Made by a program: the position numbers and the translations under genes. From a virus (lineage: Duplodnaviria > Caudoviricetes), in IMG/VR virus record IMGVR_UViG_3300032030_000041, positions 1-64,000 of that record: a stretch of 64,000 nt of DNA. The stretch is one strand, 5' to 3'. The notes under the pieces are model-generated. The model ran no database searches, was not told where the DNA came from, and saw nothing but the letters and a program-made list of their open reading frames with translations. Positions 1-64,000 of this stretch are shown piece by piece (positions within the stretch are counted from its first letter, which is position 1; each line of letters starts with the position of its first letter).

Positions 1-4
1 GAAG

Positions 5-196
5 TTAGCTTTCGCTAACTTCCTCGATAATAACATTCGACAATTTGTAAATCTTAGTTATATCAAATTTACATCCGCACTTATCACAAGTACAAGTCCA
101 CCACTGTTCACCGCCGAACTGGTCGAAACCATCGCCATAGTCGCTTATTTCGTAATCTTCACATCCGCATTTAGGACAAGCCTCAGTGTACGTCAT
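5..196 (-). CDS. small Zn-ribbon protein (CPKC...CDKC), 63 aa
   Basis: ATG at 196 after AAGGA SD; two CxxC pairs; overlaps the end of the upstream gene. Confidence 0.75.
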   Translation of the reverse strand: MTYTEACPKCGCEDYEISDYGDGFDQFGGEQWWTCTCDKCGCKFDITKIYKLSNVIIEEVSES

Positions 197-521
197 TTTC
201 CTTTTCCTCCTTCTCTCTTTCGATAGGCCACGGAAATTCATCCAGAGGGCACCAATATTCAATTTCATTTCCGAACCAACTATCTGGCCCGTATTGGGCA
301 CTCCATGCCCATGGAACAGGATTATTACCTGCGACATCTTCCATTCTTTCTATGTATGCTCGTTTATTACCTTGGAGGAGTAAGGCTTCTCGTTCTTCTT
401 CTGTAATACCCTTATAAAAATATACTACATCAATACATTTATCGCCTTGAAAGGTAGAGAAGCCAACGACCTTTTCTCCATGATTGGGAAATTGTCCTAA
501 CTTGGTAGAACGCCAGTTCAT
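183..521 (-). CDS. hypothetical early protein, 112 aa
   Basis: ORF coupled to the upstream gene by an ATGA overlap. Confidence 0.75.
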   Translation of the reverse strand: MNWRSTKLGQFPNHGEKVVGFSTFQGDKCIDVVYFYKGITEEEREALLLQGNKRAYIERMEDVAGNNPVPWAWSAQYGPDSWFGNEIEYWCPLDEFPWPIEREKEEKENDVH

Positions 522-865
522 TCTTTTTCACCTACTTCCTTTTCCTTCGCCCTACGTTCCTTATCCTTCTTCGCCTTTTCGGCGCGAGCCTGCGCCTTGG
601 CTTCCTTTTCGGCCTGCTTGGCCTTGTAGGCGTTAATTTCGGACTGCATCAGTTCTTCAGCAGTCATGTCCTCACGCTCTTCGGCAACGATTGCGCCAAT
701 GCGAACGTACCGCTGAACACCATTCAAATCGGTAAGGATAACGCCATACTGACGGTCATTGACCTTGTCAAAGCCATAATCCGCAGGATTGCAGTCCTCA
801 AACAAGCACTGAAATACCTGTTCCCGCAGAGCCTTGTCAACCACGGTCTTAGAAATCTTAGCCAT
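518..865 (-). CDS. hypothetical protein with Lys/Glu/Ala-rich helical C-tail; probable remote paralog of 6668-7075
   Basis: ATG at 865 after AAACCAGAAAGGG leader; own sigmaA promoter at ~914-941. Confidence 0.85.
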   Translation of the reverse strand: MAKISKTVVDKALREQVFQCLFEDCNPADYGFDKVNDRQYGVILTDLNGVQRYVRIGAIVAEEREDMTAEELMQSEINAYKAKQAEKEAKAQARAEKAKKDKERRAKEKEVGEKE

Positions 866-1046
866 TTTAAATCCCTTTCTGGTTTGTGGTGTTTCCTTCA
901 CCTTTCGAGAGTATTATATACTATTTTGAAAGGGTTGTCAACCCCTTTTCTAAATTTATTATATATAAATTTTTGGCTTTTGTCAAAGGTGTTAGTCTTG
1001 ATTAACGGCGGCCGGCGCGCTGTATACTGTATACAAGATGTATCTA

Positions 1047-1071
1047 AAAAAAATACCGCCCGAAGGCGGTT
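1047..1071 (-). terminator. intrinsic terminator
   Basis: ACCGCC-TTCG-GGCGGT hairpin followed by a T run on the minus strand. Confidence 0.8.
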
Positions 1072-1102
1072 TGCTATTGGATAGACGTCATACCCTTTAG
1101 CG

Positions 1103-1175
1103 CCCACTCCTGCAGATTCGAACTGCTCCATTCAAGGGCTTTGCCCTTGTGCTCTTCCATTAAGCTAAGTAGTGG
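1103..1175 (-). tRNA. tRNA-like element / pseudo-tRNA with non-canonical anticodon arm
   Basis: Minus strand: acceptor CCACTAC/GGAGTGG, D-arm GCTT-AATGGAA-GAGC, arm CAAGGGC-AAA-GCCCTTG, T-arm GCAG-TTCGAAT-CTGC; no U33, no encoded CCA. Confidence 0.6.
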
Positions 1176-1200
1176 ATATGCCCCAAAGGGCTCGGAGGGC

Positions 1201-1527
1201 TTACGCCCTCCGATAGGTATTCGGCTTGCCTTCGATCTTCACCATCTCATCCTGCCACAGATGATTCAGAGCGTACTGAACCTTGCCCTTGCCCATACCA
1301 GTGGGCATTTCATCCTGAATCTGTTCGAAGATTTCGGCACAGGTCGCAGGAGTATCGGACAGAGCACCGATCACCAGATCGTGAATGCCCTCATAGGCTT
1401 CGGCATTCTTCGCCTTGGCTTCTGCGCCCTTGTTGATTTCCTTGGACAGTTCGTCCATGACTTCCTGATTGTCGTAGCCGAAGTTGGTCAGAGCGGTGAA
1501 GATGGTTTCAAAAGTCACTTTACGCAT
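1201..1527 (-). CDS. winged-helix-like protein, paralog 1 of 4 (KIEGKxNTY family), 108 aa
   Basis: ATG at 1527 after AAACCAGAAAGGA leader; promoter 1579-1607; PATCAEI...KGKVQYAL...KIEGKPNTY pattern. Confidence 0.85.
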   Translation of the reverse strand: MRKVTFETIFTALTNFGYDNQEVMDELSKEINKGAEAKAKNAEAYEGIHDLVIGALSDTPATCAEIFEQIQDEMPTGMGKGKVQYALNHLWQDEMVKIEGKPNTYRRA

Positions 1528-1616
1528 GATAGAATTCCTTTCTGGTTTGTGGAGTGTCCTTCTCCTCTTTTCATATTCATTATAGCACTTTTGTGCTGTA
1601 ATGTCAAGTGTTTTTT

Positions 1617-1677
1617 TCAGATGAGGGAGCGTCTTGACGCAAGGTTGAACCTTAGGGAGTGTCGCTCCCTCATCTGA
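1617..1677 (-). ncRNA. candidate small RNA closed by a perfect 15-bp stem
   Basis: TCAGATGAGGGAGCG...CGCTCCCTCATCTGA, starting just downstream of promoter TTGACA(1713)-N17-TATAAT(1690); no SD-ATG ORF. Confidence 0.55.
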
Positions 1678-1744
1678 CATCCTTATTATAGCATAGGATT
1701 CGCTTGCTGTCAAGAGGTTTTTTCGCATTTCTTTGAAAAATTTT

Positions 1745-1818
1745 CGTCCGAATGAACTTCCCATCACATTCTCACTATGGAGTAGTCAGTAGTAAGTTCT
1801 TTTTCTCTCCCTCTGACA
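1745..1818 (-). ncRNA. candidate small RNA
   Basis: Follows promoter TTGACT(1852)-N16-TATAAT(1830); GAACTT/AAGTTC stem; no convincing ORF. Confidence 0.4.
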
Positions 1819-1900
1819 GATATAATTATACTCGAATTTTAGGAAAAGTCAAGCATTTTTTCTGAAGAATACTGTATACAATCGCGGGCCGGCGCCCTCA

Positions 1901-2113
1901 TTAAGGGCGAGCGCCGCGGAATTTTTCTGGATGACTGTGCATATAATCCATCATTGCAGAAATTACTTCTTCTGTTCTTAAGTGCTCAGGGGGAACTTCA
2001 TCAAAGTTCCACCATCTAAAACAGAGATCGGAAAGAAACTGTTCGCGTTCTTCTTCACATTTATCATCATAAGGACAAAAGGCACAGATACCCATTCTCT
2101 TAACACTACACAT
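1901..2113 (-). CDS. small Cys-containing hypothetical protein, 70 aa
   Basis: TAATG coupling with the upstream ORF. Confidence 0.65.
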   Translation of the reverse strand: MCSVKRMGICAFCPYDDKCEEEREQFLSDLCFRWWNFDEVPPEHLRTEEVISAMMDYMHSHPEKFRGARP

Positions 2114-2250
2114 TATATTACAAACCTCACAATCGGACGATCTTCTTTCCTATACTTTGCAAACACGATAAAGCGCAACCAAAGGGCTTTCATTACGGGA
2201 AGATACCTCACAGTCTGTTCTCCCTCAAGATTCTTCAGATATACATTCAT
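2113..2250 (-). CDS. 45-aa hypothetical peptide (MNVYLKNLEGEQTVRYL...)
   Basis: AAGGTGAG SD; overlapping start/stop with both neighbours; below ORF-track cutoff. Confidence 0.65.
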   Translation of the reverse strand: MNVYLKNLEGEQTVRYLPVMKALWLRFIVFAKYRKEDRPIVRFVI

Positions 2251-2411
2251 TTTCTCACCTTCTTCCACATATCCCAAACGGTATCAACTGATACCCAAAT
2301 TAAAGTACCAAGATAATCATGCATGAGGAAAAGCATCATGAAAGGAGTGCGGGCAAACGCATTTCCTATAATAGTCCCAAGTGTTCGACTAATCATAATC
2401 GCCATCGTCAT
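2247..2411 (-). CDS. 54-aa hydrophobic peptide
   Basis: AAACCAGAAAGGA leader; promoter at ~2459-2485; ATGA overlap with the next gene. Confidence 0.6.
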   Translation of the reverse strand: MTMAIMISRTLGTIIGNAFARTPFMMLFLMHDYLGTLIWVSVDTVWDMWKKVRK

Positions 2412-2524
2412 CAAGTTCCTTTCTGGTTTAACCTGTTTTCCTTCAGTTCATGATTATATTATACTCATTTTTGCGCGAATGTCAACAGAAAAATTATTAC
2501 AATTCTGTTAAATCGGGCCGGCGC

Positions 2525-3190
2525 TCACTTGGAAGCCTTGGCACGCAAGGCTTCCAAGCATTTTGTAAAAATCTCTTTTTCAATTTCAACATCCTTAAGT
2601 CCTGTATGGGATTCGATGAAGTCGTTGTTGTTACTAATATAGCGCCAGAGGACTTCTGCGGTGAAACGAGGGCGAGGGATGGCGTGGTTTGTCATGTATT
2701 TGTTCTCCTTACAGAACGCAATATATTGTGGGTCTGCGCCAAAAACCTTTTTCGCGAGGGCGAGGCTATCAATCACCTTTACACCATATGGGATAAAGTA
2801 CCGCTTGCGTGATTTGGTTTGATAACGTATAGTCGCATTAAGAGCCTGAATGTCAAATCTGGCATTGTGCGCTACCATTGCCTGTACATTGTACTTATTG
2901 CACAGTTCTTTTACCACTTTATACATGCCCCAAGTATCCACGATCTTGTGGTTGCCCATTCGCATATCCTCAAGATACTGTGGGATTTTTTCGGCATAGT
3001 AGGCTTCTTTCATCTGTTCGGGCATCCTAAAAAAGACATCTTCATTTACTACGCTAAAGCGTTCTTTTTCGTTGCCGAACTCATCAATTACCGCTCCTCC
3101 AAGGTCATAAACCTGACCATTTTTTACATCCAACTGTCCATCAATTACGGGAGTGTTGCAAGTTTCGCTATCAAATACAAGGAAGTGCAT
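2525..3190 (-). CDS. DEDDh (DnaQ-like) 3'-5' exonuclease
   Basis: ExoI FDSET, ExoII HNARFD, ExoIII H-TGLKD motifs. Confidence 0.85.
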   Translation of the reverse strand: MHFLVFDSETCNTPVIDGQLDVKNGQVYDLGGAVIDEFGNEKERFSVVNEDVFFRMPEQMKEAYYAEKIPQYLEDMRMGNHKIVDTWGMYKVVKELCNKYNVQAMVAHNARFDIQALNATIRYQTKSRKRYFIPYGVKVIDSLALAKKVFGADPQYIAFCKENKYMTNHAIPRPRFTAEVLWRYISNNNDFIESHTGLKDVEIEKEIFTKCLEALRAKASK

Positions 3191-3399
3191 AGGGGTTGCC
3201 TTTCTGGTTTGTGTTGTTTTCCTTCAACTTTCATGTACTATTATAACATAGAAATGAAATTAGTCAAGGGGCAATTGTTACAAAAGTCTTAACTTTTCGG
3301 GCCGGCTGAAAAATCCTCATCAAGTTCGGCAAATGCGCCGGCGCTGGATACTGTATACAATATGCGGCAAAGAAAAAGGGCGCCGAAGCGCCCAAAGGA

Positions 3400-3717
3400 T
3401 TAAGCCTTGAGGGTATAGGTGTTAACCTTACCCTCGATCTTCTCGATCTCCTCACCCCAATAGTGAGACAGGCCATATACGATCTTGCCCTTCGGATAAC
3501 CAGTCTCATCGGCCAGTTCCTGCGCGGTAACGGGATTCTCCGCAGAGGTCAGAGCCTTGATCACGGCATCGTGAATCTCAGCGTAGACCGCCTGATTGGC
3601 TTCCTTCTGCGCATCGCCACGGGTGATTTCGCGGTTCAGTTCAGACAGCACTTCAGAATCCGCGTAACCATAACCAGTCAGAGCGTCCTTGATAGCGATC
3701 AGAGTAACTTTCTTCAT
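3400..3717 (-). CDS. winged-helix-like protein, paralog 2 of 4
   Basis: PVTAQELADETGYPKGKIVYGL...KIEGKVNTY; leader motif; promoter 3770-3798; terminator at ~3372-3394. Confidence 0.85.
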   Translation of the reverse strand: MKKVTLIAIKDALTGYGYADSEVLSELNREITRGDAQKEANQAVYAEIHDAVIKALTSAENPVTAQELADETGYPKGKIVYGLSHYWGEEIEKIEGKVNTYTLKA

Positions 3718-3829
3718 TGTTCAAATTCCTTTCTGGTTTGTAGGGTGTCCTTCCCTTTCTTTCGTGATTAGTATAACATAATTTGTGGGGTTTGTCAAGG
3801 GGTTTTGAGAAAAATCTCTAGAAAATTTT

Positions 3830-3957
3830 TCTCATCCTCGTGCGTTCCTATGTGGCCAATCTATCACAATTTTGTTGACATCTCCGTCTATTGCGACTTC
3901 CAACCGCCGCCCCACACAGAGAAAGTGGCTCAGAGGTTTTGCTCCCCTTTTGAACAT
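3830..3957 (-). ncRNA. candidate structured small RNA
   Basis: Follows TTGACA(3990)-N17-TATAAT(3967); TGTGTGG/CCACATA closing stem with internal hairpins; only a leaderless 41-codon ORF is possible. Confidence 0.4.
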
Positions 3958-4007
3958 CCTTATTATAGCACAGGATTTGCTGTTTGTCAAGGGTTTGAAG
4001 AAATTTT

Positions 4008-4113
4008 TCAGTCTGTTAGCACTATCTGATAACTTCCGAAGGTCGCGACCCTTCCACAGAGCAACCTATCCTTATTGAAGGAGCAGTTACGCTTTCCCTC
4101 GTCCCTTGGAACA
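4008..4113 (-). ncRNA. candidate structured small RNA
   Basis: Follows TTGACT(4146)-N16-TATACT(4124); hairpins such as GAAGGGTC-GC-GACCTTC; no SD-ATG ORF. Confidence 0.4.
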
Positions 4114-4203
4114 ATTATAGTATACCATAATTTTAGAAAAAGTCAACCCCTAATTTAAAAGTATACTGTATACAATCGGGCCGGCACGTTAGTGAGTGCT
4201 AAC

Positions 4204-4473
4204 TCACTTAAGATAGCACTCATACCATGCATAGTCGCCCCATATTCCATTTTCAAACTGCTCTTCTACATAATCACGCCAAGCGGCATCTTCTCCATCA
4301 TCAGTATTGGGATAATTTCTGCCTTCTACCCACCAATCAAAGTCACGACGAATTACTACATCATCATAATGATCATCAAACCATTTCTGACAATCGTCTT
4401 TGATTTTCTGCAAGTCCGTGACTGCATACATAGGTTCACCTTCGAGAGTTAGCACATAAATCTTAGTGGCCAT
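4204..4473 (-). CDS. acidic, Trp-rich hypothetical protein, 89 aa
   Basis: AAGGAG SD before ATG at 4473. Confidence 0.75.
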   Translation of the reverse strand: MATKIYVLTLEGEPMYAVTDLQKIKDDCQKWFDDHYDDVVIRRDFDWWVEGRNYPNTDDGEDAAWRDYVEEQFENGIWGDYAWYECYLK

Positions 4474-4474
4474 T

Positions 4475-4672
4475 TTATTCTCCTTCCACATCATCCAAAT
4501 TCAGCCAGTAATTCCAATCGCCCTGAAAGAATACTGCGAAATCATCGCAATCTGCCATCGGGTCATCAATGTGACAAATACCGCACTGATCGCAATAAGG
4601 GCAATCACCATAGGCATTTACAGTACAAAATGTTGGTTCTCCATTATAGGTTCCCTTCTTCACATCTCTCAT
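4475..4672 (-). CDS. small Cys-rich acidic protein (CPYCDQCGIC), 65 aa
   Basis: ORF in an operon; metal-binding Cys cluster. Confidence 0.7.
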   Translation of the reverse strand: MRDVKKGTYNGEPTFCTVNAYGDCPYCDQCGICHIDDPMADCDDFAVFFQGDWNYWLNLDDVEGE

Positions 4673-4829
4673 TTTGCTCTCTCTCCTTCAATCTGGCTCG
4701 TGCCTGTTTCCGTAAACGCTTCTTCAATCTTCGTCTGGCGGGCGTGCTCTGGTCAATCCACTTGCGACAACCTTTATTCAAGTCCCAAGCGGCGAGTTCA
4801 TCGAGTTTCTTGTACCTTGCTCTTTCCAT
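4644..4829 (-). CDS. small basic protein, 61 aa
   Basis: AGGAGG SD; promoter at ~4853-4881; Arg/Lys-rich. Confidence 0.7.
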   Translation of the reverse strand: MERARYKKLDELAAWDLNKGCRKWIDQSTPARRRLKKRLRKQARARLKEREQNERCEEGNL

Positions 4830-4918
4830 CCTTCATCCCTCCTGACACTATTAATTATACTCAGAATTAGAGAAAAGTCAAGGTGTAAAATTGTTAAATT
4901 TTTGTTACGGGCCGGCGC

Positions 4919-5425
4919 CTACCGCTGATCGTAGGCACCATAATCAATTAGTACCACATGACCTTTTTTCCATCCATAATTGAGATAATGAAGGTCATAC
5001 ATATTATGGCAAGAGCACCAATCGCTTTCTTCCACGGTCATATATTCCCAAGCATCCTGATCAGTGCGCCCGATGCCACGAATTAGGGGCATGATGTAGA
5101 AGGTCATGCCATCATACTGAAAAGGAGTAATCTTAGCGAACAGATAAGCGAACCCATCAGCTTCAGCTTCGGCATACATGGCCATTTCCTTCTCACAGCC
5201 ACCGAAGATTTCAATACTTCTGGGGCTCCAGTCGATCTTGACCACATAATCGGAGGTAATCAGAGCCACACGAGTCATACCATGAGATACCCGCACATTA
5301 GTATGATGCTCATAATTATAAGCATTTACAGCCCATTCGAAATCTTCAATGGTTTCCGCGTCGATCAGATAGGTAGCAATTCGCCGAATGAACTTCTGCG
5401 CCCGAACCTCGTAAGTGTTTCTCAT
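4919..5425 (-). CDS. minimal protein-kinase-like protein; ends in TAG used as a stop
   Basis: HGMTRVA G-loop-like, YVVKID, helix-C Glu (CEKE), DLHYLN catalytic loop, IDYG (DFG-like). Confidence 0.7.
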   Translation of the reverse strand: MRNTYEVRAQKFIRRIATYLIDAETIEDFEWAVNAYNYEHHTNVRVSHGMTRVALITSDYVVKIDWSPRSIEIFGGCEKEMAMYAEAEADGFAYLFAKITPFQYDGMTFYIMPLIRGIGRTDQDAWEYMTVEESDWCSCHNMYDLHYLNYGWKKGHVVLIDYGAYDQR

Positions 5426-5528
5426 GCTCAATTCCTCCCTTTCAGCATAGATATTCTATCATGTTTTTGAGAAAAAAGCAAGAGGAAAATTATTACAATT
5501 GTATTAACTTTTCGGGCCGGCGCGAGTG

Positions 5529-5981
5529 TTAGCGTGCGCTAACACCGAGCAGATTCTTCAAGATCTCAATGATTTCAACGGGTTCATATGCTTTGTCCTG
5601 CCATGCTTTGCGGTTGCCTTCTTCATCATCGAACAGGATGCCACCGCCGCAAGTCATGTATTTATTGGTACCATAACGGACAACCTTAATCTCGTCCCAC
5701 TCAACAGAAGGAAGATGTCTTGCGAGCCAGTCACGCTTTGCTACCTCTACGGCCAGATTATACATTTCGCTACCGCATTTAGAAGTCCAGCTGATAATCC
5801 CAATTTTCCAGCCCTGCGCCTGAAGGCGATTTAACAGACGAGCAAAAAGCGAGAAGTTCAACATGGTCTGGGCATTAGCGTAAGGAAACACATCTTCCTT
5901 CATGAGGTAGTCAAGCCAACCCTCGACCGCATACAGATTAGCAATCGTTCCATCCATATCGAACCAAATTTCTTTCTTCAT
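5529..5981 (-). CDS. HAD-superfamily 5'(3')-deoxyribonucleotidase-like phosphatase
   Basis: FDMDGT motif I, ISWT motif II, K, FDD motif IV. Confidence 0.85.
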   Translation of the reverse strand: MKKEIWFDMDGTIANLYAVEGWLDYLMKEDVFPYANAQTMLNFSLFARLLNRLQAQGWKIGIISWTSKCGSEMYNLAVEVAKRDWLARHLPSVEWDEIKVVRYGTNKYMTCGGGILFDDEEGNRKAWQDKAYEPVEIIEILKNLLGVSAR

Positions 5982-6092
5982 TCCTTCAACCCCTTTCTCT
6001 TGGTACATTAGAAGTATAGCATAGAATATGTTATAAGTCAAGCAGTAAAATGTTACAAAAGTCTTAACTCTGAGGGCCGGCGCAAGGGTAGA

Positions 6093-6503
6093 TTACTCTA
6101 CCCAAATCCAATACTTGCGCTTGACCTGAACCTGTTTCTTATAATAGCCATATACCTCTTTCAACTTAAACGGATTCGAAATAGTGGCTTTTCTTCCTTC
6201 ATAATTAATGGTAATGGTGTCGGGTTCACTGCAGGGAAGCTCCACTTCATTCTCATCTAACGGCCCATGATATCCGCGGGCTTCAACCGTGATCGTTTCC
6301 TCCTTGCGGATTTCCTTGCGAATTTTTCCACCCTGCTCTAGAGCTTCCAGAATTGTGGAAGTTGCACGCGTGGAGTGAATCAGATCCTGATTGGAAACTT
6401 CCTTGTTCTTCTCAATAAAAGCCATCACTTGCAACAGTTTCATATACATATCTTTGGCACTGCGAATGGTGGGGATGCTGAGCGCGATTTCGTTATTTGT
6501 CAT
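6093..6503 (-). CDS. hypothetical protein, possible HTH N-terminus, 136 aa
   Basis: Leader motif and promoter at ~6571-6599. Confidence 0.75.
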   Translation of the reverse strand: MTNNEIALSIPTIRSAKDMYMKLLQVMAFIEKNKEVSNQDLIHSTRATSTILEALEQGGKIRKEIRKEETITVEARGYHGPLDENEVELPCSEPDTITINYEGRKATISNPFKLKEVYGYYKKQVQVKRKYWIWVE

Positions 6504-6667
6504 ATGATTTCCCTTTCTGGTTTTTTGAGGTATCCTTCCTCTTTCTTTGGTTCCCTCTTGGAACATGATTAGTATATCACACTATAGCATACTTGTCAAC
6601 ACTTTTTATAAAAAATTTTTGCGCCGGCGGAGTTAGCTATAACTAATTGATGACAAAAGAAAAAGGA

Positions 6668-7075
6668 TCACGCCTTGGGCGTGTCCTTAATCTTGCGGAG
6701 TTCTTTCAAGCCCTTGTTTGCTTCGGCAAGGGCTTTCTTTTCCTCCCGTGCTTTCTTATCCTTGGCAATTTTCGCCTGTTTCTTGGCATCTGCTTCTGCC
6801 TTTTTCTGCGCCTTTTCCTCGCAGTCGATCTTGTAGTCCTCGGCGGCAGAGTACCCATCATATGGGGTATAGCCACCCTCGCCATTACGAGTCCCACGGG
6901 GAATTGAAACCTTGATAACAGCCCATGTTTCGTTGCCATCGGGGTCAAGGCAAGGCACGGCGATCTCGTTTGCGCTCACGGGCAGGGCATCGGTTTCCTT
7001 TTCGGTTTCGATAGCCTTCGCAATCAGAGCGAGAAAATCATTGCGAATCAGGTTTTCCATCTGGGCTTTAGTCAT
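6668..7075 (-). CDS. hypothetical protein with basic helical tail; probable remote paralog of 518-865
   Basis: AAAGGAG SD; D-x-x-G-x-x-x-(W/Y) strand and AKKQAKIAKDKK tail resemble 518-865. Confidence 0.8.
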   Translation of the reverse strand: MTKAQMENLIRNDFLALIAKAIETEKETDALPVSANEIAVPCLDPDGNETWAVIKVSIPRGTRNGEGGYTPYDGYSAAEDYKIDCEEKAQKKAEADAKKQAKIAKDKKAREEKKALAEANKGLKELRKIKDTPKA

Positions 7076-7307
7076 TAGGCATCGCTCCTTTCTTATTACA
7101 AAGGGATTATATCACAATTTCGGGAATCTGTCAAGAGGAATTTTTTCTCTTTCTCTTGATCTGAATATATTATATAATAAATTTTGATTTTTGTCAAGAA
7201 TTTTTTTGAAAGAATACTGTATACAATTTCGTGCCGCGCGCCGGCAAGTTAGTCATGACTAACTTGCGGACAAAGAAAAAGCCCACCCATCGGGGTGGGC
7301 TTGATTA

Positions 7308-7640
7308 TTACGCCCGAGTGTAGGAATTAACCTTGCCCTCGTGCTTGACGACTTCGGACTCCCAGTAATGCCCCAGAGCATACTGAACCTTCGCCTTAGA
7401 GAAACCCATGGGGAGCAGCTTGTCCTTAACAGCTTCAAACAGCTCCGCAACAGTCACAGGAATATCGCCCAGCTCGCTCAGCACGATCTCCTTCGCCTGC
7501 TCATACAGCTCGCGGTTCGCCTGAGCCTTCTCAGCTCCGCGGTTCAGCTCCGCAACCAGCTCGTTGCGGACTTCCGCCAGCTCGCTGATGCGGTTGGTGT
7601 CGATGTAATTCACGATGGTCTGCATGGTGGTCTTCTTCAT
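7308..7640 (-). CDS. winged-helix-like protein, paralog 3 of 4
   Basis: PVTVAELFE...KAKVQYALGHYW...KHEGKVNSY; leader motif; promoter 7693-7721; terminator ~7274-7301. Confidence 0.85.
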   Translation of the reverse strand: MKKTTMQTIVNYIDTNRISELAEVRNELVAELNRGAEKAQANRELYEQAKEIVLSELGDIPVTVAELFEAVKDKLLPMGFSKAKVQYALGHYWESEVVKHEGKVNSYTRA

Positions 7641-7742
7641 AATCATTTCCCTTTCTGGTTTGTGGGGTTTTCCTTCCCCTGTTTTCGTATTTATTGTACC
7701 ACGGTTTCGGGAGTCTGTCAAGAGGTTTTCCAAACTTTTTTT

Positions 7743-7840
7743 GAACGAACAATCTTTGAAGTGACCTTTTAAACACTCCCATTTCTCGGCTTACTTATCG
7801 CTTGTAAGCGCCCTGTGAAGGGGTTCGTTCTCCTCTTGAC
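7743..7840 (-). ncRNA. candidate multibranch small RNA
   Basis: GAACGAAC/GTTCGTTC closing stem with internal hairpins; promoter TTGACA(7875)-N17-TATAAT(7852). Confidence 0.5.
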
Positions 7841-7884
7841 ACAGTCATTATAGCACACTGTGCTTATAATGTCAAGTGTTTTTT

Positions 7885-7981
7885 TTGTTCTTTGGGAGGC
7901 GTGTTTCGTGTGCGTCCACACAGGGTTGTGCGCCCATCCCATGAAGGCTCGCCTTGGTTTCTCCTGTCTCCCTCGGAACAA
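7885..7981 (-). ncRNA. candidate multibranch small RNA
   Basis: TTGTTC/GAACAA plus GGGAG/CTCCC closing stems; promoter TTGACT(8013)-N16-TATAAT(7991). Confidence 0.5.
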
Positions 7982-8082
7982 TTATATTATAGCACGAATC
8001 AGGAAAAAGTCAACACTTTTTTTGAAAAAAAGATTGTTAAGTTTTTCACAAGCGGCGGGCCGGCACGAAAGTAGACCGAAGT

Positions 8083-8337
8083 CTACTTGTACAGAAGAGA
8101 AAGGAAATAGACATTGAGGACAACACTTGAAAGATGCATCAAAATATCATTGATATGTCGATGCTGTGAAAGGTCTTTGCACACACCGAAGAGGGCAATT
8201 GCAAGTCCGAACCATGACACCTGAAGGCCGAAGAGCATAATCAGAACAACGTTTAAAATGGTAATGCCGCAACGAACGTCATTCCATTCAAAGCGATAAG
8301 GGGTTTCAATCCCGAACCAATTTTTAATCGTCTGCAT
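8083..8337 (-). CDS. small membrane protein; ends in TAG used as a stop inside a terminator hairpin
   Basis: Hydrophobic segments; AGGAG SD; AAGTAGAC-TTCG-GTCTACTT terminator. Confidence 0.75.
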   Translation of the reverse strand: MQTIKNWFGIETPYRFEWNDVRCGITILNVVLIMLFGLQVSWFGLAIALFGVCKDLSQHRHINDILMHLSSVVLNVYFLSLLYK

Positions 8338-8554
8338 TTTCATCTCTCCTTGCCCATTCAAGATATTGCTTGCTCATTCTTTCAATATTATCAGGGGTAA
8401 AGCCATCGTTAATATTATACCAAGTGGAAACATAAAAGGGGATACCATGACGAGTTGCCCAATTCGCAATCGCATTGACAAGGCGAGTAACTATTAGACG
8501 AAACCAGACATATTTCCACAATCCGCGGAAATGATTACCATAGAACATTCTCAA
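8324..8554 (-). CDS. hypothetical protein, ~76 aa
   Basis: AAAGGA SD; promoter at ~8587-8614. Confidence 0.65.
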   Translation of the reverse strand: MRMFYGNHFRGLWKYVWFRLIVTRLVNAIANWATRHGIPFYVSTWYNINDGFTPDNIERMSKQYLEWARRDENADD

Positions 8555-8716
8555 TCCATCCTTTCCGTTCCCTTTGGAACAATGTTATTATATCACGTTA
8601 TATAAGAATGTCAATAGGAAAATTGTTACAATTCTATTAACAATCGCGGCCGGCCGAGTTAGTGGCGGCTAACTGATGTGAAAAGAAAAACCCTCCCGTA
8701 AGGGAGGGCGCAAGGA

Positions 8717-9043
8717 TTACGCCTTGCGGACATAGGTGTTAACCTTGCCCTCAATCTTTTCAATCTCGTCCTTCCACAGACGAGTCACCGCATACTGCAG
8801 ATTGCCCTTCGTGAAGCCCTTGGGCAGTTCGCCATCGACCGCTTCGAAAATCTCGGTGATCGTGGCAGGAGCATCCATCGCACCCAGAACAATGGGCTTC
8901 GCTTCGGCATACATGGTTTCCTTTGCCTGCTTTGCTTCAGCGTTGCGGTTGATTTCCTTCTCGAACTCAGCGAGAATCTCAGCGTTGTCGAAACCATTGG
9001 CAGTCAGGAAGGAGTAAACGGTGGTGTAGGTGGTGTTCTTCAT
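8717..9043 (-). CDS. winged-helix-like protein, paralog 4 of 4
   Basis: PATITEIFE...KGNLQYAVTRLW...KIEGKVNTY; leader motif; promoter 9095-9123; terminator ~8684-8708. Confidence 0.85.
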   Translation of the reverse strand: MKNTTYTTVYSFLTANGFDNAEILAEFEKEINRNAEAKQAKETMYAEAKPIVLGAMDAPATITEIFEAVDGELPKGFTKGNLQYAVTRLWKDEIEKIEGKVNTYVRKA

Positions 9044-9133
9044 AGTGGTAATCCTTTCTGGTTTGGGAGGTTTTCCTTCCTCTGTTGTGTATTCATTATA
9101 TCACTTTCGTGATCTAATGTCAAGGGTTTTTTC

Positions 9134-9216
9134 TGAAGGAGAGGCGCTTGACCGAAATTTATATAGCGCATCCGCGTCTCCCGAAGGTGTTCTTTCTTTG
9201 AACTATCTCTCCTTCA
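9134..9216 (-). ncRNA. candidate multibranch small RNA with a 10-bp closing stem
   Basis: TGAAGGAGAG/CTCTCCTTCA; internal GTTC/GAAC, CC-TTCG-GG and GCGCT/AGCGC arms; promoter 9225-9253. Confidence 0.55.
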
Positions 9217-9275
9217 ATGTCTTTATTCTACCACATTTCGCGGTGAATGTCAAGGGTTTCGGGAAAATTTTTTTC

Positions 9276-9372
9276 AACGGTCGTTCGGGAAGGTCGCCGC
9301 TTGCGCTTGCGGGATTGGGGGATCAGGCCCAACCTTCCCGTTCTTTCAGAGGGCGATCCATCTCCCTCTGAC
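9276..9372 (-). ncRNA. candidate small RNA with two strong stems
   Basis: TCAGAGGG/CCCTCTGA and CGGGAAGGT/ACCTTCCCG; promoter 9379-9407. Confidence 0.5.
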
Positions 9373-9427
9373 ATTGTTATCTTACCACATTCCGTGGGGC
9401 TTGTCAAGGGGTTTCTGAAACTTTTTT

Positions 9428-9477
9428 TCGTTTCTCGTTCGGGTCTGCTCTCGCTCGCCCTTCCCCTTGAGAACGAT
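9428..9477 (-). ncRNA. candidate short RNA
   Basis: Promoter TTGACT(9509)-N17-TATACT(9486); ends pair imperfectly (CGTTCTC/GAGAAACG). Confidence 0.35.
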
Positions 9478-9561
9478 ATAAGTATATCATGGATTTGGTA
9501 TATAGTCAAGTGTTTTTTGAAAAAAAGTTTGTTAAGTTTTTAACAAGCGGGCCGGCGCAAG

Positions 9562-9730
9562 TAAAAAGCGGCGAGTGATCAATTCGCCGCTTCCCTCATT
9601 TCCCCACCGAGTTCGGGACGTTCGGTGAAGGATGGGCACGCATCATTTCAATTATGCCTATTAGCAACGTGCCTTGCTAACTTTGGCTTAGTAGTGCGGT
9701 GGACTCACTTCCCATCTCTCCTTTCGACAT
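9562..9730 (-). ncRNA. candidate ~165-nt structured RNA with possible pseudoknot and its own terminator
   Basis: TGCTATAAT extended -10 at ~9735-9743; TTAGCAA-GGCACG-TTGCTAA loop complementary to downstream CGTGCC; CACCGA/TCGGTG stem; AAGCGGCGA/TCGCCGCTT terminator. Confidence 0.5.
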
Positions 9731-9804
9731 GGTTATTATAGCATAAATATGTTACAAAAGAAGAACGAAAGTATTACAATTGTGTTAAATACTCGGGCCG
9801 GCGC

Positions 9805-10056
9805 TCAGCCGATAAGGGCTGAACGACTATAATTGAAACATGTATACGAAGAAGAAATAGGGCACGTTAATATATTGGCAATATATTCTACAATATTAAG
9901 GCTCTTGAAATAACAATTTACGCAATGAAAGCCAAAAGTATTTTCAAGAAATTCAGTGACTTCGCTTGCGCTATAGTCTTTCACAGTAGAAAAATAAATC
10001 AATACCACCTGATTGGTGTTGATGTCTTTTACTCCTGCCCTCCAATAACGTGCCAT
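9805..10056 (-). CDS. hypothetical protein, 83 aa
   Basis: AAGGAAG SD; upstream promoter ~10091-10119. Confidence 0.65.
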   Translation of the reverse strand: MARYWRAGVKDINTNQVVLIYFSTVKDYSASEVTEFLENTFGFHCVNCYFKSLNIVEYIANILTCPISSSYTCFNYSRSALIG

Positions 10057-10175
10057 GCTTTGCTTCCTTCCTTCCTCTTAGGATGCTTTTATTATATCCG
10101 AGAATTGCTATAAAGTCAAGTATAAATTTATTACAATTCTATTAAGTTTTGGCGTGCCGGCGTGACTACGGATGA

Positions 10176-10304
10176 TTAGCAATCATCCGTGTAGCATCCC
10201 GCATAGGGATCAAAACCGCACTCAAGGTTGTCCCAATCCTCGTAATAGTCGGATTCGGGATAATCTTCTTCATACTCTTCTTCAAACATCTCTTCGTAAT
10301 CCAT
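10176..10304 (-). CDS. 42-aa extremely acidic peptide (MDYEEMFEEEYEEDYPESDYYEDWDNLECGFDPYAGCYTDDC)
   Basis: AAGGAGG SD; 18 D/E and no K/R; below ORF-track cutoff. Confidence 0.75.
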   Translation of the reverse strand: MDYEEMFEEEYEEDYPESDYYEDWDNLECGFDPYAGCYTDDC

Positions 10305-10320
10305 TTTCAAATCCTCCTTC

Positions 10321-10461
10321 TTAAGCCCAAGACTGAGCAAACCGATTCAGGCGGCGGCGATCAATGCGATCCATTTTCTTCCGCAGCTTGCGGCAATTAG
10401 TGTGGCGGGTCAGATTAGTGTTGCTCGGAAACATGGTGTCTTTCTTATAAGCGCGAGTCAT
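10321..10461 (-). CDS. 46-aa basic peptide (…RKLRKKMDRIDRRRLNR…)
   Basis: AAAGGAGG SD; promoter ~10489-10516. Confidence 0.7.
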   Translation of the reverse strand: MTRAYKKDTMFPSNTNLTRHTNCRKLRKKMDRIDRRRLNRFAQSWA

Positions 10462-10574
10462 CTTGCTGACCTCCTTTCGACATGATTATAATACCATACT
10501 TATGGGAAAATGTCAATACTTTTTTGAAAATAATTTTCGGGCCGGCGCAAAAAGAGTAGACCGAAGTCTACTCA

Positions 10575-10778
10575 TTATATTACTTCTCTTTCTTCACAAC
10601 TAAGCCCGATATAATCATCGTTGTATAAATCTTCTATACATTCTTCAAGGGTCTGAAAAGAATCTTCATCATAATTAGATTTTAATTGTGCTTTTAACCG
10701 CTCCATTGCTTTTTCCCGAGTGCTATAAATTCCAAGCAGTTCGGCATTATCGGTATCCCATGCAAGATATACTTTCAT
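10575..10778 (-). CDS. hypothetical protein, 67 aa (MKVYLAWD...LLGIYSTREKA)
   Basis: AAGGAGG SD; terminator ~10547-10573. Confidence 0.75.
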   Translation of the reverse strand: MKVYLAWDTDNAELLGIYSTREKAMERLKAQLKSNYDEDSFQTLEECIEDLYNDDYIGLSCEEREVI

Positions 10779-10779
10779 A

Positions 10780-10995
10780 TTAAACCTCCTTCGCATAATA
10801 CGCGAGATTCGTACCAGTTTCAGGTGAGCAGTTATAATAAAAGATCGCATTACATACTTTTTCAAAATCCACGTCATTGGTCTTTGTCAACCAACTCGCA
10901 AGAGGACTATCCACGCGCACACGATTCGGAATAATCATAATCTCTTTACCCTCGTTGTACAGTTTCCGTGCCATGCCCTTCGTGATCTTAATCAT
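10780..10995 (-). CDS. hypothetical protein, 71 aa
   Basis: GAGGG SD; promoter ~11021-11049. Confidence 0.75.
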   Translation of the reverse strand: MIKITKGMARKLYNEGKEIMIIPNRVRVDSPLASWLTKTNDVDFEKVCNAIFYYNCSPETGTNLAYYAKEV

Positions 10996-11104
10996 TACGC
11001 ATCCCTCACTTTCTGAAATTATTATACTATGGTTTTGAGAAAAAGTCAAGCACTAAATTTATTACAAATTTATTAAATCCGCGGGCCGGCTGATGGGCGA
11101 GGGA

Positions 11105-11341
11105 TTATTCCCTCGCCATGACCTCTTCGTAGTCAAGGCCCAACCATTCGCAGACATCCTCAAACTGGAACCAGAAGAAATCATTGATGTCAGTAGTGCT
11201 CCAGTACTCTTCGCCGAAAGAAACTGATTCTATATCTTCTTCAACTTGATCAAGTTCTTCGGGAGTAAGTTTCGCGGCATTGGTAGCGGCACCGCCCCAG
11301 AACTGGAAATCTCTCAAACTCTTTTCAATCGTCATCGTCAT
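11105..11341 (-). CDS. acidic hypothetical protein, 78 aa
   Basis: GAGGAGG SD; promoter ~11373-11401. Confidence 0.8.
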   Translation of the reverse strand: MTMTIEKSLRDFQFWGGAATNAAKLTPEELDQVEEDIESVSFGEEYWSTTDINDFFWFQFEDVCEWLGLDYEEVMARE

Positions 11342-11449
11342 CTTTCGTGTCCTCCTCTCTTGGAACAATGTAAGTATACTATGACTAAGGATAAAAGTCA
11401 ACAAGAAAATTGTTACAATTGTATTAACAATTCCATGCCGGCTGGCGTG

Positions 11450-11632
11450 TTAGTCGCACACAACCAGATCGATGTTGACGACAAAGCCACCAATGTCAAG
11501 AGCCTGCCAAATTGCATCTGCCTGACGATCGACCTGCCAAGCATCATAGAACCATGCTTTTCCATCTACGATGGTATATACAACCCACGTGTTGCTCTTA
11601 GCGAAAGCGGGGAGATTGTTGATCTTAATCAT
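11450..11632 (-). CDS. hypothetical protein, ~60 aa
   Basis: AAAGGA SD; promoter ~11666-11694. Confidence 0.65.
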   Translation of the reverse strand: MIKINNLPAFAKSNTWVVYTIVDGKAWFYDAWQVDRQADAIWQALDIGGFVVNIDLVVCD

Positions 11633-11754
11633 TTGGAGTACCATCCTTTCCCTTTCTATGGCTATATTATAAGCGATTTTTCTTTTTCTGTCAATAACAA
11701 AAGTATTAAGTTTTTGTCATAGTTTTGTAACAATTACGCTAGCCGGCGCGCCCA

Positions 11755-12003
11755 TAAAAATAGCCACCCGTTCGGGTGGCACTTGCTCGCTTGAGGGACG
11801 TTTTCTTCAAAAGTACGTGTCAGAGGTGGGCTTGTTGCGGTTTAGGATACCAGATCCACCCCTTCAACCGCTGGGTGGTCTTGGCGCACATTTATATACC
11901 GCAAAGTATCCCTCTTTCGCCTTGCGGTGGTTTCATCGGCTTGGTCTTACGGACTCTCATGGGTCTCACCCGTTGTGGGCTTTGCCTCGCCTCAACCTGT
12001 GCC
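11755..12003 (-). ncRNA. candidate ~245-nt highly structured ncRNA with its own promoter and terminator
   Basis: TTGACA(12035)-N17-TATAAT(12012); many hairpins (GGGTGAGACCC, CCGCAAGG/CTTTGCGG, CCACCC/GGGTGG); GCCACCCG terminator; no SD-linked ORF. Confidence 0.55.
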
Positions 12004-12307
12004 TGTATTATATCACAGGCGGTTGGTCTTGTCAAGTACTTTTAGAAACTTTTTTGGGCTAGGATCCTCAATGAGGATCCGTACCAATACCATTCCTCGG
12101 TGGTAGCGCCCAGACGCTTCGTTTACCGACCTTCCGCGCCATCGCGTCCTGCGCAGGTGGTCATTGCTTCCCATCGGTTTCTGGCCTCCCCTCTTGACAT
12201 GATTATAATATCACAACCATAGAAAAAAGTCAATTACGAAAGTCTAAACTAATTGTCATACTTTCGTAACATTTCCGGGCCGGCTGACGGGCCGGCGCGG
12301 CAAGGGA

Positions 12308-12586
12308 TTAACCCTCGCAGTCAATCACCTCGCCAGTATAAATATTGAATTCTTTGTGGTCATTATAAAGCTGTTTTGCCAACTGATAAGTAAATCCTAA
12401 TTCGCGCATGAACCAACCAATATGCTTGATCGTGGTGCGAGAGTAAAGGCCATGGACATGAAGCCAACCTTCTTCATCAATAGAAATTACAGTCGTGGTG
12501 TAACTAATAAGAGCCTGCGCGCCATTTTCCCAAATTGCCTTTACGGCTTGTGCGTTTTCGTGCCCCGTGAATTTAGTGATCATCAT
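12308..12586 (-). CDS. hypothetical protein, ~92 aa (YSRTTIKHI motif)
   Basis: AAAGGA SD; clean ORF. Confidence 0.8.
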   Translation of the reverse strand: MMITKFTGHENAQAVKAIWENGAQALISYTTTVISIDEEGWLHVHGLYSRTTIKHIGWFMRELGFTYQLAKQLYNDHKEFNIYTGEVIDCEG

Positions 12587-12717
12587 CGTCTTTCATTCCT
12601 TTCCTGTCCCCTTCGGACAAGTATATATTATCACACATTGCGCATAAAATCAAGCATAAAATTGTTACAAATCTATTAAGTTTGCGCGCTGGCTGACAGA
12701 TCGGGCCGGCTGGCGGA

Positions 12718-12858
12718 TTATTCCATAAACAGCAGGCCCAGCCCAGACAGAGCTCCTCCCAGCGCACAGCCCCACAGCCATTCATTGCCCATCAGCAGCG
12801 CAGCGGTCAGGCAGAAGCAGGCGATAAACATTCCCACACAGCTCACAAGTTTTTCCAT
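12718..12858 (-). CDS. 46-aa membrane peptide with two hydrophobic segments
   Basis: AGGAGG SD; promoter ~12882-12909. Confidence 0.7.
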   Translation of the reverse strand: MEKLVSCVGMFIACFCLTAALLMGNEWLWGCALGGALSGLGLLFME

Positions 12859-12926
12859 CTCTCAGCCCTCCTACTCTCATATTATATCACAGCTTGCAGG
12901 TCTTGTCAACACCTGAGCCCGGGCTA

Positions 12927-13370
12927 TTAGCCCAGGCGGCTCAGGGTTCTCTCGTTGGTCAGCTCAGCTCCGTCGAGCTTGACCTGAATCTCAACTCCGT
13001 CCACCCGGATATCCCCAGCCACCCAGAAGGGGACGCTGTCCTTGACCCAGGTCTCAGAAGTCCAGCGCTCAGTCAGCTCCCGCTCGAAGTTTTCGCCCTT
13101 GTTGTGGGTGCTGTCCTTCGTCAGCAGGTCTTCAGCTCCGATCAGCTCCGCCGTGGCACTCAGCTCAGCACGGTCCTTGGCGGTCAGCTTAATGCGGATC
13201 TTGGCGAAACCGCCCCGCTTGGAGCTTGCCCGATCGAGCTTGAAGAAACGGCTCAGCTCCGCAAAGCTCAGCTTGCAGGCGTACAGATTGTGTCCTTCCA
13301 CAAAGCCGAGAGCATAAGTGTGGGCGGCGCTCCGGGCGCTGTAGGCATTCATCATTTCGGTCATCGTCAT
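12927..13370 (-). CDS. PD-(D/E)XK-like nuclease-fold protein; paralog of 15895-16344
   Basis: GENFE...GDI...IQVK motif; SD and promoter ~13403-13431. Confidence 0.7.
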   Translation of the reverse strand: MTMTEMMNAYSARSAAHTYALGFVEGHNLYACKLSFAELSRFFKLDRASSKRGGFAKIRIKLTAKDRAELSATAELIGAEDLLTKDSTHNKGENFERELTERWTSETWVKDSVPFWVAGDIRVDGVEIQVKLDGAELTNERTLSRLG

Positions 13371-13540
13371 CGTGGTCAACCCCTTTCCTTTACTGTACCT
13401 GTATTGTACACTACAAAGCCGGATTTGTCAATGACTTTTTTGTTAAAAAGTGTTAAGAATCTGTTAAAAATATGTTACGTTTTTATGACAATTTTCGCCG
13501 CCGGCTGATCCTGTTTGTAACTTTTTTGTAACATTTTAGT

Positions 13541-13647
13541 TCTTTAATGTGCTAAAGTGGCCGGCCCGGATCGGCCGCTTTATCACTTTAGCGTGCTAAA
13601 GTATTCCGGGCCGGCATCGTTGCTTTAGTACTTTAGTGTGCTAAAGT
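13541..13647. repeat. three ACTTTA-N6-TAAAGT palindromic boxes near the divergence point
   Basis: Copies at 13541, 13585 and 13630, ~45-bp spacing; variant at 14160. Confidence 0.85.
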
Positions 13648-13915
13648 GTCCGGATGGACCGGCGAAAAGATTTGACTTTCTTTGACTTTCAAAAAAGATA
13701 GGCAGGTTCGCCGTGGGTCCCAGTCTTCTTTTGCCTCCCCTGATCTGAGTATAGTATAACAGAAACGGGCCGGGATGTCAACCCCTTTTTGTAAAAAAAT
13801 AAAAAAATTTTTTTCAAAAAAAATTTGAAAAAGTGTTGACAAGCCCGGCAAAAGGTGCTATACTAACATCGTTGAAAGGGAAAGGAAAATCCCAAACACC
13901 AGAAAGGGACTGAAG

Positions 13916-14119
13916 ATGAAGAAGATCACGATCGTAGGCACGAAGAAGAACGCTGTGAAGCAGATCATCTGCGAGGGCGATCTTGGATACGAAGAGACCA
14001 TGGAATGGGCGCGCAAGGGCGTGAAACGCTGGGGTTGGACGATGGAAACGGTGGAAACGGATCGCGGATATATCGCCGTAGTGAATGAATGGAAAAAGGC
14101 TCACCCTGTAGTGTGGTGA
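13916..14119 (+). CDS. hypothetical protein, 67 aa
   Basis: TTGACA(13836)-N17-TATACT promoter; ACCAGAAAGGG leader; terminator ~14124-14150. Confidence 0.8.
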   Translation: MKKITIVGTKKNAVKQIICEGDLGYEETMEWARKGVKRWGWTMETVETDRGYIAVVNEWKKAHPVVW

Positions 14120-14387
14120 TAAAGAAGAAGGGCGCAAGCCCTTCTTTTTTTACCCTTTCACTTTAGTGCGATAAAGCACTAAAGTACGCCGGCCCGTCTT
14201 GTTAGTCATGACTAACCAGTGTGCGCACTCTCCCCTGTCCCTCCCCTCGGTGCAATTGTATTATATCATGCCGGCCCGATCTTGTCAACCCCTTTTTTCA
14301 AAAAAATAAAAAAAGTTTTTTTAAAAACCCCTTGACAGGATCCATAAAAGGTGTTATACTCTTATCAGATCAAGAGAGGAGCGGACG

Positions 14388-14657
14388 ATGATGATGGATT
14401 ATGAAGTTAAAAGCTACAATTTCTTCAGAACGCCTAACGGCGGAGCGGATTATATCAATGACGGAAAAATATCTCACCTGTCCGCTGAAATGCTGAATTG
14501 CCTGCTGAATCAGTATAAGATCATGGGCTTCAAAGTGATTTTTGAAAGTGACTCTTTTGTGAGTGTTGCAAAGGCCACAAATGAAACGGAAGTGTTCGGC
14601 GCTCGTATGGATAAAATGGCGCGCGACTTGCGGAAAGCTCGCGCGGAAAATAAATAA
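14388..14657 (+). CDS. hypothetical protein, ~88 aa
   Basis: Promoter ~14332-14360; GAGGAG SD. Confidence 0.75.
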   Translation: MMMDYEVKSYNFFRTPNGGADYINDGKISHLSAEMLNCLLNQYKIMGFKVIFESDSFVSVAKATNETEVFGARMDKMARDLRKARAENK

Positions 14658-14735
14658 AAAAATTTTTCAAAAAGTATTGACAGACAGATCAGAACGTGTT
14701 ATACTTACATCATCAAAGAGAGGGAGGACATGAAA

Positions 14736-14864
14736 ATGTTCGAAGTGTACGGAAAGCTGACTGGTCGGGTGTACGTGTCTGGACTGTCTCGCAAGGTGGC
14801 GGAGGAATGGATCCGCTGGCATCGCGAAGTAGCGGACTTTCTCGAAGTTCGCCCTGTCAAGTAA
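14736..14864 (+). CDS. 42-aa peptide (MFEVYGKLTGRVYVSGL...)
   Basis: Promoter ~14677-14705; GGGAGG SD. Confidence 0.7.
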   Translation: MFEVYGKLTGRVYVSGLSRKVAEEWIRWHREVADFLEVRPVK

Positions 14865-14930
14865 AAAAGACTTGACACGCCCTGACCGATATGCTATAAT
14901 GAATACATCAAAGAAAGGGAGGAAACCACA

Positions 14931-15224
14931 ATGAAGAAGTTAACTGCCATCGCCCTGATCCTGATCCTGACCGCCATCGCCCTGACCGCGAGCGCGGAGG
15001 TTTATCCGCTGACCGCAAAGGTGACAGAAGTCAATTATGCTGACGATCTTGTCACTGTTGAAACATTCACTGGTTTTCTGTTCTCGTTTGAAGGGTGCGA
15101 AGATTGGGCAGAGGGCGACTGCGCTTCCCTGATCATGGACGACAACGGAACGGAAAAGATTTTTGATGACATGATCATAATGGCACAGTATGGCGGTTGG
15201 ACGCTGATCAACTGGGCAGAATAA
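14931..15224 (+). CDS. exported or membrane-anchored acidic beta-rich protein
   Basis: Classical signal peptide MKKLTAIALILILTAIALTASA; GGAGG SD; promoter ~14872-14900. Confidence 0.8.
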   Translation: MKKLTAIALILILTAIALTASAEVYPLTAKVTEVNYADDLVTVETFTGFLFSFEGCEDWAEGDCASLIMDDNGTEKIFDDMIIMAQYGGWTLINWAE

Positions 15225-15576
15225 GGGTGAGAGCCCTTATTTTTTTCTGCGCCGGTTAGTCATGACTAACTACGCTGCCGATCCGGATCACCTGTTAAAA
15301 CTTTAACAATCTTGACCGGCCCGCTGACTTGTTAAAACTGTAACAAACTTTTCCAATAAAAAAGTGTTGACAAGTCCGCAGAAATGAGTATAATAATAGA
15401 CAGATGGAAGGAAGCAAAAGAAGGCCCGGACCAACGGCGGAGGTGCACATTTTTAAGATGGTGGATCTGGTACCAAAATTCACATGAAAAAAGTGTTGAC
15501 AATCCGGCGCTAATGAGTATAATAGTATATGTAAGGAAGAGGTGCGGAAAGCACCCAACGAAGGAGGACGAAAACA

Positions 15577-15786
15577 ATGACTATCCGCGAATACTTTGAC
15601 CGCATGATCACTGAAGGTTACGATCTGGAAGAGATCGCCGAATTGGAACAGACCACTTTCCACTGCATGGAAGAGGATTTTGATGACTTCACCATGTGGG
15701 CAGTTGAAAACGGTATCGACCTTGACGCGGAGGAAAACGGAGAACTGGTTCTCACCCTGTGGGCGTGGGACGTGTGCGGAGACTAA
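15577..15786 (+). CDS. very acidic 69-aa protein
   Basis: AAGGAGG SD; promoter ~15496-15523. Confidence 0.8.
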   Translation: MTIREYFDRMITEGYDLEEIAELEQTTFHCMEEDFDDFTMWAVENGIDLDAEENGELVLTLWAWDVCGD

Positions 15787-15894
15787 GGTCTCCGCGCCGG
15801 CCGAAAATTTTTTTCAAAAAGTTTGAAAAAACGCTTGACAATTCGCGCCGGCGCATGCTATAATAAGGCATCAAATGAAGGGAGGCCAAAGGCC

Positions 15895-16344
15895 ATGACG
15901 TTCGAAACCATGATTACCCTGTACAATCTCCTCTCCGCTTCTCACCTGTACATTCTCGGGTTCGCGGTGGAAAACGTTCTGTATTATGCAATGATGGATT
16001 TCGAAACGCTCGCTCGTTATATGAAAATGGATAGGGCTTCGAGCAAGCGCGGAGGGTTCGCAAAACTCCGGATAAAGCTAACGAGGGAACAAAAAACCGA
16101 ATTACTCCGGATGGCGAAACAGTGCGGAACGGTTGCCGACTTGACCGGAATGGACAAGTACAACAAGGGCGAGAATTTCGAAAGAGTGATCACCGAATTA
16201 CTCACCGGAGAAAAATGGGTGAAGGATTCCGTCCCCTTCAATGTCGCCGGAGATATAGTTCTTAACGGGGAAAACGTTCAAATCAAGTTTGACGGCGCGG
16301 AAATCACAAACGAAAAACTCCTTACAAAACTCACCGCAAGGTGA
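15895..16344 (+). CDS. PD-(D/E)XK-like nuclease-fold protein; paralog of 12927-13370
   Basis: Shares DRASSKRGGFAK, NKGENFER, WVKDSVPF-VAGDI and QxKxDGAExTNE blocks; promoter 15835-15865. Confidence 0.75.
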   Translation: MTFETMITLYNLLSASHLYILGFAVENVLYYAMMDFETLARYMKMDRASSKRGGFAKLRIKLTREQKTELLRMAKQCGTVADLTGMDKYNKGENFERVITELLTGEKWVKDSVPFNVAGDIVLNGENVQIKFDGAEITNEKLLTKLTAR

Positions 16345-16377
16345 GTTTTTCCTTTTACCAAAAAATACATCTTTTAT

Positions 16378-16609
16378 ACTTTAATGTGCTAAAGTTGAAC
16401 AATTGAACAAACGTTCAAATGTTGTCCGATTATATTTGATCAAATATAATTTGATGCCACTTTAACGTGCTAAAGTGTTTAATACTTTAATGCGCTAAAG
16501 TGTTTCGTACTTTAATGTACTAAAGTCTTTCGTACTTTAATGTGCTAAAGTGGGCGCCACTTTCATACTTTAGTGTACTAAAGTGGGCGCCACTTTAACG
16601 TGCGAAAGT
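16378..16609. repeat. array of seven ACTTTA-N6-TAAAGT boxes (mostly 25-bp period) plus a perfect 22-bp palindrome
   Basis: Copies at 16378, 16459, 16484, 16509, 16534, 16567, 16592; ATTATATTTGATCAAATATAAT at 16429-16450. Confidence 0.9.
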
Positions 16610-16907
16610 GCGTTTACCAAATTGTACATCCCGGGGTCGGTCCGCAAATACCAAATTGTACAAATTCGGGACATAGGGTGGTCGGGTGCGATGAAAATGA
16701 TGTTTGATCTGGTCTGATACCAAATTGGACATGCCTGAAAGCCTTGATTTTCAACGGTTTCAGGGCTCAGCGCCCAGCAGCCCAGCAAATCCAGCACCCC
16801 GGGGCTAGCTTTCAGGAAAATCTGAGCTTGTGACATGTCGGATCTGGGGGCGTCCACATTTTCCACCAACCCTTTTAAAATTAAACCCAAATTATCAAGT
16901 CAAACAC

Positions 16908-16937
16908 TTGACAAACCCTAATCCTATATGATAAAAT
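16908..16937 (+). promoter_or_regulatory. sigmaA-type promoter of the packaging/virion operon
   Basis: TTGACA-N18-TAAAAT with extended -10 TG. Confidence 0.65.
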
Positions 16938-16963
16938 AAAAACAAAGGAGGTGTTGAAATGAA

Positions 16964-18256
16964 ATGAAAAAACCATATTCATTAGATTACACCATTGAAA
17001 GAGACACCGATCGTCTAAAGTTAGTTGAGGGGATTTTAGATACTTTGGATCACGATCCATCTGAAACCGATATAGAGCAAATGGCCACCTACATTCTATA
17101 CGGCAAAGATGAAAATGGACTTTCCTCTTTGCGCCGAGGCGAAGTCTATGATAACTCCAAACGCTATAATTCCTTTAAAACTTCCGATGACTATGTGGTA
17201 TCGCTTGATGAGATACTGGAAAATCCAGCAACCGACGAGCAAGAGTTTAGAAGTGCATACAAGCGCGACGTATATAAAAAATCTACCCCAGTTATTAGGC
17301 GTCCAAAGTACGACAAAAAAACTGGTGAACTTATTGACCCAGGAGACTCCGATATTCCAGGCATGATAGAACTATGGGAACGCCTTGACCATTTCGACAA
17401 ATGGATTCATATTTTACAAGGCAAATTGCCGCCAGACGAGAACTTTCTTCTCTTTGAAGACGATTATCGTCTTTACCGCCTAAAGCATAACCTAATTGAT
17501 ATGAAAAGAACGCAATACTATTTGAAAGATGTGTATAAGCCGCAGCTTCATTTCCAAAAACTAGATCATCCAAAAGCTCAATTTTATGATTGGGATGGCG
17601 CCGCAGCCTATTGGATTCCTTACGCAGAGTGGGAGTAGCGTGTATCCCATTCCTATACAACTCGCATTTCGCGCAACCTAGCAGACTATGAGACGCGAGG
17701 GGAGGGGGATAACTTAGAGGTAAAATGGGTTATATGCGTCCATAACTTTGATTGGGAGAATCCTAAGCATGTTTACGCACTTATGAATCATTATCTACCG
17801 CTAAAGGAGCAGCTAAAGGATAAGTTGGATACATACGGGCGCTGCCTTATTTGGGATTTAGAGCGTTACGTAGAAATGACCCCATTAACTCCAATTCGCC
17901 GCGCCATTGTAGATAAGGTAATGCAGCAAACGCCGCGAGAAGATATACGCGACCAACTAATGCAGGAATTCGGCTTTACTTACAATACATTTTATTTAAG
18001 TACAATTATTGCTAACGATATTCCAAAAGAAATTGCGCGAACCGCCGCAAAGCATCGAATATTGTGTGAAACGCCCGCCAGCCAACGTAAAGTTTGTAAA
18101 CGGTGCGGCCGCATTTTGCCTCGTCATCCACTCTTTTTTACTAAAAATTCGGGCCGCAAAGACGGTTTCCAATCGCGCTGCCGCGAATGTGAGCGCCAAC
18201 TTCGTATTGAGAAAGGGGAGGTGTTGAGAATAGATGGAAGACAAAAAACTACGTAA
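16964..18256 (+). CDS. hypothetical protein with C-terminal Zn finger, 430 aa (1 TAG read through)
   Basis: ORFs 16964-17638 and 17783-18256 are in frame across one TAG; CKRC...CREC. Confidence 0.8.
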
Positions 18257-19178
18257 ATGTTTGCGCTGCAAGCAGGAAAAACCAATTACTGCGTTTGCCG
18301 AAACCTCTTGCCGCTTCTTTCCAGGCCATCGTTCCTTATATTGTACCTCATGCCTTGAGGCCACAACGCCACAAGACAATTTAGGCGAAGTTGACCGCGT
18401 GCTGCGCTGGCTCGACCTTCCATTCGATCTTAACAAATGGACATAGCTGTATGAGCAACATAAAGACCATACATTTACAGCCTACTTTAACTTACTATAT
18501 GACGACCATTATGAAGGTTTAAAATGGCAGGATGAAAATACTAGATGGGAAATAGCGCGAAAAGAGGGCACAATTAATGATGAGATTAAGGCCATTTCTG
18601 AAGGGCAAATGCGCCATTTAAAAAAGGTATGGGGTGCCGAATACGAACCACATGAACTTCTTTGGCTTGAAGACTTTTATAATAAGATCGTTGCCACCCA
18701 AAATGTATCAACTCCTATTCTATAGGAAAAAGCCCGTGATTTTTGTGAGCTTTAGTTACATATAAAGTAGGGACTGCGCCAAAACATTGATGTTTCTAAG
18801 ATGATGAAGCAAGCAGATGATATTGTTAAGACATACCATTTTGAGGCATCGAATGCTAAATCTGCGGCGGATTTTGAATCTGTTGGAGAGCTTATGGTTT
18901 ACTATGGTAAAAAAGGATGGCATCCAAATTGGCATACTGAACCGCAAGACTCCGTTGACTTTATGATGGAAAATATTCAAAACTATTTGAAGCGGCTTGT
19001 AATGAATGAAGGCAATTTTGCTGAATAGGTTGAAGATAAACGTGCTCGATATAATATGACTGAACGTCTTGAAGAAATTGAAAATGAAAAAGTTGATTTC
19101 GACGAAACAGCAGATATTGAATATGAAGATGATGGCGCGCTCGCGGCAGAACTCTAGGGAGGGGGCTTAGATGAATGA
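18234..19178 (+). CDS. Zn-finger protein, candidate terminase small subunit, 314 aa (TAG recoded)
   Basis: Frame open to TGA at 19178 apart from TAGs; CLRC...CTSC; directly upstream of TerL. Confidence 0.65.
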
Positions 19179-20961
19179 AAATATAGAAGAGTCCCTGTCT
19201 CGTGATGGTACTATTATTGAAAAAGGCGTTACGCTAACACGCGACTTTTTGGATAAAAATGAAAATCTATTTACTAAGTATTTAAACTTATGGATATTAT
19301 ATCCTGACCTATTGTTAGATACAATATAGGATACAATTGATGCAAAGAACTTCCATTTAATGCCATTTCAGCGAATAGAATTGCGTGCGGCAATGAGATA
19401 TAGGTATACGTTTTGGACTGCTACGCGTGCTACCTCTAAATCATTTACAGCATACCTAAGTGCTTTTTTGCGTGCTGTGCTCTTACCCGGCTCTACTATA
19501 ATGATTGCGTCGGATACCAAGGGTACGGTTATTAAAATAGCAGAAGCGAAATTTGAAGAAATTTTCCGGCATTGGCCCTTATTGCGTAAAGAGTTAAAAA
19601 CGCGCGCAGATGATGGAAAGACTGGACAAAAAGCAAGTACCAACTACTATGAGTTGTATTTAAAAAATGGCAGTATGATTTCTGTTGTCTCTAAAGATAC
19701 ATCTCGTGGATTGCGTGCGACTGCAGCAATTCTAGAAGAAGCAGCACTAATTGAGGAAGTGCCATTTAATGAAGTGCTTTGGCCGCAAATGAACATCGCT
19801 CGTAGAGAAGTCGATGGCAGCCTAAATCCAGACGAGCCATCGGCAACGCAGATTTTTATTACTACTGCCGCCTCTCGTACAGTATTTATGTATTAGAAAC
19901 TTATTGAGATTACCGTAAACGCAGTCTTGCGTCCAAAAGAGTACTTCTCATGGGGTCTTTCTTATGAAGTACCATTACATTATGGACTGCTAGATAAAGC
20001 GACATTAATGGATCAACGTTATTCTAATACGGTTTCTGAAGAATCCTTCGCGCGAGAATCGCTATCAATATGGAGCGGTAATAATGCCGATGCTTGGCTA
20101 GATAGCCGCAGACTCAGCCATTATCGCCGCTTATTAAAATGCGAACGTAAGGCTATGATTAATGATAGCAATCCCGATGCTTGGTATGAAATTGGAATTG
20201 ACGTAGGTAGATATCATGCAAATACAGCTATTATGGTCATTAAGGTGCTACCAGGCGAATAGCGCTTTAGGAAAAATGTCGTATATACTGAAGTAATTAA
20301 TGGTGAAAACTTTATTACTGAGTAGGCGCCACGCATTAAAAAGTTAATTTCATTATATAACCCGCGCGAAGTTGTTATTGACGGTAACGGCCCAGGTATT
20401 GGTTTAATGGACGCTATGGCGCTGCCTTCTTACAGCAGCCATACGGGCGAATAGTTCCCTGCTTATTTTACCTTTAACAATGAAAATCATTTACCGCCAG
20501 AATTAAAGGCTGAACAAGAAACACCTGTACCTGCTTATAATGCTATTTTATATGATATTAAGGCTAGTGCTTCAAATGAAGATGAAATCCATTCTGCATT
20601 TCTTTCTGCAATTAATACTGGTTCAGTATCGTTTCTAGCGCATGAAAGAATTGTTAAAGAAAAAATAATGAAAACGAAAAAAGGTGCCAAAATGACGCCT
20701 TACGATAGGCGCATATTCTTGATGCCATATGAAATGACTTCTCGACTGATGGACGAGCTTAATAACTTGCGTCTAAAGCCAACAGGAGTCGAAAATAAAT
20801 TTAAGGTTGAAAGAATTTCTAGGTCAATTGAGAAAGACCGCTTTAGTTCTCTAGAATACGCTTTGTATAGAATTAAATACTATGAAGATAAAGAAATTTT
20901 TAAAAAACGGAAGAAAAAGATAAATCAATATGCTTTCTTCAGTCCTAAAAGTAGGGGGTGA
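19171..20961 (+). CDS. terL: terminase large subunit, 596 aa (TAG recoded)
   Basis: Walker A-like ATRATSKS, Walker B ILEEA, FITTA motif III, nuclease GIDVG, IDGNG and KDRFS; fragments in one frame. Confidence 0.9.
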
Positions 20962-20966
20962 GGTTT

Positions 20967-22490
20967 ATGAGTTCTTTCAAACCATATGTTAATTTCGCTA
21001 AACAAAATCGTATCATGCCGGTACCAATTGATAGCTATCGTGTTAGTCGCTATGGCGCGAATAGCCGTATCAATTCAGTAGGACAACACGATTTTTCTTT
21101 AGAAGAAATTGAACAAATAATTCGTTCTGGCGATTTAGATTCACTACGACAATTATCTCGCTATTATTATCGTACAAACAGTGAATATCGCGAGAACATT
21201 GATTACCTAGCCACCTTACCTTACTATGATACAATTGTCACCCCTATCTTTGAGGAAGGCAAGGGTTCTAAGGCTTAGATTATTAAAGCATTCTATAATG
21301 CTTGTACTTTTGTAGACGATTTAGATATCCGCAATACTTTAACTCGTATTACAAAAGCATGGTTAATTAATGGTATGTATAATGGTATTCTGCGTCAGGT
21401 TGGGAGTAAATTTGCTATTTAGGATCTCCCACTAGAATTTTGCCGCACGAGATTCAAGGATTATAATAATTTAAATATTCTTGAATTTAACGTAACCTAT
21501 TTTGAACGTAAGTTTTCTGATGATGAGGAAAGAGCGCGCATACTTTTAACCTTTCCAGAGGTTGTACAAAAGGCGTGGAGAAATTGGAAAGACAAGAAAA
21601 CAAGTGATCCATGGGTTATGATTTCATCCGCGGACGGCGGCATAAATTTTTGTTTTGCTGATGACCAGACACCATTACTCATTGCTGCAATACCTCAATT
21701 ACGTAAACTTAAAGACGCAGTTGGCCGCGAAGAAAAGCGGGATGAAAACGAACTATACAAATTACTAATTTAGCGCATGCCGATAGATAATAACGGCGAA
21801 TTAGTATTTGAATTAGAAGAAGTTGAAGATATCCACGCAGGAGTAGCGGAAATGCTCAAAGACTTAGATACTGTAGATGTATTGACTACTTTTGGAGAAA
21901 CTACATTAGAGAATCTTTAGGATTCCTCTGCGGCATCTCAGTCTGCAGATCGTATTGATAAGTATGCAAAGAATGCTTGGAATGCTCTAGGAAGAGGCTC
22001 AATTCTGTTTAACGCTGAGAATAGTTCTACTCTCGCGTATAGCATAAAGAAGGATGAAAGTCTTATGAAAGGTTATCTAAACGTATATAGTACGTGGATA
22101 AGATTTCAAATTAATCATAGGTTTTCCCGTACCGGGCTATAGTTTGGCTTTGAAATCTTACCCACTACTATGTTTAACATTAAAGATTACCAGAGCATGT
22201 ATTTCTAGGGTGCACAGTTTGGCTATTCTAAGATGCGTGCTGGCGTTGCTAGCGGCATTGATCAATTAGCTTAGTTAAGTCTAATGAATTTTGAAAATGA
22301 CTTCCTTCACATGGCGGATAAGATGATACCATTATAGTCTGCCTATACTACTCCTGGTGGCGAAAATTCAGGTAGTGGCGGTGGAAGTAAAAAAACTTCG
22401 GTAACTGTGAACAATCAAGGTGGCCGTCCAGAGTTACCCGATGAAGAGAAATCTGAGAAGACTCAGGCCAATATTGCGGCCATGGGTTAA
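20967..22490 (+). CDS. portal protein, 507 aa (TAG recoded)
   Basis: Follows TerL; one frame to TAA; PL[Q]SAYT...GGRP C-terminus typical of portals. Confidence 0.8.
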
Positions 22491-22501
22491 GGAGAATTAA
22501 G

Positions 22502-23779
22502 ATGGATAGACAAGTACCAATTTATTTTGATAGCGTTGTCATCGCTTCTCCTACAACGCCAATTTCTAGTAGTAACCCAGAGCTAGGCCGCTTAAAGGTT
22601 GGTGTTTTCACAAAATATGGGAATCGTAATGGTTCTTATATTACAGATGAAATCGCAGAACAACTTATTGCCAGCGCGACCATGGGCAACACCCCAGTTG
22701 TTGGATTTTTTGACCCAGAATCCAAAAGCTGGGCAGGGCACACGGGTCCACTACTAGCTAGCGCTTATGGCTATGTAGAATCATTTGAAGGGTGGCAGCC
22801 TTTTACTGATACAGATGGAGTTGAGCGCGAATACGCTGTCTTTTCTGTAGTAATTTTTAACAAATATTTCGATGAAGCTAAATTAGTTGTTGGATAGCAT
22901 CAATCAATGGAATTAGATAGGGATAGTATTGAAGGAGACTGGGCGAATATTGATGATAATGAATATTTCGTCTATACTAAAGCTTCTATAATGGGGCTAT
23001 GCATTATAGGAGAACATGAGCCTTGCTTCTCTGTATCTACATTCTTCTCTAAGGACGATGATAAATATGCATCCCAATATGAAAAGTTCTCTTCACTTTT
23101 ATCCGGCTTGAAGGAATTAGTCGAAGAGACGGAAAAACAACCAAAGGGAGGAGAACAACCTATGGACAATTTTGAAAATAACTTAGGTACTCCCGCAGAA
23201 GAGCCTGTAGCTCAGGTTGCAGATGTCGAGCAGCCCGTTGAGGATAGCACGCCTACTGCAATTGAACCAGAACTACCTTTAGTAGATGATCCGGCTTTAG
23301 CAGAGCCAGCAGACGAATCTGCGGATGAGCCAATTGATTTTGAAGCTCTTCAGAACTCTATTACGGAATTAACAAACACTAATACTGAGCTAAGTACCAA
23401 TTATGAGAATGCTCAGAATCGTATTGCTGAGTTAGAGCAGGCACTTGCCGATGCTACTGCCGCAAATGAAACCGCAAATAATCGCATTACTGAATTAGAA
23501 AATTCTATTGCTCAGTATGAAGCTGCACAAGCCGCGATTGAAGAAGAGAAGAAAAATCAGTTAATTGAAAAATATGAAAAAGTTATTGACGAAGAAGAAA
23601 TTACTAAAGTTCGCGCGGAAGTTTCTAACTTTACTTATAGCGAGCTAGAAAGTAAACTCGCCATTAGCTTTGCTAACAAGCAGATGATGACTGAAGAAAA
23701 TACAGTTAATGTAATTCCACAGCCTGAACCTGCAGTAAATGAATTCGCACTTCTCATTGAGAAGTACCGTAAGAATTAA
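22502..23779 (+). CDS. prohead protease-scaffold fusion, 425 aa (1 TAG)
   Basis: 22502-22897 and 22907-23779 in frame; GH, QSME and GLCIIG..EPCF protease-like motifs; acidic coiled-coil C-half. Confidence 0.8.
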
Positions 23780-23792
23780 GGAGGAATATGTT

Positions 23793-24443
23793 ATGGCGAT
23801 GAAAAGATTTCCTATTACCAATCCTGTTGGTGATATGGTAGATAAGTATCGTGATCCTGATGAAAAGCTATATGCCAGCCTAGAACTAAACCAGGTAGCT
23901 TTCCCAAAGACTGGCATGGTAGTTTCCCAGACTCCTCTAGGAGAAAACTTTACAAAAGCTGCTCCTTGTGAGAATGGTATGTGGGTCGTAGGCGATAAGG
24001 CTGCTGGTGCTATTAATCCACCAACTGCTGCAACTTCTGCCCCAATTGGTATTGTATATACCACAGAAAAAGAATATGATATGATGCACTATGGTCTACA
24101 GAGGTTTGGCCGCAAGGTTGCTGGCGATTATCCTCGTGTAGGCTTACTAGGTGTTGGCGACACTGTAACCACTAACTGCTTACAGTATGATGACACCGTT
24201 TTCGCAGCGGCTAGCGGCAAGACTGCAGAGCAAGTACTATTAGACGCTCTAAAGGCGATTGATACTACTCCTCTATATGTTGCTATTCATGCTGTTGGAC
24301 AGAACGAAACCGTTTCTGCTGCTAATGCAGTTCCAGAAATTGTAAAGAATATTCCACAATCCGGTATTTATGGCAAGATCGTAAAGTTCTATACCATTCC
24401 TAATGGTGGTCTTGGCGTTAAGTATCAGATTATTAGAATTTAA
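23793..24443 (+). CDS. virion head protein (decoration/cement-like), 216 aa, TAG-free
   Basis: AAGGAGG SD; lies between scaffold and capsid; ELNQVAF and ENGM motifs. Confidence 0.7.
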   Translation: MAMKRFPITNPVGDMVDKYRDPDEKLYASLELNQVAFPKTGMVVSQTPLGENFTKAAPCENGMWVVGDKAAGAINPPTAATSAPIGIVYTTEKEYDMMHYGLQRFGRKVAGDYPRVGLLGVGDTVTTNCLQYDDTVFAAASGKTAEQVLLDALKAIDTTPLYVAIHAVGQNETVSAANAVPEIVKNIPQSGIYGKIVKFYTIPNGGLGVKYQIIRI

Positions 24444-24460
24444 TAGGAGGTGCGAACGTT

Positions 24461-25579
24461 ATGGATAATCTACACATTTTAATGAACGGCGTATTTGGAC
24501 GTAAAGTTCCTGCTGAGTTCGCAGCCGCCGATTATGATTATGAAGCTGCTCTACGTGATGAGCTAGCTAAGTTAATGACTAAGGATGGACGTCATTTTAA
24601 TCGTCATGTCTTTAATCGTAATAAGGATGACATTTTTGAGCTACTTGAGCAGAATCTAGAGGAAGTTCTACCACAGAGTGTACAGTCTGCTCTAGATATG
24701 TTCGTTGAGACTCTACATTTCTAGCAGGGCACTCGTCCTGAGTTCCGTGTAACTCGTGGCAAGCAGAGGGGCAAGCAGTTTGTTACCCGTGCTACTGAGT
24801 CTGGTAACTATGAGACCTTTAGACTAGATCGTGATCGTTTTGATGTTTACATTCAGGCCATTGGTGGTGCTGGATACGTAGACTTTGAGCGTTATCTCGA
24901 TGGTCTAGAGAGCATGACCGATATCTATGAAGTAATTCAGGAAGGTATTGTTGATCGTCTATTTGAGATGGTTCAGGAATGCTTACTAGCTTCTTGGAAT
25001 GCTGCTGGTCGTCCTTCTCGCAATAAGGTTGCGGCTAATACCTTTAATCCTATTGCTATGAAGAAGCTCTGCAACACTGTTGCGGCTTATGGCACTCCAG
25101 TTATTTATTGCACACCTGAATTTGCTGCTGAGATGGTAAATGCTATTGTTTATAGTAATGCTAATCCAAGCTGGGTTGGTGGAAAGATTTCTGATCAGGA
25201 TATGATTGATATTCGTGAACGCGGATACATTGGCAAGTTCCAGGGTGTATCAGTTATTGTTATGCCTCAGTCCTTTACTGATGAAACCAACTCTAAGACT
25301 GTTATGAATCCATCTTTTGCTTATGTCCTACCATCTGGTAAGGAAAAGCTAATCAAGATGGCTTTCGAAGGATCTCCATACTTCCGTGAGTGGGATGATC
25401 ATGAGGGCGACAATTCTTTCACCCTACAGGGCTATGTAAAGGTTGGTGTCGGCATGTTCTCTATGCCCAACTATTGGGGAATCTATTACAATGCGGCACT
25501 AGATGCAGACAGCGGCTGGAAAGCTTACAACCAGAGTCTAGTTCCGAAGTTCGACGACAATACTAACAACAATCAGTAA
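24461..25579 (+). CDS. major capsid protein, 372 aa (single TAG at 24722-24724)
   Basis: Two ORFs in frame; size, position, strongly biased codons, downstream terminator. Confidence 0.85.
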
Positions 25580-25594
25580 TTGATTGATAACCAC

Positions 25595-25630
25595 TGGGGT
25601 GGGTGATTTACTCACCCGCCCCATTTTTTT
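25595..25630 (+). terminator. intrinsic terminator after the capsid gene
   Basis: TGGGGTGGGTGA/TCACCCGCCCCA plus T7. Confidence 0.85.
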
Positions 25631-25658
25631 CTTTTGGAGATAAAAGGAGGAATTTATT

Positions 25659-26102
25659 ATGAGTAAAATTACATTAACTAATGTTGGCACGGCAACCGTA
25701 TCACTATTTTTCCCAAATATTAAGTGGAGTCGTGATTTAACACCCGGACGTGCTGTTCCTGTGTCACAGGAAGATTATGAAGAAATGACTTTTGATCCTG
25801 GCTTTATGGCTCTTGTTAATGGACACTTCATTAAAGTTGAGGGTCTTGCAGAGGATGAGCAGGTTGAAGAAGTAGGCACTGTAGTGAGTGCTACTGATAT
25901 TGCAGCTATGTTTGATAAGAATGATGTCACTAGCTTTGCGAAATTTATTCCTAATGCTACCGAATCTGAAAAGGATTCTGTTGTAAAGATTGCAGTAGAT
26001 AAAGGAATCACCAGTCCTGCATTTGTTGCTTTAATTAAGAAATATTGTGATGTTGATATTATTAATGCTATTAATATGAAACATCAGGCAGAAGAGAAGT
26101 GA
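25659..26102 (+). CDS. hypothetical virion-module protein, 147 aa
   Basis: AAAGGAGG SD; intact ORF. Confidence 0.8.
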   Translation: MSKITLTNVGTATVSLFFPNIKWSRDLTPGRAVPVSQEDYEEMTFDPGFMALVNGHFIKVEGLAEDEQVEEVGTVVSATDIAAMFDKNDVTSFAKFIPNATESEKDSVVKIAVDKGITSPAFVALIKKYCDVDIINAINMKHQAEEK

Positions 26103-26107
26103 TTTAA

Positions 26108-26590
26108 ATGGCGACCCCTTTCTTAAAAGTTTATGACGCTTTTTTGGCGCGGATAACCGCAGATGAATGGACATTGGAGGAAGAGCTCGCCATTGTTGAA
26201 CGAGATTGGCAAGAACTTCTCAAAATGGCTATTGAACGTTTTAAATATCCACGTATTAGTTTAGAAATGGAAGAGTTAGAACAGTCAGAAAGTGATAATC
26301 CTATTACAGTGATGCAATTTAAAGAGGATTTAACTAATGCAGAAATATAGATGCTTGCGCTTTATATGAAGCATGAATGGGTTAAACGCTGTATTGCTAG
26401 TTGGGAAAATATACGTTAGTTATATGTTGACAGTGATTATTCTCAAGCTAACCACCTTGATAAATTAAATAAGCTTGAATCTCAAGTCGCGCTAGAGGTT
26501 CATAAAGCAGAGGGACGATATGATAGATCGCGTAACCATAGTCCAGCCGCAATCTTTAGACGATTGGCCGGAAAGCAAAAATATATCTAA
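26108..26590 (+). CDS. putative head-tail adaptor, 160 aa (2 TAG)
   Basis: Frame continues through TAGs to TAA at 26590; position; DYSQANHL motif. Confidence 0.65.
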
Positions 26591-26855
26591 TGAAACTTTT
26601 GATGGTTATTTAAATAAATTAAAAGGCCGATTATATGGTCTTTTATGTGAGCGCGAAAAAGGTGGCGAATGGGTTAAATTTCTTGATTCTATTACAATAG
26701 AATTAATAGGACTTGGCGCGAATAGTATTAATTGGTGGGCATTGATAGGAAAAATCAATTCCTTGCGCTATTTAACATATGAACACTTTAGGCGTACTAT
26801 ATTTGAAAGTATGCATTTAGTGGATGGATTAGAGGCTCCAGATGAATTATCTTGA
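26520..26855 (+). CDS. hypothetical neck-region protein, 111 aa
   Basis: GAGGG SD; overlaps the upstream gene by 71 bp. Confidence 0.65.
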   Translation: MIDRVTIVQPQSLDDWPESKNISNETFDGYLNKLKGRLYGLLCEREKGGEWVKFLDSITIELIGLGANSINWWALIGKINSLRYLTYEHFRRTIFESMHLVDGLEAPDELS

Positions 26856-28077
26856 AGTATATTATTCGCGCTTAAATCATTTTGGCGAAACTACTGGTGA
26901 ACGTATAACTAATGGAGGTATTCGTACTTTTCAGCGATGGAAAAATGAATCTCCACATACAGTCTCTACTCTTTCTGTAGAGCGTGGATTATATTTTGAT
27001 GGCATTATTTTACAAAGTAAGGATAAGACATATTAGAAGATTATGCATTTAAATGTCTCTAACGATATTCCTATTAAGGTTGGAGACATTATGAATTGGC
27101 CGCAAAATGATGGGTCAATTGAGAAATGGCTTTTACTTTCAGAGGAAAAGAAAGTAAATGGCACTTATCGTACTTTTGATATATTGAAATGTAACTATTT
27201 GATTAAATGGATTAATAATAAAGGATACTTGCGGCAATCTTGGGCATATGTACTTAGTTCTACAGATGACAAGATTAAGGGAAACTTTCGTACTTGGCAT
27301 AATTTAATCTCACCTCAACCGAATAAGTATGTAGAGATTATTATGCCACGGCCTATAGATGAGCATTCCGAAGTTATTAATACAGTAGATCGCGGAACAA
27401 ACTTTATTATCGAAGATGAGAGTTGGAAAATGGTTGAAGCTGACTTTACTAGCGTGTCTGGTATAATTTACATGTCTTTAACCGAAAATAAGGTTAATAA
27501 TGAATATGATGATTTAAACGTAGATGTTGCAGATATAGATAAATTATTATTTCCTACGCTAGAACCAGTATACAATATTGGAGATGAGATTATTCCTAAT
27601 TTCACGGAATAGACATTAAATGAATGGGAAATTGTATTAACACCTATTCAAAATGAAGAGTATGTAGCATTCAATGAAGCTGGACATTTAGTGGCTTAGG
27701 CCGCAGGAAATGCGATTATTCAAATGCGGCTTAAGAATATTGGTATAGATGATCCTAGACGTGCTATTGTAAAAGAATATTAGATTGTAATTAAGGCTAG
27801 TACGGATGAAGGATCATTATATATTTACGGGCCGGATAAGCTGCGGCTCGACCGCTATGGTAACTATTCTTTGGTAAATGAAGGCGCAGAAGACACAGCC
27901 TTATCTGACGTTAGCATATCTATATCAGACGGCGTTGATTTGGCTTCGATAGTACCGTCTGGTAATATATATGTATTACATGCTAATAATAAAAATAAAC
28001 TAGGTAAGCTTACTTTAACCGCAACTTATAATAATAAAGTTTATACTAAAACAGTTGAAATAATTCCATTATGGTGA
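26842..28077 (+). CDS. putative head-closure protein with C-terminal Ig-like domains, 411 aa (TAG recoded)
   Basis: Three ORF fragments in one frame; beta-rich C-terminus (GKLTLTATY..KTVEIIPLW). Confidence 0.65.
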
Positions 28078-28087
28078 GGTGAATAAA

Positions 28088-28594
28088 ATGGCATTAGAAT
28101 AGCCAACTCAGCGCCGATTCGCTGTGATGGGACTTAATACATTTAAAATCGCTAATAAATTAATGTCAAATCCGCGGCTTTGCCGCCTGTTAAAATACTA
28201 GGTTAGAGATCCTTTTAATGAAGAGAAGTATCCTCCGGTAGATGGAGCAGAGCTAATTAATAAACAAATTTTAATTGTTCCTAAGATATTTGATGACAGC
28301 ACAGAAAAAATGTCTTATGTAACTGCTCTATTCGATGGATTTGTGGTTAATTAGTTAAATCCAGAATTTAAAATATCCACTGTCCGATTTGATATTGCTT
28401 GCCCTTATGAAGAATGGCTTATGGATGATCAGTCTTTGCGGCCATATCTTATTATGCAAGAAATAGATGAAATGTTTAATGGCGCGAAAATGGCAGGTAT
28501 TGGTACATTGCAATTTTATCGCGCAGATCCATTAACATTGACTCCTTGGATCGGCGGTTATTCAATGGTGTATAAAATCAATGAATTTAACTGA
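28088..28594 (+). CDS. putative tail terminator/completion protein, 168 aa (3 TAG; absent from ORF track)
   Basis: GAGGTG SD; frame open except TAGs; RPYLIMQEIDEMFNG..GIG motif. Confidence 0.7.
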
Positions 28595-29360
28595 TGATGA
28601 TGTTTTACGATTTTTAAAAGGCTCACCAGTATTTATAGATGACATATGCGCGGTGTTTCCTGCCACTTTAGGGCAAATTGTTGATGAAGGGTATGAAGAA
28701 TTTTAGAAGTATTTGAGTGTGCTTACAGCTGTTAAACCGAGTACTTAGCACGATGCTGATTAGGAATTGAAAGAACTAATGTCTAAATTAACAGACTTTT
28801 AGTATATCTTACTAATGGCTAATTTAGACCCACAAATTCATACCCTAATGAAAAAAGGTTTCAAATTTTTCACTCATGAAGATGCAGTTTTTTCTATGGA
28901 ACCGGCACAAATTATTATAGGCCCTTTGGCGGAAAAACACCTATTAACTGAGGATAAATTCTACGATTTTTAGCGATTACTTCGTAGAATGTATTTTTTA
29001 GAAACAGAGGATGAAGAGATTATTATTTATGAGGATGACCCAGAGATTACTAAGCGACTTAAAATGCAATAGCGCGATCGGCGCGAAAAGCTTCGCCGCG
29101 CAAAAGCAAAAGAAGCAAAGAAAAATGGATCAGATTTAAAGTTCTCAGATTTAATAGCAAGTATCCCTCTGAATAATTGCGGCCTAAATATATCGAATAT
29201 TTGGGATATTACATATTACGCTTTTCATGATCAACTCAAGCGGATGGGGTGGCGTGATTAGTTTAATATAAATCAGCAAGCCGCATTAGCGGGTGCTAAA
29301 ATACAAAAGTCGCAATTGAAGCATTGGATGCGCTCAATAGCTGATGGCGACAAGTCATAA
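28581..29360 (+). CDS. tail-module protein (possible assembly chaperone), 259 aa (7 TAG; absent from ORF track)
   Basis: Frame open to TAA at 29360 except TAGs; fills the gap before the tail tube gene. Confidence 0.7.
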
Positions 29361-29377
29361 TTTGGGAGGTAACTTTT

Positions 29378-30334
29378 ATGGCTAACAATGTTAATATTTT
29401 TGACAAGTATGGTATTAAAGAAGTTGCCAATGTTTACTTCGAAGCTCTAGACGATGATCTAAAGACCGGCGTATACAAGGGCGATATCGTACTCTTCTTA
29501 GACACCCTAAAAGTTTCTACCATTGAGACCACTGCTGAGAATGTAGCCGCACAGGGCGGTTGGGGAAATCCTAAACTCGTACAGTGGGATTATGGTAAGG
29601 AAATCAATATCACTCTAGAAGATGCTCTAATGTCTCTAGAATCTCTACGTTTCATGCTAGGTGGCGCTATCAAGCGTCCTATGGGCCAGGATACTGTAGT
29701 TGTACATCACACTGAGGAAGTAACAGCCGTAGCAGGCACTGGTGATAATGCAGCAAAGGTATTTGTACCTGCTCCAAAGGATCATATCACTGGTATTCAG
29801 ATGTTACCCGCTGCTTCTACTGCCCATCCAATTAAGTTAATTAACTTAACCAAGGGCTATCGTACTCAGATTACTGAAGGTACAATGGCAGCTCTAAATA
29901 GTGTTACCTTTAAGAATCCAAAGGCCGGCATTGCTTCTGCTGGAGAAGCTCCTTCTGCTGGTGATAAGATTCGTATTTTCTGGGATGAAATCGTTGCTGC
30001 GGCTACCGAAACTGAAGATGCAGTTGAAGTTACTATTTCTCCAGATACCTTCCCTGGCACTTATAAGGTAGTTGGCGATACTCTAATCCGTTCTGAAAAG
30101 ACCGGTCGTGACGAGCCATTCCAGTTCATTATCAATAAAGCTAAGGTACAGAGCAATGTTACTATTACTCTACAGGCTGAAGGCGATCCTTCTACTTTCG
30201 AAATGACCCTAAACGTTCTACGTGATGGCGACGAAATGATGAAGCTAGTTCGTTACAATGTAACTACTAATACTTCTGGTACTGCTGAGACTGACATTGG
30301 CTCTCTAACCGCTGAGGATTCTCAGACCCCTTAA
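29378..30334 (+). CDS. major tail tube protein, 318 aa, TAG-free
   Basis: YGIKEVANV, GGWGNPKLVQWD and AEGDPSTF motifs; strong codon bias; terminator follows. Confidence 0.8.
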   Translation: MANNVNIFDKYGIKEVANVYFEALDDDLKTGVYKGDIVLFLDTLKVSTIETTAENVAAQGGWGNPKLVQWDYGKEINITLEDALMSLESLRFMLGGAIKRPMGQDTVVVHHTEEVTAVAGTGDNAAKVFVPAPKDHITGIQMLPAASTAHPIKLINLTKGYRTQITEGTMAALNSVTFKNPKAGIASAGEAPSAGDKIRIFWDEIVAAATETEDAVEVTISPDTFPGTYKVVGDTLIRSEKTGRDEPFQFIINKAKVQSNVTITLQAEGDPSTFEMTLNVLRDGDEMMKLVRYNVTTNTSGTAETDIGSLTAEDSQTP

Positions 30335-30347
30335 TTAACTAACAAAT

Positions 30348-30378
30348 CCTAGGGACTCTTCGGAGTCCCTGGGTTTTT
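30348..30378 (+). terminator. intrinsic terminator
   Basis: CCTAGGGACTC-TTCG-GAGTCCCTGGG plus T run. Confidence 0.85.
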
Positions 30379-30396
30379 ATTAGGTAGGTGAAAACC

Positions 30397-31272
30397 TTGG
30401 TAGAAGAATATTTTGGTATAAAAGAATTATATGAAGTTGTTCTTCGTGCGAAAACCGCTATGAACTTTGGTGAACGTTATATTGAAGCGGATGAACCTGT
30501 TCTTTATTTCGATCATATAGCAATGTCAATGTTATCGGAGTAGAATAAAGCAATTTTCGCACGCGGCGGCTGGGAAAATTAGCCTAAAGTTATTTGGCAG
30601 GATAGATCTGAAGTTAGATTTCAAATGACTCAAGGCGTTGTGTCTTAGTTTGGTTTAGGAGTGCTTTTAGGCGCGAGAGCAGTTGTTAAAGGTATAGATA
30701 AACCAATACTAATGCATAAGAAAGAGGGGCCAATGGAACTTAATGAAGAACATTAGTTATTTTTGGAACATTGGCCTGTAGAAAGTAATAGAAAGAAGAC
30801 TTTTATATTTGATTTTGCGCGCGATTCCGTACAAAAGAAAATATATGGAAAACGTATTACTGGGAAGAAAGATCCTTTCGATGATAAAAAGGATCGTCCT
30901 TGCTTGGAATTATACGAGGATAAAGAATTGACAATATTGGCAGACACCAATAAGAAATATGTAGTAGATTATTACTATGATTATGGGAAAGAGGCTCTTT
31001 CTTATACATTAAAGAAAGAGCGTTTTAATGGCTTGTTTACCTTAGAAGGGAAATTTTATTCTAAGGACGAGAATGAGGGCATGAATTATACAAATATTTT
31101 GTATATGCCTAAAGTTAGGATCGTAAGCGATATTAACTTGCGATTGGGAGAAAGGGCTGATCCAACGGTGTCCGCGTTTGATATAATAGGGTTGCCGGAG
31201 ACTGTCGGTGACGAATAGAATTTAATAGTTGAGATTTAGCATCTGGGAGAGGATTTGGATGCTGATATATGA
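30397..31272 (+). CDS. tail-tube paralog (minor tail protein), 291 aa (TAG recoded)
   Basis: TTG start after AGGTG; FGIKELYEV, ARGGWEN and ERADPTV echo the major tail protein. Confidence 0.7.
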
Positions 31273-31273
31273 T

Positions 31274-31308
31274 AGCCACTTTCTTGCGAGAAAGTGGCTC
31301 TTTTTTTA
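31274..31308 (+). terminator. intrinsic terminator upstream of the tape measure gene
   Basis: AGCCACTTTCT-TGCG-AGAAAGTGGCT plus T run. Confidence 0.8.
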
Positions 31309-31336
31309 TTTTATGAGTAAAAGGAGATGAAAGGGA

Positions 31337-34300
31337 ATGGCTGATGCAATTTAGGTTCCAGTACGATTATAGATAGCGAATTTATAGGACTTAGTGAAGA
31401 ATCTATAGAGTACTTTGGGAAATTTAAAAATAGGCACAAAAGGTTATTAGGATGTTGAAAATGCAATTAAGAGAATTCAAAGTGATATTGATAAACTACA
31501 GTTGCAGAGTTCTAAACCATTTGTTTCTGAAAAGCAATTTTCTACAGCGGATAAAACAGTATCTAAGTTAGAAGAAGATGTGAGTCGTGTAACTTAGATG
31601 ATGTCTCGTGTTAAATTTGGAGACTTAGAACTTAACAATACCCAAAAGGCGCAATTAAAAGATTTTGAAACACAAATTGAAAATGTTAAGAAAGCAATTG
31701 AATCATTAAAGGGCGTCGCAAAAGCTGATTTTCTTGCTGGCGATATAGGTAAATTATATTCTGATCTTGACCCTGCGGCCGCAACTCGATCTTTTGAAGA
31801 TATTGGAAAACGTATTGATCAAGAAGTAGATAAATAGATACGAAGTGTTAAAGCGGCAGAAGATGCGCTAAAAGATTATTAGAATGCATAGCGTGTGAAT
31901 AACAACATTGATTAGTTTCTATCTGGTAAAAATGGATTAGATGCTAAGACAATGGGTAAGCAGTTATATGATAAAATCTTCTAGCAAGTTTCTATGAAAA
32001 ACGGAAATATGGTTACTCGTTTTACTGGAAAAGGGCGCAGTTTACTAGAAGATTATTTAACGCAATAGTATAGTTTAGATCCGGCTTTTGCCCATGATTT
32101 GGTAAGCGATAAGGCCAGCGAAGTATTAAAGTTAATATCAACTTCAAACGAAGCTTTAACAGCAAAATTATAGGCCATTAAGCAGCGTAATGCGGCGACT
32201 ATTAATAAAAATTCTACAGCTAAGATTGCCGTAGATGAGGCATAGAAAAAACTCGATGATGCGTTAGCTATGAAGTAGACGCATACTGATGCGGGAAAAA
32301 CATTAGATGAATCTACTAGTAAGATGAATTCTGGACTAACTACACTAATTGAAAATTTTCATAAATGGCAGCAAGCTCAGGCTGCCGCAGCAGGAGCCTC
32401 TCCTGCTTTAACATCTAGTGTATAGCGTTTTAATTAGGAAATTCAAAATTTACGCACTAATTTAGCTTCATCTTCTTCTGAGTTCTTGAGATTACAACGT
32501 ACTGCATCTAATTTTAATGCTATTAAAATGTCTATTGTTAATTTTATGGGCTTTAGACAAGTATTAAACGTAGTAAAACGAGGTATTTCCGAAGCTGTTA
32601 ATCATATTAAAGAACTAGATACTGTAATGAATGGTATTTCTATTGTTACAGATATGTCTACGAGTGATCTATGGGGTCAAGTTGAAGCCTATAGTGATAT
32701 GGCGTAGAAATATGGTACTACTATAAAAGGTGCATATGAAGTTTCATAGATTTACTATCAACAGGGTTTGTCTACAAATGAAGTTTTAACATTAACAGAC
32801 TAGACATTAAAATTAGCAAAAATTTCTGGACTAGATTATGCTACAACTACTGACTATATGACTACTGCTCTTCGTGGCTTTAAGATGGAAGCAGAAGATG
32901 CGGGTAGGGTTGTAGATGTTTATAGTAACCTAGCCGCCCATACTGCAGTATCATAGGAAGAACTTGCAATTGCAATGAGTAAAACAGCTTCTTCTATGGA
33001 ATCTGTCGGGGCAACATTTGAAGAAACCTCTGCAATGATTGGTACAATGGTTGCCGTTACTCGTGAATCTCCTACTAATATTGGTAGTGCTATGAAGAGT
33101 ATCGCCTCTCGTTATGGTGAATTAACAAAAGATCCTACGATTTTAAAAGATAGTGAAGGCGAAGAACTAGTATTCAACAAAGTTGATGCGGCATTACAGT
33201 CTGTAGGTATTTCAATGCATACTGTAGATGGACAATTCCGTTCATTTACTGAAGTTATTACTGAATTAGGAGAGAAGTGGGACGAATTAGATAGCACACA
33301 ATAGCGTTATATTGCTACTCAATTTGCTGGTAACCGTCAGCAATCTCGTTTCTTGGCTTTAATTAGTAATATTGATACATTTAAAGCAAATTTGGAATAT
33401 GCTGAAGATAGTGAAAATACAGGTACTTTACAAGCTTTGAAATCACTTGATTCTATTGAAGCCAAAGCGGAGCAAGTACGTGTTGCTTATCAACAAATGT
33501 ATACCTCCCTCGGTGCAGAAGAACTATGGAAAGATGTTCTTGACATCGTGCGCGGTTTTGTAAATACTCTTAATGGCTTATCTAAACCAGGTGCTCTAGT
33601 AACATTGATTGATACTATTAAGACATTAAAAAATATAGGCATAGGTACAGTTAGTAAAGTTTCTGATTCATATTTTAATGGCAATGGTGTTCTCGGATGG
33701 CTAACTGGTGGTAAATATAGACAACAAATTTTAGAATAGGATAAGGCTAGAAAAGCATAGCATGAACCTTTAATGTCACATTTGTTTGGTGCCACTACAC
33801 AAGCTAATACGGCAGTAGATAGCAAGCGCGCGGCAGAAGAAGGTGCCGCCGCAGCAGCAGAGCGAGAAGCAGCTGCTAATGAAAGAACCGCCGCTGCAGC
33901 ACAACAGGCGGCGGCTGCGAAATAGGAGAATAAGAGTGCGAATTCAGAAACGGCGACAAGTCAACCTCAATAGCCAACTACCGCAGTAGATTTAGCAACA
34001 TAGTTTGCAGGAAACGGCGTTACCCAATAGTTAAAACGAAATTTTAATCTTAGCGGTGATATTGAAGCGATAAAAGGAGAGTTATCCAGTTCTCTTAATG
34101 CAGTTATATCTTAGACAGAAGGAGCAAGCGCAGCTTTAGCTAATGCTGGTAAATTAGGAGTTGAGCAATATTTAAATGGTATTATATCTGGCATTCCGGA
34201 ATTATCAGATAAGGCGGCTGAATTATCTGCAGCACTTGTCGAAGGTTTAAATATCAGTTGGCCATAGTCGGAGAGTCCTGTAAATAGTTTAAATATAGAT

Positions 34301-37300
34301 AATTTAAAATCTCAAATTACAGAGTTTTCTCAAGCAGCTAATTTAGAGCCAATATGGATTGAAGCCCGTTTAAAATTTGTTGATGAAATACAGGCTTTGG
34401 ATCCAACTATATTATCATAGATTTAGGAAGCAATTAATGCAATTGACTTTAGTTCTCCAGATTGGCAAACAGATTTTACCGCGGCTATAGAGAAAATTAA
34501 AGAAAATGCAGCTAGTCTTGGTATTGATTTAACGCCAGCCTTCGAAAAAGCGGGTGAAAATGGTATTGCTGGACTTGTAGCTGGCTTATCTTCTGGGAAT
34601 CCTGCCGCAGTTGCAGGTGAAAAAGGTACATAGGTCATTGAAGCATTAAAAGCTGGTATGGGCTGTCATTCTCCTTCTGTATTTGCAATGATTGCTGGTT
34701 AGAATGTTATTGCAGGTTTATCTGAAGGGATACAATCTTCTGCACAAGAAGCAGTAGATGCAGCAAATAAAGCAGGTACTTCTGTTATCGATGCTTTAAA
34801 AGAAGCTATGAAGTTCGATGATAATAGTTTTGCGGCTTTCAAAGATAGCATACTTGCATAGATTGATTAGCTTGGTCCAGACGTTAGTGAAGGAATGAAA
34901 GCAAGTATGCGTCAAGTAACAAATAACTTGACATTTGAAGATTTTCTTGCAGGAAAAGCTCCTCCTGAATTTTATTAGTTTGCAGGTATGTATGGAAATG
35001 CTGTAATGCAATCTGGAGTAGCTTATGCTAAGCAGAATATTGATACAGCAGCATAGGAAAAAAGTGATGCTTTAGGCTCATAGTTATTATTAAATGAAAA
35101 TGGTTTAACTGCGGAGCAGCAAGCAGAGTATGATGCGAGAAAAAAAGCAATTACGGCTAAATATGATACAGAATTTAATGATTTAAAGAAACAAAGAAAT
35201 TAGATTGAAGAAGAACAAGAAATTTTATCTTAGAAGAAGGCGAATTCTTCTTTATCTGAAGCCGAGCAAGCTAGATACGATGACTTAGAACGGCAGAAAG
35301 CAGAATTGACTTCTCGTATGGCTCAAATTAACGGGTCTCCACTAACCGCGAATAATTTTGGTGGCTTTAAAGGTCTTGAGTAGTAGGCAAAAGAAGCTTT
35401 AGATGCGGAATATAGGGCAGTCGCAGAAAATAATCAAAAATATAATCAAGGTTTAAATCGTGATAAAAATAGTATTACGGCTGATGCAGAGCGTGAAAAA
35501 CAAAAAATAGAATCCGAAGGATAGCTAGCTGCAAATAAAAATGCTAGAGATTTAGAATATCAAGCAAGTCGAGATATATATGGAAAAGATGCTCGTGCTG
35601 TTTTTACTGAATTTGATAATCTAGTATAGAATCTTTCACATTAGCATAGAGAACAGGAAAAGGTTCAAGAAAGTGCAGCAGCATTTCGTGAAACTTATGG
35701 TACATCAACTCAAAATGCATCGGCTACAGCAACACCAGTGGATACGGCTGCAGTAGAAGCCGAAACTGCTGCAATTAATGAAAAAACTGCGGCATTGGAA
35801 CGAGAAAAATAGGCTCAGGAAGCAGTACCATAGACGCCAATAGATGTTACTGTAGATCCAGAAGAGGCTCAAGAATAGGGCGCTATCGCTGGAGATGCTG
35901 CAGCTAGTGCATATGGAGAAGAGGTGAGCAATAAAAATGTGTCACCTTCTCCAATAAATAAGGGTGAAGCTGCAGAGGACGGTAATGATGCAGGAACGAC
36001 TGCAGGTGATAGCTACATTGCCGCAGTGCGTAATAACAATGCATCGCCATCTCCAATAAATAAAGACGAAGCAGTAAATGACGCTAACGACACCGCAGCA
36101 GTTGCAGCTGATGCATATGGAGAAAAGGTGAGCAATAAAGATGTGCCGCCTCCTCAACTAAATAAGAGTCAAGCTGAGGAGGATGCCAAGGCTACAGCAG
36201 AACAGGCTCAAGCAGCAGCTGCTGCGGAAAAAGCTCAAGAAACCGCAGAACAAGATCAAGACGTTGTTGCAGAATTAGCAGAACAAGCTCAAGAAATTGC
36301 AGAACAAGCTCAAGAAGATGCAGAATCAGATACAGATAAAGGTGCAGAACAAGAGAAAAGCACTCCTGCAGAATAGTCATCCTCATAGGATAGTTTGCCA
36401 GGAGCCTTATCTGCCGTTGCAGACACCGCAAAAGGCGCTGCTGCTGCGCTCTAGGATCTAGCTACTGCAGGTAAAGGAGCAGCAGACGCAAATAAAGCAG
36501 GAGCAGAAGCGGAATAGGAAGAAAAAGATGCTGCAACTAGAAATGCTGAAGCTAAAGACAGAGAAGCAGAGGCGTCTAATGGTACAGAAGATGCTAAAAC
36601 AAGAGAAGCAAGTGCTTCTGACCGTGCAGCAGATGCAGATAATCGCGAGGCAGGAGCGAGTGAACAAGCTGCAGCCACGAAAGGTGGTTTTGGTAGCGGG
36701 AATATAGGAGGTTTTTCTAGTACAAAATTAAGTCAATTAGGTAGCGGTCTTAGTATGCTAGCTGGGACTCTTCCAACATTACTATCCAAACATGGTGTAA
36801 TGGATTAGAGATCTTCTGAAAGGCTTGGTGGAGGTCTGAATTTTGTTAGCGGTGCTGCTAAAGGAGTTGCTGGCTTTTTTTCTGGTAATCCTATGATGAT
36901 TATTAGTGGCTTTATGAGCGTTCTTAATGGAATTGATCAATGGAACGAAGATGAAAAAGAAAAATTAGAACGTTTAACTAAAGAATCTGAAGAGGCTAAG
37001 AATGAATCTTTAAAAGCTACTGGTGAATACAAAGAATTACAAAGCGCAGAAAAGAAACTAACTGATTTACGTGCTAAGAGGTATGACAGCGAAGAAGATG
37101 CTGAAGCATATTAGAATGCCGTTAATGATTTAACTTCTAAATTTCCTCAGTTAGTTGCTAATTTTGATGAGGCTGGTAACGCTATATTAGAAGAAACTGC
37201 ACTTACCTAGGCTTTGACCACAGCACGTAAAGAAAGTGCATAGGCGGCCTATGATGCAGCGAAAGCTGAAGTAGCCAGAGCGAAATAGGCAAAAGAGAAT

Positions 37301-40300
37301 GCCTTGAGTGAAGCAAGAAATAAAATTACTTCTAGTTTAGACTATTTAGCTACTGGCCCAGATACATATGTTTCGCCTAAAAACAATTCTGCGAGATATG
37401 CTAACTTACTTAATAATTCTTCATTAATGCAACGAGTTTTATGGGATAATTCGGGCGTATCAAACGATGCAAATTCAATAACTGACTTTATAAATTCTTT
37501 TGAAAATGAAAATCTTGCATAGTAGGCATTTTTAACTGCGTTATATAATCAAACTAAAGATGGTGATTTATAGACATTTTTTAGAGAACATTAGTAGTTT
37601 GAAGGACTCTATCTTTCGACTGATGTCTTGGATGAATTATTGAATACTCCCGAAGAAGAAATTGGTCTTAAAGATAGCAATTTCTAGGAAGCCGTAGGAT
37701 TTTTCCGTGCATTTCGTAATTTGGGTACATAGCGCAATGAAGCTACGGCAGAAGAACAAACAAAAGCTGCGAATGATATTAATCAAGCAATTACTCAACT
37801 TCATAATGATGCACGAGATGGAACGGGCGATTTAAATGCAGATTTAGAAAGTTTAAATAGTTTATTAACACAATATAGTGACGCTAAATACGGATTAACT
37901 GAAGATATTGCAAATGTACGTGATGCACTGAGTGGAGGTATTAGTAATCTTGATACTTTTAATAAAGAAGCAGCGCAATTACAAGTTGGTATAAAAAAAT
38001 AGATTACTGAGAAATTACGGACTAATTTTGATCAATCGGCAGTAATTAACAGTAGTACTGGTATATTTGAATTAATTTCATCTAAATTAAATTCTGATTA
38101 TGAAGCTGCTTTAGAGTAGACGCCTGATTTAGAATTTGATGCTTGGTGGCTTAATACCGGAATGAACTTAGCTCAATCTTTAATGTCTTTAGGAGATAGT
38201 ATTCTTAATCAAATGACCGATGCTTAGCAGAGTGAATTTAAGTCTATGATTAAGAATAATCGTTACTACAGTGCCGATACAGTTAAAAAATATTTAACAG
38301 AGCGAGGCTATTTAACCAACGAGGGGTGGGAAACCGAAGAAGGTAAGGCATTTAGCGACTCTATTGATTAGACTTTTGCTGCCCAAGAATAGGTACGAAA
38401 GGATTTAATTGAAAAATATGCGACACAAGGTACCAATTTATCTGGTATTCAAAAATTCCAAAATCGTATGTTGTCTTAGTTAGATAAAGATACAGCCACA
38501 GAAGCTACTCGCGCAATGTACAATGACATCATTAGTAAGTATGAAGATATATATAAGTATGGTGATGATTTATCTGCATCTTATGGTTAGAAGGCATTAA
38601 TATTTACTTCTGCCGTAATGAGACTTCAAGATGAAGAGCGCATGTCTGTTTAGCAAGTTTTAGAGCAAACAGGTTATACTGCTGAAGGATTACGTGAAGC
38701 TGCTGATAAACTTCGTGAAAATAAAGATGATAATCTTACAGACAAATAGGCTAGTGATATTGCGAGTAAATTAGAAGCTATGGCAGATACCATGCTTACT
38801 AATATTGGACTTACATTAGATGCTCAAATTGATGCTTTTGTTAACAATTGGTCAGATGCTTCTAAAAACATTTCTACTGGATTATCGGGCATGGATGCTA
38901 CTTCTGCATAGAAATGGTTAACTGAGAATGCGAAGTATTTGGAAAAAGGTGGCTTAAAAGATCTAGATTTATCAGATTTAACTTATGCAGATGGAAAATT
39001 TTATACCAGTATAGAGTAGTTACGAGCATATGAACAAGGATTTGCTGAAAATTATCGTGCACAGGTTAAAGCAGCTACTACAGAGTTAGATAATATAGTA
39101 TCGAAAAATGGCTTAAAATCTACCGATCTTGCAAGTATTTCTGCAGAGGCCACAAGTTTAAACAAAGATTAGTAGACAGATATTAATCAATTAGCAGCCT
39201 GGGCTTCAGAGATTGGTTTAACTGATTTATTTACATTTGAAGTAGATGAAGAAGGAAAATATACTGGTAATGCTAAACTGGCTAAGGGCACTGCAGAGGA
39301 AGCATACAAAGCCATATTAGCTAAAGCGCAAGAATTAAAAGAATCTGGAACACATGTAGACGACTATATTTAGAATTTTTATTAGGAGCAAATAGATACT
39401 TTACAAGATGCTATTGATGTAGGAGAATATCTTAGTTCTGAAACGCGTGGAAAGGATACTGAATCTCGTAAAACATTAGAAGATTAGATTAGCCGCTATT
39501 TAACTGCATTAGATGTAGCTGGAAAGTTACAATTACCAGAAAGTTATTTAAAAAAAGCTGGATCTGAGGCGAGAGAACCATTAATTAGAGAATATACTAA
39601 GGCGCTAATTAAAGATTTGGAAGCAGGCGGATTGCAAGCAGTACAAGCTTTAAAGACCCTTAATCCCGATGCAACTTCTGAAGAATTAGAACAAGCCTAT
39701 TCTTATCTTTTTACTGAATGGCAACAAGCATTTGAATAGCTTAGTTCTATTGAAGTTGGCTCACTAGCCACTGGTAAAGTTAAAGATATTCTTTTCGGTC
39801 TTCATATGGTTGATGAAGATGGTGTCGTTAATGCTACTTTTGATATGGTAGAAGCTTATACGGCTATCTATACTGAAATGAAGTCTACTGCTGGCGCAAC
39901 TACTGCCGATCTGAACAAAACCTATGCTGAACTTCTTACTGCTAAAGACCAACGTAATATGGATGTCACAGAGATGCTCGAAAATGCGTCCGGAATGACA
40001 TACGATGCATTAGGACAAATCCTAAGTCGTTATAATATTAGACTTGAGGACGCGTTAGATGATGCTGCTGGTTATGGTTTAGAGAGTACAGGCTTTGGAA
40101 AAGTTCGTTTAACCAATTGGGAAGCTTTTGCCAAGAAGGTATTTAAGACTGAAGATTTAGCGGCGATTGCAAATACGCCAGAGTATATTAGCGCTTTTAA
40201 GGCTTATAATGATGGGCTTATTGAGTTAAATAAAAATACTGAAAAGGTTATAGTAGATGAAGTTAAGTAGATTGAAAGTGCAAAAGAGGGAGATTGGCTT

Positions 40301-43300
40301 AATTTAACCGAGTTTGGGACTTAGTATGTTACGGCATTAACAAAAAGTATTAATTTAGGAGATTATCTTGATTTAACTAATAATGATTTAGGGATCGCAT
40401 AGAAATTATAGATAGAAGCCGAAAAATATAATGAACAAATTATTCCTAAATTAAATAAAGAGCTTAATAAATGGGGCGCAAAGTTTGAGGATGGTATTCT
40501 TAAAATTGGTGATAACGCTAACTTATTAGGCATTGCTTAGACGTTAGAATAGGCAGCACAATAGGCAGGCTTAGATATCGGCAGTGGACTCGAAGAAGTT
40601 AAAGATGCTGTTCTTAATATTTTAAAATCCTATGCTGAAGCTATTACAAAAGGAATTTCTGGTGGTTTAACTAATACAGAAATGAGTGATTTAAAAACCA
40701 AAGCCAGAGATTTTGGAATTACAGACCTTCAATTTGTAGAAACTGCAGAAGGATTTAAATTAGTAAAAACTTCAGCTATAGAATTATATTCTGCTTTAAA
40801 ATCAATTGATGCCTTACATGCTGAACAAGCTTTTGATGCATTAAATGAATCATTACAAAAATCAGACGAACACTTTAAAACTACTGGAGCTTTAATGGCA
40901 CATATTGCTAGTCTTCGTAAAGAGTTATATGCGGCAGATAATCAGGTTTCCAGTGCTAGAAAAGAGTAGTATGAAGCAGAATTAGCAGTTGCAGAAGAAA
41001 TTCTTGCTGTTCGTTCAACTACTGAAGATGATTCTTTTAAGTTTATGGATTAGGCTATTCCTTCTGGTTAGAACAATCCATTAAATTATTGGGAAGGCTG
41101 GCAAAAGGCTTTTAATGCTATAAATGAAAGCAAAAAAACAAAGCGTATGGATTATACCGATTTCTATAATTTGATGACAGAAATGGGTAATCTTTCTGCA
41201 ATGCTTGGTGGAAAAGGTATTTAGATAGGTAAAGATTTAGAAGTTAATTCACAGAATTATGCTGATTTAATTACTAATGCTGCACGTAATTTAACTACTA
41301 CCGCAGATAATACCAATTTACAAGTTAATTTACCTGCAATCGATGTTGATTTTAGTTCTGCTGAAAATATGGTAAGTGATGTTTAGAGCGGTATCCAAGC
41401 TGTTGCAGATGACCAAATTAATATGCTTGATGGATTAATTGCATTATTAGAAACTATTGTTGCCATGGAGAAATTAAATGATATTGTCGGCGGCGGTAGT
41501 GAGGATAATGCAATTGATTTAGGAGATATTTTCCCTGAAATTCGTTTTGACGCTTAGGGCAATGCTATTAATCCAGAGGCGTTAACATATGTGGAAGACT
41601 ATTCTGATTTTATTAAGTATATTCGTCAATAGGCCGTTCATAATGATGATTTAGCGAAAGCATTACAATCAATGAAATTAGATGGTATTTCTTTAGCAGA
41701 AATTTTTGAGATGGATGCCACTACGCTAGGTAAAAAGGGATAGAAATTTGTTACTGCGTATACTGCATTACTTGAAAGTCTACGACAAGCCTCTATATCT
41801 GGAGATTATGATGTAGATAATATTATGGCTAGCGTGAAAAACGTTTTGGCTGAATCAGGTTTAACTGATTTAACAATTGATACTGGTAAAGCTACATTGA
41901 TATTCTCTGGCGGCACTATTACACAAGTTAATTGGGAAGAACCCAATACTGCAGAAGTAGTAGAATAGGTAACGGCTCGTTTACAGGTAGATACAGAAAA
42001 AGCAAGATAGGCTGTTATAGATGCCGAGCAAGCGTATGCAAAAGGTAAGGGTACTGGCGAATTAACTCTTCAAGAAGTTTTAATTGTTGAAGGTAAAATT
42101 AAAATAGATCCAGAAACAAAAGAATAGTCTATATAGGTTGGTAATAGTACTTATAAATCAAGTGATAGTAAGTGGCAAGGCGCGCTTGAAGCACAAAGTC
42201 TCCTTAAAATGGGGATAGATAGTAAAAATATATAGATAGAAGATGACCGAGCACTATCTACTGAGTATCATATAGGTAATAAATTCAATATTACTGTAGA
42301 AGCTAAAGACGGTATTACAACTATTACAGGCACTGGAGCATATGGTGAAACAATTACTGGTAATAATCAAGATGAATGGTTAAAGAACTATATATCAAGT
42401 TTCCGTGAATATTCCTTAAAATATGGAGAAACAGAAGCAGCTAAATGGACTGATAGTTAGATCTTATGGCGCACTTTAAAGATTCGAGTCAATACAGAAA
42501 CTAAAGTTATAGATGAAAAAGGAAATGCCATAGATCTTTCTAATGATGCTGCTCGTCGTAAAGAGCTAACTGATATTCGAAATTAGTTACAAGCAGGGAT
42601 GTCCGCAAAAGATTTGGGATTTACCGACTCTGGTGACGGCAACTGGGTTAAGACCTTAGAAACTGGCGGAACATTAGTTGTTGATGGAAGTAAGATTAAA
42701 GTAGACGTAGAAGGGAATCCAGATACCGCATAGTTTACTTCAGAAATAGAGTCTAGTCTAGGGATTGATCAGGCATTAAAAGATACTATTTCTGCTGGAA
42801 TTACTGCGTCAATTCCTTCTCTAACTCAAGCCTTAAATACAATTGATGCTCAGCCAGTTCAAGACGTTGCAGCGGCAATTTCTGCAATTGCCACTGATGC
42901 GTAGACTGCTGTAACTAATATCTAGAACTTAGCTACTAATTTAGCTCAATTACAAACTCTTTCTCCAGAAAATAGTACTGGACAAGCAGCACAAGACTTA
43001 ATACCTTCTTCACTTGAAATCCCGCTTAAATTAAAATAGGACGATGTAACAGCAGTACAAACATAGCTTAAGTCCTTTGAAGGTGAAGCTAAAATTGATG
43101 CTGACACGAGTGATTTTGATGATAAAGCAGAAGAAGTTAAGGGCACCTTAGATACAATTGGACTCGGCGCTGAGGCAAAAATTACTGTAGTCGATCAGGC
43201 TTCTGTTATTTTATCTCACATAGTTTCACTATTAAGATCAATTAATAGCAAAAACATTACTGTAACTACTACTTATGAAACAATAGGAACGCCTCCTGCC

Positions 43301-45901
43301 GGAGGTTTTGAATCTGGGGCAAACAAGGTTATTACAAACTCAATTAAGAAACCAGGTAAGGTGACAGGCAACATTGGTCTTGCCAAATCCAAAGGAACTC
43401 TTATGGGCGAACTTGGCCCAGAACTTGTGGTCTCCAACGGACGTTATTTTGTCGCTGGACAAAATGGCGCGGAAATGGTTGATCTTGCAGATGATGCAAT
43501 TGTTTTCAACCACTTACAGACCGAATAGCTTCTAAAGAAGGGGATGTCCAATAGTCGCGGTAAGGCTGTTACCTCTGAAAAGAATGCGGTTGCATTCGCA
43601 ACTGGTAATACCGGTCCTGCAATGGCTAGTGCTTCCGCGGCATTAGCTGCTTTAAAACAACTACGCGCAATGTGGGAATCTCTTAAAGAGGCTTCAGTAT
43701 CCGACCTCGCCGGTGGCGGCGGTGGTGGAGGAGGAGGCGGCGGCGGAGAAGATTCCAAAGTCGTTGATCCTTCTATTTGGGTTGATACAGTTGAGCGCTG
43801 GTATAACCTAATGCAGAAGATTGCTAAGCTTGAGAAAGAAATTACACACGAAGAAACCTTACGTTCTAAACTACAATCTGACTGGAATGCGAATGGCAAC
43901 CATTATTATGCTAGCTAGAAACGTTCTCTTGAAGCTTTAAAGCAATAGATTGATGCATAGGAACAACTTAACCTAAGTCGCGAAGCCTATTACGATCAGC
44001 GTGTTGAAGCGCTAAAGAACTAGCCTTTCGGCAAGCTTATTGAGTTTGATAACGAAGGTTAGATGCGCTTTAAATCTGGCGCGATGGAATGGCTAACTGA
44101 TTTAGCTGGTTTTGATTCCTATGGAAAAGCCAACTATACTGACGAAGAGAAATATAATATACTCGTAGCCGCAGGTTATGAGGATTATATGAAGTATAGT
44201 GAAGGCGGCGAAATTAAGATGGATAGCGACAGTAACGGTGAAGTTACTGATGAAGAAATGCAATCTTTCTATGGTGAAGCTACAAAAGCTTTCTGGGACA
44301 AGATTGACGAGTATAAGGAAGCCACCCAGAGTCTTTGGGATTCTATTAAAGAAGGCGAAGACAGTATTCTACAACTTCAAGCCGATCAAAATGATTTACT
44401 TGAAGAAATTCGAGACAACCAGATGGAAGTTGAAGATGCTGTACTTAAAGCAATTGAAGATATGCGTCAGCGTGAAATTGATGCGTTACAGGATGAGCGC
44501 GATAAGTTAGAGGAATCTACTTAGAAATATATTGATGGACTAACAGATGCACTTAACAATGAGCGCTAGATGTATGAAAATCAATAGCAAGAAAATTCTC
44601 TCAATTAGCAAAGACGTCGTTTAGCTATTCTACAACGTTCTGGTGGTAGTGCGCAAGATATCGCAAATCTTCGTTCTGAAATTAACCAGTCTGAAAGAGA
44701 AAGATATTTTAATTTACAGCAACAACAAATCGACGCTATTCAGTAGGCTTCTTAGCTAGAAATCGAACGTATGGATAGTCAGATTGAGTTAATGACTGAA
44801 GCGCTAGATTACTAGAAAGAATATGGCCTACTTTGGGGTAACGTATATGAAGTTATGGAAGGAACAGCGCAGCAGATTACTTCTTTCATTACGAACGGTA
44901 ATTCTGAGTTCTGGGCATTATCACCATTAGGAACTGCTGATAACGCAAATCAAACTTTATTTAAGGCGGAATAGTGGACTTCTTATAGAGCGGATTTAAA
45001 TAATGCAAAAGCTGGTATTGGCGCGAATGGAGTAACTGCAAAAGATATTAGAGATAATGTCGCATTGATGGTTGCAATGACACGCCAGCAAATGAAGAGC
45101 AACGACTATGCTACCTTCGATGAAGCTATGAAAGCAGAATTTGGCGCTGGATATGACCCAAGCGGTGCATATCGTGACTTATTTAATTCTGAATACGATA
45201 AGCACGGAGATCTTACAAAAGCTACTGCAACTGCGAGAGCAAAATATGCAGCTGATAAAGCTGCGGCTGAAGCCGCGAGAAAAGCAGCAGAAGCTGCGGC
45301 GACGCAGGCTAGTTCTGGTGGCGGCAGTGGAGACTCCGGCGGTGGAGGTGGTGGAGGAAGCTCTACCTGTAATACCGCTTGTAGTAATTCGTGCGGTACA
45401 GAGTGTACTAAACGTTGCGCAGCAAATTGCGGTGGAGGATGCCAAATTCTTGCTGGTGGTTTTACAGTAGGCTTTAAAACTATAGTAGGTGATGCCACAA
45501 AAACCGCCGCTAAAGCTCCTACTCCATTAGCTCAGCCTAAAAAGAAATCTGTTGGCGGTTATGCTAACCACGGTATTTATGAGCTCGGTGAACTTGGTAC
45601 AGAAACAGTCCTAACTGCTTCTCAAACCAAGATTCTCCGTGACAACATTCTCTCTAACCGTCCAAATTCTCTCATCTCTCTACTTAAATCTTATAACGAA
45701 GGTTATGATGGAATTAATAATTCCGTTAGTGGCGTAACTCCTGTTGAGGATAATTCCACCATTATCGAGAAAGTTGAACTCAAAATGGAAGTTAAACAAA
45801 TTGCTAATGATTATGATGCTCGTCGCGCAGGCGAACAAGCACTTAACGAAATGATGCGTATTGCCCGTAAGACTGGCGCTGCGAACAGTATAAGGAGGTA
45901 A
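31337..45901 (+). CDS. giant tape measure protein, ~4,854 aa (many TAG recoded)
   Basis: All 12 substantial plus-strand ORF fragments from 31598 to 45065 share the frame of ATG 31337; TP901-type TMP core at ~32.5-33.5 kb; HSPS motif; GELGPE motif; not every codon was checked for TAA/TGA. Confidence 0.85.
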
Positions 45902-45908
45902 AAGGAGT

Positions 45909-47801
45909 ATGGCAGATATTGCAACATTAATGGGTAATGAAGTGGAGTCTTAGACTCCATTTCGTACCCAAGTTTATAAGGCGACGCATGATGGGCAGCT
46001 TCGGCTGCCTTTCATGCAGCGCTCTTTTATTAGTTTTTCCTATGGTGGAAAAAACATTGAAGATTTTAATTTAATTGCATACACCAGCGGCGATAGGATG
46101 GAAAAAGCTGGATACGCAGATTTTGAAGACCTAACAACTACATATGACACAATTCAAGGACAATTCTATTGGGGAACATATTTTCATGCCAATACATTAA
46201 GTTTTACTTTGGCAACAGATGGTATAACTGAAAACGAATTAGATGAATTTAAACACTGGTTTAGGGCCGGTTCAATTAGGGAATTGATACTAGCCGAGCA
46301 TCCCAATAGGGCAATCCTCGCGCGAGTATCAACACCGCCGCAATTACATCTTCTTGGATTTAAGCAAGAAGTAGAAGTGCCATTTCAAATCGGCAGTGAT
46401 GAAAATATTCATGCTGTTTCCTACAAAACTTTTACTACTGTATATCGCGGCGAAATTGATTTAGAGCTTGTAATGGACGAGCCTTTCTGGTATTCTGTGC
46501 AGAATATCTTAGGGCATTAGAATACACTAGAAGGCTATTATGAAGAAAGCTGGATTGATGCTAATGGTCAATTGACTACTATTAAAGATTCTAAAGATGC
46601 ACTTAAGATTATCTATGAAGATAGAATACCCTTAGGTAGTACTACTAAAATAGATGTATTCTTAGGTGGCGATATTTACGCATCTGTTAAATATGAAATA
46701 TGGGCACGTATCGTGGGTGAAACTAGTAAAGACCTATATGATAGTGTAATGGAAGACGAAGCATCTTCAGATCAAATGAAATTTGCTTATTATACCGCAA
46801 CAGAGGATCGTGAAACTTATGACCCTGAAACCGGCGAATCTTTAGGCCCAGCGCCGACTACTGTATATTATCGGGGCGGGCGCATTTACAATGATGAAAC
46901 AAATCTTGGCGCGAAAATCGGTGGTGCAGAGTTAACAGGTTCTAGTGCGCCAGTACAAGGTATTGAATTGCCTTATGGCTCTAATGCAAATCTCTATTAT
47001 GCTGGTACTGCGCCTTCTCCTGTAAAGTTGCGCTTTACTCTTAAACCGCAAATTAGGTAGCAAGACCCAACCGGCACTGGACAAGCTTTTTATATTATTA
47101 CGCCACGTAATTCACATTCAGATGGTACGCCCGCATATAATACTATTACTTTGCGCGCGAGTGCCTTACATGAATTTAAGTTCACGCTACCGACTTTTTG
47201 GTTAAGTTACAATTAGGTTATTGAAATATTTGATAGCGATGAAATTATGGCGCCCGGTAATGCTTGGCTAACTGTACGCGAAACTATACGTGATACAATA
47301 CGTCATCCAGTAGTTCGTGCTTGGGCCAATATGCTTCTAGATAAATATGATACCTTAAATGGAAATGGTATCATTGGTGATGCGAATCGGTATCGCGGCG
47401 ATTTAGAAGAAGGTATGTCAATGCTTATATGTGATAAAACGGGTGAACCATTCTCTGCTGAATTTAGTTTTGATGCGAAAACCGGCCTTGCGATTGGAAA
47501 GTATACCTATCGTGATTTATAGCAGGCACGCGCGCAATTACCCAATATTGGCTCAACAAGTTCATGGCGTGAGTGTTTAAATTTAGTTGATGAAACAAAT
47601 TATACTACTTCACAGGAAGAAAATGTTGGAGATATGGTGCGGAGTTAGTACCTAATATTAGATGAAAGAAATGTTTTAGATGGCAATTATTAGGTACAAG
47701 CTTGGGAAGAAGCGCATCCAGATTATGCTTACTTAATTACTCACGATGTATCTAATGGCCTCTAGGACTTACATTTTGAATTTAAAAACTTGTATCTCTA
47801 A
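45909..47801 (+). CDS. distal tail protein (Dit)-like, 630 aa (TAG recoded)
   Basis: Follows TMP; three fragments in one frame; ELILAEHPNR and DEPFWYS motifs. Confidence 0.7.
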
Positions 47802-47823
47802 GGAGCAAAAGGAGGAATAAATC

Positions 47824-50800
47824 ATGGCTGATGGATTACTGCATTATTATAATACGAGAGTACGCAGCTATGAGGTTTCTATTTGGACACTTTAGGACAG
47901 ATTCTTATCTGTCCTAAAGTGGTCTACTATGGATTGTAAAGGGTAGATTTAGGATGGATCTGTGGTTATGCGTGACGACGGAACGCAAGAGCTTACATTT
48001 TCTATTCCTAAATATTATCAGAACGGAGCATCTCGTATTGATAATCCTATGTGGCTACACCTTGAAAATTAGCCGCTAGAAGCCAATATGCATAAGCTGA
48101 AGATTATATTTAACAAGAACACAGAAGATGAGAAAGTACTTGAATTTTTAGTTACAGAAGTTACTCATGATCATTAGAGTGATAATATTGATATTAGCGT
48201 AAAAGCCGAAGGATTGGCTTTTCATGAGCTAGGAAAACTAGGATATAAAATTGCGTTATCTGAATAGAATTATTTAGATGCATTAGATGAATGGGAAGAA
48301 GAAGGTTTCTTGACTGAGTAGCCACTCAATAATATTTAGTTTTGGAATGATTTAGTATTCAAGAAGTCTAATGGAGATTGGAAATATAATTGGACATACG
48401 AGATTCGTATGGATTGGTCTTCATTCAAGAATCCGGACGTGTTTTAGGAAGCTTCATATAGAAAGAGTAATATTCTATATGAAGATGACTATGTATCTTC
48501 TTGGGAAGTTGGCGCCGATGGCAAGCTAGTTTCGCGTACTATATAGAATATGCGCGAAAAGTGCCGCATTATGGATGTATCAGAGAGCAATATTTATAAT
48601 ATAACGCAAGATATCGCTAAGCAATTTGGCGTTTTTTGCCGCTACGAATACACTCATGATAATAATTATTAGATTATCGGACGAAAAGTAGTTTATTATA
48701 ATAACTATCTCTAGGATGTATAGGGACATATTGATTTAACTTATCCCTACAATTCTACAGCAATTACACGTACTGTAGATAATAGTAATGTTACTACTAA
48801 GATGTTTGTAACTGGTGTAGATTATGATTCTGATACTGTTACAATTATGGATGTAGATGCTAATAAGAGCAAAGAAGACTACCTACTTAATTTTGATTAT
48901 CTACGACAGAATTAGGGCATTACGGATGAATAGTATGATGAGATAGGATATTATGAAGCCGATATGCACACCCTTAATACAAACTTAATTCAAATCCAAG
49001 AACGCATTCGCATTGTACAGAATCAATTGACAGAAGCAGAAGCACAATTAACTATACATGAAAATGCAATTGATTTAGATCGTGAGCGTATGGAAGAAGC
49101 AGGTAAACTGCGCGCAGAACTTACTGGTGGCACTAATGTCATTCCTATTAACGGAACAGCGTGTACTTTATTATATAAAGCTGAGCGTGGATTTTATATT
49201 AATATTCGTTGGAATGGTTTATTACGCAATACTGTTAAGATATATCGTACTACAAATTATACAGGTTCTGACCGTTCATTTGATGGGCTCATTACCTAGT
49301 ATTCTTTTGTCGCAGATGAATTTTAGAATGTAATTCGTATTGAGCATATTGCGGGCGCAGGCTTAGAAGAAGGAAATACATTATGGCTAGTAGGACAGTA
49401 TAATCCGACTTTAGCATATGATAATATAGAGAAGATTTGGAAAACTCGTTTAGCTTATGATTTGGCACAAAAAGAGCTACTTGAGGAACGTATTCGGATA
49501 CTAAACTTCTATCTATATGGCTGCCGTTTAGGTTTTGCGCGTGTAGATATCTCTTCTTTGCCAGAAGAAGAGGTTGGCGCACTGGGTATTGTTTGGGATG
49601 AAGATACCGATCCGTCTGAAGTAGAAACAGTGACACGTAGTGTACGTGTAGATGAATCTCGTATCTTAAACTCTGAAGAAGAGTTTATAGATTGGGATTA
49701 TGATTACTTTGGCTTATTGGATGAAAAGAAAGGTACTCCCGAGTTATTATACAATGAAGCTCGTCATTTAGAGAATAAAGCACAGTTAATTAGTGATTTT
49801 GAGAAGATGATGGGTCCGGCACTGCGTGAAGGCTATTGGAATCCTGAGAACTATCATGACTATGGAGACCTATTTAAAAAGAGTTTTAGCTTAGTAACAG
49901 CCTTAAAGCCTACTGTATAGACCTTGCGTCCAGATTCCGAAGATCATTTTACATGTATTTGGGACTATGAAAAATATTATGACAGCGAGACTCCTTTGCT
50001 ATATGATACAGAGATTGCAGATAAAGTAGAATAGCATTTAGTTATAAGCTTGAAGGATTTAACAGCAGAAGGGCAAGATAAATTAATTAGTCATTTAGGA
50101 GAGATTTGTTTTGTTTACTGCAGTCCGGCAAATGTTTCTACTATTCGTGAATTAAAAGAAAAAGGCTACGAAGATACTAGTGAAGAAATTATTGCGTTAG
50201 AAAATAGTAAATATTATAGTTATCAAGTTAATTCTGGATGTGAATTAGGATGGATAGTTACAACTAATATAAATAGCGCTGGTAGAGCTTCTTTAGAATT
50301 AGCGCTCATCGTTACTGGCGCGAAAGAATTGGATGATGACACATATAATTTCTTAGTAACAAATAAGTATAAAGTATCTTATGTTGACCCAGATACTGAG
50401 CGAATAGTTACTAATCTAGTAACTGCAGACGCAGAAGCTCGTAGTTTTATTGGTTATCCAATATATAATCAGGATGGCAGTGTTACCTGGGAAAACATTC
50501 TCACTGTTGGTGGACAAGCAAGTAGATTTTTAGGCACACGAGAAGTTTCTAATGGTGATTATGATAATAATGGTAGCACACGGCCGCCGACTCCATAGGA
50601 ATATCAATATAAACGTGTATATCCGCGTTTATATTTTGATACACTAAAATTAAAAGAAAAAGCTCTAGAGATTTTCTAGAACTCGTATTAGCTTGAAGAA
50701 AATAAAGAATTTTACGTACTTGAAGATGATAGATCTGAGGGATTGAATATAAAAGGAATTGGCTATTACGTTACTTTAAAACCTGAGACAATTCTTATTA

Positions 50801-53355
50801 CCACTAAATCTAAGGTGGATTATACTGTATTATACAGTCTTTCTAACTTAGATGTTTCCATTTATTTGGATGCTATTAAAGTTATGAAAGAAAATGCTTT
50901 CCCGAAGGTTTCGTATGAAGTAGAATTAAGCTTATTAAATCCGGAGTTCGTACATACTGCTTATAATAGGCTTAATTAGGTTGTACATATCAATGATAAT
51001 GATTTAAAGTTAGAAAATATTAGTGGATACATCTCTACTATTACGATGGACTTAGACCATCCATGGCAAGATACCATCGAGATTAAGAACTATGAAACGA
51101 AATTTGAAGACCTATTTACTACAATTGTCGCGCAAACAGAAGCAATGAAAAGTAATTAGGTGGGATTAGAAACAGCGGTATAGGCATTTACTGCTAATGG
51201 ACTAATTGACCCAGAAGTAGTATATGATAGTATACGTAGTTCTAATTTGAATCTTGCTTTCAACGCAGGCACATTAACTATAGATTAGGCTGATGGTATC
51301 TGGGGTACTAGCGATAGCGGCGTTGTTGCATTTCGTGGCGGCGGTATTTTTACTGCTACGGAGCGAGATACTAGCGGCAATTGGATTTGGAATACTGGTA
51401 TTCTACCATCTGGAATCAATGCTAATTTAATTACATCAGGTTAGCTAGATACAAATAAGATTAGAATATTTGCTGGTGACCAGCTTAAATTCCAATGGAA
51501 TGGAGAAGGTTTATATGCCTATAAATCATTTTCAAATGAATATCTAAAGTATCTATAGAGTTAGGATGTATCATTCGTTCCTCATTCCCAGTTATTAGAT
51601 AAGAAACAATATGTTGTATATAACTCAGAAGGTTTATTCCTTACAAGTGAAGCTGGTTCTTATATTATGAAGGAGAATGTTGGCGGAGAAGGTTATATCT
51701 ATGAACGCTTAGACGATACTGTACATCGTGTCGAAATAAGCTGGAATGGACTTATTTTGCGGAATTGGGAAGCAAAAAAAGTATTCTATGCTGACCCAGA
51801 TACAGGTAATTTAACATTAAGCGGTCGTATTGAAACACGTAGCGGGCATATTGGCGGTTGGGAAATTAATGAACACATGCTTGCTGGCGCAGGTATTCAG
51901 CTAATTAGTGGATCTGAGACTAATACTGTTAATAATGCTGGTATATATTTAAATGATAATTAGGATTTGTGTGATACTGTCACTATTAATGGTTCTACGT
52001 ATTATACTTATTATTATACCGATCCAGCAGATTCGCGCAGAAAAACATGCTATTTGAATTATTATACGCCTGGCGTCGCCTCTATTACTTTAAATGGTGG
52101 TTAGTAGGTTTATACATAGCAATCGGTAATAAAGACTGTATCACCAAAGTTTGTATTTGCCGTTTCTACATATGATACTGATATTGATGCAACTAGTACG
52201 AATACATATACAGAAGCAACGGCAACAGTAACTAATAGTGATACAACATTATATTTTGCTAAAACTTCAGGCAGTAAAACGCCTGTTAAGGATTCGCGTG
52301 GAGTAGTTATCGAATATGATTTAACCAATAGCGCGAATGCGGGTTGGTATCAAGCTGCAAAACAGGCCGATCCTTCTAATTATACAAATTATATTAATGA
52401 AGTATATGGAATGGATTATGTTTTAACTACGCTTTCTTCTTCCGCATTAACTTTAACTCCTTCAGTTGTAACAACTACAACATTTAGTGTTAGAGCTTCT
52501 TCAGGAGAAGCAAAGATATTAGCGGGTACTATAGGAAACTTCACTATTAATCGTACTTCTTTAACTGGTGGTACAATTGCTAATAGCGTATTCAACATTG
52601 ATAACTATTATATGGCCGGTTCGAAGAAACATGCTTTTGGTGATTGTTTCTGCGATATAGATGCTAATAGCTCACAAGGTATATTTACATTGACCCGTGT
52701 GGATGGTAGAACTGCAAATTTTAATATTGCCGCGATGGAAGCCTATTAGAATGCCGTCGCGGCTGCGGGTTCTATTACTTTAACACTAGTAGATAATTAG
52801 GATATGACTGTAACTGCGACTGCAGTGAGCGGTAATGGCACAGTTGTAACAAGGACTCTTACTGTAGATACATGTGGAGATACGTGTACTGGTACATGTA
52901 AAGGCAATTGTTCAACAAGTTGCACCGGGGATTGTGGTAGCGGATGTTCTGGCGGCTGCGGTGGTGGATGTTCTGGTGGCTGTGAGGATAACTGTGATAC
53001 TGGATGTAAAGGCGGCTGTGGCCGCAGATGTGAAAGTAATTGCTCTGGAAAATGTGGTAAGAATTGTACTGGTGGATGTATTGGGTATTGTAAGGGCGAA
53101 TGTCTAGACTCCTGTCTAGGTGGTTGTAAAGGAACCTGTGTTAGTGGCTGTAGTAATTCATGTACTGGTACCTGTAGTACCACTTGTGATCTACATTGTA
53201 GTTCAGGTTGTGGTAATAATTGTATGGGTTCTTGTAAAGATGGATGTGGTAGCAGCTGTACTGGCGACTGTAAAGGTAGTTGTAAACAAGGATGTAAAAC
53301 TGGGTGCTTGAGTACATGTACAGGAAAAAGTACAAAAGTACTTATTGACGGTTAA
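47824..53355 (+). CDS. tail tip / baseplate hub-central fibre protein, 1,843 aa, C-terminal CXXX repeat domain (TAG recoded)
   Basis: Seven fragments in one frame; GINANLITSG[Q]LDT and GHIGGWEI fibre motifs; 38 CXXX repeats. Confidence 0.8.
52873..53328 (+). repeat. 38 perfect tandem Cys-X-X-X (12-bp) repeats
   Basis: Counted from the translation CGDT...CTGK. Confidence 0.95.
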
Positions 53356-53360
53356 TTAAC

Positions 53361-53406
53361 AAAAAAATAGCCCGGACGTTTAATAACGTCCGGGCCTTTA
53401 TTTTTT
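53361..53406. terminator. bidirectional terminator at the convergence of virion and replication operons
   Basis: A-tract GCCCGGACGTT/AACGTCCGGGC T-tract. Confidence 0.85.
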
Positions 53407-53798
53407 TACTCATCTTCAAGATTTAAGAATGGCTCAAGGAATGTAATATCAGTAGGTGTAAAATCTAGTTGTTCAATATCAGAAAACTTAATAGGATCGG
53501 CTTCCACGGTTGTTTCTTCTGCGACTAGCTTATTCATTTCTTCTACAAATAGCTTCATATGAGCTTCATCAAACTGATATTCGTTTTTTTCATTCAATTC
53601 AAATGAGCCATCTTCTTTCTTCTTAGCATATTTTTCTAGTAAGCTATTTCTTACTTCATTATATGATGTAAGAACTTCTTCTAGCCTCTTTAGAAGACGA
53701 CCAATACGAAATGCTACGCGTCCAGGCAACGCTTGATTACTTAACTTCTGTAATACTTCTTGCCCTTCCAATATATCGCGTAAAGTTACTCTAATCAT
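53406..53798 (-). CDS. hypothetical protein (DUF1617-like), 130 aa
   Basis: GGGGAG SD; ATGA overlap; resemblance from memory only. Confidence 0.7.
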   Translation of the reverse strand: MIRVTLRDILEGQEVLQKLSNQALPGRVAFRIGRLLKRLEEVLTSYNEVRNSLLEKYAKKKEDGSFELNEKNEYQFDEAHMKLFVEEMNKLVAEETTVEADPIKFSDIEQLDFTPTDITFLEPFLNLEDE

Positions 53799-54544
53799 AT
53801 ATCTTCTCCCCAAGTACTGTGTACTTTAATTTTATTACAAAAATATTTTCCAATGCAAATAGCATCGGCTTCATCTTCGGTGCAGTCCATTTTGTACCAA
53901 ATCTTTACTTTGGCTTGTGCCTATTTTTTCTTAGACTCTCGATGGGCGTCACCATCATTCACGCCGCAGTAAGAACGCCATTCGCTGGGATATACTAAAT
54001 CATGGTCTATACAGGCTTCAAATAGAACATCTAAAATTACGCCCTGCAAGTTTGCTAATGTTTGGAATGTTTTAACTTGCGCCTAAGTTTCTCTTTGTCC
54101 ATACTTCTATAGCTAAATATTTTCAACCCCAACAAAGTCTGGCTCCCATTCCTTTAATGCGGCTTTAAGCCAATTTTTCACTTGATTTATGCGCTCAGTA
54201 GCTGGTAATGTAGCACTAGTTTTGAAAGTACCATATCCAACTAACGTTCTATTATCATAAATAGCATATCCTGTAGTTCCAGTAGCTGCATCAAGAGCAA
54301 GAATACGCGTTGTATTTTCACTCTTTTGCGGCACTTTATTTTTTTTAACTTTATATGGATCACCGGCCATACAGATATCACACATTTTATGTTTGCGCCA
54401 ATATTCAAATGTTTGCGACTGTGCATGACCCTATGGACACTACATTTCCAAAGGTGTTTTTAAATTTTTATACTCTTCACTAATTAATTTCCATCCTTCA
54501 GATTCTAATGCGTTCTATACCGTATATATATTAATTTTAGCCAT
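53795..54544 (-). CDS. RuvC-like Holliday junction resolvase with N-terminal Zn-binding segment, 249 aa (7 TAG)
   Basis: ILALDAATGTTGYA, VENI[Q]L[Q], PSEWR and EDEADAICIG motifs; coupled to both neighbours. Confidence 0.85.
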
Positions 54545-55338
54545 TATACTCCGGTACTCCCGAAGCCGCCTTCGCCGCGATCGGAATCCTCTAGATTTTC
54601 AACTATATTGGCCTTAAAACGGTAAGAAGGCATAATTAACATCTGGGCAATTCTGTCACCCTTATGAATGTACAAATTATCTTCAGATGTATTATCATAT
54701 AGAACGCCAAGTTCTCCACGATATCCGCTATCAATAAGTCCTACACTATTACTGAGTCTGAATGGTGTCTTTGCTCCAATGCTTGAGCGCGGTAGAATCA
54801 TCGCTAGCCATCCTTCTGGTAGTTGAATATGTACACCAGTACGAATCTTATTACCATATGTATGAGCATTTAGATCAGTGTCTTCTAATGCATATAGGTC
54901 TGCGGCGGCATCGCTATCATGTGCATATGTGGGGACTTGGGCGCCATCATCTAACTGAATAGGTAATTCAATCGCATAAGAATGATATTTATCAAAAGCT
55001 GTATCAAAAATATTGAAAATCTTTTCAACAACGATATCTACTACTTTACGCTTATTTCCGGTGAAAATTTTATCGCCATATACAATAGTATTTACAAACT
55101 CTTTGAGCGCGCCAGCAGAATCATTAGCTTCAGCCTTAGTTGTTCCTTGATTCTCTAGATTTTGTATAATCTGATTAACTGCTTGATTTACTTTCTCTTG
55201 AGAAAGTGAGTCATTAATTCCTTTAATAATTGAATTGGTAGTTTCATCTGTAAAAATAGCATCATCCATTTCTGTGAGTGAATGAATAGAATCTACAAAT
55301 GATTTAATACCTGGATCCATTAATAATTCATCGTTCAT
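54544..55338 (-). CDS. dut: trimeric dUTPase with ~125-aa N-terminal extension
   Basis: AADL, PRSSIG, GLIDSGYRGE, GDRIAQ and RGEGGFGSTG motifs. Confidence 0.92.
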   Translation of the reverse strand: MNDELLMDPGIKSFVDSIHSLTEMDDAIFTDETTNSIIKGINDSLSQEKVNQAVNQIIQNLENQGTTKAEANDSAGALKEFVNTIVYGDKIFTGNKRKVVDIVVEKIFNIFDTAFDKYHSYAIELPIQLDDGAQVPTYAHDSDAAADLYALEDTDLNAHTYGNKIRTGVHIQLPEGWLAMILPRSSIGAKTPFRLSNSVGLIDSGYRGELGVLYDNTSEDNLYIHKGDRIAQMLIMPSYRFKANIVENLEDSDRGEGGFGSTGV

Positions 55339-55349
55339 TTATATCCTCC

Positions 55350-55559
55350 TTAGTCGCCAAAGGTTTTTTCAGTAAGAACAATAAACCATTGATCGACTAT
55401 TTCTCCTTTAGACTTTTTTGTTTTAAGCGTATAGCTAGACTTAGTGAGGGTATACCCGCCAGAAATCTGCTGATCTTTAGCATCCTCAATCATACCCATA
55501 GCTTCTTCTTCGGTATCAACCCTATAAGTGTCAGTTGTCTTCAGTTTCAGCATCGCCAT
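55350..55559 (-). CDS. hypothetical protein, 69 aa
   Basis: Intact ORF in the operon. Confidence 0.75.
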   Translation of the reverse strand: MAMLKLKTTDTYRVDTEEEAMGMIEDAKDQQISGGYTLTKSSYTLKTKKSKGEIVDQWFIVLTEKTFGD

Positions 55560-55881
55560 CTTCTTCAATCTCCTTTGCTTTCTTTTCATTTAGTACTCTT
55601 AGTTTCTGAATTAAATCTATGTAATTAAGCTTTGCGGCAGTCTCATTAATCTCGTCAATCTGAGATTTTTGCGCCGTTTGTGCTTTCTTACCTTTATTCT
55701 TTTTAGCTAATGCACGTCTTTGCGCGCGATTTAGCTTGACGCCGCCATTGATTTTTTGTACTGTGAAATCAGTAATCTTCTTCATGATTTCTTCTTCAGT
55801 ATCTGCGCCAACGAGCTTTTCTGCTTTTGCATAATCCATCTTTTGGATTTCTGCAAAGCGTTTAATTAGATCATTTTCCAT
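55531..55881 (-). CDS. hypothetical protein, 116 aa (NRAQRRA motif)
   Basis: GAGGT SD; TAATG coupling. Confidence 0.8.
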   Translation of the reverse strand: MENDLIKRFAEIQKMDYAKAEKLVGADTEEEIMKKITDFTVQKINGGVKLNRAQRRALAKKNKGKKAQTAQKSQIDEINETAAKLNYIDLIQKLRVLNEKKAKEIEEDGDAETEDN

Positions 55882-56366
55882 TATAAATCTACCTCTTTTA
55901 ATTTAACAGGCTCTTTTGGTGGCGTTGTTTCATGTTCATTCCAAAGAGTAATGTACCAATGAGTTGGATCGCCCTCACACTGTAATTTATGCTCAATTCT
56001 AAAATGATTAAAGTTAATTTCAGGCTCAATGAAGGCTTCATCTTTTCCAGTCTTAGCACTACGCCAGAAATTATCGGCTTGGATAGTCCATTTTGACCAA
56101 TGATATAGAGTAAGTAGTTCATAAACTTTTGGCGATAAGACTGGCATTTCCAATATCACTTTCCATCCGGTACTAGAATCATACTCTTCATAATATTGAG
56201 TAAGCTGATCAAAATAAATTTCACACTTTTCTTTACTGTCCCACAATCTATCATAAGCGGTTAATAGTATATTTGGAACTTCTTTCTTTCCATACCAATT
56301 TTCACGCAAATATTTCTAAATAGGATGCTCATCGTTTTCTATATCAAGTCTTTTAAAATATTTCAT
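55881..56366 (-). CDS. hypothetical protein, 161 aa (1 TAG)
   Basis: GGAGG SD before ATG 56366; in frame with ORF 55881-56309. Confidence 0.75.
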
Positions 56367-57401
56367 TTATCCTCCCGCATTTCGGTTATATCCGAATGTC
56401 TAAGTATCAAAAAATTCAATATAATATTTTTCAAGCTCAGAAAGCTTATCTTTATCACAATAAGTAATTATTTCAATTGACCAGTTCCAGAAACCAGTTT
56501 TCAATATTTCATGGTGTACTGCTTGATCTGCAATACTTTTAATGCCAATTGATGATTTGAAATGATCCGCAATTCGTTTCTTTACGTCAGTACTTTTCCC
56601 AATATAAGCCTTCCCGCTATCTAAATTAGTTAACTTATAAATACCGGGTTCTGCCTTGACTTCAATTCTCTTAAAAGTATCATCCAAATAAGGTTTTACA
56701 TACTCTGCCCAAACTAGCTTTGATATAATGTCTGGATGCTGGACTTTCGCGGCAACAGTTGTAAGTAAGAATTCAATATCTTCACGATACTCTTCTGGAA
56801 GCTATATCGTATAGAACAACTTAGCCTATTTATCTTTCTCATATTGTAGAAGTGGCTCTCTAGCACTTAAGAAGCGTTCTCGCTGCTGTTCTTCAAGAAG
56901 CTAGTATTCTTTTACTTTTCCCTATGCTTCTTCAATTTGCTCGGCCATCCATTTCTTCGCATCTTCAGCCTACTTATCGCATTCTTTTAAAGTCTTATCT
57001 AATTCAGCCTTCAGAACCGATTTCTTCTCATTAAATGTTTCATCCAATGATTCCTGGCGGCGTTGCCGCTATTCATCCATTAACTAATCAATTTCCTACA
57101 TACGTTCATTAACTAGATTATGATATTCGGCGCGCGCATCAGTTAAACTAGTTTGCGCGCTATCCAACTAATTTCGTATGTCTGTTAATTTCTAATATTC
57201 TGTATTATACTTAATTGTGGTATCAAGTAACTTACTCTCATAGGCACTGAGTGCTTTCTTTTGGAAGCTAACCTAATCTTTTGCTTCTTCAAGTTGCCGA
57301 TTATATTCATTAAGTAAACCTTGATCAACTTGACGCTTCTGATAAAGTAAATACCCCAGAACTCCAATAATAATTAAGCAAACAATCAGTATAGCAATCA
57401 T
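56367..57401 (-). CDS. membrane-anchored coiled-coil GIY-YIG nuclease, 344 aa (about a dozen TAG)
   Basis: N-terminal TM MIAILIVCLIIIGVLGYLLY, long coiled coil, GIY...YIG...R...E...GYN. Confidence 0.8.
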
Positions 57402-57428
57402 ACCATCACCTTTTTCTCTTGATACTTA

Positions 57429-57457
57429 ATTATATCAGAATTCTGGGGAAATGTCAA
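57429..57457 (-). promoter_or_regulatory. consensus sigmaA promoter
   Basis: TTGACA-N17-TATAAT with TG extension. Confidence 0.85.
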
Positions 57458-58005
57458 ATATTTGGTTCTATAAGATTACTAAAAATAACTCCACCAAATA
57501 TATTACCAATAATTGTACCCAATAATGGAAATCCAATAGTACCAGCTGCAATCATATAATAAGCATCAGCAATGCAGTGGTTAAAACCGCCAAGAATAAA
57601 ACCCATCACACACGGAAAGCACATCCATAGTGGAGACTTTTCATATGTAGCAATTGACATTAGCATACCACATCCAATTCCCTTTATCGCGGCTTCCCAT
57701 ATGGGTTGTGACATTTTAGTCGTGGCAATAGCTGCAGAAGCACTATTATGTGCGAGAAGTGCCATCAATGATACTCCTACTATATTTCCAAGCAAAACTA
57801 TCAAATAAAAATACCAAGGATATTGCTTAGTTACCATAAATTGGATTTTGCCAGTAAATAGGTTTAGCTTATATATTCGAACTGTAAGTAATCCACATGA
57901 AAATAGAAAAGCGCCAACTATTGCGTTAGGAGCTGCTAGATACATCCAGCAGCCTAATGCAATTGCCATTCCGGCAAATATTGACTTATATATGTCCTTC
58001 TTCAT
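57454..58005 (-). CDS. formate/nitrite transporter (FNT) family channel, 183 aa
   Basis: Multiple TM helices; AG..IALG, LFTG, GIGCG.L and GFNHCIAD motifs. Confidence 0.8.
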   Translation of the reverse strand: MKKDIYKSIFAGMAIALGCWMYLAAPNAIVGAFLFSCGLLTVRIYKLNLFTGKIQFMVTKQYPWYFYLIVLLGNIVGVSLMALLAHNSASAAIATTKMSQPIWEAAIKGIGCGMLMSIATYEKSPLWMCFPCVMGFILGGFNHCIADAYYMIAAGTIGFPLLGTIIGNIFGGVIFSNLIEPNI

Positions 58006-58486
58006 AATATTTCTCCATATTAATTATTCGTTGGTTTGAAGAACCACGTAACGGCAATGTCGTATCTCTTTTATCCTGCTCATAACGACCATCTATTAAG
58101 CAGGTAATATTATGTAAAATATGATCTAAAGTACGATTATCGCGCTTCTCTAATTCTTCCATTGTATAACCTGTCCATAAATAAATTTTTAAATCTGGAT
58201 AATCTAGCTTACACCAACCAATTAAATCCATCACATCTTCTAAGTTTTCATCGGCTAGTGGCTCGCCGCCAAGAATGCTAAGAGAGCGCATTACTCCATT
58301 CTTATTAAGCTTCTGCATAATCTCTTGGCGTATATCTAATCCATATTCCTCGCCATAATTAAAATCTTGTGCTTCGGGATTGTGACATCCGGGGCAATGG
58401 AAATGACATCCCGAAAAATACACAGAGAGGGAGATACCTGGCGCTGCCGCGGTATCATCCCAATAGATTCCTGCAATCTTACTCAT
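57986..58486 (-). CDS. nrdG: anaerobic ribonucleotide reductase activase (radical SAM)
   Basis: CHFHCPGCHN, LGGEPL, IDGRY and RGSSNQ motifs; adjacent to nrdD. Confidence 0.93.
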   Translation of the reverse strand: MSKIAGIYWDDTAAAPGISLSVYFSGCHFHCPGCHNPEAQDFNYGEEYGLDIRQEIMQKLNKNGVMRSLSILGGEPLADENLEDVMDLIGWCKLDYPDLKIYLWTGYTMEELEKRDNRTLDHILHNITCLIDGRYEQDKRDTTLPLRGSSNQRIINMEKYYEEGHI

Positions 58487-60777
58487 TAGTGTATATGCTT
58501 GACTCTTGCTTCAACTTCTTTCTGTTTGCCCCAGTTGAAAGCATCTTTATATGAGCCTGTTAAATAGCCAGTTACTCTACGAAGTCTTGAAATGTTCTTA
58601 CTGCCGCACTCAGGACAGCTTTCACCAATTTCATCCTGATAGCCACAATCATTACACATATCTAGCGGCACGTTCAAAGCGAAATACGGTATATCATGGT
58701 CCATAGCATAATTTACTATAGTTTCAAGCGCAGGAATGTTATTCTTTACACCAGAAGGAACTTCTACATATGTAATACATCCAGCACTAGAATATCCAGT
58801 TAGCTGGCTCTCAATATCAATTTTATCAAATACAGAAATATCATGCCATACTGGTACATGGATACTATTAGTAAAGTATTCATGATCAGATACATTTTCA
58901 ATTTCGCCGTACTTAGCTTTAAACTTCTTCATTGCTGTGTAACAAAGATTTTCAGCAGGAGTGTAATATACTCCAAAATTAAGATGGTATTCTTTCTTAA
59001 ACTCCGCACATCTATCTTTAAATAGTTGTTCGATCCTCTTAGCTAGCTCCATTCCTTTTTCTGTAGTATGGTCGCAACCAATTAAGATTTGAAGCGTTTC
59101 CGCAAGTCCCAGCTGCCCAATAACAATAGTGCCATGTTTCAATGCTGAGCGGATACCTTCTTCTGGATGATAACCTAGCATTGTGTTATTTTCATACATG
59201 AACTTGGCGGATGCGGGAGACTGCTTACAAATCCATTCAAAGCGTTCAAGGAGCATATCTTTAGCTTCATGGATTTTTCTATTTAAAATCATCATAAAAG
59301 TTTCTACATCATCATAATCTTCTCTTGTCCAATTAGCAGGATGCTGGAAGTCATTAAAATGATGATCATTAATTGCTTTTGCTTCCATTGCTAATGTTGG
59401 CATAATAATTGTAACGGGACAAATATTACCGCGGCCATCTTTACGTTGTGGATTTACGCCTGGCTCTGCATTTATGTCTGCGCCATTCGCTGTACGGCAT
59501 CCCATTGTGCTGAAATACGTTGTTGGATCATTTGGATCGTATCCTGCATTTCCAGACCAGTCAATATTAGCATAGTTGGGATAAATACGTTTAGCAGTAG
59601 ATTCAAGCGCGAGTTGATATAAGTCATAGTTTGGATCGCCAGGTGCGCGATTAATGCCCTTTCCAAGTTGGAAAATACCACATGGGAATATAGGCGTTTT
59701 ATGATATTTACCTACACCTTTTATCGAGCCTTCCAGCAATGCCTTAATTACCATACGGCCTTCGGGTAATGTACAAGTACCATAGTTAATTGATGTGAAA
59801 GGCAATTGATTTCCGCTGCGAGATTGAAGCGTGTTAAGGTTGTGATACATTCCCTCGACTGCTTGCTGAAGTTCGCGTTCTGTCATATCCATTGCATAAT
59901 TATAGCATTTTTCACCATATGATTTAGCATCAGGCGAATCAATTTCTGGAATCCCATATTTAGGATTATATAATTTTACATCATAGTTATCTTTTCCAAT
60001 CGTACCTTCTATATACATTAAGCCATCACGCATATGCTTCCAGAAACTTTTTCTCACATAAGGAACCATAGTCCAATCCAAATGAGTCGCACTAACGCCG
60101 CCAAACTGCATTAGAGATTGAAGCTGGAATATAACTGCCACTAGTTGAAAAGCAGTATTGATGGAATTAGCTGGGCGTACATCCGTTTGTCTAGTGTTAA
60201 AACCCTTTGCTAACAAATCATCAAATGGAATACTTAAACAATTATGCATACCTACCGCATAAGCACTTAAATCATGAATATAAATCTCATTATTCAAGTG
60301 ATTATTTCGTGCCATATCAGACATGCAGAAATCAAGTGCATATTGCTTCATCATTTCATCAGAAGCTTCACCAACGCGGCCGCCAAATGAATGTTCATCT
60401 ATATTAGCATTTTGATTCTGTACATTAGAAGCTCTTAATTTTTCACTAATCGCGCGAATAAATTCAGTAGAGTTTGCGCGCATAATACCATGCTTATAAC
60501 GATACTTAATATAAGCTTTGCCGACTTTTAAGTCATAGTCAGTTAGATAATCTTCAACTAAATCTTGAATGTCTTCTACGCCCATTAGGTCATTTGACTC
60601 TACAACCATTTGTTGTGCAATTGTTTCAACCAAATTAGCAATCTCGGTTGCATATTGTGGATAACCGGTTTCTTTAGGATATACCTCATGCCACGCCTTT
60701 GTAATGGCTGTTTCAATTTTTTCCTTATCGAATAATGCAAGTTCTCCAGTTCGTTTACGAATTTGTAAATCCATCAT
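58486..60777 (-). CDS. nrdD: class III anaerobic ribonucleoside-triphosphate reductase with ATP cone
   Basis: ATP cone, IYIHD, MGCR, TPAEN, CxxC-CxxC and RRVTGYL glycyl-radical motif. Confidence 0.95.
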   Translation of the reverse strand: MMDLQIRKRTGELALFDKEKIETAITKAWHEVYPKETGYPQYATEIANLVETIAQQMVVESNDLMGVEDIQDLVEDYLTDYDLKVGKAYIKYRYKHGIMRANSTEFIRAISEKLRASNVQNQNANIDEHSFGGRVGEASDEMMKQYALDFCMSDMARNNHLNNEIYIHDLSAYAVGMHNCLSIPFDDLLAKGFNTRQTDVRPANSINTAFQLVAVIFQLQSLMQFGGVSATHLDWTMVPYVRKSFWKHMRDGLMYIEGTIGKDNYDVKLYNPKYGIPEIDSPDAKSYGEKCYNYAMDMTERELQQAVEGMYHNLNTLQSRSGNQLPFTSINYGTCTLPEGRMVIKALLEGSIKGVGKYHKTPIFPCGIFQLGKGINRAPGDPNYDLYQLALESTAKRIYPNYANIDWSGNAGYDPNDPTTYFSTMGCRTANGADINAEPGVNPQRKDGRGNICPVTIIMPTLAMEAKAINDHHFNDFQHPANWTREDYDDVETFMMILNRKIHEAKDMLLERFEWICKQSPASAKFMYENNTMLGYHPEEGIRSALKHGTIVIGQLGLAETLQILIGCDHTTEKGMELAKRIEQLFKDRCAEFKKEYHLNFGVYYTPAENLCYTAMKKFKAKYGEIENVSDHEYFTNSIHVPVWHDISVFDKIDIESQLTGYSSAGCITYVEVPSGVKNNIPALETIVNYAMDHDIPYFALNVPLDMCNDCGYQDEIGESCPECGSKNISRLRRVTGYLTGSYKDAFNWGKQKEVEARVKHIH

Positions 60778-60779
60778 TC

Positions 60780-60986
60780 TCACTTCCTAAATTTCTTCCC
60801 GCAATAGGGGCATTGACCTTGATCTGAAAAATCATAACTACCACTGTTATGAGGACACATATTTTGTAATTCTTTAATTTCATCTCTAATTACAAACACT
60901 CTATCTTTACGTTCCATTGTCGCTAGAGCGCTGCGTAATTCTTCGCTCAACTTTTGATATTGAGCATAAATATCATTTTCATTCAT
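60780..60986 (-). CDS. small Zn-binding protein (CPH...CPYC), 68 aa
   Basis: GGAGG SD; coupled to both neighbours. Confidence 0.75.
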   Translation of the reverse strand: MNENDIYAQYQKLSEELRSALATMERKDRVFVIRDEIKELQNMCPHNSGSYDFSDQGQCPYCGKKFRK

Positions 60987-62068
60987 TTAATCCATCTGCC
61001 TCCCTTTTGTATTGATGTTAATGTCTGTTTAAATAAATTATCCTGTTGCGGATATTTATCTACTAATATTCTTGCTTGCTCTTTTGCCGCAAGTTTCTCA
61101 GGCACTTTTGTCTTTTTTGGTATCCGTTCATATATCGTTTGTTCTTCTTTTAAGGGGCTTTTAGTCCAGCCTGCTACTAGCTATGAAAGCTCGCGTAATG
61201 GATCATAACATCCAAGTGTTGGTTCTTCATATTTAAGCTTTATTGGAATCTTATTAGCCCAAAATGTATATAGCAAGTTCATTTTATATATGAAATTCTT
61301 GTAATATTCAGTTTGATATTGATATGAGCCGCCAATAGAAAGAAAAATTTGTGAATTAGGCATAATTAATTCTAAAAACTTATTTTTATATTCTTTCATC
61401 ATATATTTAGTCTCATTTAGCGGTACATATATATCTAAGAATACTTCATTACTTTTACTAATAATATCTGTTGTTCTAGCCGCAATAAAATCAGATATTT
61501 TATGGAGCCGTAATGGATGAATAAAATTAATAGAAGATGGTTTATGCTCGCTAATATCTTCTATTATATCTTGCCATCCGGGCTAGAAAAAATCACGATC
61601 ATAAATATAGAAGCGCTTTTGCCGCATAATTGGCGGTATTGGTAATTCCTTTTCTCCAGCAAAACGTCGGTAATAAGAATCTTCGAGTATATGATCTATA
61701 TTTATTTCTTTTGCGCCAGCCTAATATTTTTCTTTTAACAATCGCCCATATATATTTGGTTTGGGCAATGTATAATCTATTAGCTCATTTTGAAATGGTA
61801 CATATTTCTTATTAGTAAAAGCTGATCCACCATATATTACATTAGTAGCCTACTTAAAGGCATCTGGTACTGTAATATAATTATCATTTTCACTAAAGAC
61901 ATATATTTTATCATATCCAGTAAACTAAACCTCTTCAAGCCCAATAATACGGCAATATATATTTTCTTCATGTTTATAATATTCCGCGAGCTTCATAATT
62001 TCTAAATTAGGAGGCGGAAGAATGAGATCCGTCGCCTGCTGCCAATGTAAGTCTACAAGCCCTATCAT
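60983..62068 (-). CDS. hypothetical protein resembling the N-terminus of phage radical-SAM-like proteins, 361 aa (5 TAG)
   Basis: MIGLVD...PNLEIMKLAEYYK...YDKIY...YGGSAF; ATGA overlaps at both ends; no CxxxCxxC seen. Confidence 0.7.
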
Positions 62069-64000
62069 TCTTCTACCTCCATCCTTTCAGTCTGGAATGT
62101 TAATACTCCATCTGAATCTACATTTGTTATTTTAGATATTACCGGATAAAACGAATCCTTCCGTTTTTTCGGCACAAAGTCTTGTCCTCTTCGTATGCCT
62201 TGTACCATAAGAAGAGTCCCGCGCGAGAACCAGCTCTTTTCTAAAACGTGTTTAACACCATCGCTTCCTTTCTGAGAAAGCTGCTTATCATATAAAGCAT
62301 ACTGATTCTTATAAACTTTTACATTTACAACTCCAGTAGGAGTCAATAATGTAACCGTATTTTTCATTTTATTCTTATCAATTACCGTGCCAATAATTCT
62401 CCGCAGGCGGAATACTTTAACTTCATTACCGTCTTTCCCTGTAAAACTATATTCTACTTCTGGCTCTTCAGGCAAACTAAAGAAGTCATCATAATCATGC
62501 GCTGCAGCCGCAAGCTCATGTTCATGGCTATAAAATGAAACAGAATCCATTTCCCAGTGTGAAATATTCCCACTCGCATACTTATTATACATTTCTTGAT
62601 ATAATGAATCATTTAGTGCTCTAAGTACGGTATTCTTATTTTCTTTTAAATAAAGTCGCATTGGATCCATAGCCTTTTTATAAATATTGTCCCACCGAAC
62701 CTGCGGTATTTGTGTCCCATTATCTATTAAATCAGCACTAAAGTTATTTCCAATAAAGTTTACTGCGGCATCATTGAGTTCATAATTATCACCATTTTTA
62801 CAAGTCTTGAGAAACTTATTAAACAAGAATAATTTCTGATAGAATCTTAAATCTTCAGGAATCAAATTTTTATTAATAAGCATCTGCATATTTTGTAAAG
62901 TTAAACGCTCTTTATGGTCAGCTACCATTGCAATATAATCTGCCATAATTTCTTCTCGCGGCTTATCTACTAAAGAATCAAATGCTCCACATTTAATTAA
63001 GTTTGACATTTGAATCTTATTGACTTTTATTCGTTCAAGAAAATCTTGTAAAGATGCGAACGGACGCTGCGCAATAATGTCTTTAATGATTGAGATTGGA
63101 AGTCGAGTAATTCCGCGTAAACCATATAGAATTGCATTATCTTTTACAACTGGTGTAAAAGTAAATGAAGAAGTATTAATATCAGGCGGCGATACCTTAA
63201 TTCCATAACTATTGAATTTACCTATCGCTGATGCAACCTTGCCATAATCGACAGATTTGGTTTTTTCCTTTTTCTTATCTTCTTGCGCGCCTTCAATTAC
63301 TTCATTTTCTTCTTCCCACTCTTCTAAATCTTCTTCATCTTCATCTTCATCTGGTGCATTATCTACTACAATAGAAGCTTCTCCATCTTCATCATATTCA
63401 ACAGTTTGAGAACCGCCGCTATCTACAATCAAGTTTGCAGTATTCCAGAAAATAATAGGAAAAAATCGTGCTAGATTCATCTCTTGTAATGCAACTATAG
63501 AATAGGCGTATGTATGGCTCGCATTGAAACCATATCCGCGGCTTAATGCAACTTCGACATTCCACACATATGAGCAAAACTTTTCGCTCAGCTGTTTTTC
63601 TTTTACTCGTGCGAAAAATTCAACTGTTAATTGCTCATACTCTTTTGGATTCTTCTTCGCTATACTCTTTCTTAACCTATCAGCCCATTGTAGGTCCCAG
63701 CCGCCACATTCCGGCAACTGAACCAACTGCATAAACTGTTCTTGTGTGATGGACATTCCGTCTGATATATCTAATTCCCTATGCAGAAGTGCTCGTTCGT
63801 TATCAGTTAATCCATACTGAATCATTTCTTGCTCCCAATCATGCGGATGGAAACGAAATCTTGCATACTTATCCAGCGGGCTTTCTGCACCTTTTTCAGT
63901 CGCCATAAGACGAATTACTGAATTAAGAACTGCAAGTTCGTCAACATTTCTCGGATGAGTTAACGCAATTCCTCTTGTTCCAGATTGTTGTTCCATTTGA
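62065..64000 (-). CDS. dnaE: DNA polymerase III alpha subunit (family C), C-terminal part, truncated by the window edge
   Basis: QEQFMQ, ADRLRKSIAKK, YGFNASHTYAYS, PPDIN.S, HhH and OB-fold segments. Confidence 0.93.
   Translation of the reverse strand, partial: QMEQQSGTRGIALTHPRNVDELAVLNSVIRLMATEKGAESPLDKYARFRFHPHDWEQEMIQYGLTDNERALLHRELDISDGMSITQEQFMQLVQLPECGGWDLQWADRLRKSIAKKNPKEYEQLTVEFFARVKEKQLSEKFCSYVWNVEVALSRGYGFNASHTYAYSIVALQEMNLARFFPIIFWNTANLIVDSGGSQTVEYDEDGEASIVVDNAPDEDEDEEDLEEWEEENEVIEGAQEDKKKEKTKSVDYGKVASAIGKFNSYGIKVSPPDINTSSFTFTPVVKDNAILYGLRGITRLPISIIKDIIAQRPFASLQDFLERIKVNKIQMSNLIKCGAFDSLVDKPREEIMADYIAMVADHKERLTLQNMQMLINKNLIPEDLRFYQKLFLFNKFLKTCKNGDNYELNDAAVNFIGNNFSADLIDNGTQIPQVRWDNIYKKAMDPMRLYLKENKNTVLRALNDSLYQEMYNKYASGNISHWEMDSVSFYSHEHELAAAAHDYDDFFSLPEEPEVEYSFTGKDGNEVKVFRLRRIIGTVIDKNKMKNTVTLLTPTGVVNVKVYKNQYALYDKQLSQKGSDGVKHVLEKSWFSRGTLLMVQGIRRGQDFVPKKRKDSFYPVISKITNVDSDGVLTFQTERMEVEE

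What the first reader, a model, noticed from the sequence alone, without database searches (positions are those of the whole stretch)
1201..9510. Four-times repeated cassette: tandem promoter-driven structured small RNAs upstream of a paralogous winged-helix protein
Seen: four paralogous ~105-110-aa genes (1201-1527, 3400-3717, 7308-7640, 8717-9043) share PxT..E, KGK/NxxY(A/G)L and KIEGKxNTY. Each has its own consensus promoter and is preceded by 2-3 more stacked consensus promoters, the most upstream always TTGACT. Each extra promoter fires into a 50-130-nt stretch with no SD-linked ORF, most with complementary ends (15-bp stem 1617/1677, 8-bp 7743/7830, 10-bp 9134/9216, 9-bp 9286/9340) and internal hairpins. 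The RNA units are unrelated in sequence but the architecture is conserved, and the other early genes mostly have one promoter each. Inference: a diversifying sRNA-plus-protein system, for example RNA decoys against host defences (RNA anti-CRISPR or antitoxin-mimic style) chaperoned by a wHTH/Zalpha-like RNA-binding protein. I do not recognise this as a described system.
Basis: partly seen in the sequence, partly recalled or inferred. Interest (0 to 1): 0.92.

Follow-up and report, generated by a model that had tools for sequence, protein, structure and literature searches.

The report
Promoter-stacked structured RNA modules before phage gene
In an uncultured rumen phage, four copies of a small winged-helix gene are each driven by three or four strong promoters in a row, separated by conserved folded RNA segments; the layout recurs in about a hundred related phage contigs, but the segments are probably nested mRNA leaders rather than proven free small RNAs.

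Summary
Four paralogous 105-110-aa winged-helix genes each sit behind 3-4 near-consensus host-type promoters. The nine inter-promoter segments have no convincing ORF and no terminator.

The layout is conserved and specific. In two sets of related contigs, 65-66% of family genes have two or more upstream promoters, against 7-9% of neighbouring ORFs (odds ratio 25).

The segments behave as selected RNA structures:
- As a class they fold better than shuffles (mean z -1.6, against -0.3 for coding controls).
- Several recur at 84-96% identity next to genes only 57-72% identical.
- Three families show compensatory changes.

All family genes also share a covarying 5' hairpin leader. tRNA genes preferentially follow them.

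Discrete small RNAs, a decoy role and RNA binding by the protein remain unshown. Metatranscriptome contigs run from gene through modules, and the protein is acidic.

Best reading (0.5): an early expression platform with nested, 5'-protected structured leaders, shuffled at repeated promoter modules. A trans-acting RNA role is still possible (about 0.3).

This scan has noted similar ORF-less early promoter units in a related TAG-recoded phage.

The parts
1201..1527 (-). winged-helix paralog 1 (108 aa)
   Evidence: ORF; family alignment; AlphaFold pLDDT 95, C-terminal winged helix
3400..3717 (-). winged-helix paralog 2 (105 aa)
7308..7640 (-). winged-helix paralog 3 (110 aa)
8717..9043 (-). winged-helix paralog 4 (108 aa)
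1825..1852 (-). cassette promoter of paralog 1 (TTGACT-16-TATAAT), behind boundary motif GCCGGCCCG at 1885-1893
1714..1818 (-). unit U1a, about 105 nt, weakly structured (z +0.6); 95% identical copy in L119
1685..1713 (-). internal promoter 12/12 with ATCCT/AGGAT inverted repeat around the -10
1608..1678 (-). unit U1b: 15-bp closing stem starting 1 nt from the predicted 5' end, inner hairpin, z -7.6. The L104 copy keeps the stem through an A-U to G-C change and a paired A:U insertion
1579..1607 (-). proximal promoter of paralog 1 (12/12)
1528..1572 (-). conserved proximal leader: GGAG/CUCC hairpin with AAGGACA loop, then CAAACCAGAAAGGA SD
1102..1175 (-). tRNA-shaped RNA with sealed anticodon arm, co-transcribed behind paralog 1; terminator at 1055-1070
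4119..4146 (-). cassette promoter of paralog 2 (TTGACT), behind GCCGGCCCG at 4177-4185
3991..4112 (-). unit U2a, 122 nt, z -1.1; skipped in variant RNA contigs (joints 3993>4102, 3974>4103)
3962..3990 (-). internal promoter 12/12, ATCCT/AGGAT type
3799..3955 (-). unit U2b, 157 nt, z -2.5; covered continuously with the gene by RNA-library contigs 3512-3981 and 3614-3993
3770..3798 (-). proximal promoter of paralog 2
3718..3763 (-). proximal leader (AGGG/CCCU hairpin); terminator of the gene at 3378-3393
7986..8013 (-). cassette promoter of paralog 3 (TTGACT), behind GCCGGCCCG at 8056-8064
7876..7979 (-). unit U3a, 104 nt; 94-95% identical in L004/L008 next to genes only 57-59% (DNA) identical to paralog 3
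7847..7875 (-). internal promoter 12/12 with CACAGT/ACTGTG repeat around the -10
7722..7840 (-). unit U3b, 119 nt; four homologues; three base pairs with compensatory double changes
7693..7721 (-). proximal promoter of paralog 3
7641..7686 (-). proximal leader (GGGG/CCCC hairpin); gene terminator at 7279-7302
9481..9509 (-). cassette promoter of paralog 4 (TTGACT), behind GCCGGCCCG at 9548-9556
9408..9474 (-). unit U4a, 67 nt; 95% copy in L039; skipped in a variant contig (joint 9414>9471)
9379..9407 (-). internal promoter (10/12)
9254..9372 (-). unit U4b, 119 nt, z -2.2; homologues in L024 and L115 keep 100% of 27 pairs, three with compensatory changes
9225..9253 (-). internal promoter (11/12)
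9124..9218 (-). unit U4c, 95 nt, closing stem of at least 10 bp, z -3.0; 92% copy in L012 with one compensatory pair; skipped in a variant contig (joint 9083>9222)
9095..9123 (-). proximal promoter of paralog 4 (12/12)
9044..9088 (-). proximal leader (GAGG/CCUC hairpin); gene terminator at 8690-8709

Best explanation
Each winged-helix gene is the core of one of the phage's strongest early transcription units.

Anatomy. The unit begins with the ordinary cassette promoter (TTGACT class, just behind the GCCGGCCCG boundary motif found at almost every early cassette). It then carries one to three inserted modules. Each module has four parts:
- an A/T-rich UP-like tract;
- a near-consensus host sigma-70/sigma-A-type promoter;
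- a GA-rich, Shine-Dalgarno-like tract without a start codon, right after the start site;
- a family-specific folded RNA of 50-160 nt.

Consequence. No terminator lies between modules, so every promoter reads into the gene. The result is a nested set of mRNAs with different structured 5' ends. All end in the same conserved 45-55-nt leader (a small hairpin with an AAGGAMA loop, then CAAACCAGAAAGGA).

Inferred function:
- Promoter output adds up to very high early expression.
- 5'-terminal stems and start-less SD tracts protect the 5' ends, as known 5' stabilisers do in Gram-positive hosts.
- tRNAs or tRNA mimics placed behind the gene use the same expression platform.
- Modules are gained, lost and swapped by recombination between the repeated promoter sequences.

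Shown: the anatomy, its conservation, its specificity for this gene family, selection on the stems, and continuous RNA-library contigs.

Inferred: additive expression, stabilisation, and early timing.
For: Promoters and cassette map.

No terminator and no strong-SD ORF between promoters.

RNA-library contigs. Contigs from two sheep-rumen metatranscriptome runs of one sample run from inside the genes through leaders, internal promoters and units (3512-3981, 3614-3993, 1537-1800). Summed contig depth is highest over paralogs 1, 2 and 4.

Stacking is family-specific:
- 51/78 family genes against 37/423 other ORFs.
- Replicated in 63 non-redundant metagenome contigs: 59/89 against 37/513, odds ratio 25, p 7e-34.
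- 75 of 104 ORF-less units precede a family gene.

5' ends are paired:
- U1b's stem starts 1 nt from the predicted start site.
- 5'-3' pairing of units exceeds permuted partners, p 4e-4.
- The proximal leader hairpin is kept with 10 different complementary stem sequences in 130 of 135 leaders.

Start-less SD sequences and 5'-terminal stem-loops are documented mRNA stabilisers, including in phage SP82 early RNA (PMC7509114).

Variant contigs that skip exactly one unit or a whole stack, with joints at the promoter modules.

tRNAs follow 27/173 family genes against 4/677 other ORFs.
Against: A simple stabiliser or expression booster does not need dozens of unrelated module families of 100-160 nt with several hairpins. 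Each family is conserved at 84-96% and keeps its own stems by compensatory change.

In some relatives the same slot holds a real tRNA gene (tRNA-Ser in L018, L095 and L096). That must be cut out of the transcript, so module RNAs may also be released.

Contigs cannot show RNA ends, strand or abundance, and DNA may be present in RNA libraries.

The host, and therefore its RNase set, is not known. The only hint is one small contig binned to an Acutalibacteraceae MAG.
Confidence: 0.5

Rival explanations
1. The modules are genes for trans-acting small RNAs. Each structured unit is released from the nested transcripts by processing (RNase III at the long closing stems, RNase P/Z next to tRNA-like parts, or 5'-exonuclease trimming up to a stem). 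It then acts on a host or phage target, for example as a decoy against a defence system. The winged-helix protein may be its binding partner. The diversity and turnover of unit families would reflect an arms race.
For: - Units as a class are structured: mean z -1.61 against -0.26 for coding controls, p 3e-10.
- There are many unrelated families, each conserved across phages at higher identity than the adjacent gene.
- Compensatory changes occur in U1b, U3b, U4b and U4c.
- Presence/absence varies between near-identical phages.
- The same slot holds true tRNAs in relatives, and tRNAs or tRNA mimics follow the gene.
- The same unit family can sit before different genes.
- A stand-alone RNA with its own terminator lies next to cassette 4 and is conserved in three other contigs.
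Against: - No terminators lie at unit ends.
- RNA-library contigs are continuous with the gene.
- No unit resembles any Rfam family.
- No systematic complementarity to the gene's translation start region was found.
- The protein is acidic, and its fold match is generic.
- No target is known.
Confidence: 0.28
2. The feature works mainly at the DNA level. The stacked promoters and the palindromes in and around them are regulatory sites. The winged-helix paralogs (or another early protein) bind inverted repeats over the -10 boxes of the internal promoters, to autoregulate or time the burst of expression. Alternatively, the promoter arrays soak up host RNA polymerase.
For: - 44 of 153 internal TTGACA promoters that fire into ORF-less units have an inverted repeat of at least 5 nt flanking the -10. 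The figure is about 5% for other promoters and for shuffled controls.
- One type, ATCCT...AGGAT, recurs 26 times, including upstream of paralogs 1 and 2.
- The protein has a winged-helix DNA-binding-type fold.
- Some unit families carry an invariant 10-nt palindrome.
Against: - Compensatory changes and a paired insertion in long stems point to RNA (or hairpin) structure rather than fixed operators.
- The distance from the invariant palindrome to the next promoter varies from 21 to 42 nt.
- The ATCCT/AGGAT type may simply be one inherited promoter family.
- No binding has been shown.
Confidence: 0.12
3. The stacks are neutral by-products: leftover promoter modules that piled up when recombination between repeated promoters deleted the small genes once lying between them.
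For: - Each unit starts with the same promoter-plus-SD module that in ordinary cassettes precedes a gene.
- In some relatives a small gene does lie between two of the promoters (L016).
- Joints at promoter modules show frequent deletion and replacement.
- PeSL cassettes in T4-type phages behave this way (PMC2839356).
Against: - Stacking is 25-fold enriched at one gene family rather than spread over cassettes.
- Units are more structured than controls.
- Units are conserved at 84-96%.
- Units keep their stems by compensatory change.
Confidence: 0.07

Closest known systems
Tandem major early promoters A1, A2, A3 of coliphage T7 with their non-coding leader before gene 0.3 (own knowledge)
   Same: Several strong host-type promoters stand in a row, in the same direction, with no gene between them. 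All read into the first highly expressed early gene.
   Different: Here each promoter carries its own structured RNA module of 50-160 nt, conserved and swapped between phages. The layout is repeated four times in one genome and tied to one paralogous gene family. Transcription has not been measured.
5' mRNA stabilisers of Gram-positive bacteria and their phages: SP82 early-RNA polypurine/SD-like element, ermC and aprE leaders, 5'-terminal stem-loops (PMC7509114)
   Same: An SD-like purine tract without a start codon lies close to the 5' end. Stems begin within a few nucleotides of the predicted start site.
   Different: No half-life has been measured. In several units the purine tract is itself paired, so 30S binding is doubtful. 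The modules are much larger and more diverse than a stabiliser needs.
PeSL (promoter-early stem-loop) mobile regulatory cassettes of T4-type phages (PMC2839356)
   Same: Repeated strong sigma-70-like promoters next to stem-loops bound small early cassettes and serve as recombination points for modular shuffling. Here the boundary is hairpin + GCCGGCCCG + TTGACT promoter, and variant contigs join exactly at the promoter modules.
   Different: PeSLs separate genes. The internal modules here separate non-coding structured RNAs and lack terminators.
Stable small RNAs made with phage tRNAs (T4 species 1 and 2 RNAs in the tRNA region) and phi29 pRNA from an early promoter (own knowledge)
   Same: These are phage-encoded structured non-coding RNAs expressed from early host-type promoters, some co-transcribed with tRNAs and released by processing.
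   Different: No processing or accumulation has been shown here. There is no sequence or Rfam similarity. The units lie upstream of a protein gene.
Type III toxin-antitoxin RNA arrays (ToxI) and RNA anti-CRISPRs
   Same: Short structured RNAs are encoded next to a small protein gene or driven by their own promoters in phage accessory regions.
   Different: The units are not tandem repeats of one sequence. No endoribonuclease-type partner is present, and no unit resembles a CRISPR repeat in Rfam.

Membership tests
Tandem early promoters with shared non-coding leader (T7 A1-A3 type) | Two or more strong host-type promoters, same orientation, no ORF or terminator between them, upstream of an early gene | tested here: met
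Tandem early promoters with shared non-coding leader (T7 A1-A3 type) | All promoters active and reading into the gene | tested here: inconclusive
   RNA-library contigs bridge units and gene, but contigs show neither starts nor strand
5' mRNA stabiliser (SD-like element or 5'-terminal stem-loop) | SD-like purine tract without start codon, or a stem, within a few nt of the 5' end | tested here: met
   start sites are predicted, not mapped
5' mRNA stabiliser (SD-like element or 5'-terminal stem-loop) | Lengthens half-life of the downstream mRNA | not testable with these tools
   needs rifampicin chase with and without modules
PeSL-type mobile regulatory cassette | Repeated promoter plus stem-loop at cassette borders | tested here: met
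   hairpin + GCCGGCCCG + TTGACT promoter at about 17 borders
PeSL-type mobile regulatory cassette | Insertions, deletions and replacements between relatives end at these repeats | tested here: met
   joints 1571>1813, 3993>4102, 9083>9222, 9414>9471; L002 against L003
Bacterial/phage small RNA gene | Own promoter and a defined 3' end (terminator or processing site) giving a discrete RNA | tested here: not met
   A promoter is present, but there is no intrinsic terminator at any of the nine unit ends. Processing is not testable
Any Rfam family | Covariance-model match | tested here: not met
   no hit in the units at gathering or at E up to 1; only the tRNA-like element at 1104-1174 matches
Type III toxin-antitoxin (ToxIN-like) | Tandem direct repeats of one RNA unit upstream of an endoribonuclease toxin | tested here: not met
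   units are unrelated in sequence; the protein is a winged helix
Winged-helix fold | Three-helix bundle plus beta-hairpin wing | tested here: met
   pLDDT 95; residues about 35-108 align to cullin WHB, Fur, PadR and Zalpha at Z 7-9
Zalpha (Z-DNA/Z-RNA binding) domain | Specific similarity standing above other winged helices, and the conserved contact residues | tested here: inconclusive
   Zalpha chains score Z 6.9-8.0, tied with many unrelated winged helices. Contact residues were not mapped. The family is acidic, median pI 4.9
Pfam DUF6958 | Score above gathering cut-off | tested here: not met
   25-27 bits against cut-off 27 in some relatives; no hit for the four window proteins

The most novel reading that the evidence does not exclude
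The winged-helix cassettes are dedicated RNA-expression platforms of a large clade of TAG-recoded rumen phages. On this reading they hold a fast-turning library of dozens of structured non-coding RNA families, each with its own promoter, together with tRNAs and anticodon-less tRNA mimics. The RNAs are released by processing and work with the co-encoded winged-helix protein as an RNA-binding partner, for example as decoys or protectors against host RNA-targeting or tRNA-targeting defences.
Probability: 0.18. Interest if true: 0.85.

Novelty: new variant of a known kind. Interest (0 to 1): 0.62.

Why it matters
If the modules only boost and stabilise expression, this is an unusually elaborate, modular version of tandem early promoters. 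It also marks the winged-helix family (thousands of members, viral only, function unknown) as probably the most heavily expressed early product of a widespread group of rumen phages with a split genetic code.

If the modules are released RNAs, these phages carry a large, undescribed repertoire of structured non-coding RNAs, none of them in Rfam. These are organised like anti-defence gene islands and physically coupled to tRNAs, tRNA mimics and one protein family.

Either way, three things are directly testable:
- the covarying leader hairpin;
- the unit families;
- the gene-tRNA linkage.

Tried and rejected
- Phage record search by DNA (megablast, 12 kb): no match.
- Pfam, PHROGs and PDB sequence searches: nothing significant for the four proteins. 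ESM Atlas and BFVD gave only uncharacterised viral clusters.
- Homodimer prediction of the protein: no verdict, score 0.21 below the mark, so it says nothing either way.
- Complementarity of units to the translation start regions of the four genes: no consistent signal.
- U1b hairpin as a terminator: rejected. It is followed by an A-run on the minus strand and preceded by the T-run on the plus strand.
- Micro-ORF reading. The 18-codon frame in U1b is frameshifted in the L104 copy by the same paired insertion that keeps the stem. The 57-codon frame from 7942 runs across a promoter and is cut to about 20 codons in L008.
- A first regex parse of the leaders failed and was replaced by a structural parse.
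- Depth per bin in the RNA runs sums contigs of related phages, so I do not use it to rank genes beyond noting the pattern. Bins without cover are not interpreted.
- Host assignment: only one 3.9-kb contig in an Acutalibacteraceae MAG carries a family member. This is too weak to name a host.

Full report
**Setting.** The window is the first 64 kb of a single 95,086-bp phage contig.
- Bases 1-14,300 form a block read entirely on the minus strand.
- It has higher G+C than the rest and holds about 38 near-consensus sigma-70-type promoters: 67 promoter-like sites against 23.3 +/- 5.5 in shuffles.
- Reading TAG as sense turns the plus-strand genes between 17 and 53 kb, which are fragmented under the standard code, into contiguous long frames, one of 4,856 codons.
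- The four genes studied here all end in TAA. Together with the host-type promoters, this fits an early region.

**Observation.**
- The four paralogous ORFs (1201-1527, 3400-3717, 7308-7640, 8717-9043, minus strand) are real and are 45-48% identical to paralog 1.
- Each has a proximal promoter about 80 nt before its ATG. Upstream lie two (paralogs 1-3) or three (paralog 4) further promoters scoring 10-12 of 12, and the outermost is always TTGACT.
- The nine stretches between promoters (67-157 nt) contain no frame with a strong Shine-Dalgarno sequence and no terminator-like site on the transcribed strand.
- They are unrelated to one another.
- Eight of the nine units fold better than their dinucleotide shuffles, and four reach z of -2 or lower.
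- End-to-end pairing clearly exceeds permuted partners in four of the nine.

**The outer promoter is not special to these genes.**
- A cassette map and a motif search show that almost every early cassette is built the same way: end hairpin, GCCGGCCCG (17 times on the minus strand; 32 matches with up to one mismatch on both strands, against 3.5 expected), an A/T-rich tract, then a TTGACT-class promoter.
- In ordinary cassettes the GA-rich sequence behind that promoter is the ribosome-binding site of the first gene.
- In the winged-helix cassettes the same sequence leads into non-coding RNA and further TTGACA-class promoters.

**Conservation and specificity.**
- The protein family is large: more than 2,500 clusters, with no function-bearing name from any source.
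- It is viral only in the ESM Atlas and almost absent from 185,579 species genomes, with a single hit.
- In 40 IMG/VR loci a promoter lies about 80 nt upstream in 38, and a second at 175-245 nt in most.
- Counting promoters in the intergenic space before every ORF, 51 of 78 family genes have two or more, against 37 of 423 other ORFs in the same loci.
- This was replicated in 63 non-redundant metagenome contigs: 59 of 89 against 37 of 513, odds ratio 25, p 7e-34.
- Of 104 ORF-less inter-promoter units, 75 precede a family gene. About half of the remainder precede one other recurrent gene type, represented in the window by 865..518 and 7075..6668.

**Are the units selected structures?**
- As a class, 101 ORF-less units have mean z -1.61 (40% below -2). 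Coding segments from the same loci have mean z -0.26, p 3e-10.
- Units fall into families shared between phages.
- Seven of the nine window units have copies elsewhere at 84-96% nucleotide identity, beside family genes that are only 57-72% identical.
- U1b: the copy in L104 keeps the 15-bp stem through an A-U to G-C change and a paired insertion of A in one arm and U in the other. The same insertion destroys the only small frame in the unit.
- U3b: three pairs show double changes, with 96.6% of cells paired; 3 of 500 shuffles reach the observed covariation.
- U4b: all 27 pairs are kept in three sequences despite 18 substitutions in the more distant copy (L024), and three pairs show double changes.
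- U4c: one compensatory pair.
- The samples are small, so this is good but not conclusive evidence for selection on base pairing.
- No unit matches Rfam.

**A second, cleaner RNA element.** All family genes share a proximal leader.
- In 135 distinct leaders, 130 have a stem of at least 4 bp closing an AAGGAMA(A) loop.
- The stem occurs in ten different, always complementary, sequence versions. The four window copies are GGAG/CUCC, AGGG/CCCU, GGGG/CCCC and GAGG/CCUC.
- The loop variant AACGA always comes with AAACGAG downstream instead of AAACCAG (117:18:0). This may reflect pairing between loop and downstream sequence, or shared descent.
- The same leader precedes several other early genes.

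**Leaders or free RNAs?**
- Favouring leaders: there are no terminators. Unit 3' ends are A/T tracts that serve as UP-like elements of the next promoter.
- Contigs from two sheep-rumen metatranscriptome runs of one sample cover gene, leader, internal promoters and units without a break (3512-3981, 3614-3993, 1537-1800). Summed depth peaks over paralogs 1, 2 and 4. Contigs cannot show ends, strand or level, and DNA may contaminate these libraries.
- Start-less SD-like tracts and 5'-terminal stems are known stabilisers, including in phage SP82 early RNA (PMC7509114). Here the stems start within a few nucleotides of the predicted start sites.
- Favouring released RNAs: the number and complexity of unit families.
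- Single units are present in some near-identical phages and absent in others (joints at 1571>1813, 3993>4102, 9083>9222 and 9414>9471).
- In relatives the same slot can hold a real tRNA-Ser gene.
- tRNAs cluster directly behind family genes: 27 of 173 against 4 of 677 other ORFs, mostly tRNA-Lys(CTT). In the window that position holds a tRNA-shaped RNA with a sealed anticodon arm.

**The protein.**
- The AlphaFold model has pLDDT 95: three N-terminal helices, then a winged helix from about residue 35.
- Structural matches are generic. Cullin WHB, Fur, PadR, Zalpha and many others all score Z 7-9.
- The family is acidic (median pI 4.9), and the winged-helix part carries a net charge of 0 to -3.
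- Nothing shows whether it binds RNA, DNA or protein.
- One DNA-level hint: 44 of 153 internal promoters have an inverted repeat around the -10, mostly ATCCT...AGGAT, against about 5% in controls.

**Verdict.**
- The architecture is real, non-random, conserved and specific to this gene family, and the RNA segments are under structural selection.
- Most likely (0.5) it is a modular early expression platform producing nested mRNAs with protected, structured 5' leaders. Recombination at repeated promoter modules reshuffles it, as with PeSL cassettes (PMC2839356).
- A trans-acting RNA role (0.28) is not excluded and would be the more interesting outcome.
- Earlier notes of this scan describe the same kind of ORF-less early promoter units, palindrome-bounded cassettes and mini-tRNA slots in related phages. 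What is new here is the family-specific association, the covariation, the leader hairpin and the tRNA linkage.

Noticed in passing
window 1528-1572, 3718-3763, 7641-7686, 9044-9088 (minus); also about 872-899, 3199-3225, 6507-6523: A conserved 45-55-nt early leader: a covarying 4-5-bp hairpin with an AAGGAMA loop, then CAAACCAGAAAGGA. The loop base and a downstream base co-vary 117:18:0 in 135 leaders, which may mean a pseudoknot-like contact. It is not in Rfam.
   Followed up: partly
window 1102-1175 (minus); L042, L054, L067, L104 and others about 80-250 nt after the family gene: tRNA genes, mostly tRNA-Lys(CTT), sit directly behind winged-helix genes: 27/173 against 4/677 other ORFs. The window has an anticodon-sealed tRNA-shaped RNA in that slot, and L115 carries a near-identical one.
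   Followed up: partly
window 17000-53400 (plus strand) and parts of 54-64 kb: Late genes are only open if TAG is read as sense (one frame of 4,856 codons), while the four winged-helix genes end in TAA. ARAGORN finds no suppressor tRNA in the 95-kb contig.
   Followed up: partly
window 1885-13615, minus strand (about 17 sites): GCCGGCCCG lies between the end hairpin and the TTGACT promoter at almost every early cassette border. Many related contigs carry a TTAGATGTTAAACATCTAA-type palindrome at the same place instead.
   Followed up: partly
window 1685-1713, 3962-3990, 7847-7875, 12007-12035 (minus): Internal promoters with inverted repeats flanking the -10 box (ATCCT/AGGAT, CACAGT/ACTGTG, CCTGT/ACAGG). 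Across loci this holds for 29% of promoters that fire into ORF-less units, against 5% of controls. They look like operators.
   Followed up: partly
window 9557-9740 (minus): A stand-alone RNA of about 170 nt with an extended -10 promoter and a true terminator. It is conserved at 87-90% in L012, L052 and L115, where it lies about 330 nt downstream of the family gene.
   Followed up: partly
window 11695-12000, 13432-13746, 13782-14253 (minus): Further promoter-driven stretches of 300-470 nt without an SD-linked ORF. A short part of the first matches L024 and L012; no homologue covering half or more of any was found.
   Followed up: no
window 518-865 and 6668-7075 (minus), promoters at 986/941 and 7197/7134: Two other early genes have twin 12/12 promoters only 45 and 63 nt apart. 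Both proteins end in Lys/Glu/Ala-rich tails. Relatives of these genes account for about half of the stacked promoters not linked to the winged-helix family.
   Followed up: partly
L001:2670-2795, L005:2787-2916, L014:2789-2920 and four more: A unit family (absent from the window) with a variable hairpin core and an invariant 18-nt box, AACCTCACTTGCAAGTCC, containing a 10-nt palindrome. In L018 it is followed by a tRNA-Ser gene before the proximal promoter.
   Followed up: partly

What the first reader, a model, noticed from the sequence alone, without database searches (positions are those of the whole stretch)
16964..62068. Amber (TAG) stop codon reassigned to glutamine across packaging, virion and selected replication-operon genes
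Seen: fragments of terminase, portal, capsid, TMP, Dit, tail tip, RuvC and GIY-YIG are separated by in-frame TAGs, rejoin in frame, and end in TAA/TGA that overlap or abut the next start. Gln is inferred from contexts where such proteins usually have Q (RuvC ENI*L*, portal I*DLP and PL*SAYT, tail ITSG*LDT). Established: code-15 recoding biased toward late genes is known in gut phages such as crAss-like and Lak phages. Here it appears in a sigmaA/DnaE-type siphophage. The suppressor tRNA and any release-factor functions must lie outside the window.
Basis: partly seen in the sequence, partly recalled or inferred. Interest (0 to 1): 0.85.

Follow-up and report, generated by a model that had tools for sequence, protein, structure and literature searches.

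The report
Phage reads TAG stop as glutamine
This contig is about half the genome of a large ruminant-gut phage that reads the stop codon TAG as glutamine in most packaging, virion and a few nuclease genes; the trick is already published for gut phages, including distant relatives, so the case is clear but not new.

Summary
With TAG read through, window 16964-62068 becomes a compact phage late module. It includes a 4,854-aa tape measure with 123 in-frame TAGs and no in-frame TAA or TGA.

TAG means glutamine, on three lines of evidence:
- In 23 relatives without in-frame TAG, 46.7% of cells at our TAG columns are Gln. Background is 4.1%, and our own CAA/CAG columns give 51.8%.
- Four isolated, host-assigned phages annotated in the standard code have Gln at five TerL and portal positions.
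- Against a relative about 90% identical in DNA, TAG exchanges mainly with CAA and CAG.

Replication genes are TAG-free. So are the probable high-copy virion genes, except for one TAG in the capsid gene.

The 95-kb contig holds no tRNA-CUA, release factor or aminoacyl-tRNA synthetase, but it is only about half a genome. The complete 188-kb relative carries 21 tRNAs, including a tRNA-CUA, in the part missing here. tRNA-CUA was found in 8 of 10 recoded relatives and 0 of 5 non-recoded ones.

This is code 15, already published for gut phages, including DnaE-type siphophages (phAss-1). It is a new member of a known kind.

The relatives' suppressor has an extra arm that copies the Gln anticodon loop. 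This scan has reported that design, and the TAG avoidance in high-copy genes, on other genomes.

The parts
16964..18256 (+). Sigma-factor-like gene at the head of the late block. It has one in-frame TAG at residue 225, upstream of the region that matches sigma factors.
   Evidence: phrog_5767 sigma factor over residues 260-411. TAG position. The close relative G001 has 3 TAGs in this gene.
19069..20961 (+). Large terminase (YonF-like), 6 in-frame TAGs.
   Evidence: tblastn to annotated terminase large subunits of Geobacillus virus E3 and Enterococcus phage H1. TAG residues 276 and 419 align to Gln in isolated standard-code phages. Residues 87, 419 and 462 are mostly Gln in relatives without in-frame TAG.
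20958..22490 (+). Portal protein, 8 in-frame TAGs.
   Evidence: phrog_2739 over residues 36-505. Six of the 8 TAG columns are mostly Gln in the 23 relatives without in-frame TAG. Residues 155, 272 and 460 are Gln in isolated phages.
22502..23779 (+). YonD-like head protein (scaffold candidate), 1 TAG at residue 132.
   Evidence: phrog_3313 spans residues 21-400. The TAG column is Gln in 22 of 22 relatives without in-frame TAG.
24461..25579 (+). Major capsid-like protein (YonB family). It has 1 TAG at a variable position and otherwise uses only CAG for Gln.
   Evidence: phrog_4088 over residues 20-342. PF27364 YonB on the homologue in relatives. CAA 0% and CAG 4.0%. The TAG column is Pro in 20 of 20 relatives without in-frame TAG, and the G001 copy has no TAG.
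26108..31272 (+). Neck and tail genes. TAG-bearing: 26108-26590 (2), 26779-28077 (6), 28079-28594 YomW-like (3), 28581-29360 YomV-like (7), 30388-31272 tube paralogue (6). They flank the TAG-free tail tube gene 29378-30334.
   Evidence: YomW, YomV and YomU_Tube Pfam labels on the relatives' genes. YomV TAG columns 42, 74, 131 and 227 are Gln in relatives without in-frame TAG.
31337..45901 (+). Tape measure protein, 4,854 aa, 123 in-frame TAGs (2.5% of codons), no in-frame TAA or TGA.
   Evidence: PF10145 PhageMin_Tail over residues 454-665. A relative has a 4,611-aa homologue.
45909..53355 (+). Two distal tail genes: 630 aa with 8 TAGs and 1,843 aa with 35 TAGs. The 'Dit' and 'tail tip' labels were not confirmed by any family match.
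   Evidence: No Pfam or annotated PHROG hit. TAG positions are partly shared with G001.
53795..54544 (-). RuvC-like Holliday junction resolvase, 7 in-frame TAGs. It sits among TAG-free nucleotide-metabolism genes.
   Evidence: PF02075 over residues 81-230 and phrog_827. The G001 homologue has 8 TAGs, 2 of them shared.
56367..57401 (-). Protein with an N-terminal membrane/coiled-coil part and a C-terminal GIY-YIG nuclease domain, 12 in-frame TAGs.
   Evidence: PF01541 over residues 252-333. Homing-endonuclease PHROGs and a weak Rz-like spanin hit. TAG positions.
60983..62068 (-). Gene of unknown function, 361 aa, 5 in-frame TAGs.
   Evidence: No family hit. The G001 homologue has 5 TAGs, 3 of them shared.
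54544..60783 (-). TAG-free standard-code neighbours: dUTPase 54544-55338, NrdG 57986-58486, NrdD 58486-60783, and small ORFs.
   Evidence: The TAG nine codons into the longer NrdD frame lies before the ATP-cone domain and may be upstream of the true start.
62065..64000 (-). 3' part of the DnaE-type polymerase gene (1,321 aa, runs to 66030), TAG-free. It marks the start of the TAG-free replication block.
   Evidence: PF14579 and PF17657. 0 TAGs in 1,321 codons in both this phage and G001.

Best explanation
The contig is about half the genome of a roughly 188-kb siphophage with an SPbeta-like virion module. It comes from ruminant guts and probably infects a Clostridia host. It uses genetic code 15 for part of its genes.

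UAG is decoded as glutamine in packaging, neck, tail and tape measure genes, and in three genes on the replication side: a RuvC resolvase, a GIY-YIG protein and one gene of unknown function. Replication and nucleotide-metabolism genes are TAG-free. The probable high-copy virion genes are also TAG-free, except for one TAG in the capsid gene.

Decoding is most likely done by a phage-encoded tRNA with anticodon CUA. That tRNA would lie in the tRNA array of the genome half that this contig lacks, and the host's glutamine-charging machinery would load it. Early in infection UAG still terminates, so TAG-bearing genes stay silent. Once the suppressor accumulates, they are translated.

What is shown: the recoding itself, the Gln meaning, the distribution across genes, the incompleteness of the contig, and the suppressor in close relatives. 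What is inferred: that this phage carries the same suppressor, that a host enzyme charges it, and that the switch is temporal.
For: - ORFs are restored only by TAG read-through.
- Gln meaning, relatives without in-frame TAG: in 23 IMG/VR relatives whose homologous genes have at most one in-frame TAG in over 1,100 aligned codons, Gln occupies 46.7% of 640 cells at our TAG columns. Background is 4.1%, and our own CAA/CAG columns give 51.8%.
- The substitution profile of TAG columns fits Gln far better than any other residue: log-likelihood -4278 against -6489 for the next best.
- Four isolated, host-assigned phages annotated in the standard code have Gln at TerL 276 and 419 and portal 155, 272 and 460.
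- Against G001 (about 90% nucleotide identity), our TAGs align to TAG 67, CAA 19 and CAG 15 of 162. The reverse comparison gives 67, 22 and 19 of 164.
- CAG is depleted in TAG-rich genes: 0.79% against 1.64%.
- The same genes are TAG-bearing or TAG-free in G001.
- The contig maps to G001 26,051 to about 126,000. G001 is 188,358 bp with a 127-bp end overlap.
- The remainder of G001 holds 21 tRNAs, including a tRNA-CUA with a canonical CUCUAAA loop. Its anticodon stem shows compensatory changes between relatives.
- tRNA-CUA was found in 8 of 10 recoded relatives and 0 of 5 non-recoded ones. tRNA-Gln(CUG) was found in 3 of 5 non-recoded and in none of the recoded arrays examined.
- The suppressor's acceptor stem (A1-U72, discriminator G73) matches the phages' own tRNA-Gln(UUG). 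In G008 all 7 nt are identical.
- The DnaB-like gene (genome 69328-70914) ends in TAG, followed by GGAGAG and the next ATG, and this is conserved in G001. TAG therefore still serves as a stop in an early gene.
- Contigs from RNA libraries match the DNA with zero differences across several portal and YomV TAG codons, so there is no sign of RNA editing.
- Published precedent: PMC10607447; bioRxiv 10.1101/2021.08.26.457843; PMC9523058.
Against: - No tRNA-CUA is present anywhere in the 95-kb contig by ARAGORN or Rfam. The suppressor is inferred from relatives.
- No tRNA-CUA was found in two recoded relatives, G003 and G006. Only parts of those records were examined, and G003 is estimated 75% complete.
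- About half of our TAG columns are not Gln in relatives. Some are invariant Met, Pro, Ser or Thr there. This matches the behaviour of our sense Gln codons but leaves room for a minor second reading.
- No peptide evidence exists.
- The temporal switch rests on gene distribution, one TAG stop and promoter-like patterns only.
- TAG as a stop among replication-side ORFs (1 of 20) does not differ significantly from the 10% seen in non-recoded relatives.
Confidence: 0.9

Rival explanations
1. TAG is a sense codon for another amino acid (Ser, Leu, Tyr or pyrrolysine). The suppressors of close relatives are 85-95 nt with a long extra arm, like class II tRNAs, and ARAGORN labels them 'Pyl'.
For: The relatives' tRNA-CUA has a variable region of about 19 nt, and its best Rfam match is the tRNA-Sec model at 27.7 bits, below that model's cut-off. 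Ser is the second most common residue at our TAG columns, at 8%. True Ser/Leu/Tyr-bodied CUA tRNAs exist in other IMG/VR phage contigs.
Against: Gln fills 46.7% of cells at TAG columns, against 8% Ser and under 2.3% each for Leu and Tyr. The Ser signal comes from about three columns. TAG exchanges with CAA and CAG, not with Ser, Leu or Tyr codons. The suppressor's acceptor stem and discriminator match the phage tRNA-Gln rather than G1-C72 or A73 types. The extra arm carries a Gln anticodon-like loop rather than a Ser-type arm. tRNA-Pyl has a very short variable loop, the opposite of what is seen here (general knowledge).
Confidence: 0.03
2. The host itself decodes UAG as Gln, so the phage simply follows its host's code. 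There is then no switch and no need for a phage suppressor.
For: The contig has no tRNA-CUA. In the published survey only about 40% of TAG-recoded phages had a detectable suppressor (bioRxiv 10.1101/2021.08.26.457843).
Against: About 9,900 codons of replication and high-copy genes contain no TAG at all. A uniform host code would not predict that. One early gene appears to stop at TAG, with a ribosome-binding site directly after it. Close relatives carry their own tRNA-CUA. Relatives 61-66% identical in the portal use TAG as a stop in about 10% of ORFs. The contig is half a genome.
Confidence: 0.04
3. The TAGs are damage or artefact: a decaying phage remnant, an assembly chimera, or sequencing error. 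Alternatively, the mRNA is edited back to CAG.
For: None specific. This is the generic null for interrupted genes.
Against: Only TAG interrupts the frames, never TAA or TGA, over more than 10,000 codons. 67 TAG positions are shared with a relative about 90% identical in DNA. 53 related IMG/VR loci show the same pattern. The stretch occurs in sheep, goat and bovine gut runs from 12 studies. Contigs from DNA and RNA libraries reproduce TAG codons with zero differences.
Confidence: 0.01

Closest known systems
phAss-1 / proposed Phassvirus and its wider group of human-gut siphophages (Babkin et al. 2023, PMC10607447)
   Same: Large siphophages of 130-140 kb with DnaE-type polymerase and a giant tape measure (about 3,150 aa). 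TAG = Gln in TerL, portal, tape measure, tail fibre and some DNA-processing genes. About 28% of ORFs are recoded. There are many tRNAs including tRNA-Sup-CTA, no dedicated synthetase, a predicted Clostridia host, and both recoded and standard-code members. The phAss-1 portal and TerL are detectable homologues of ours. A 138,252-bp IMG/VR contig, the same length as the paper's ct6IQ4 genome, carries the same long-armed type of CUA tRNA.
   Different: The relationship is only distant: 28.6% portal and 33% TerL identity. Ours comes from ruminant guts and has a larger genome (about 188 kb in the complete relative) and a longer tape measure (4,854 aa). It is not a member of that genus.
Recoded gut phage clades of Borges et al. 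(bioRxiv 10.1101/2021.08.26.457843), especially the large clades Agate (154 +/- 27 kb) and Sapphire (201 +/- 22 kb)
   Same: TAG or TGA recoding is concentrated in structural and lysis genes, while the replication machinery mostly uses the standard code. Recoded and standard-code genomes are closely related. Suppressor tRNAs were detected in only about 40% of TAG-recoded genomes. Cattle samples are among the sources. The authors propose a model in which the code switches during infection.
   Different: Membership of a named clade could not be tested because no reference sequences were on hand. No RF2 was found here, whereas two Agate genomes have one.
crAss-like and Lak phages using code 15 (Peters et al. 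2022, PMC9523058; Yutin et al. 2021, PMC7886860)
   Same: The same reassignment (UAG to Gln), the same late-gene bias, and phage-encoded tRNA-CUA. For crAss-like phages the reading is confirmed by metaproteomics.
   Different: These are unrelated lineages that infect Bacteroidota, with a podovirus-like or jumbo architecture and different replication modules.
SPbeta-like virion module of Bacillota phages (YonB, YonD, YonF, YomU, YomV, YomW families; Enterococcus EF1/H1, Geobacillus E3, Lactococcus 949 group)
   Same: Homologous TerL, portal, capsid, tube and neck proteins in the same gene order.
   Different: Those isolated phages are annotated in the standard code, and their TerL and portal reading frames contain no stop. 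They served here as independent controls for the meaning of TAG.

Membership tests
Code-15 (TAG to Gln) recoded phage | Conserved essential genes are interrupted only by in-frame TAG and become whole when TAG is read through. | tested here: met
   Family matches span the TAGs.
Code-15 (TAG to Gln) recoded phage | TAG positions align with Gln in homologues that use the standard code. | tested here: met
   46.7% Gln against a 4.1% background in 23 relatives without in-frame TAG. Gln at 5 TerL and portal positions in isolated phages. TAG<->CAA/CAG exchange.
Code-15 (TAG to Gln) recoded phage | A phage-encoded suppressor tRNA with anticodon CUA. | tested here: inconclusive
   Absent from the 95-kb contig, which is only about half a genome. 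Present in the missing half of the complete relative, which is about 90% identical in DNA, and in 8 of 10 recoded relatives.
Code-15 (TAG to Gln) recoded phage | Recoding is concentrated in late, structural and lysis genes, while early and replication genes are compatible with the standard code. | tested here: met
   Exceptions are a RuvC resolvase, a GIY-YIG protein and one unknown gene on the replication side. The endolysin of the complete relative has 4 TAGs.
Code-15 (TAG to Gln) recoded phage | Peptides with Gln at TAG positions. | not testable with these tools
   No proteomic data are available here. Published only for crAss-like phages (PMC9523058).
Proposed genus Phassvirus (PMC10607447) | More than 80% nucleotide identity and shared synteny with phAss-1, including the unusual capsid protein of about 1,700 aa. 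| tested here: not met
   Portal 28.6% and TerL 33% amino-acid identity. No such capsid protein is seen in the window.
Agate or Sapphire clade (bioRxiv 10.1101/2021.08.26.457843) | Placement inside the clade on the large-terminase tree. | not tested
   No reference sequences of these clades were available. Genome size, cattle-gut origin and the mix of codes among relatives are compatible.

The most novel reading that the evidence does not exclude
The suppressor that this phage most likely carries in its unassembled half would be a two-armed glutamine amber suppressor. In close relatives, and in dozens of other IMG/VR phage contigs, the tRNA-CUA has a normal CUCUAAA anticodon arm followed by a short extra hairpin. 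That hairpin's 7-nt loop (mostly CUCUGAA, sometimes CUUUGAA) copies the anticodon loop of tRNA-Gln (CUG or UUG).

If this spare Gln anticodon supplies the identity signal that the host's glutamine-charging enzyme loses when the real anticodon becomes CUA, it would explain how such phages reassign UAG without a synthetase of their own. I found no paper that describes this design, but other agents of this scan have reported it on other genomes. It is not in this window or contig.
Probability: 0.35. Interest if true: 0.75.

Novelty: new member of a known kind. Interest (0 to 1): 0.3.

Why it matters
Gene calling: under table 11 this phage's late module is shredded into more than 200 fragments, so automated annotation, protein clustering and taxonomy all fail unless code 15 is used. 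The contig should be annotated with table 15 and flagged as about 50% complete.

Biology: it adds a ruminant-gut lineage with an SPbeta-like virion module to the known recoded phages. Recoded and non-recoded members of this lineage are 61-66% identical in the portal, and tRNA-CUA appears to have taken the place of tRNA-Gln(CUG) in the tRNA array. That makes the lineage a useful natural series for studying how a code change starts. The reassignment itself is not new.

Tried and rejected
- The ARAGORN 'tRNA-Phe(AAA)' at 1102-1175 (-) as a hidden suppressor. It has a GCAAAGC loop without U33, holds no CUA, and has no Rfam match with E-value up to 1. Rejected.
- Two tRNA-Leu-shaped elements at genome 71,590-71,858 (-) as unusual suppressors. 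The D-arm and T-arm shell is conserved in G001, but the 50-100 nt insert is unrelated and shows no CUA in an anticodon-type loop. Not supported, and left unexplained.
- ARAGORN with introns allowed or lowered thresholds gave only implausible calls.
- TGA or TAA recoding as an explanation for the short-ORF region 1-16.9 kb. No alternative code opens it. It is a block of small genes, mostly on the - strand.
- Release factors or aminoacyl-tRNA synthetases. None appeared in Pfam scans of 37 proteins of this contig or 20 of the complete relative. The scan did not cover small ORFs.
- Genome-wide avoidance of TAG as a stop. 1 of 20 replication-side ORFs ends in TAG, against about 10% in non-recoded relatives. 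The sample is too small to decide.
- The PDB sequence search with RuvC gave nothing.
- Host identification through the phage's xanthine/uracil permease found only two short MAG contigs, labelled Clostridia and Ca. Scatovivens. These may themselves be phage DNA, so this is only a weak hint.
- Depth in RNA libraries is highest over the capsid and tube genes, but contig depth cannot rank expression. Not used as evidence.
- The full homologue list from the protein database could not serve as independent evidence, because those relatives had been called with TAG = Q. It was replaced by codon-level analysis.

Full report
**Observation.** Under table 11 the + strand from about 16.9 to 53.4 kb holds only short ORFs. 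With TAG read through it becomes a tightly packed operon. ORFs of 150 aa or more cover 0.15-0.5 of each 5-kb bin under table 11 and about 1.0 with TAG open. Opening TGA or TAA does not help. The extreme case is 31337-45901: 4,854 codons with 123 TAGs and no TAA or TGA. TAA plus TGA occur at about 0.05 per position on this strand, so such a frame has a chance probability near e^-250. On the - strand, three genes among standard-code neighbours also need read-through: 53795-54544, 56367-57401 and 60983-62068.

**Gene identities.**
- 19069-20961 is the large terminase, by homology to annotated TerL of Geobacillus virus E3 and Enterococcus phage H1.
- 20958-22490 is the portal (phrog_2739).
- 24461-25579 is a YonB-type capsid protein, and 29378-30334 is a YomU-type tube protein.
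- 31337-45901 is the tape measure (PF10145).
- 53795-54544 is a RuvC resolvase, and 56367-57401 ends in a GIY-YIG domain.
- The 'Dit' and 'tail tip' labels for 45909-53355 could not be confirmed.
- The rest of the contig encodes DnaE, RecJ, DnaB, gyrase A and B, ligase, RNase H, NrdDG, dUTPase, PhoH and ClpP, all without TAG.

**Which amino acid.** The many full-length homologues in the protein database were themselves called with TAG = Q, so I did not use them. Instead I fetched 80 related IMG/VR loci and compared codons.
- At conserved columns our TAG aligns almost only with CAA, CAG or TAG. For example, TerL 419 gives CAA 44, TAG 26, CAG 12, and portal 321 gives CAA 56, TAG 14, CAG 12.
- Twenty-three relatives have essentially no in-frame TAG. 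In them, 46.7% of 640 cells at our TAG columns are Gln. Background Gln is 4.1%, and our own CAA/CAG columns give 51.8%. The next residue is Ser at 8%, which comes from about three columns.
- A likelihood comparison of substitution profiles puts Gln far ahead.
- Four isolated phages annotated in the standard code have Gln at TerL 276 and 419 and portal 155, 272 and 460.
- Against G001, about 90% identical in DNA, our TAGs align to TAG 67, CAA 19 and CAG 15 of 162, and the reverse comparison is symmetrical.
- CAG is halved in TAG-rich genes.

**Distribution across genes.** TAG is 1-3.5% of codons in packaging, neck, tail and tape measure genes and in the three nuclease-side genes. It is absent from about 9,900 codons of replication genes and of certain virion genes. 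The capsid gene (one TAG), the tube gene, 23739-24443 and 25659-26102 use CAG almost exclusively for Gln (CAA 0-0.9%) and favour AAG for Lys. This pattern looks like translational selection in probable high-copy genes. The same partition holds in G001. RuvC-type resolvases act late, during packaging. The exceptions on the replication side therefore fit timing better than position, although this is an inference.

One early gene, the DnaB-like helicase at genome 69328-70914, ends in TAG. The TAG is followed directly by GGAGAG and the ATG of the next gene, with a TAA seven codons further on, and the arrangement is conserved in G001. TAG therefore appears to keep its stop meaning in early genes.

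**The suppressor.** ARAGORN and Rfam find no tRNA-CUA anywhere in the 95,086-bp contig. No release factor or synthetase was found either. However, the contig is a fragment.
- It maps to positions 26,051 to about 126,000 of G001 (IMGVR_UViG_3300028833_000063), which is 188,358 bp with a 127-bp end overlap and is rated complete.
- The part missing here carries 21 tRNAs, among them a tRNA-CUA at G001 183,528-183,615. It lies about 440 nt downstream of a TTGACT-17-TATAAT promoter-like site (pattern match only).
- Across relatives, tRNA-CUA was found in 8 of 10 recoded genomes and 0 of 5 non-recoded ones.
- tRNA-Gln(CUG) was present in 3 of 5 non-recoded arrays and in none of the recoded arrays examined.
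- The suppressor's acceptor stem and discriminator match the phages' own tRNA-Gln(UUG).

**An unusual feature of that suppressor.** It is not in this window. It is 85-95 nt long and scores best, though weakly, against the tRNA-Sec model. The reason is an extra hairpin after the anticodon arm. Across sequence types this hairpin has a 2-3 bp stem with 11 different compensating stem versions. The stem closes a 7-nt loop that reads CUCUGAA, UUCUGAG, CUCUGAC or CUUUGAA, which is a Gln anticodon loop (CUG in 37 cases, UUG in 3).

Thirty-two of the 40 perfect cases came from a search that required CTGARG, so their loop motif is partly there by construction. The motif was first seen in three divergent types found without that requirement. 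It also recurred in a search on the anticodon arm alone. I found no paper on this design. Other agents of this scan have described it on other genomes. Its role as an identity decoy for the Gln-charging enzyme is a hypothesis.

**Context and novelty.** The stretch occurs in sheep, goat and bovine gut runs from 12 studies, including RNA libraries. RNA-library contigs reproduce TAG codons exactly, which argues against both artefact and editing. The phenomenon is published:
- code 15 in gut phages with a late-gene bias and a proposed mid-infection switch (bioRxiv 10.1101/2021.08.26.457843);
- proteomic proof in crAss-like phages (PMC9523058);
- specifically, DnaE-type siphophages with giant tape measures, many tRNAs and tRNA-Sup-CTA (phAss-1, PMC10607447), to which our portal and TerL are distantly related.

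The finding is therefore a well-supported new member of a known kind. The scan has also noted TAG avoidance in high-copy virion genes in related genomes.

**Verdict.** Interest is modest (0.3), because the mechanism class is known and the decisive component, the suppressor, is not on this contig.

Noticed in passing
whole contig (window 1-64000 plus 31 kb beyond): The 95,086-bp record is only about half a genome. It aligns to 26,051 to about 126,000 of a 188,358-bp complete relative. The missing half holds a 21-tRNA array, RNA-repair genes (RNA ligase, Thg1-like, RlaP-like), more tail fibres, an NlpC/P60-SH3 lysin with 4 TAGs, and a radical-SAM gene with 8 TAGs close to the suppressor tRNA.
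   Followed up: yes
window 23739-24443, 24461-25579, 25659-26102, 29378-30334 (also genome 72995-74317 and 82261-83238): The probable high-copy genes have no TAG (the capsid gene has one) and use CAG almost exclusively for Gln (CAA 0-0.9%), with a strong AAG preference. This contrasts with their TAG-rich, CAA-rich neighbours in the same operon. The same holds in the close relative.
   Followed up: partly
L001:5328-6914 (genome 69328-70914, - strand): The DnaB-like helicase gene ends in TAG, followed directly by GGAGAG and the next gene's ATG, with a TAA seven codons later. This is conserved in the relative. TAG seems to act as a stop in this early gene and would be read through harmlessly late in infection.
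   Followed up: partly
window 1102-1175 (-): A tRNA-shaped element with canonical D and T arms, but an anticodon stem that closes to a GCAAAGC loop without U33. ARAGORN calls it tRNA-Phe(AAA). Rfam gives no match with E-value up to 1.
   Followed up: partly
L001:7590-7858 (genome 71,590-71,858, - strand): Two RNAs with a tRNA-Leu-type acceptor, D-arm and T-arm shell. Their anticodon and variable region is replaced by unrelated inserts of 50-100 nt. The shell is conserved in the relative but the insert is not. No CUA anticodon loop is present. Function unknown.
   Followed up: partly
L116:7170-7257, L138:5318-5410, L139:11570-11659 and loci L152-L221: The tRNA-CUA suppressors of relatives carry an extra hairpin whose 7-nt loop copies a Gln anticodon loop (CUG or UUG). 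The hairpin stems show compensating changes.
   Followed up: yes
L224:2386-2472, L258:1461-1544, L269:2834-2919, L272:948-1035, L274:7318-7407: Other IMG/VR phage contigs carry CUA tRNAs with true Leu/Ser/Tyr-type class II bodies. These hint at amber readings other than Gln in other phages.
   Followed up: no
window 16964-18256: The sigma-factor-like gene that opens the late block has its only TAG (residue 225) upstream of the sigma-like region, and the relative has three TAGs. The full-length factor would therefore be made only once UAG is suppressed, which could act as a feed-forward gate.
   Followed up: no
window 26779-26835: The first two TAGs of the 26779-28077 frame align with TAA, TGA, TGG or TTG in relatives. 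They probably lie upstream of the true start, so this gene has 4 real TAGs rather than 6.
   Followed up: partly
window 56367-57401 (-): The GIY-YIG protein has an N-terminal transmembrane and coiled-coil part that weakly matches Rz-like spanins. This is an odd fusion for a homing-type nuclease.
   Followed up: no

Follow-up and report, generated by a model that had tools for sequence, protein, structure and literature searches.

A tailed-phage genome fragment deposited in IMG/VR encodes, among its tail genes, a protein whose C-terminal part carries a cysteine at every fourth residue. Why would a virion protein end in this way: is the tract a target for a phage-encoded radical SAM maturase, a thiol-rich segment that works without enzymatic modification, a free peptide that only appears to be joined to a tail protein, or simply a low-complexity spacer? 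We investigated these questions in the 64,000-nucleotide stretch that contains the gene (hereafter the window), in the 95-kb fragment to which it belongs (G000; 95,086 positions, 54% complete according to CheckV) and in related phage genomes. We consider it rather likely that the tract, situated on the tail hub of a TAG-to-Gln recoded ruminant-gut phage of ~190 kb (a size estimated from a complete 188-kb relative), is the substrate of a phage maturase of the TIGR04115-like type acting together with a partner protein of ~92 aa, and that it receives thioether staples.

A cysteine ladder joined to a tail protein by TAG read-through

Translation of the tail-tip region with table 11 yields a series of short ORFs, which merge into a single long ORF when TAG is read as Gln. 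The features of this region are:

47824..53355, + strand: gene of the tail-tip protein in the Tal position; 1,843 aa with TAG read as Gln, 35 in-frame TAG codons, TAA stop at 53353-53355
52747..52800, + strand: stretch with the final pair of in-frame TAG (Gln) codons (52747-52749, 52798-52800), through which the ladder is connected to the rest of the protein
52873..53319, + strand: ladder of 38 Cys-X-X-X units, aa 1684-1832; matches to TIGR04114 and phrog_6085; not a tandem repeat at the DNA level
53320..53355, + strand: C-terminal tail of 11 residues, TGKSTKVLIDG (from the translation), and the TAA stop
53369..53396, no strand assigned: bidirectional intrinsic terminator at the end of the tail operon; stem of 11-12 bp (8 GC), T-runs on both strands

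In the translation of the 1,843-aa ORF the ladder cysteines fall at positions 1684, 1688 and so on to 1832, with all 37 consecutive spacings being exactly four, and the intervening residues are varied: X1 is K, G, S or T, X2 is rich in G, and X3 is G, T, S or N. This agrees with the original prediction, made from the letters alone, of 38 cysteines at an exact period of four with diverse X positions. The prediction had, however, extended the ladder to 53355, which is the end of the ORF, whereas the ladder itself stops at 53319. Only 11 Asp or Glu residues occur within the ladder, and the 1,683 aa outside it contain 13 cysteines. The underlying DNA is barely repetitive, with Tandem Repeats Finder reporting a single stretch of 3.5 copies at 66% match; thus, it is the protein sequence that maintains the period, which does not reflect a recent DNA expansion. 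The ladder (P0003) scores 28.9 bits against the NCBIfam model TIGR04114, which describes radical-SAM-target repeats and has a cut-off of 20, and so bears out the proposed resemblance to radical-SAM-modified peptide substrates. PF27846 is likewise a precomputed match on all homologs of the tail-tip protein.

As judged from its sequence and that of a complete relative (G001, described below), the phage is TAG-to-Gln recoded (code 15). In-frame TAG codons number 35 in the tail-tip gene and 123 in the tape measure gene. Across 16 ortholog pairs between this record and G001, 33 of the 59 TAG codons of G000 that face a non-TAG codon are aligned with Gln; the reverse comparison, with TAG in G001 and a non-TAG codon in G000, gives Gln in 35 of 59. 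Furthermore, G001 has a tRNA with the anticodon CTA at 183528-183615, situated 470 nt downstream of its maturase gene; no suppressor tRNA was found in the 54%-complete record of the phage itself.

An alternative to the long ORF is that the last 183 codons, from an ATG at 52804 to 53355, are translated alone as a leader-plus-core, RiPP-like precursor, resulting in a free Cys-rich peptide that is not part of the virion. The original prediction had pointed to a possible separate start near 52804, and a table-11 ORF of 183 aa (52804..53355) does exist there: it has an ATG and no internal TAG, a Cys-free stretch of 23 residues precedes the ladder, and the identical 183-aa product has been deposited by standard-code gene callers. 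However, this start is without a proper ribosome-binding site, having only AGGA at a 1-nt spacer, whereas AAGGAGG precedes the true starts of the operon by 6-10 nt; a strong SD (aaaggagg) lies 5' of the ATG of the tail-tip gene. The Met encoded at 52804 is also missing in L002, L003 and P0008-P0011. In the G001 ortholog of the tail-tip gene (L003:9965-16834) TAG codons lie within the Cys ladder itself, and there the ladder can thus be read only by suppression, within the long ORF. With respect to the two TAGs upstream of the ladder, the first (52747) is a CAA/CAG Gln codon in L002 and TAG in L003, and amino-acid conservation continues unbroken across both of them in P0004-P0007. Translation of the last 183 codons on their own is accordingly very unlikely. 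From the ortholog alignments and the weak ribosome-binding site at 52804, the ladder is part of the 1,843-aa tail protein, joined to it by TAG read-through in the manner originally proposed.

The ladder is borne by a predicted tail hub

The genes upstream of the tail-tip gene provide the context for its assignment:

31337..45901, + strand: gene of the tape measure protein (4,854 aa, 123 TAG codons), two genes upstream of the tail-tip gene; PF10145 (PhageMin_Tail), 109 bits
45368..45442, + strand: second CXXX mini-tract with 7 Cys, following a poly-Gly linker near the C-terminus of the tape measure protein (pattern scan and translation)
45909..47801, + strand: gene for a protein of 630 aa in the Dit position (assigned from gene order only), with the tape measure gene before it and the tail-tip gene after it

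The 630-aa protein in the Dit position had no match in the family search. For the tail-tip protein, an AlphaFold2 model of residues 1-420 was obtained at moderate confidence from an alignment of 13 sequences. Foldseek searches with it recovered the monocin tip 9j1k_L (3e-6), the Listeria prophage gp18 3gs9 (5e-5) and the 80alpha Tal 6v8i_AE (8e-4), with further matches to VgrG, Mu gp44 and T4 gp27; the TM-scores to Tal/gp27-like hubs are low, at 0.25-0.31, and come from a model of pLDDT 60.7. A profile search of alignment A1 against PDB sequences gave no match. By its gene order (tape measure, Dit-position gene, Tal) and its modelled hub-like N-terminus, the ladder protein is a gp27/Tal-type hub, and the tail-tip (Tal) position assigned to it in the original prediction is upheld by the PF10145 gene two genes upstream and by the hub matches of the N-terminal model.

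The 80alpha Tal, the Listeria gp18 and the monocin tip, hubs that carry C-terminal extensions, show the same gene order and match the N-terminal model, and in the present group the C-terminal module is swapped between relatives. More distant homologs retain the N-terminal 1,100-1,600 residues and have unrelated, Cys-poor ends, in which Pfam recognised no family. As these homologs keep the N-terminal part and end differently, the C-terminus is an exchangeable module, and the ladder may occupy what amounts to the receptor-binding slot of the hub. We know of no described Tal protein that ends in a Cys ladder.

Conservation of the period and the spacer alternative

Full-length homologs of the tail-tip protein range from 1,814 to 2,040 aa. 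These related loci were retrieved with alignment A1 as the query rather than with the single sequence; a search for related loci with the single C-terminal protein found none, and tblastn and megablast searches of the tail-tip region against INPHARED gave no match. A similar C-terminal ladder is present in 14 proteins, nine of which are full-length homologs and five of which have other N-terminal architectures. Their tracts contain from 26 to 163 Cys, with both odd and even counts, and end 5-11 residues before the C-terminus in the homologs. Over 97% of the Cys-Cys intervals equal four in the Tal homologs and in P0012-P0016; the exception is the distant P0017, in which the share is 75%.

No structure is predicted for the ladder. 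AlphaFold2 gives a pLDDT of 33.7 for the last 314 aa of the tail-tip protein and ~25-30 within the ladder, and an ESM Atlas model is equally poor (pLDDT 0.50). The lack of an AlphaFold fold neither favours nor disfavours modification of the ladder.

Could the ladder then be a compositionally odd, fast-evolving low-complexity spacer with no specific function? The X residues and the number of repeats vary freely (26-49 Cys in the Tal homologs), and the absence of a predicted fold fits such a description. Set against this is the retention of the four-residue spacing (at the level given above, including the 75% of P0017) even where a tract has as many as 163 Cys, despite unrelated N-termini and non-repetitive DNA, which means that the Cys period is under strong selection. 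The ladder also co-varies with a dedicated enzyme, as described in the next section. We regard a functionless spacer as very improbable.

A TIGR04115-like maturase in a complete relative

The sole radical SAM protein encoded in the 64-kb window is NrdG (TIGR02491, 152 bits), the gene for which adjoins that for NrdD (TIGR02487, 481 bits). The earlier statements that the window has no maturase and that NrdG is explained by NrdD are therefore both correct. Neither a TIGR04115-type maturase nor its partner protein was found in the whole 95-kb record.

The IMG/VR genome G001 (188,358 b, 100% complete) is colinear with this record, with most aligned ORF pairs being >80% identical, and positions 1-95,086 of G000 match the part of G001 that descends from 126.7 kb to 26 kb. 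At 181767-183059 it encodes a protein of 430 aa (P0018; 8 in-frame TAG) that matches TIGR04115, the CXXX-repeat target radical SAM peptide maturase family, with 336.6 bits (E 2e-100, positions 2-359 of 359; equivalog cut-off 350). The next-best family is PapB (NF047865), with 147 bits, and TIGR04463 reaches only ~57 bits. P0018 has the SAM-cluster motif CX3CX2C, as C33-x3-C37-x2-C40, and the seven-Cys SPASM motif, as C278...G291-x4-C296; C345-x2-C348-x5-C354-x2-C357...C376, and the cysteines of both motifs are invariant in 16 homologs. A partner ORF of ~92 aa overlaps the start of the maturase gene and occupies the same place in the seven loci inspected; it aligns with positions 3-89 of 90 in TIGR04116 at 14-17 bits, far below the cut-off of 50.

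A six-frame scan of G001 yields a single genuine Cys-ladder coding tract, that of the orthologous tail protein, at ~72.3 kb, some 109 kb from the maturase gene at 181.8 kb. Thus, in this complete genome the maturase has exactly one plausible substrate. Since G000 is colinear with the 26-126.7 kb part of G001, the syntenic position of the maturase falls in the part missing from G000, and from synteny with this one complete relative we infer that the missing part of the present genome carries the maturase gene. Two more distant complete genomes, G005 and G006 (DTR, 100%), in which the homolog has a different C-terminus, were found to have neither a ladder nor a maturase. The co-occurrence of CXXX tract and maturase expected from the original prediction is therefore seen within the clade as presence of both in G001 and absence of both in G005 and G006 (one positive and two negative complete genomes), but no maturase accompanies the tract in the phage's own 54%-complete record.

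Sequencing runs from sheep and goat gut contain the window. In runs X1-X4 there are contigs covering the maturase gene of G001 with ~80-92% identity, but as several related phages share these samples they do not tie the gene to this genome; maturase contigs of ~90% identity in the same gut samples give weak backing to the presence of the maturase. When INPHARED was searched with the maturase, the only matches were a pair of faecal phage records that lack annotation, 37-39% identical to it. In a scan of bacterial genomes the one close match (58%) lies on a 9.4-kb contig of a rumen Erysipelotrichaceae MAG, a single contig that is too weak a basis for naming the host.

Pairing of maturase and CXXX tracts across phages

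The maturase has more than 1,000 homologs at E < 1e-20, and 187 IMG/VR contigs encode it. Among the best 80 of these 187 loci, 65 have a CXXX tract, counted as at least seven Cys at period four, on the same strand within ~1.2 kb. The neighbouring CXXX proteins are of 190-550 aa and have a conserved N-terminal domain. The loci lacking such a neighbour are those of the closest relatives of the G001 enzyme, although in two of these records a CXXX/CXXC protein with a looser pattern is encoded 2.2 kb downstream. In hhalign comparisons of the small phage CXXX proteins with the tail proteins the Cys tracts alone align, indicating that the two have no 'leader' domain in common. The phage cassettes and the system studied here have the same maturase family and the same ladder, but differ in that the former usually have a separate protein of 190-550 aa beside the maturase, whereas in the latter the ladder is fused to Tal and unlinked from the enzyme. 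When the raw DNA of IMG/VR was scanned for TGY codons recurring seven times with a period of 12, the matches were chiefly simple tandem repeats of 12 nt and contigs of giant viruses, which made the scan useless for co-occurrence statistics.

These observations bear on the possibility that the ladder functions without enzymatic modification, through its free thiols, as a metal-thiolate (metallothionein-like) or disulfide-stitched rod at the tip, with the maturase of the relatives acting on another target. The lack of a maturase in the phage's own 54%-complete record fits this possibility, as does the Gly/Ser/Thr-rich composition and predicted lack of structure (pLDDT ~25-30), which would be expected if the segment needs ligands or cross-links in order to fold. 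Weighing against it, the complete G001 has a family-specific maturase with no other Cys-ladder substrate, and maturase and CXXX tract are paired in those 65 of the 80 best phage loci. The constant spacing together with odd and even Cys counts (26-163) suggests selection on the spacing and is a misfit to complete intrachain disulfide pairing; the CXC, CC and CXXC motifs of metallothioneins are absent from the ladder, in which all spacings are four; and the habitat is anoxic and reducing. An unmodified ladder is in our view unlikely.

Relationship to known radical SAM systems

One close relative of the system is the NCBIfam CXXX system, with TIGR04114/PF27846 and TIGR04117 as targets along with TIGR04115 and TIGR04116. 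The ladder shares with these targets the Cys at every fourth residue and the small polar X residues, and the enzyme of the relative G001 aligns end-to-end with TIGR04115 and also has a partner of ~90 aa encoded directly upstream. The scores of the maturase (336.6 against 350 bits) and of the partner (15 against 50 bits) are, however, under the cut-offs. The NCBIfam system is defined only bioinformatically and consists of small bacterial precursors adjoining the maturase. In contrast, the ladder studied here forms the C-terminal end of a virion protein of 1,843 aa in a TAG-recoded phage, with the maturase of the relative ~109 kb away, and is thus not a small adjacent precursor. To our knowledge the TIGR04115 family has no characterised product, and our literature search found no publication that deals with CXXX-repeat proteins of phages or with the chemistry of TIGR04115 enzymes.

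PapB, which acts on PapA to give freyrasin, is a radical SAM/SPASM enzyme that introduces thioether staples at repeated Cys motifs and acts independently of the leader on C-terminal motifs (PMC12715619). In two further reports, it joins Cys to the Asp or Glu four residues on, in a C-X3-D/E arrangement (PMC9413430, PMC10739248). PapB is the second-best family for the maturase, but the substrate here is a large structural protein in which acidic residues are rare, and the C-X3-D/E rule is inapplicable because residue i+4 in the ladder is Cys in 37 of 37 intervals. Another distinct system, CrpC/CrpA of Methanococcus voltae, uses a radical SAM/SPASM enzyme to form thioether cross-links on a whole Cys-rich repeat protein (PMC13692751). 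It is comparable in that its substrate is a Cys-rich protein and not a short peptide, and differs in being archaeal, with a 17-residue repeat, a C-X-X-Q/D motif, a maturase of the TIGR04463 family and a substrate outside the virion.

A possible pathway of tail-tip maturation

If the ladder is indeed modified by a phage maturase, the following sequence of events may be envisaged. As the maturase gene contains TAG codons, the enzyme would be synthesized late, together with the tail proteins, through TAG suppression. Together with its partner, the maturase would then act on the flexible C-terminal ladder, and, if it resembles PapB, CrpC and the SCIFF maturases, the regularly spaced thiols would be converted to intramolecular thioether staples. 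The product would be a distal tip made rigid by covalent bonds and unaffected by reductants and proteases, suited to an anoxic habitat in which disulfides would be unreliable. The ruminant gut and the NrdD/NrdG pair of the phage, which suggests an anaerobic lifestyle, make oxygen-sensitive radical SAM chemistry feasible and disulfides unreliable. Given the maturase of the complete relative, the virion tip is probably enzymatically cross-linked. The thioether chemistry is projected from the characterized enzymes, the role at the tip is likewise a proposal, and our choice of cross-link type is a guess, TIGR04115 being a family with no characterised product.

A bolder version, which we put forward tentatively and hold to be somewhat doubtful, is that the C-terminus of the tail hub is a continuous stapled thioether ladder with 38 staples (and up to ~160 in related virion proteins), forming a redox-proof nano-rod for contact with or penetration of the host, and that the same tag grafted onto the tape measure protein reflects a general hardening of virions in anoxic habitats.

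As far as we know, enzymatic cross-linking of the RiPP type has not been described for any structural protein of a virion, and a literature search on this subject found no such case. At the level of sequence, what appears to be new is the fusion of the ladder to a Tal-type hub, the unlinked location of the maturase (~109 kb) and the presence in the tape measure protein of a further copy of the tag, with 7 Cys. Stapling of the ladder by the phage's own radical SAM enzyme would amount to a new chemistry of virion maturation, would provide the uncharacterised TIGR04115 family with a clear natural substrate of defined geometry, and may explain the rigidity of the tail tip in the reducing, protease-rich contents of the gut. 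Among relatives, the mini-tract of the tape measure protein is variable: it has no counterpart in G001 and is present in two copies at the same place in G011.

CXXX tracts and a Hint-type domain on virion proteins

The tape measure protein encoded in the window (31337-45901) is 4,854 aa long, as against 5,352 aa in the colinear, complete relative G001. By the customary rule of 1.5 Å of tail per residue, a protein of this length would correspond to a tail about 0.7 µm long in the window phage. Close to its C-terminus, the same protein carries a short counterpart of the cysteine ladder:

45368-45442, CXXX mini-tract with 7 Cys, inside the tape measure protein gene

It is preceded by a poly-Gly/Ser linker and lies about 180 aa ahead of the C-terminus. 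The ortholog in the related phage G011 has two such mini-tracts in the same place, and that of G001 has none there, with a different insert in its stead. The mini-tract has the appearance of a portable tag, here carried by a further protein of the virion.

In the G001 ortholog of the tail protein, the ladder comprises 26 Cys and is followed by a further domain:

L003 (the G001 tail protein locus):16331-16831, Hint/intein-type domain of about 165 aa

This domain was recovered by TIGR01445 (30.1; cut-off 24.5) and TIGR01443 (19.1; cut-off 15.6). It begins with Cys and ends in HN, with Ala as the residue thereafter, and could be capable of self-cleavage, though not of splicing; it is therefore possibly a C-terminal domain that removes itself. 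The longest ladders of this analysis, with 99-163 Cys at a period of 4, occur in five database proteins of 1,580-1,800 aa (P0012-P0016, with no locus), which combine them with N-terminal Listeria-Bacteroides repeats (PF09479).

Maturase variants in other phages

In some phages the TIGR04115-type maturase gene is interrupted by an intein directly after the CX3CX2C motif (L075:4771-7170; proteins P0084 and P0131), giving products of 628-800 aa with precomputed matches to PF14890, PF14528 and PF07591. The related phage fragment G009 encodes two TIGR04115-type paralogs (L018:5992-7287 and L018:8174-9484), and directly downstream of them a 237-aa CXXX/CXXC protein; the scan, which covered the second paralog only, scored it at 342 bits.

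tRNAs and TAG-containing nuclease genes

G001 has 21 tRNAs, as against a single call in the 95-kb record of the window phage, made by ARAGORN:

G001:C1:183528-183615 (L115), amber suppressor tRNA with a CTA anticodon, located downstream of the maturase gene at a distance of 470 nt
G001:C1:4853-4924 (L106), tRNA-Cys
Window 1102-1175 (-), tRNA-Phe with the unusual anticodon AAA, the sole tRNA of its record

Two window genes contain TAG codons:

53795-54544 (-), 7 TAG, resolvase of RuvC-like type whose N-terminus is HNH-like
56367-57401 (-), 12 TAG, product containing a GIY-YIG domain ('group I intron endonuclease')

The replication genes surrounding these two are nearly TAG-free.
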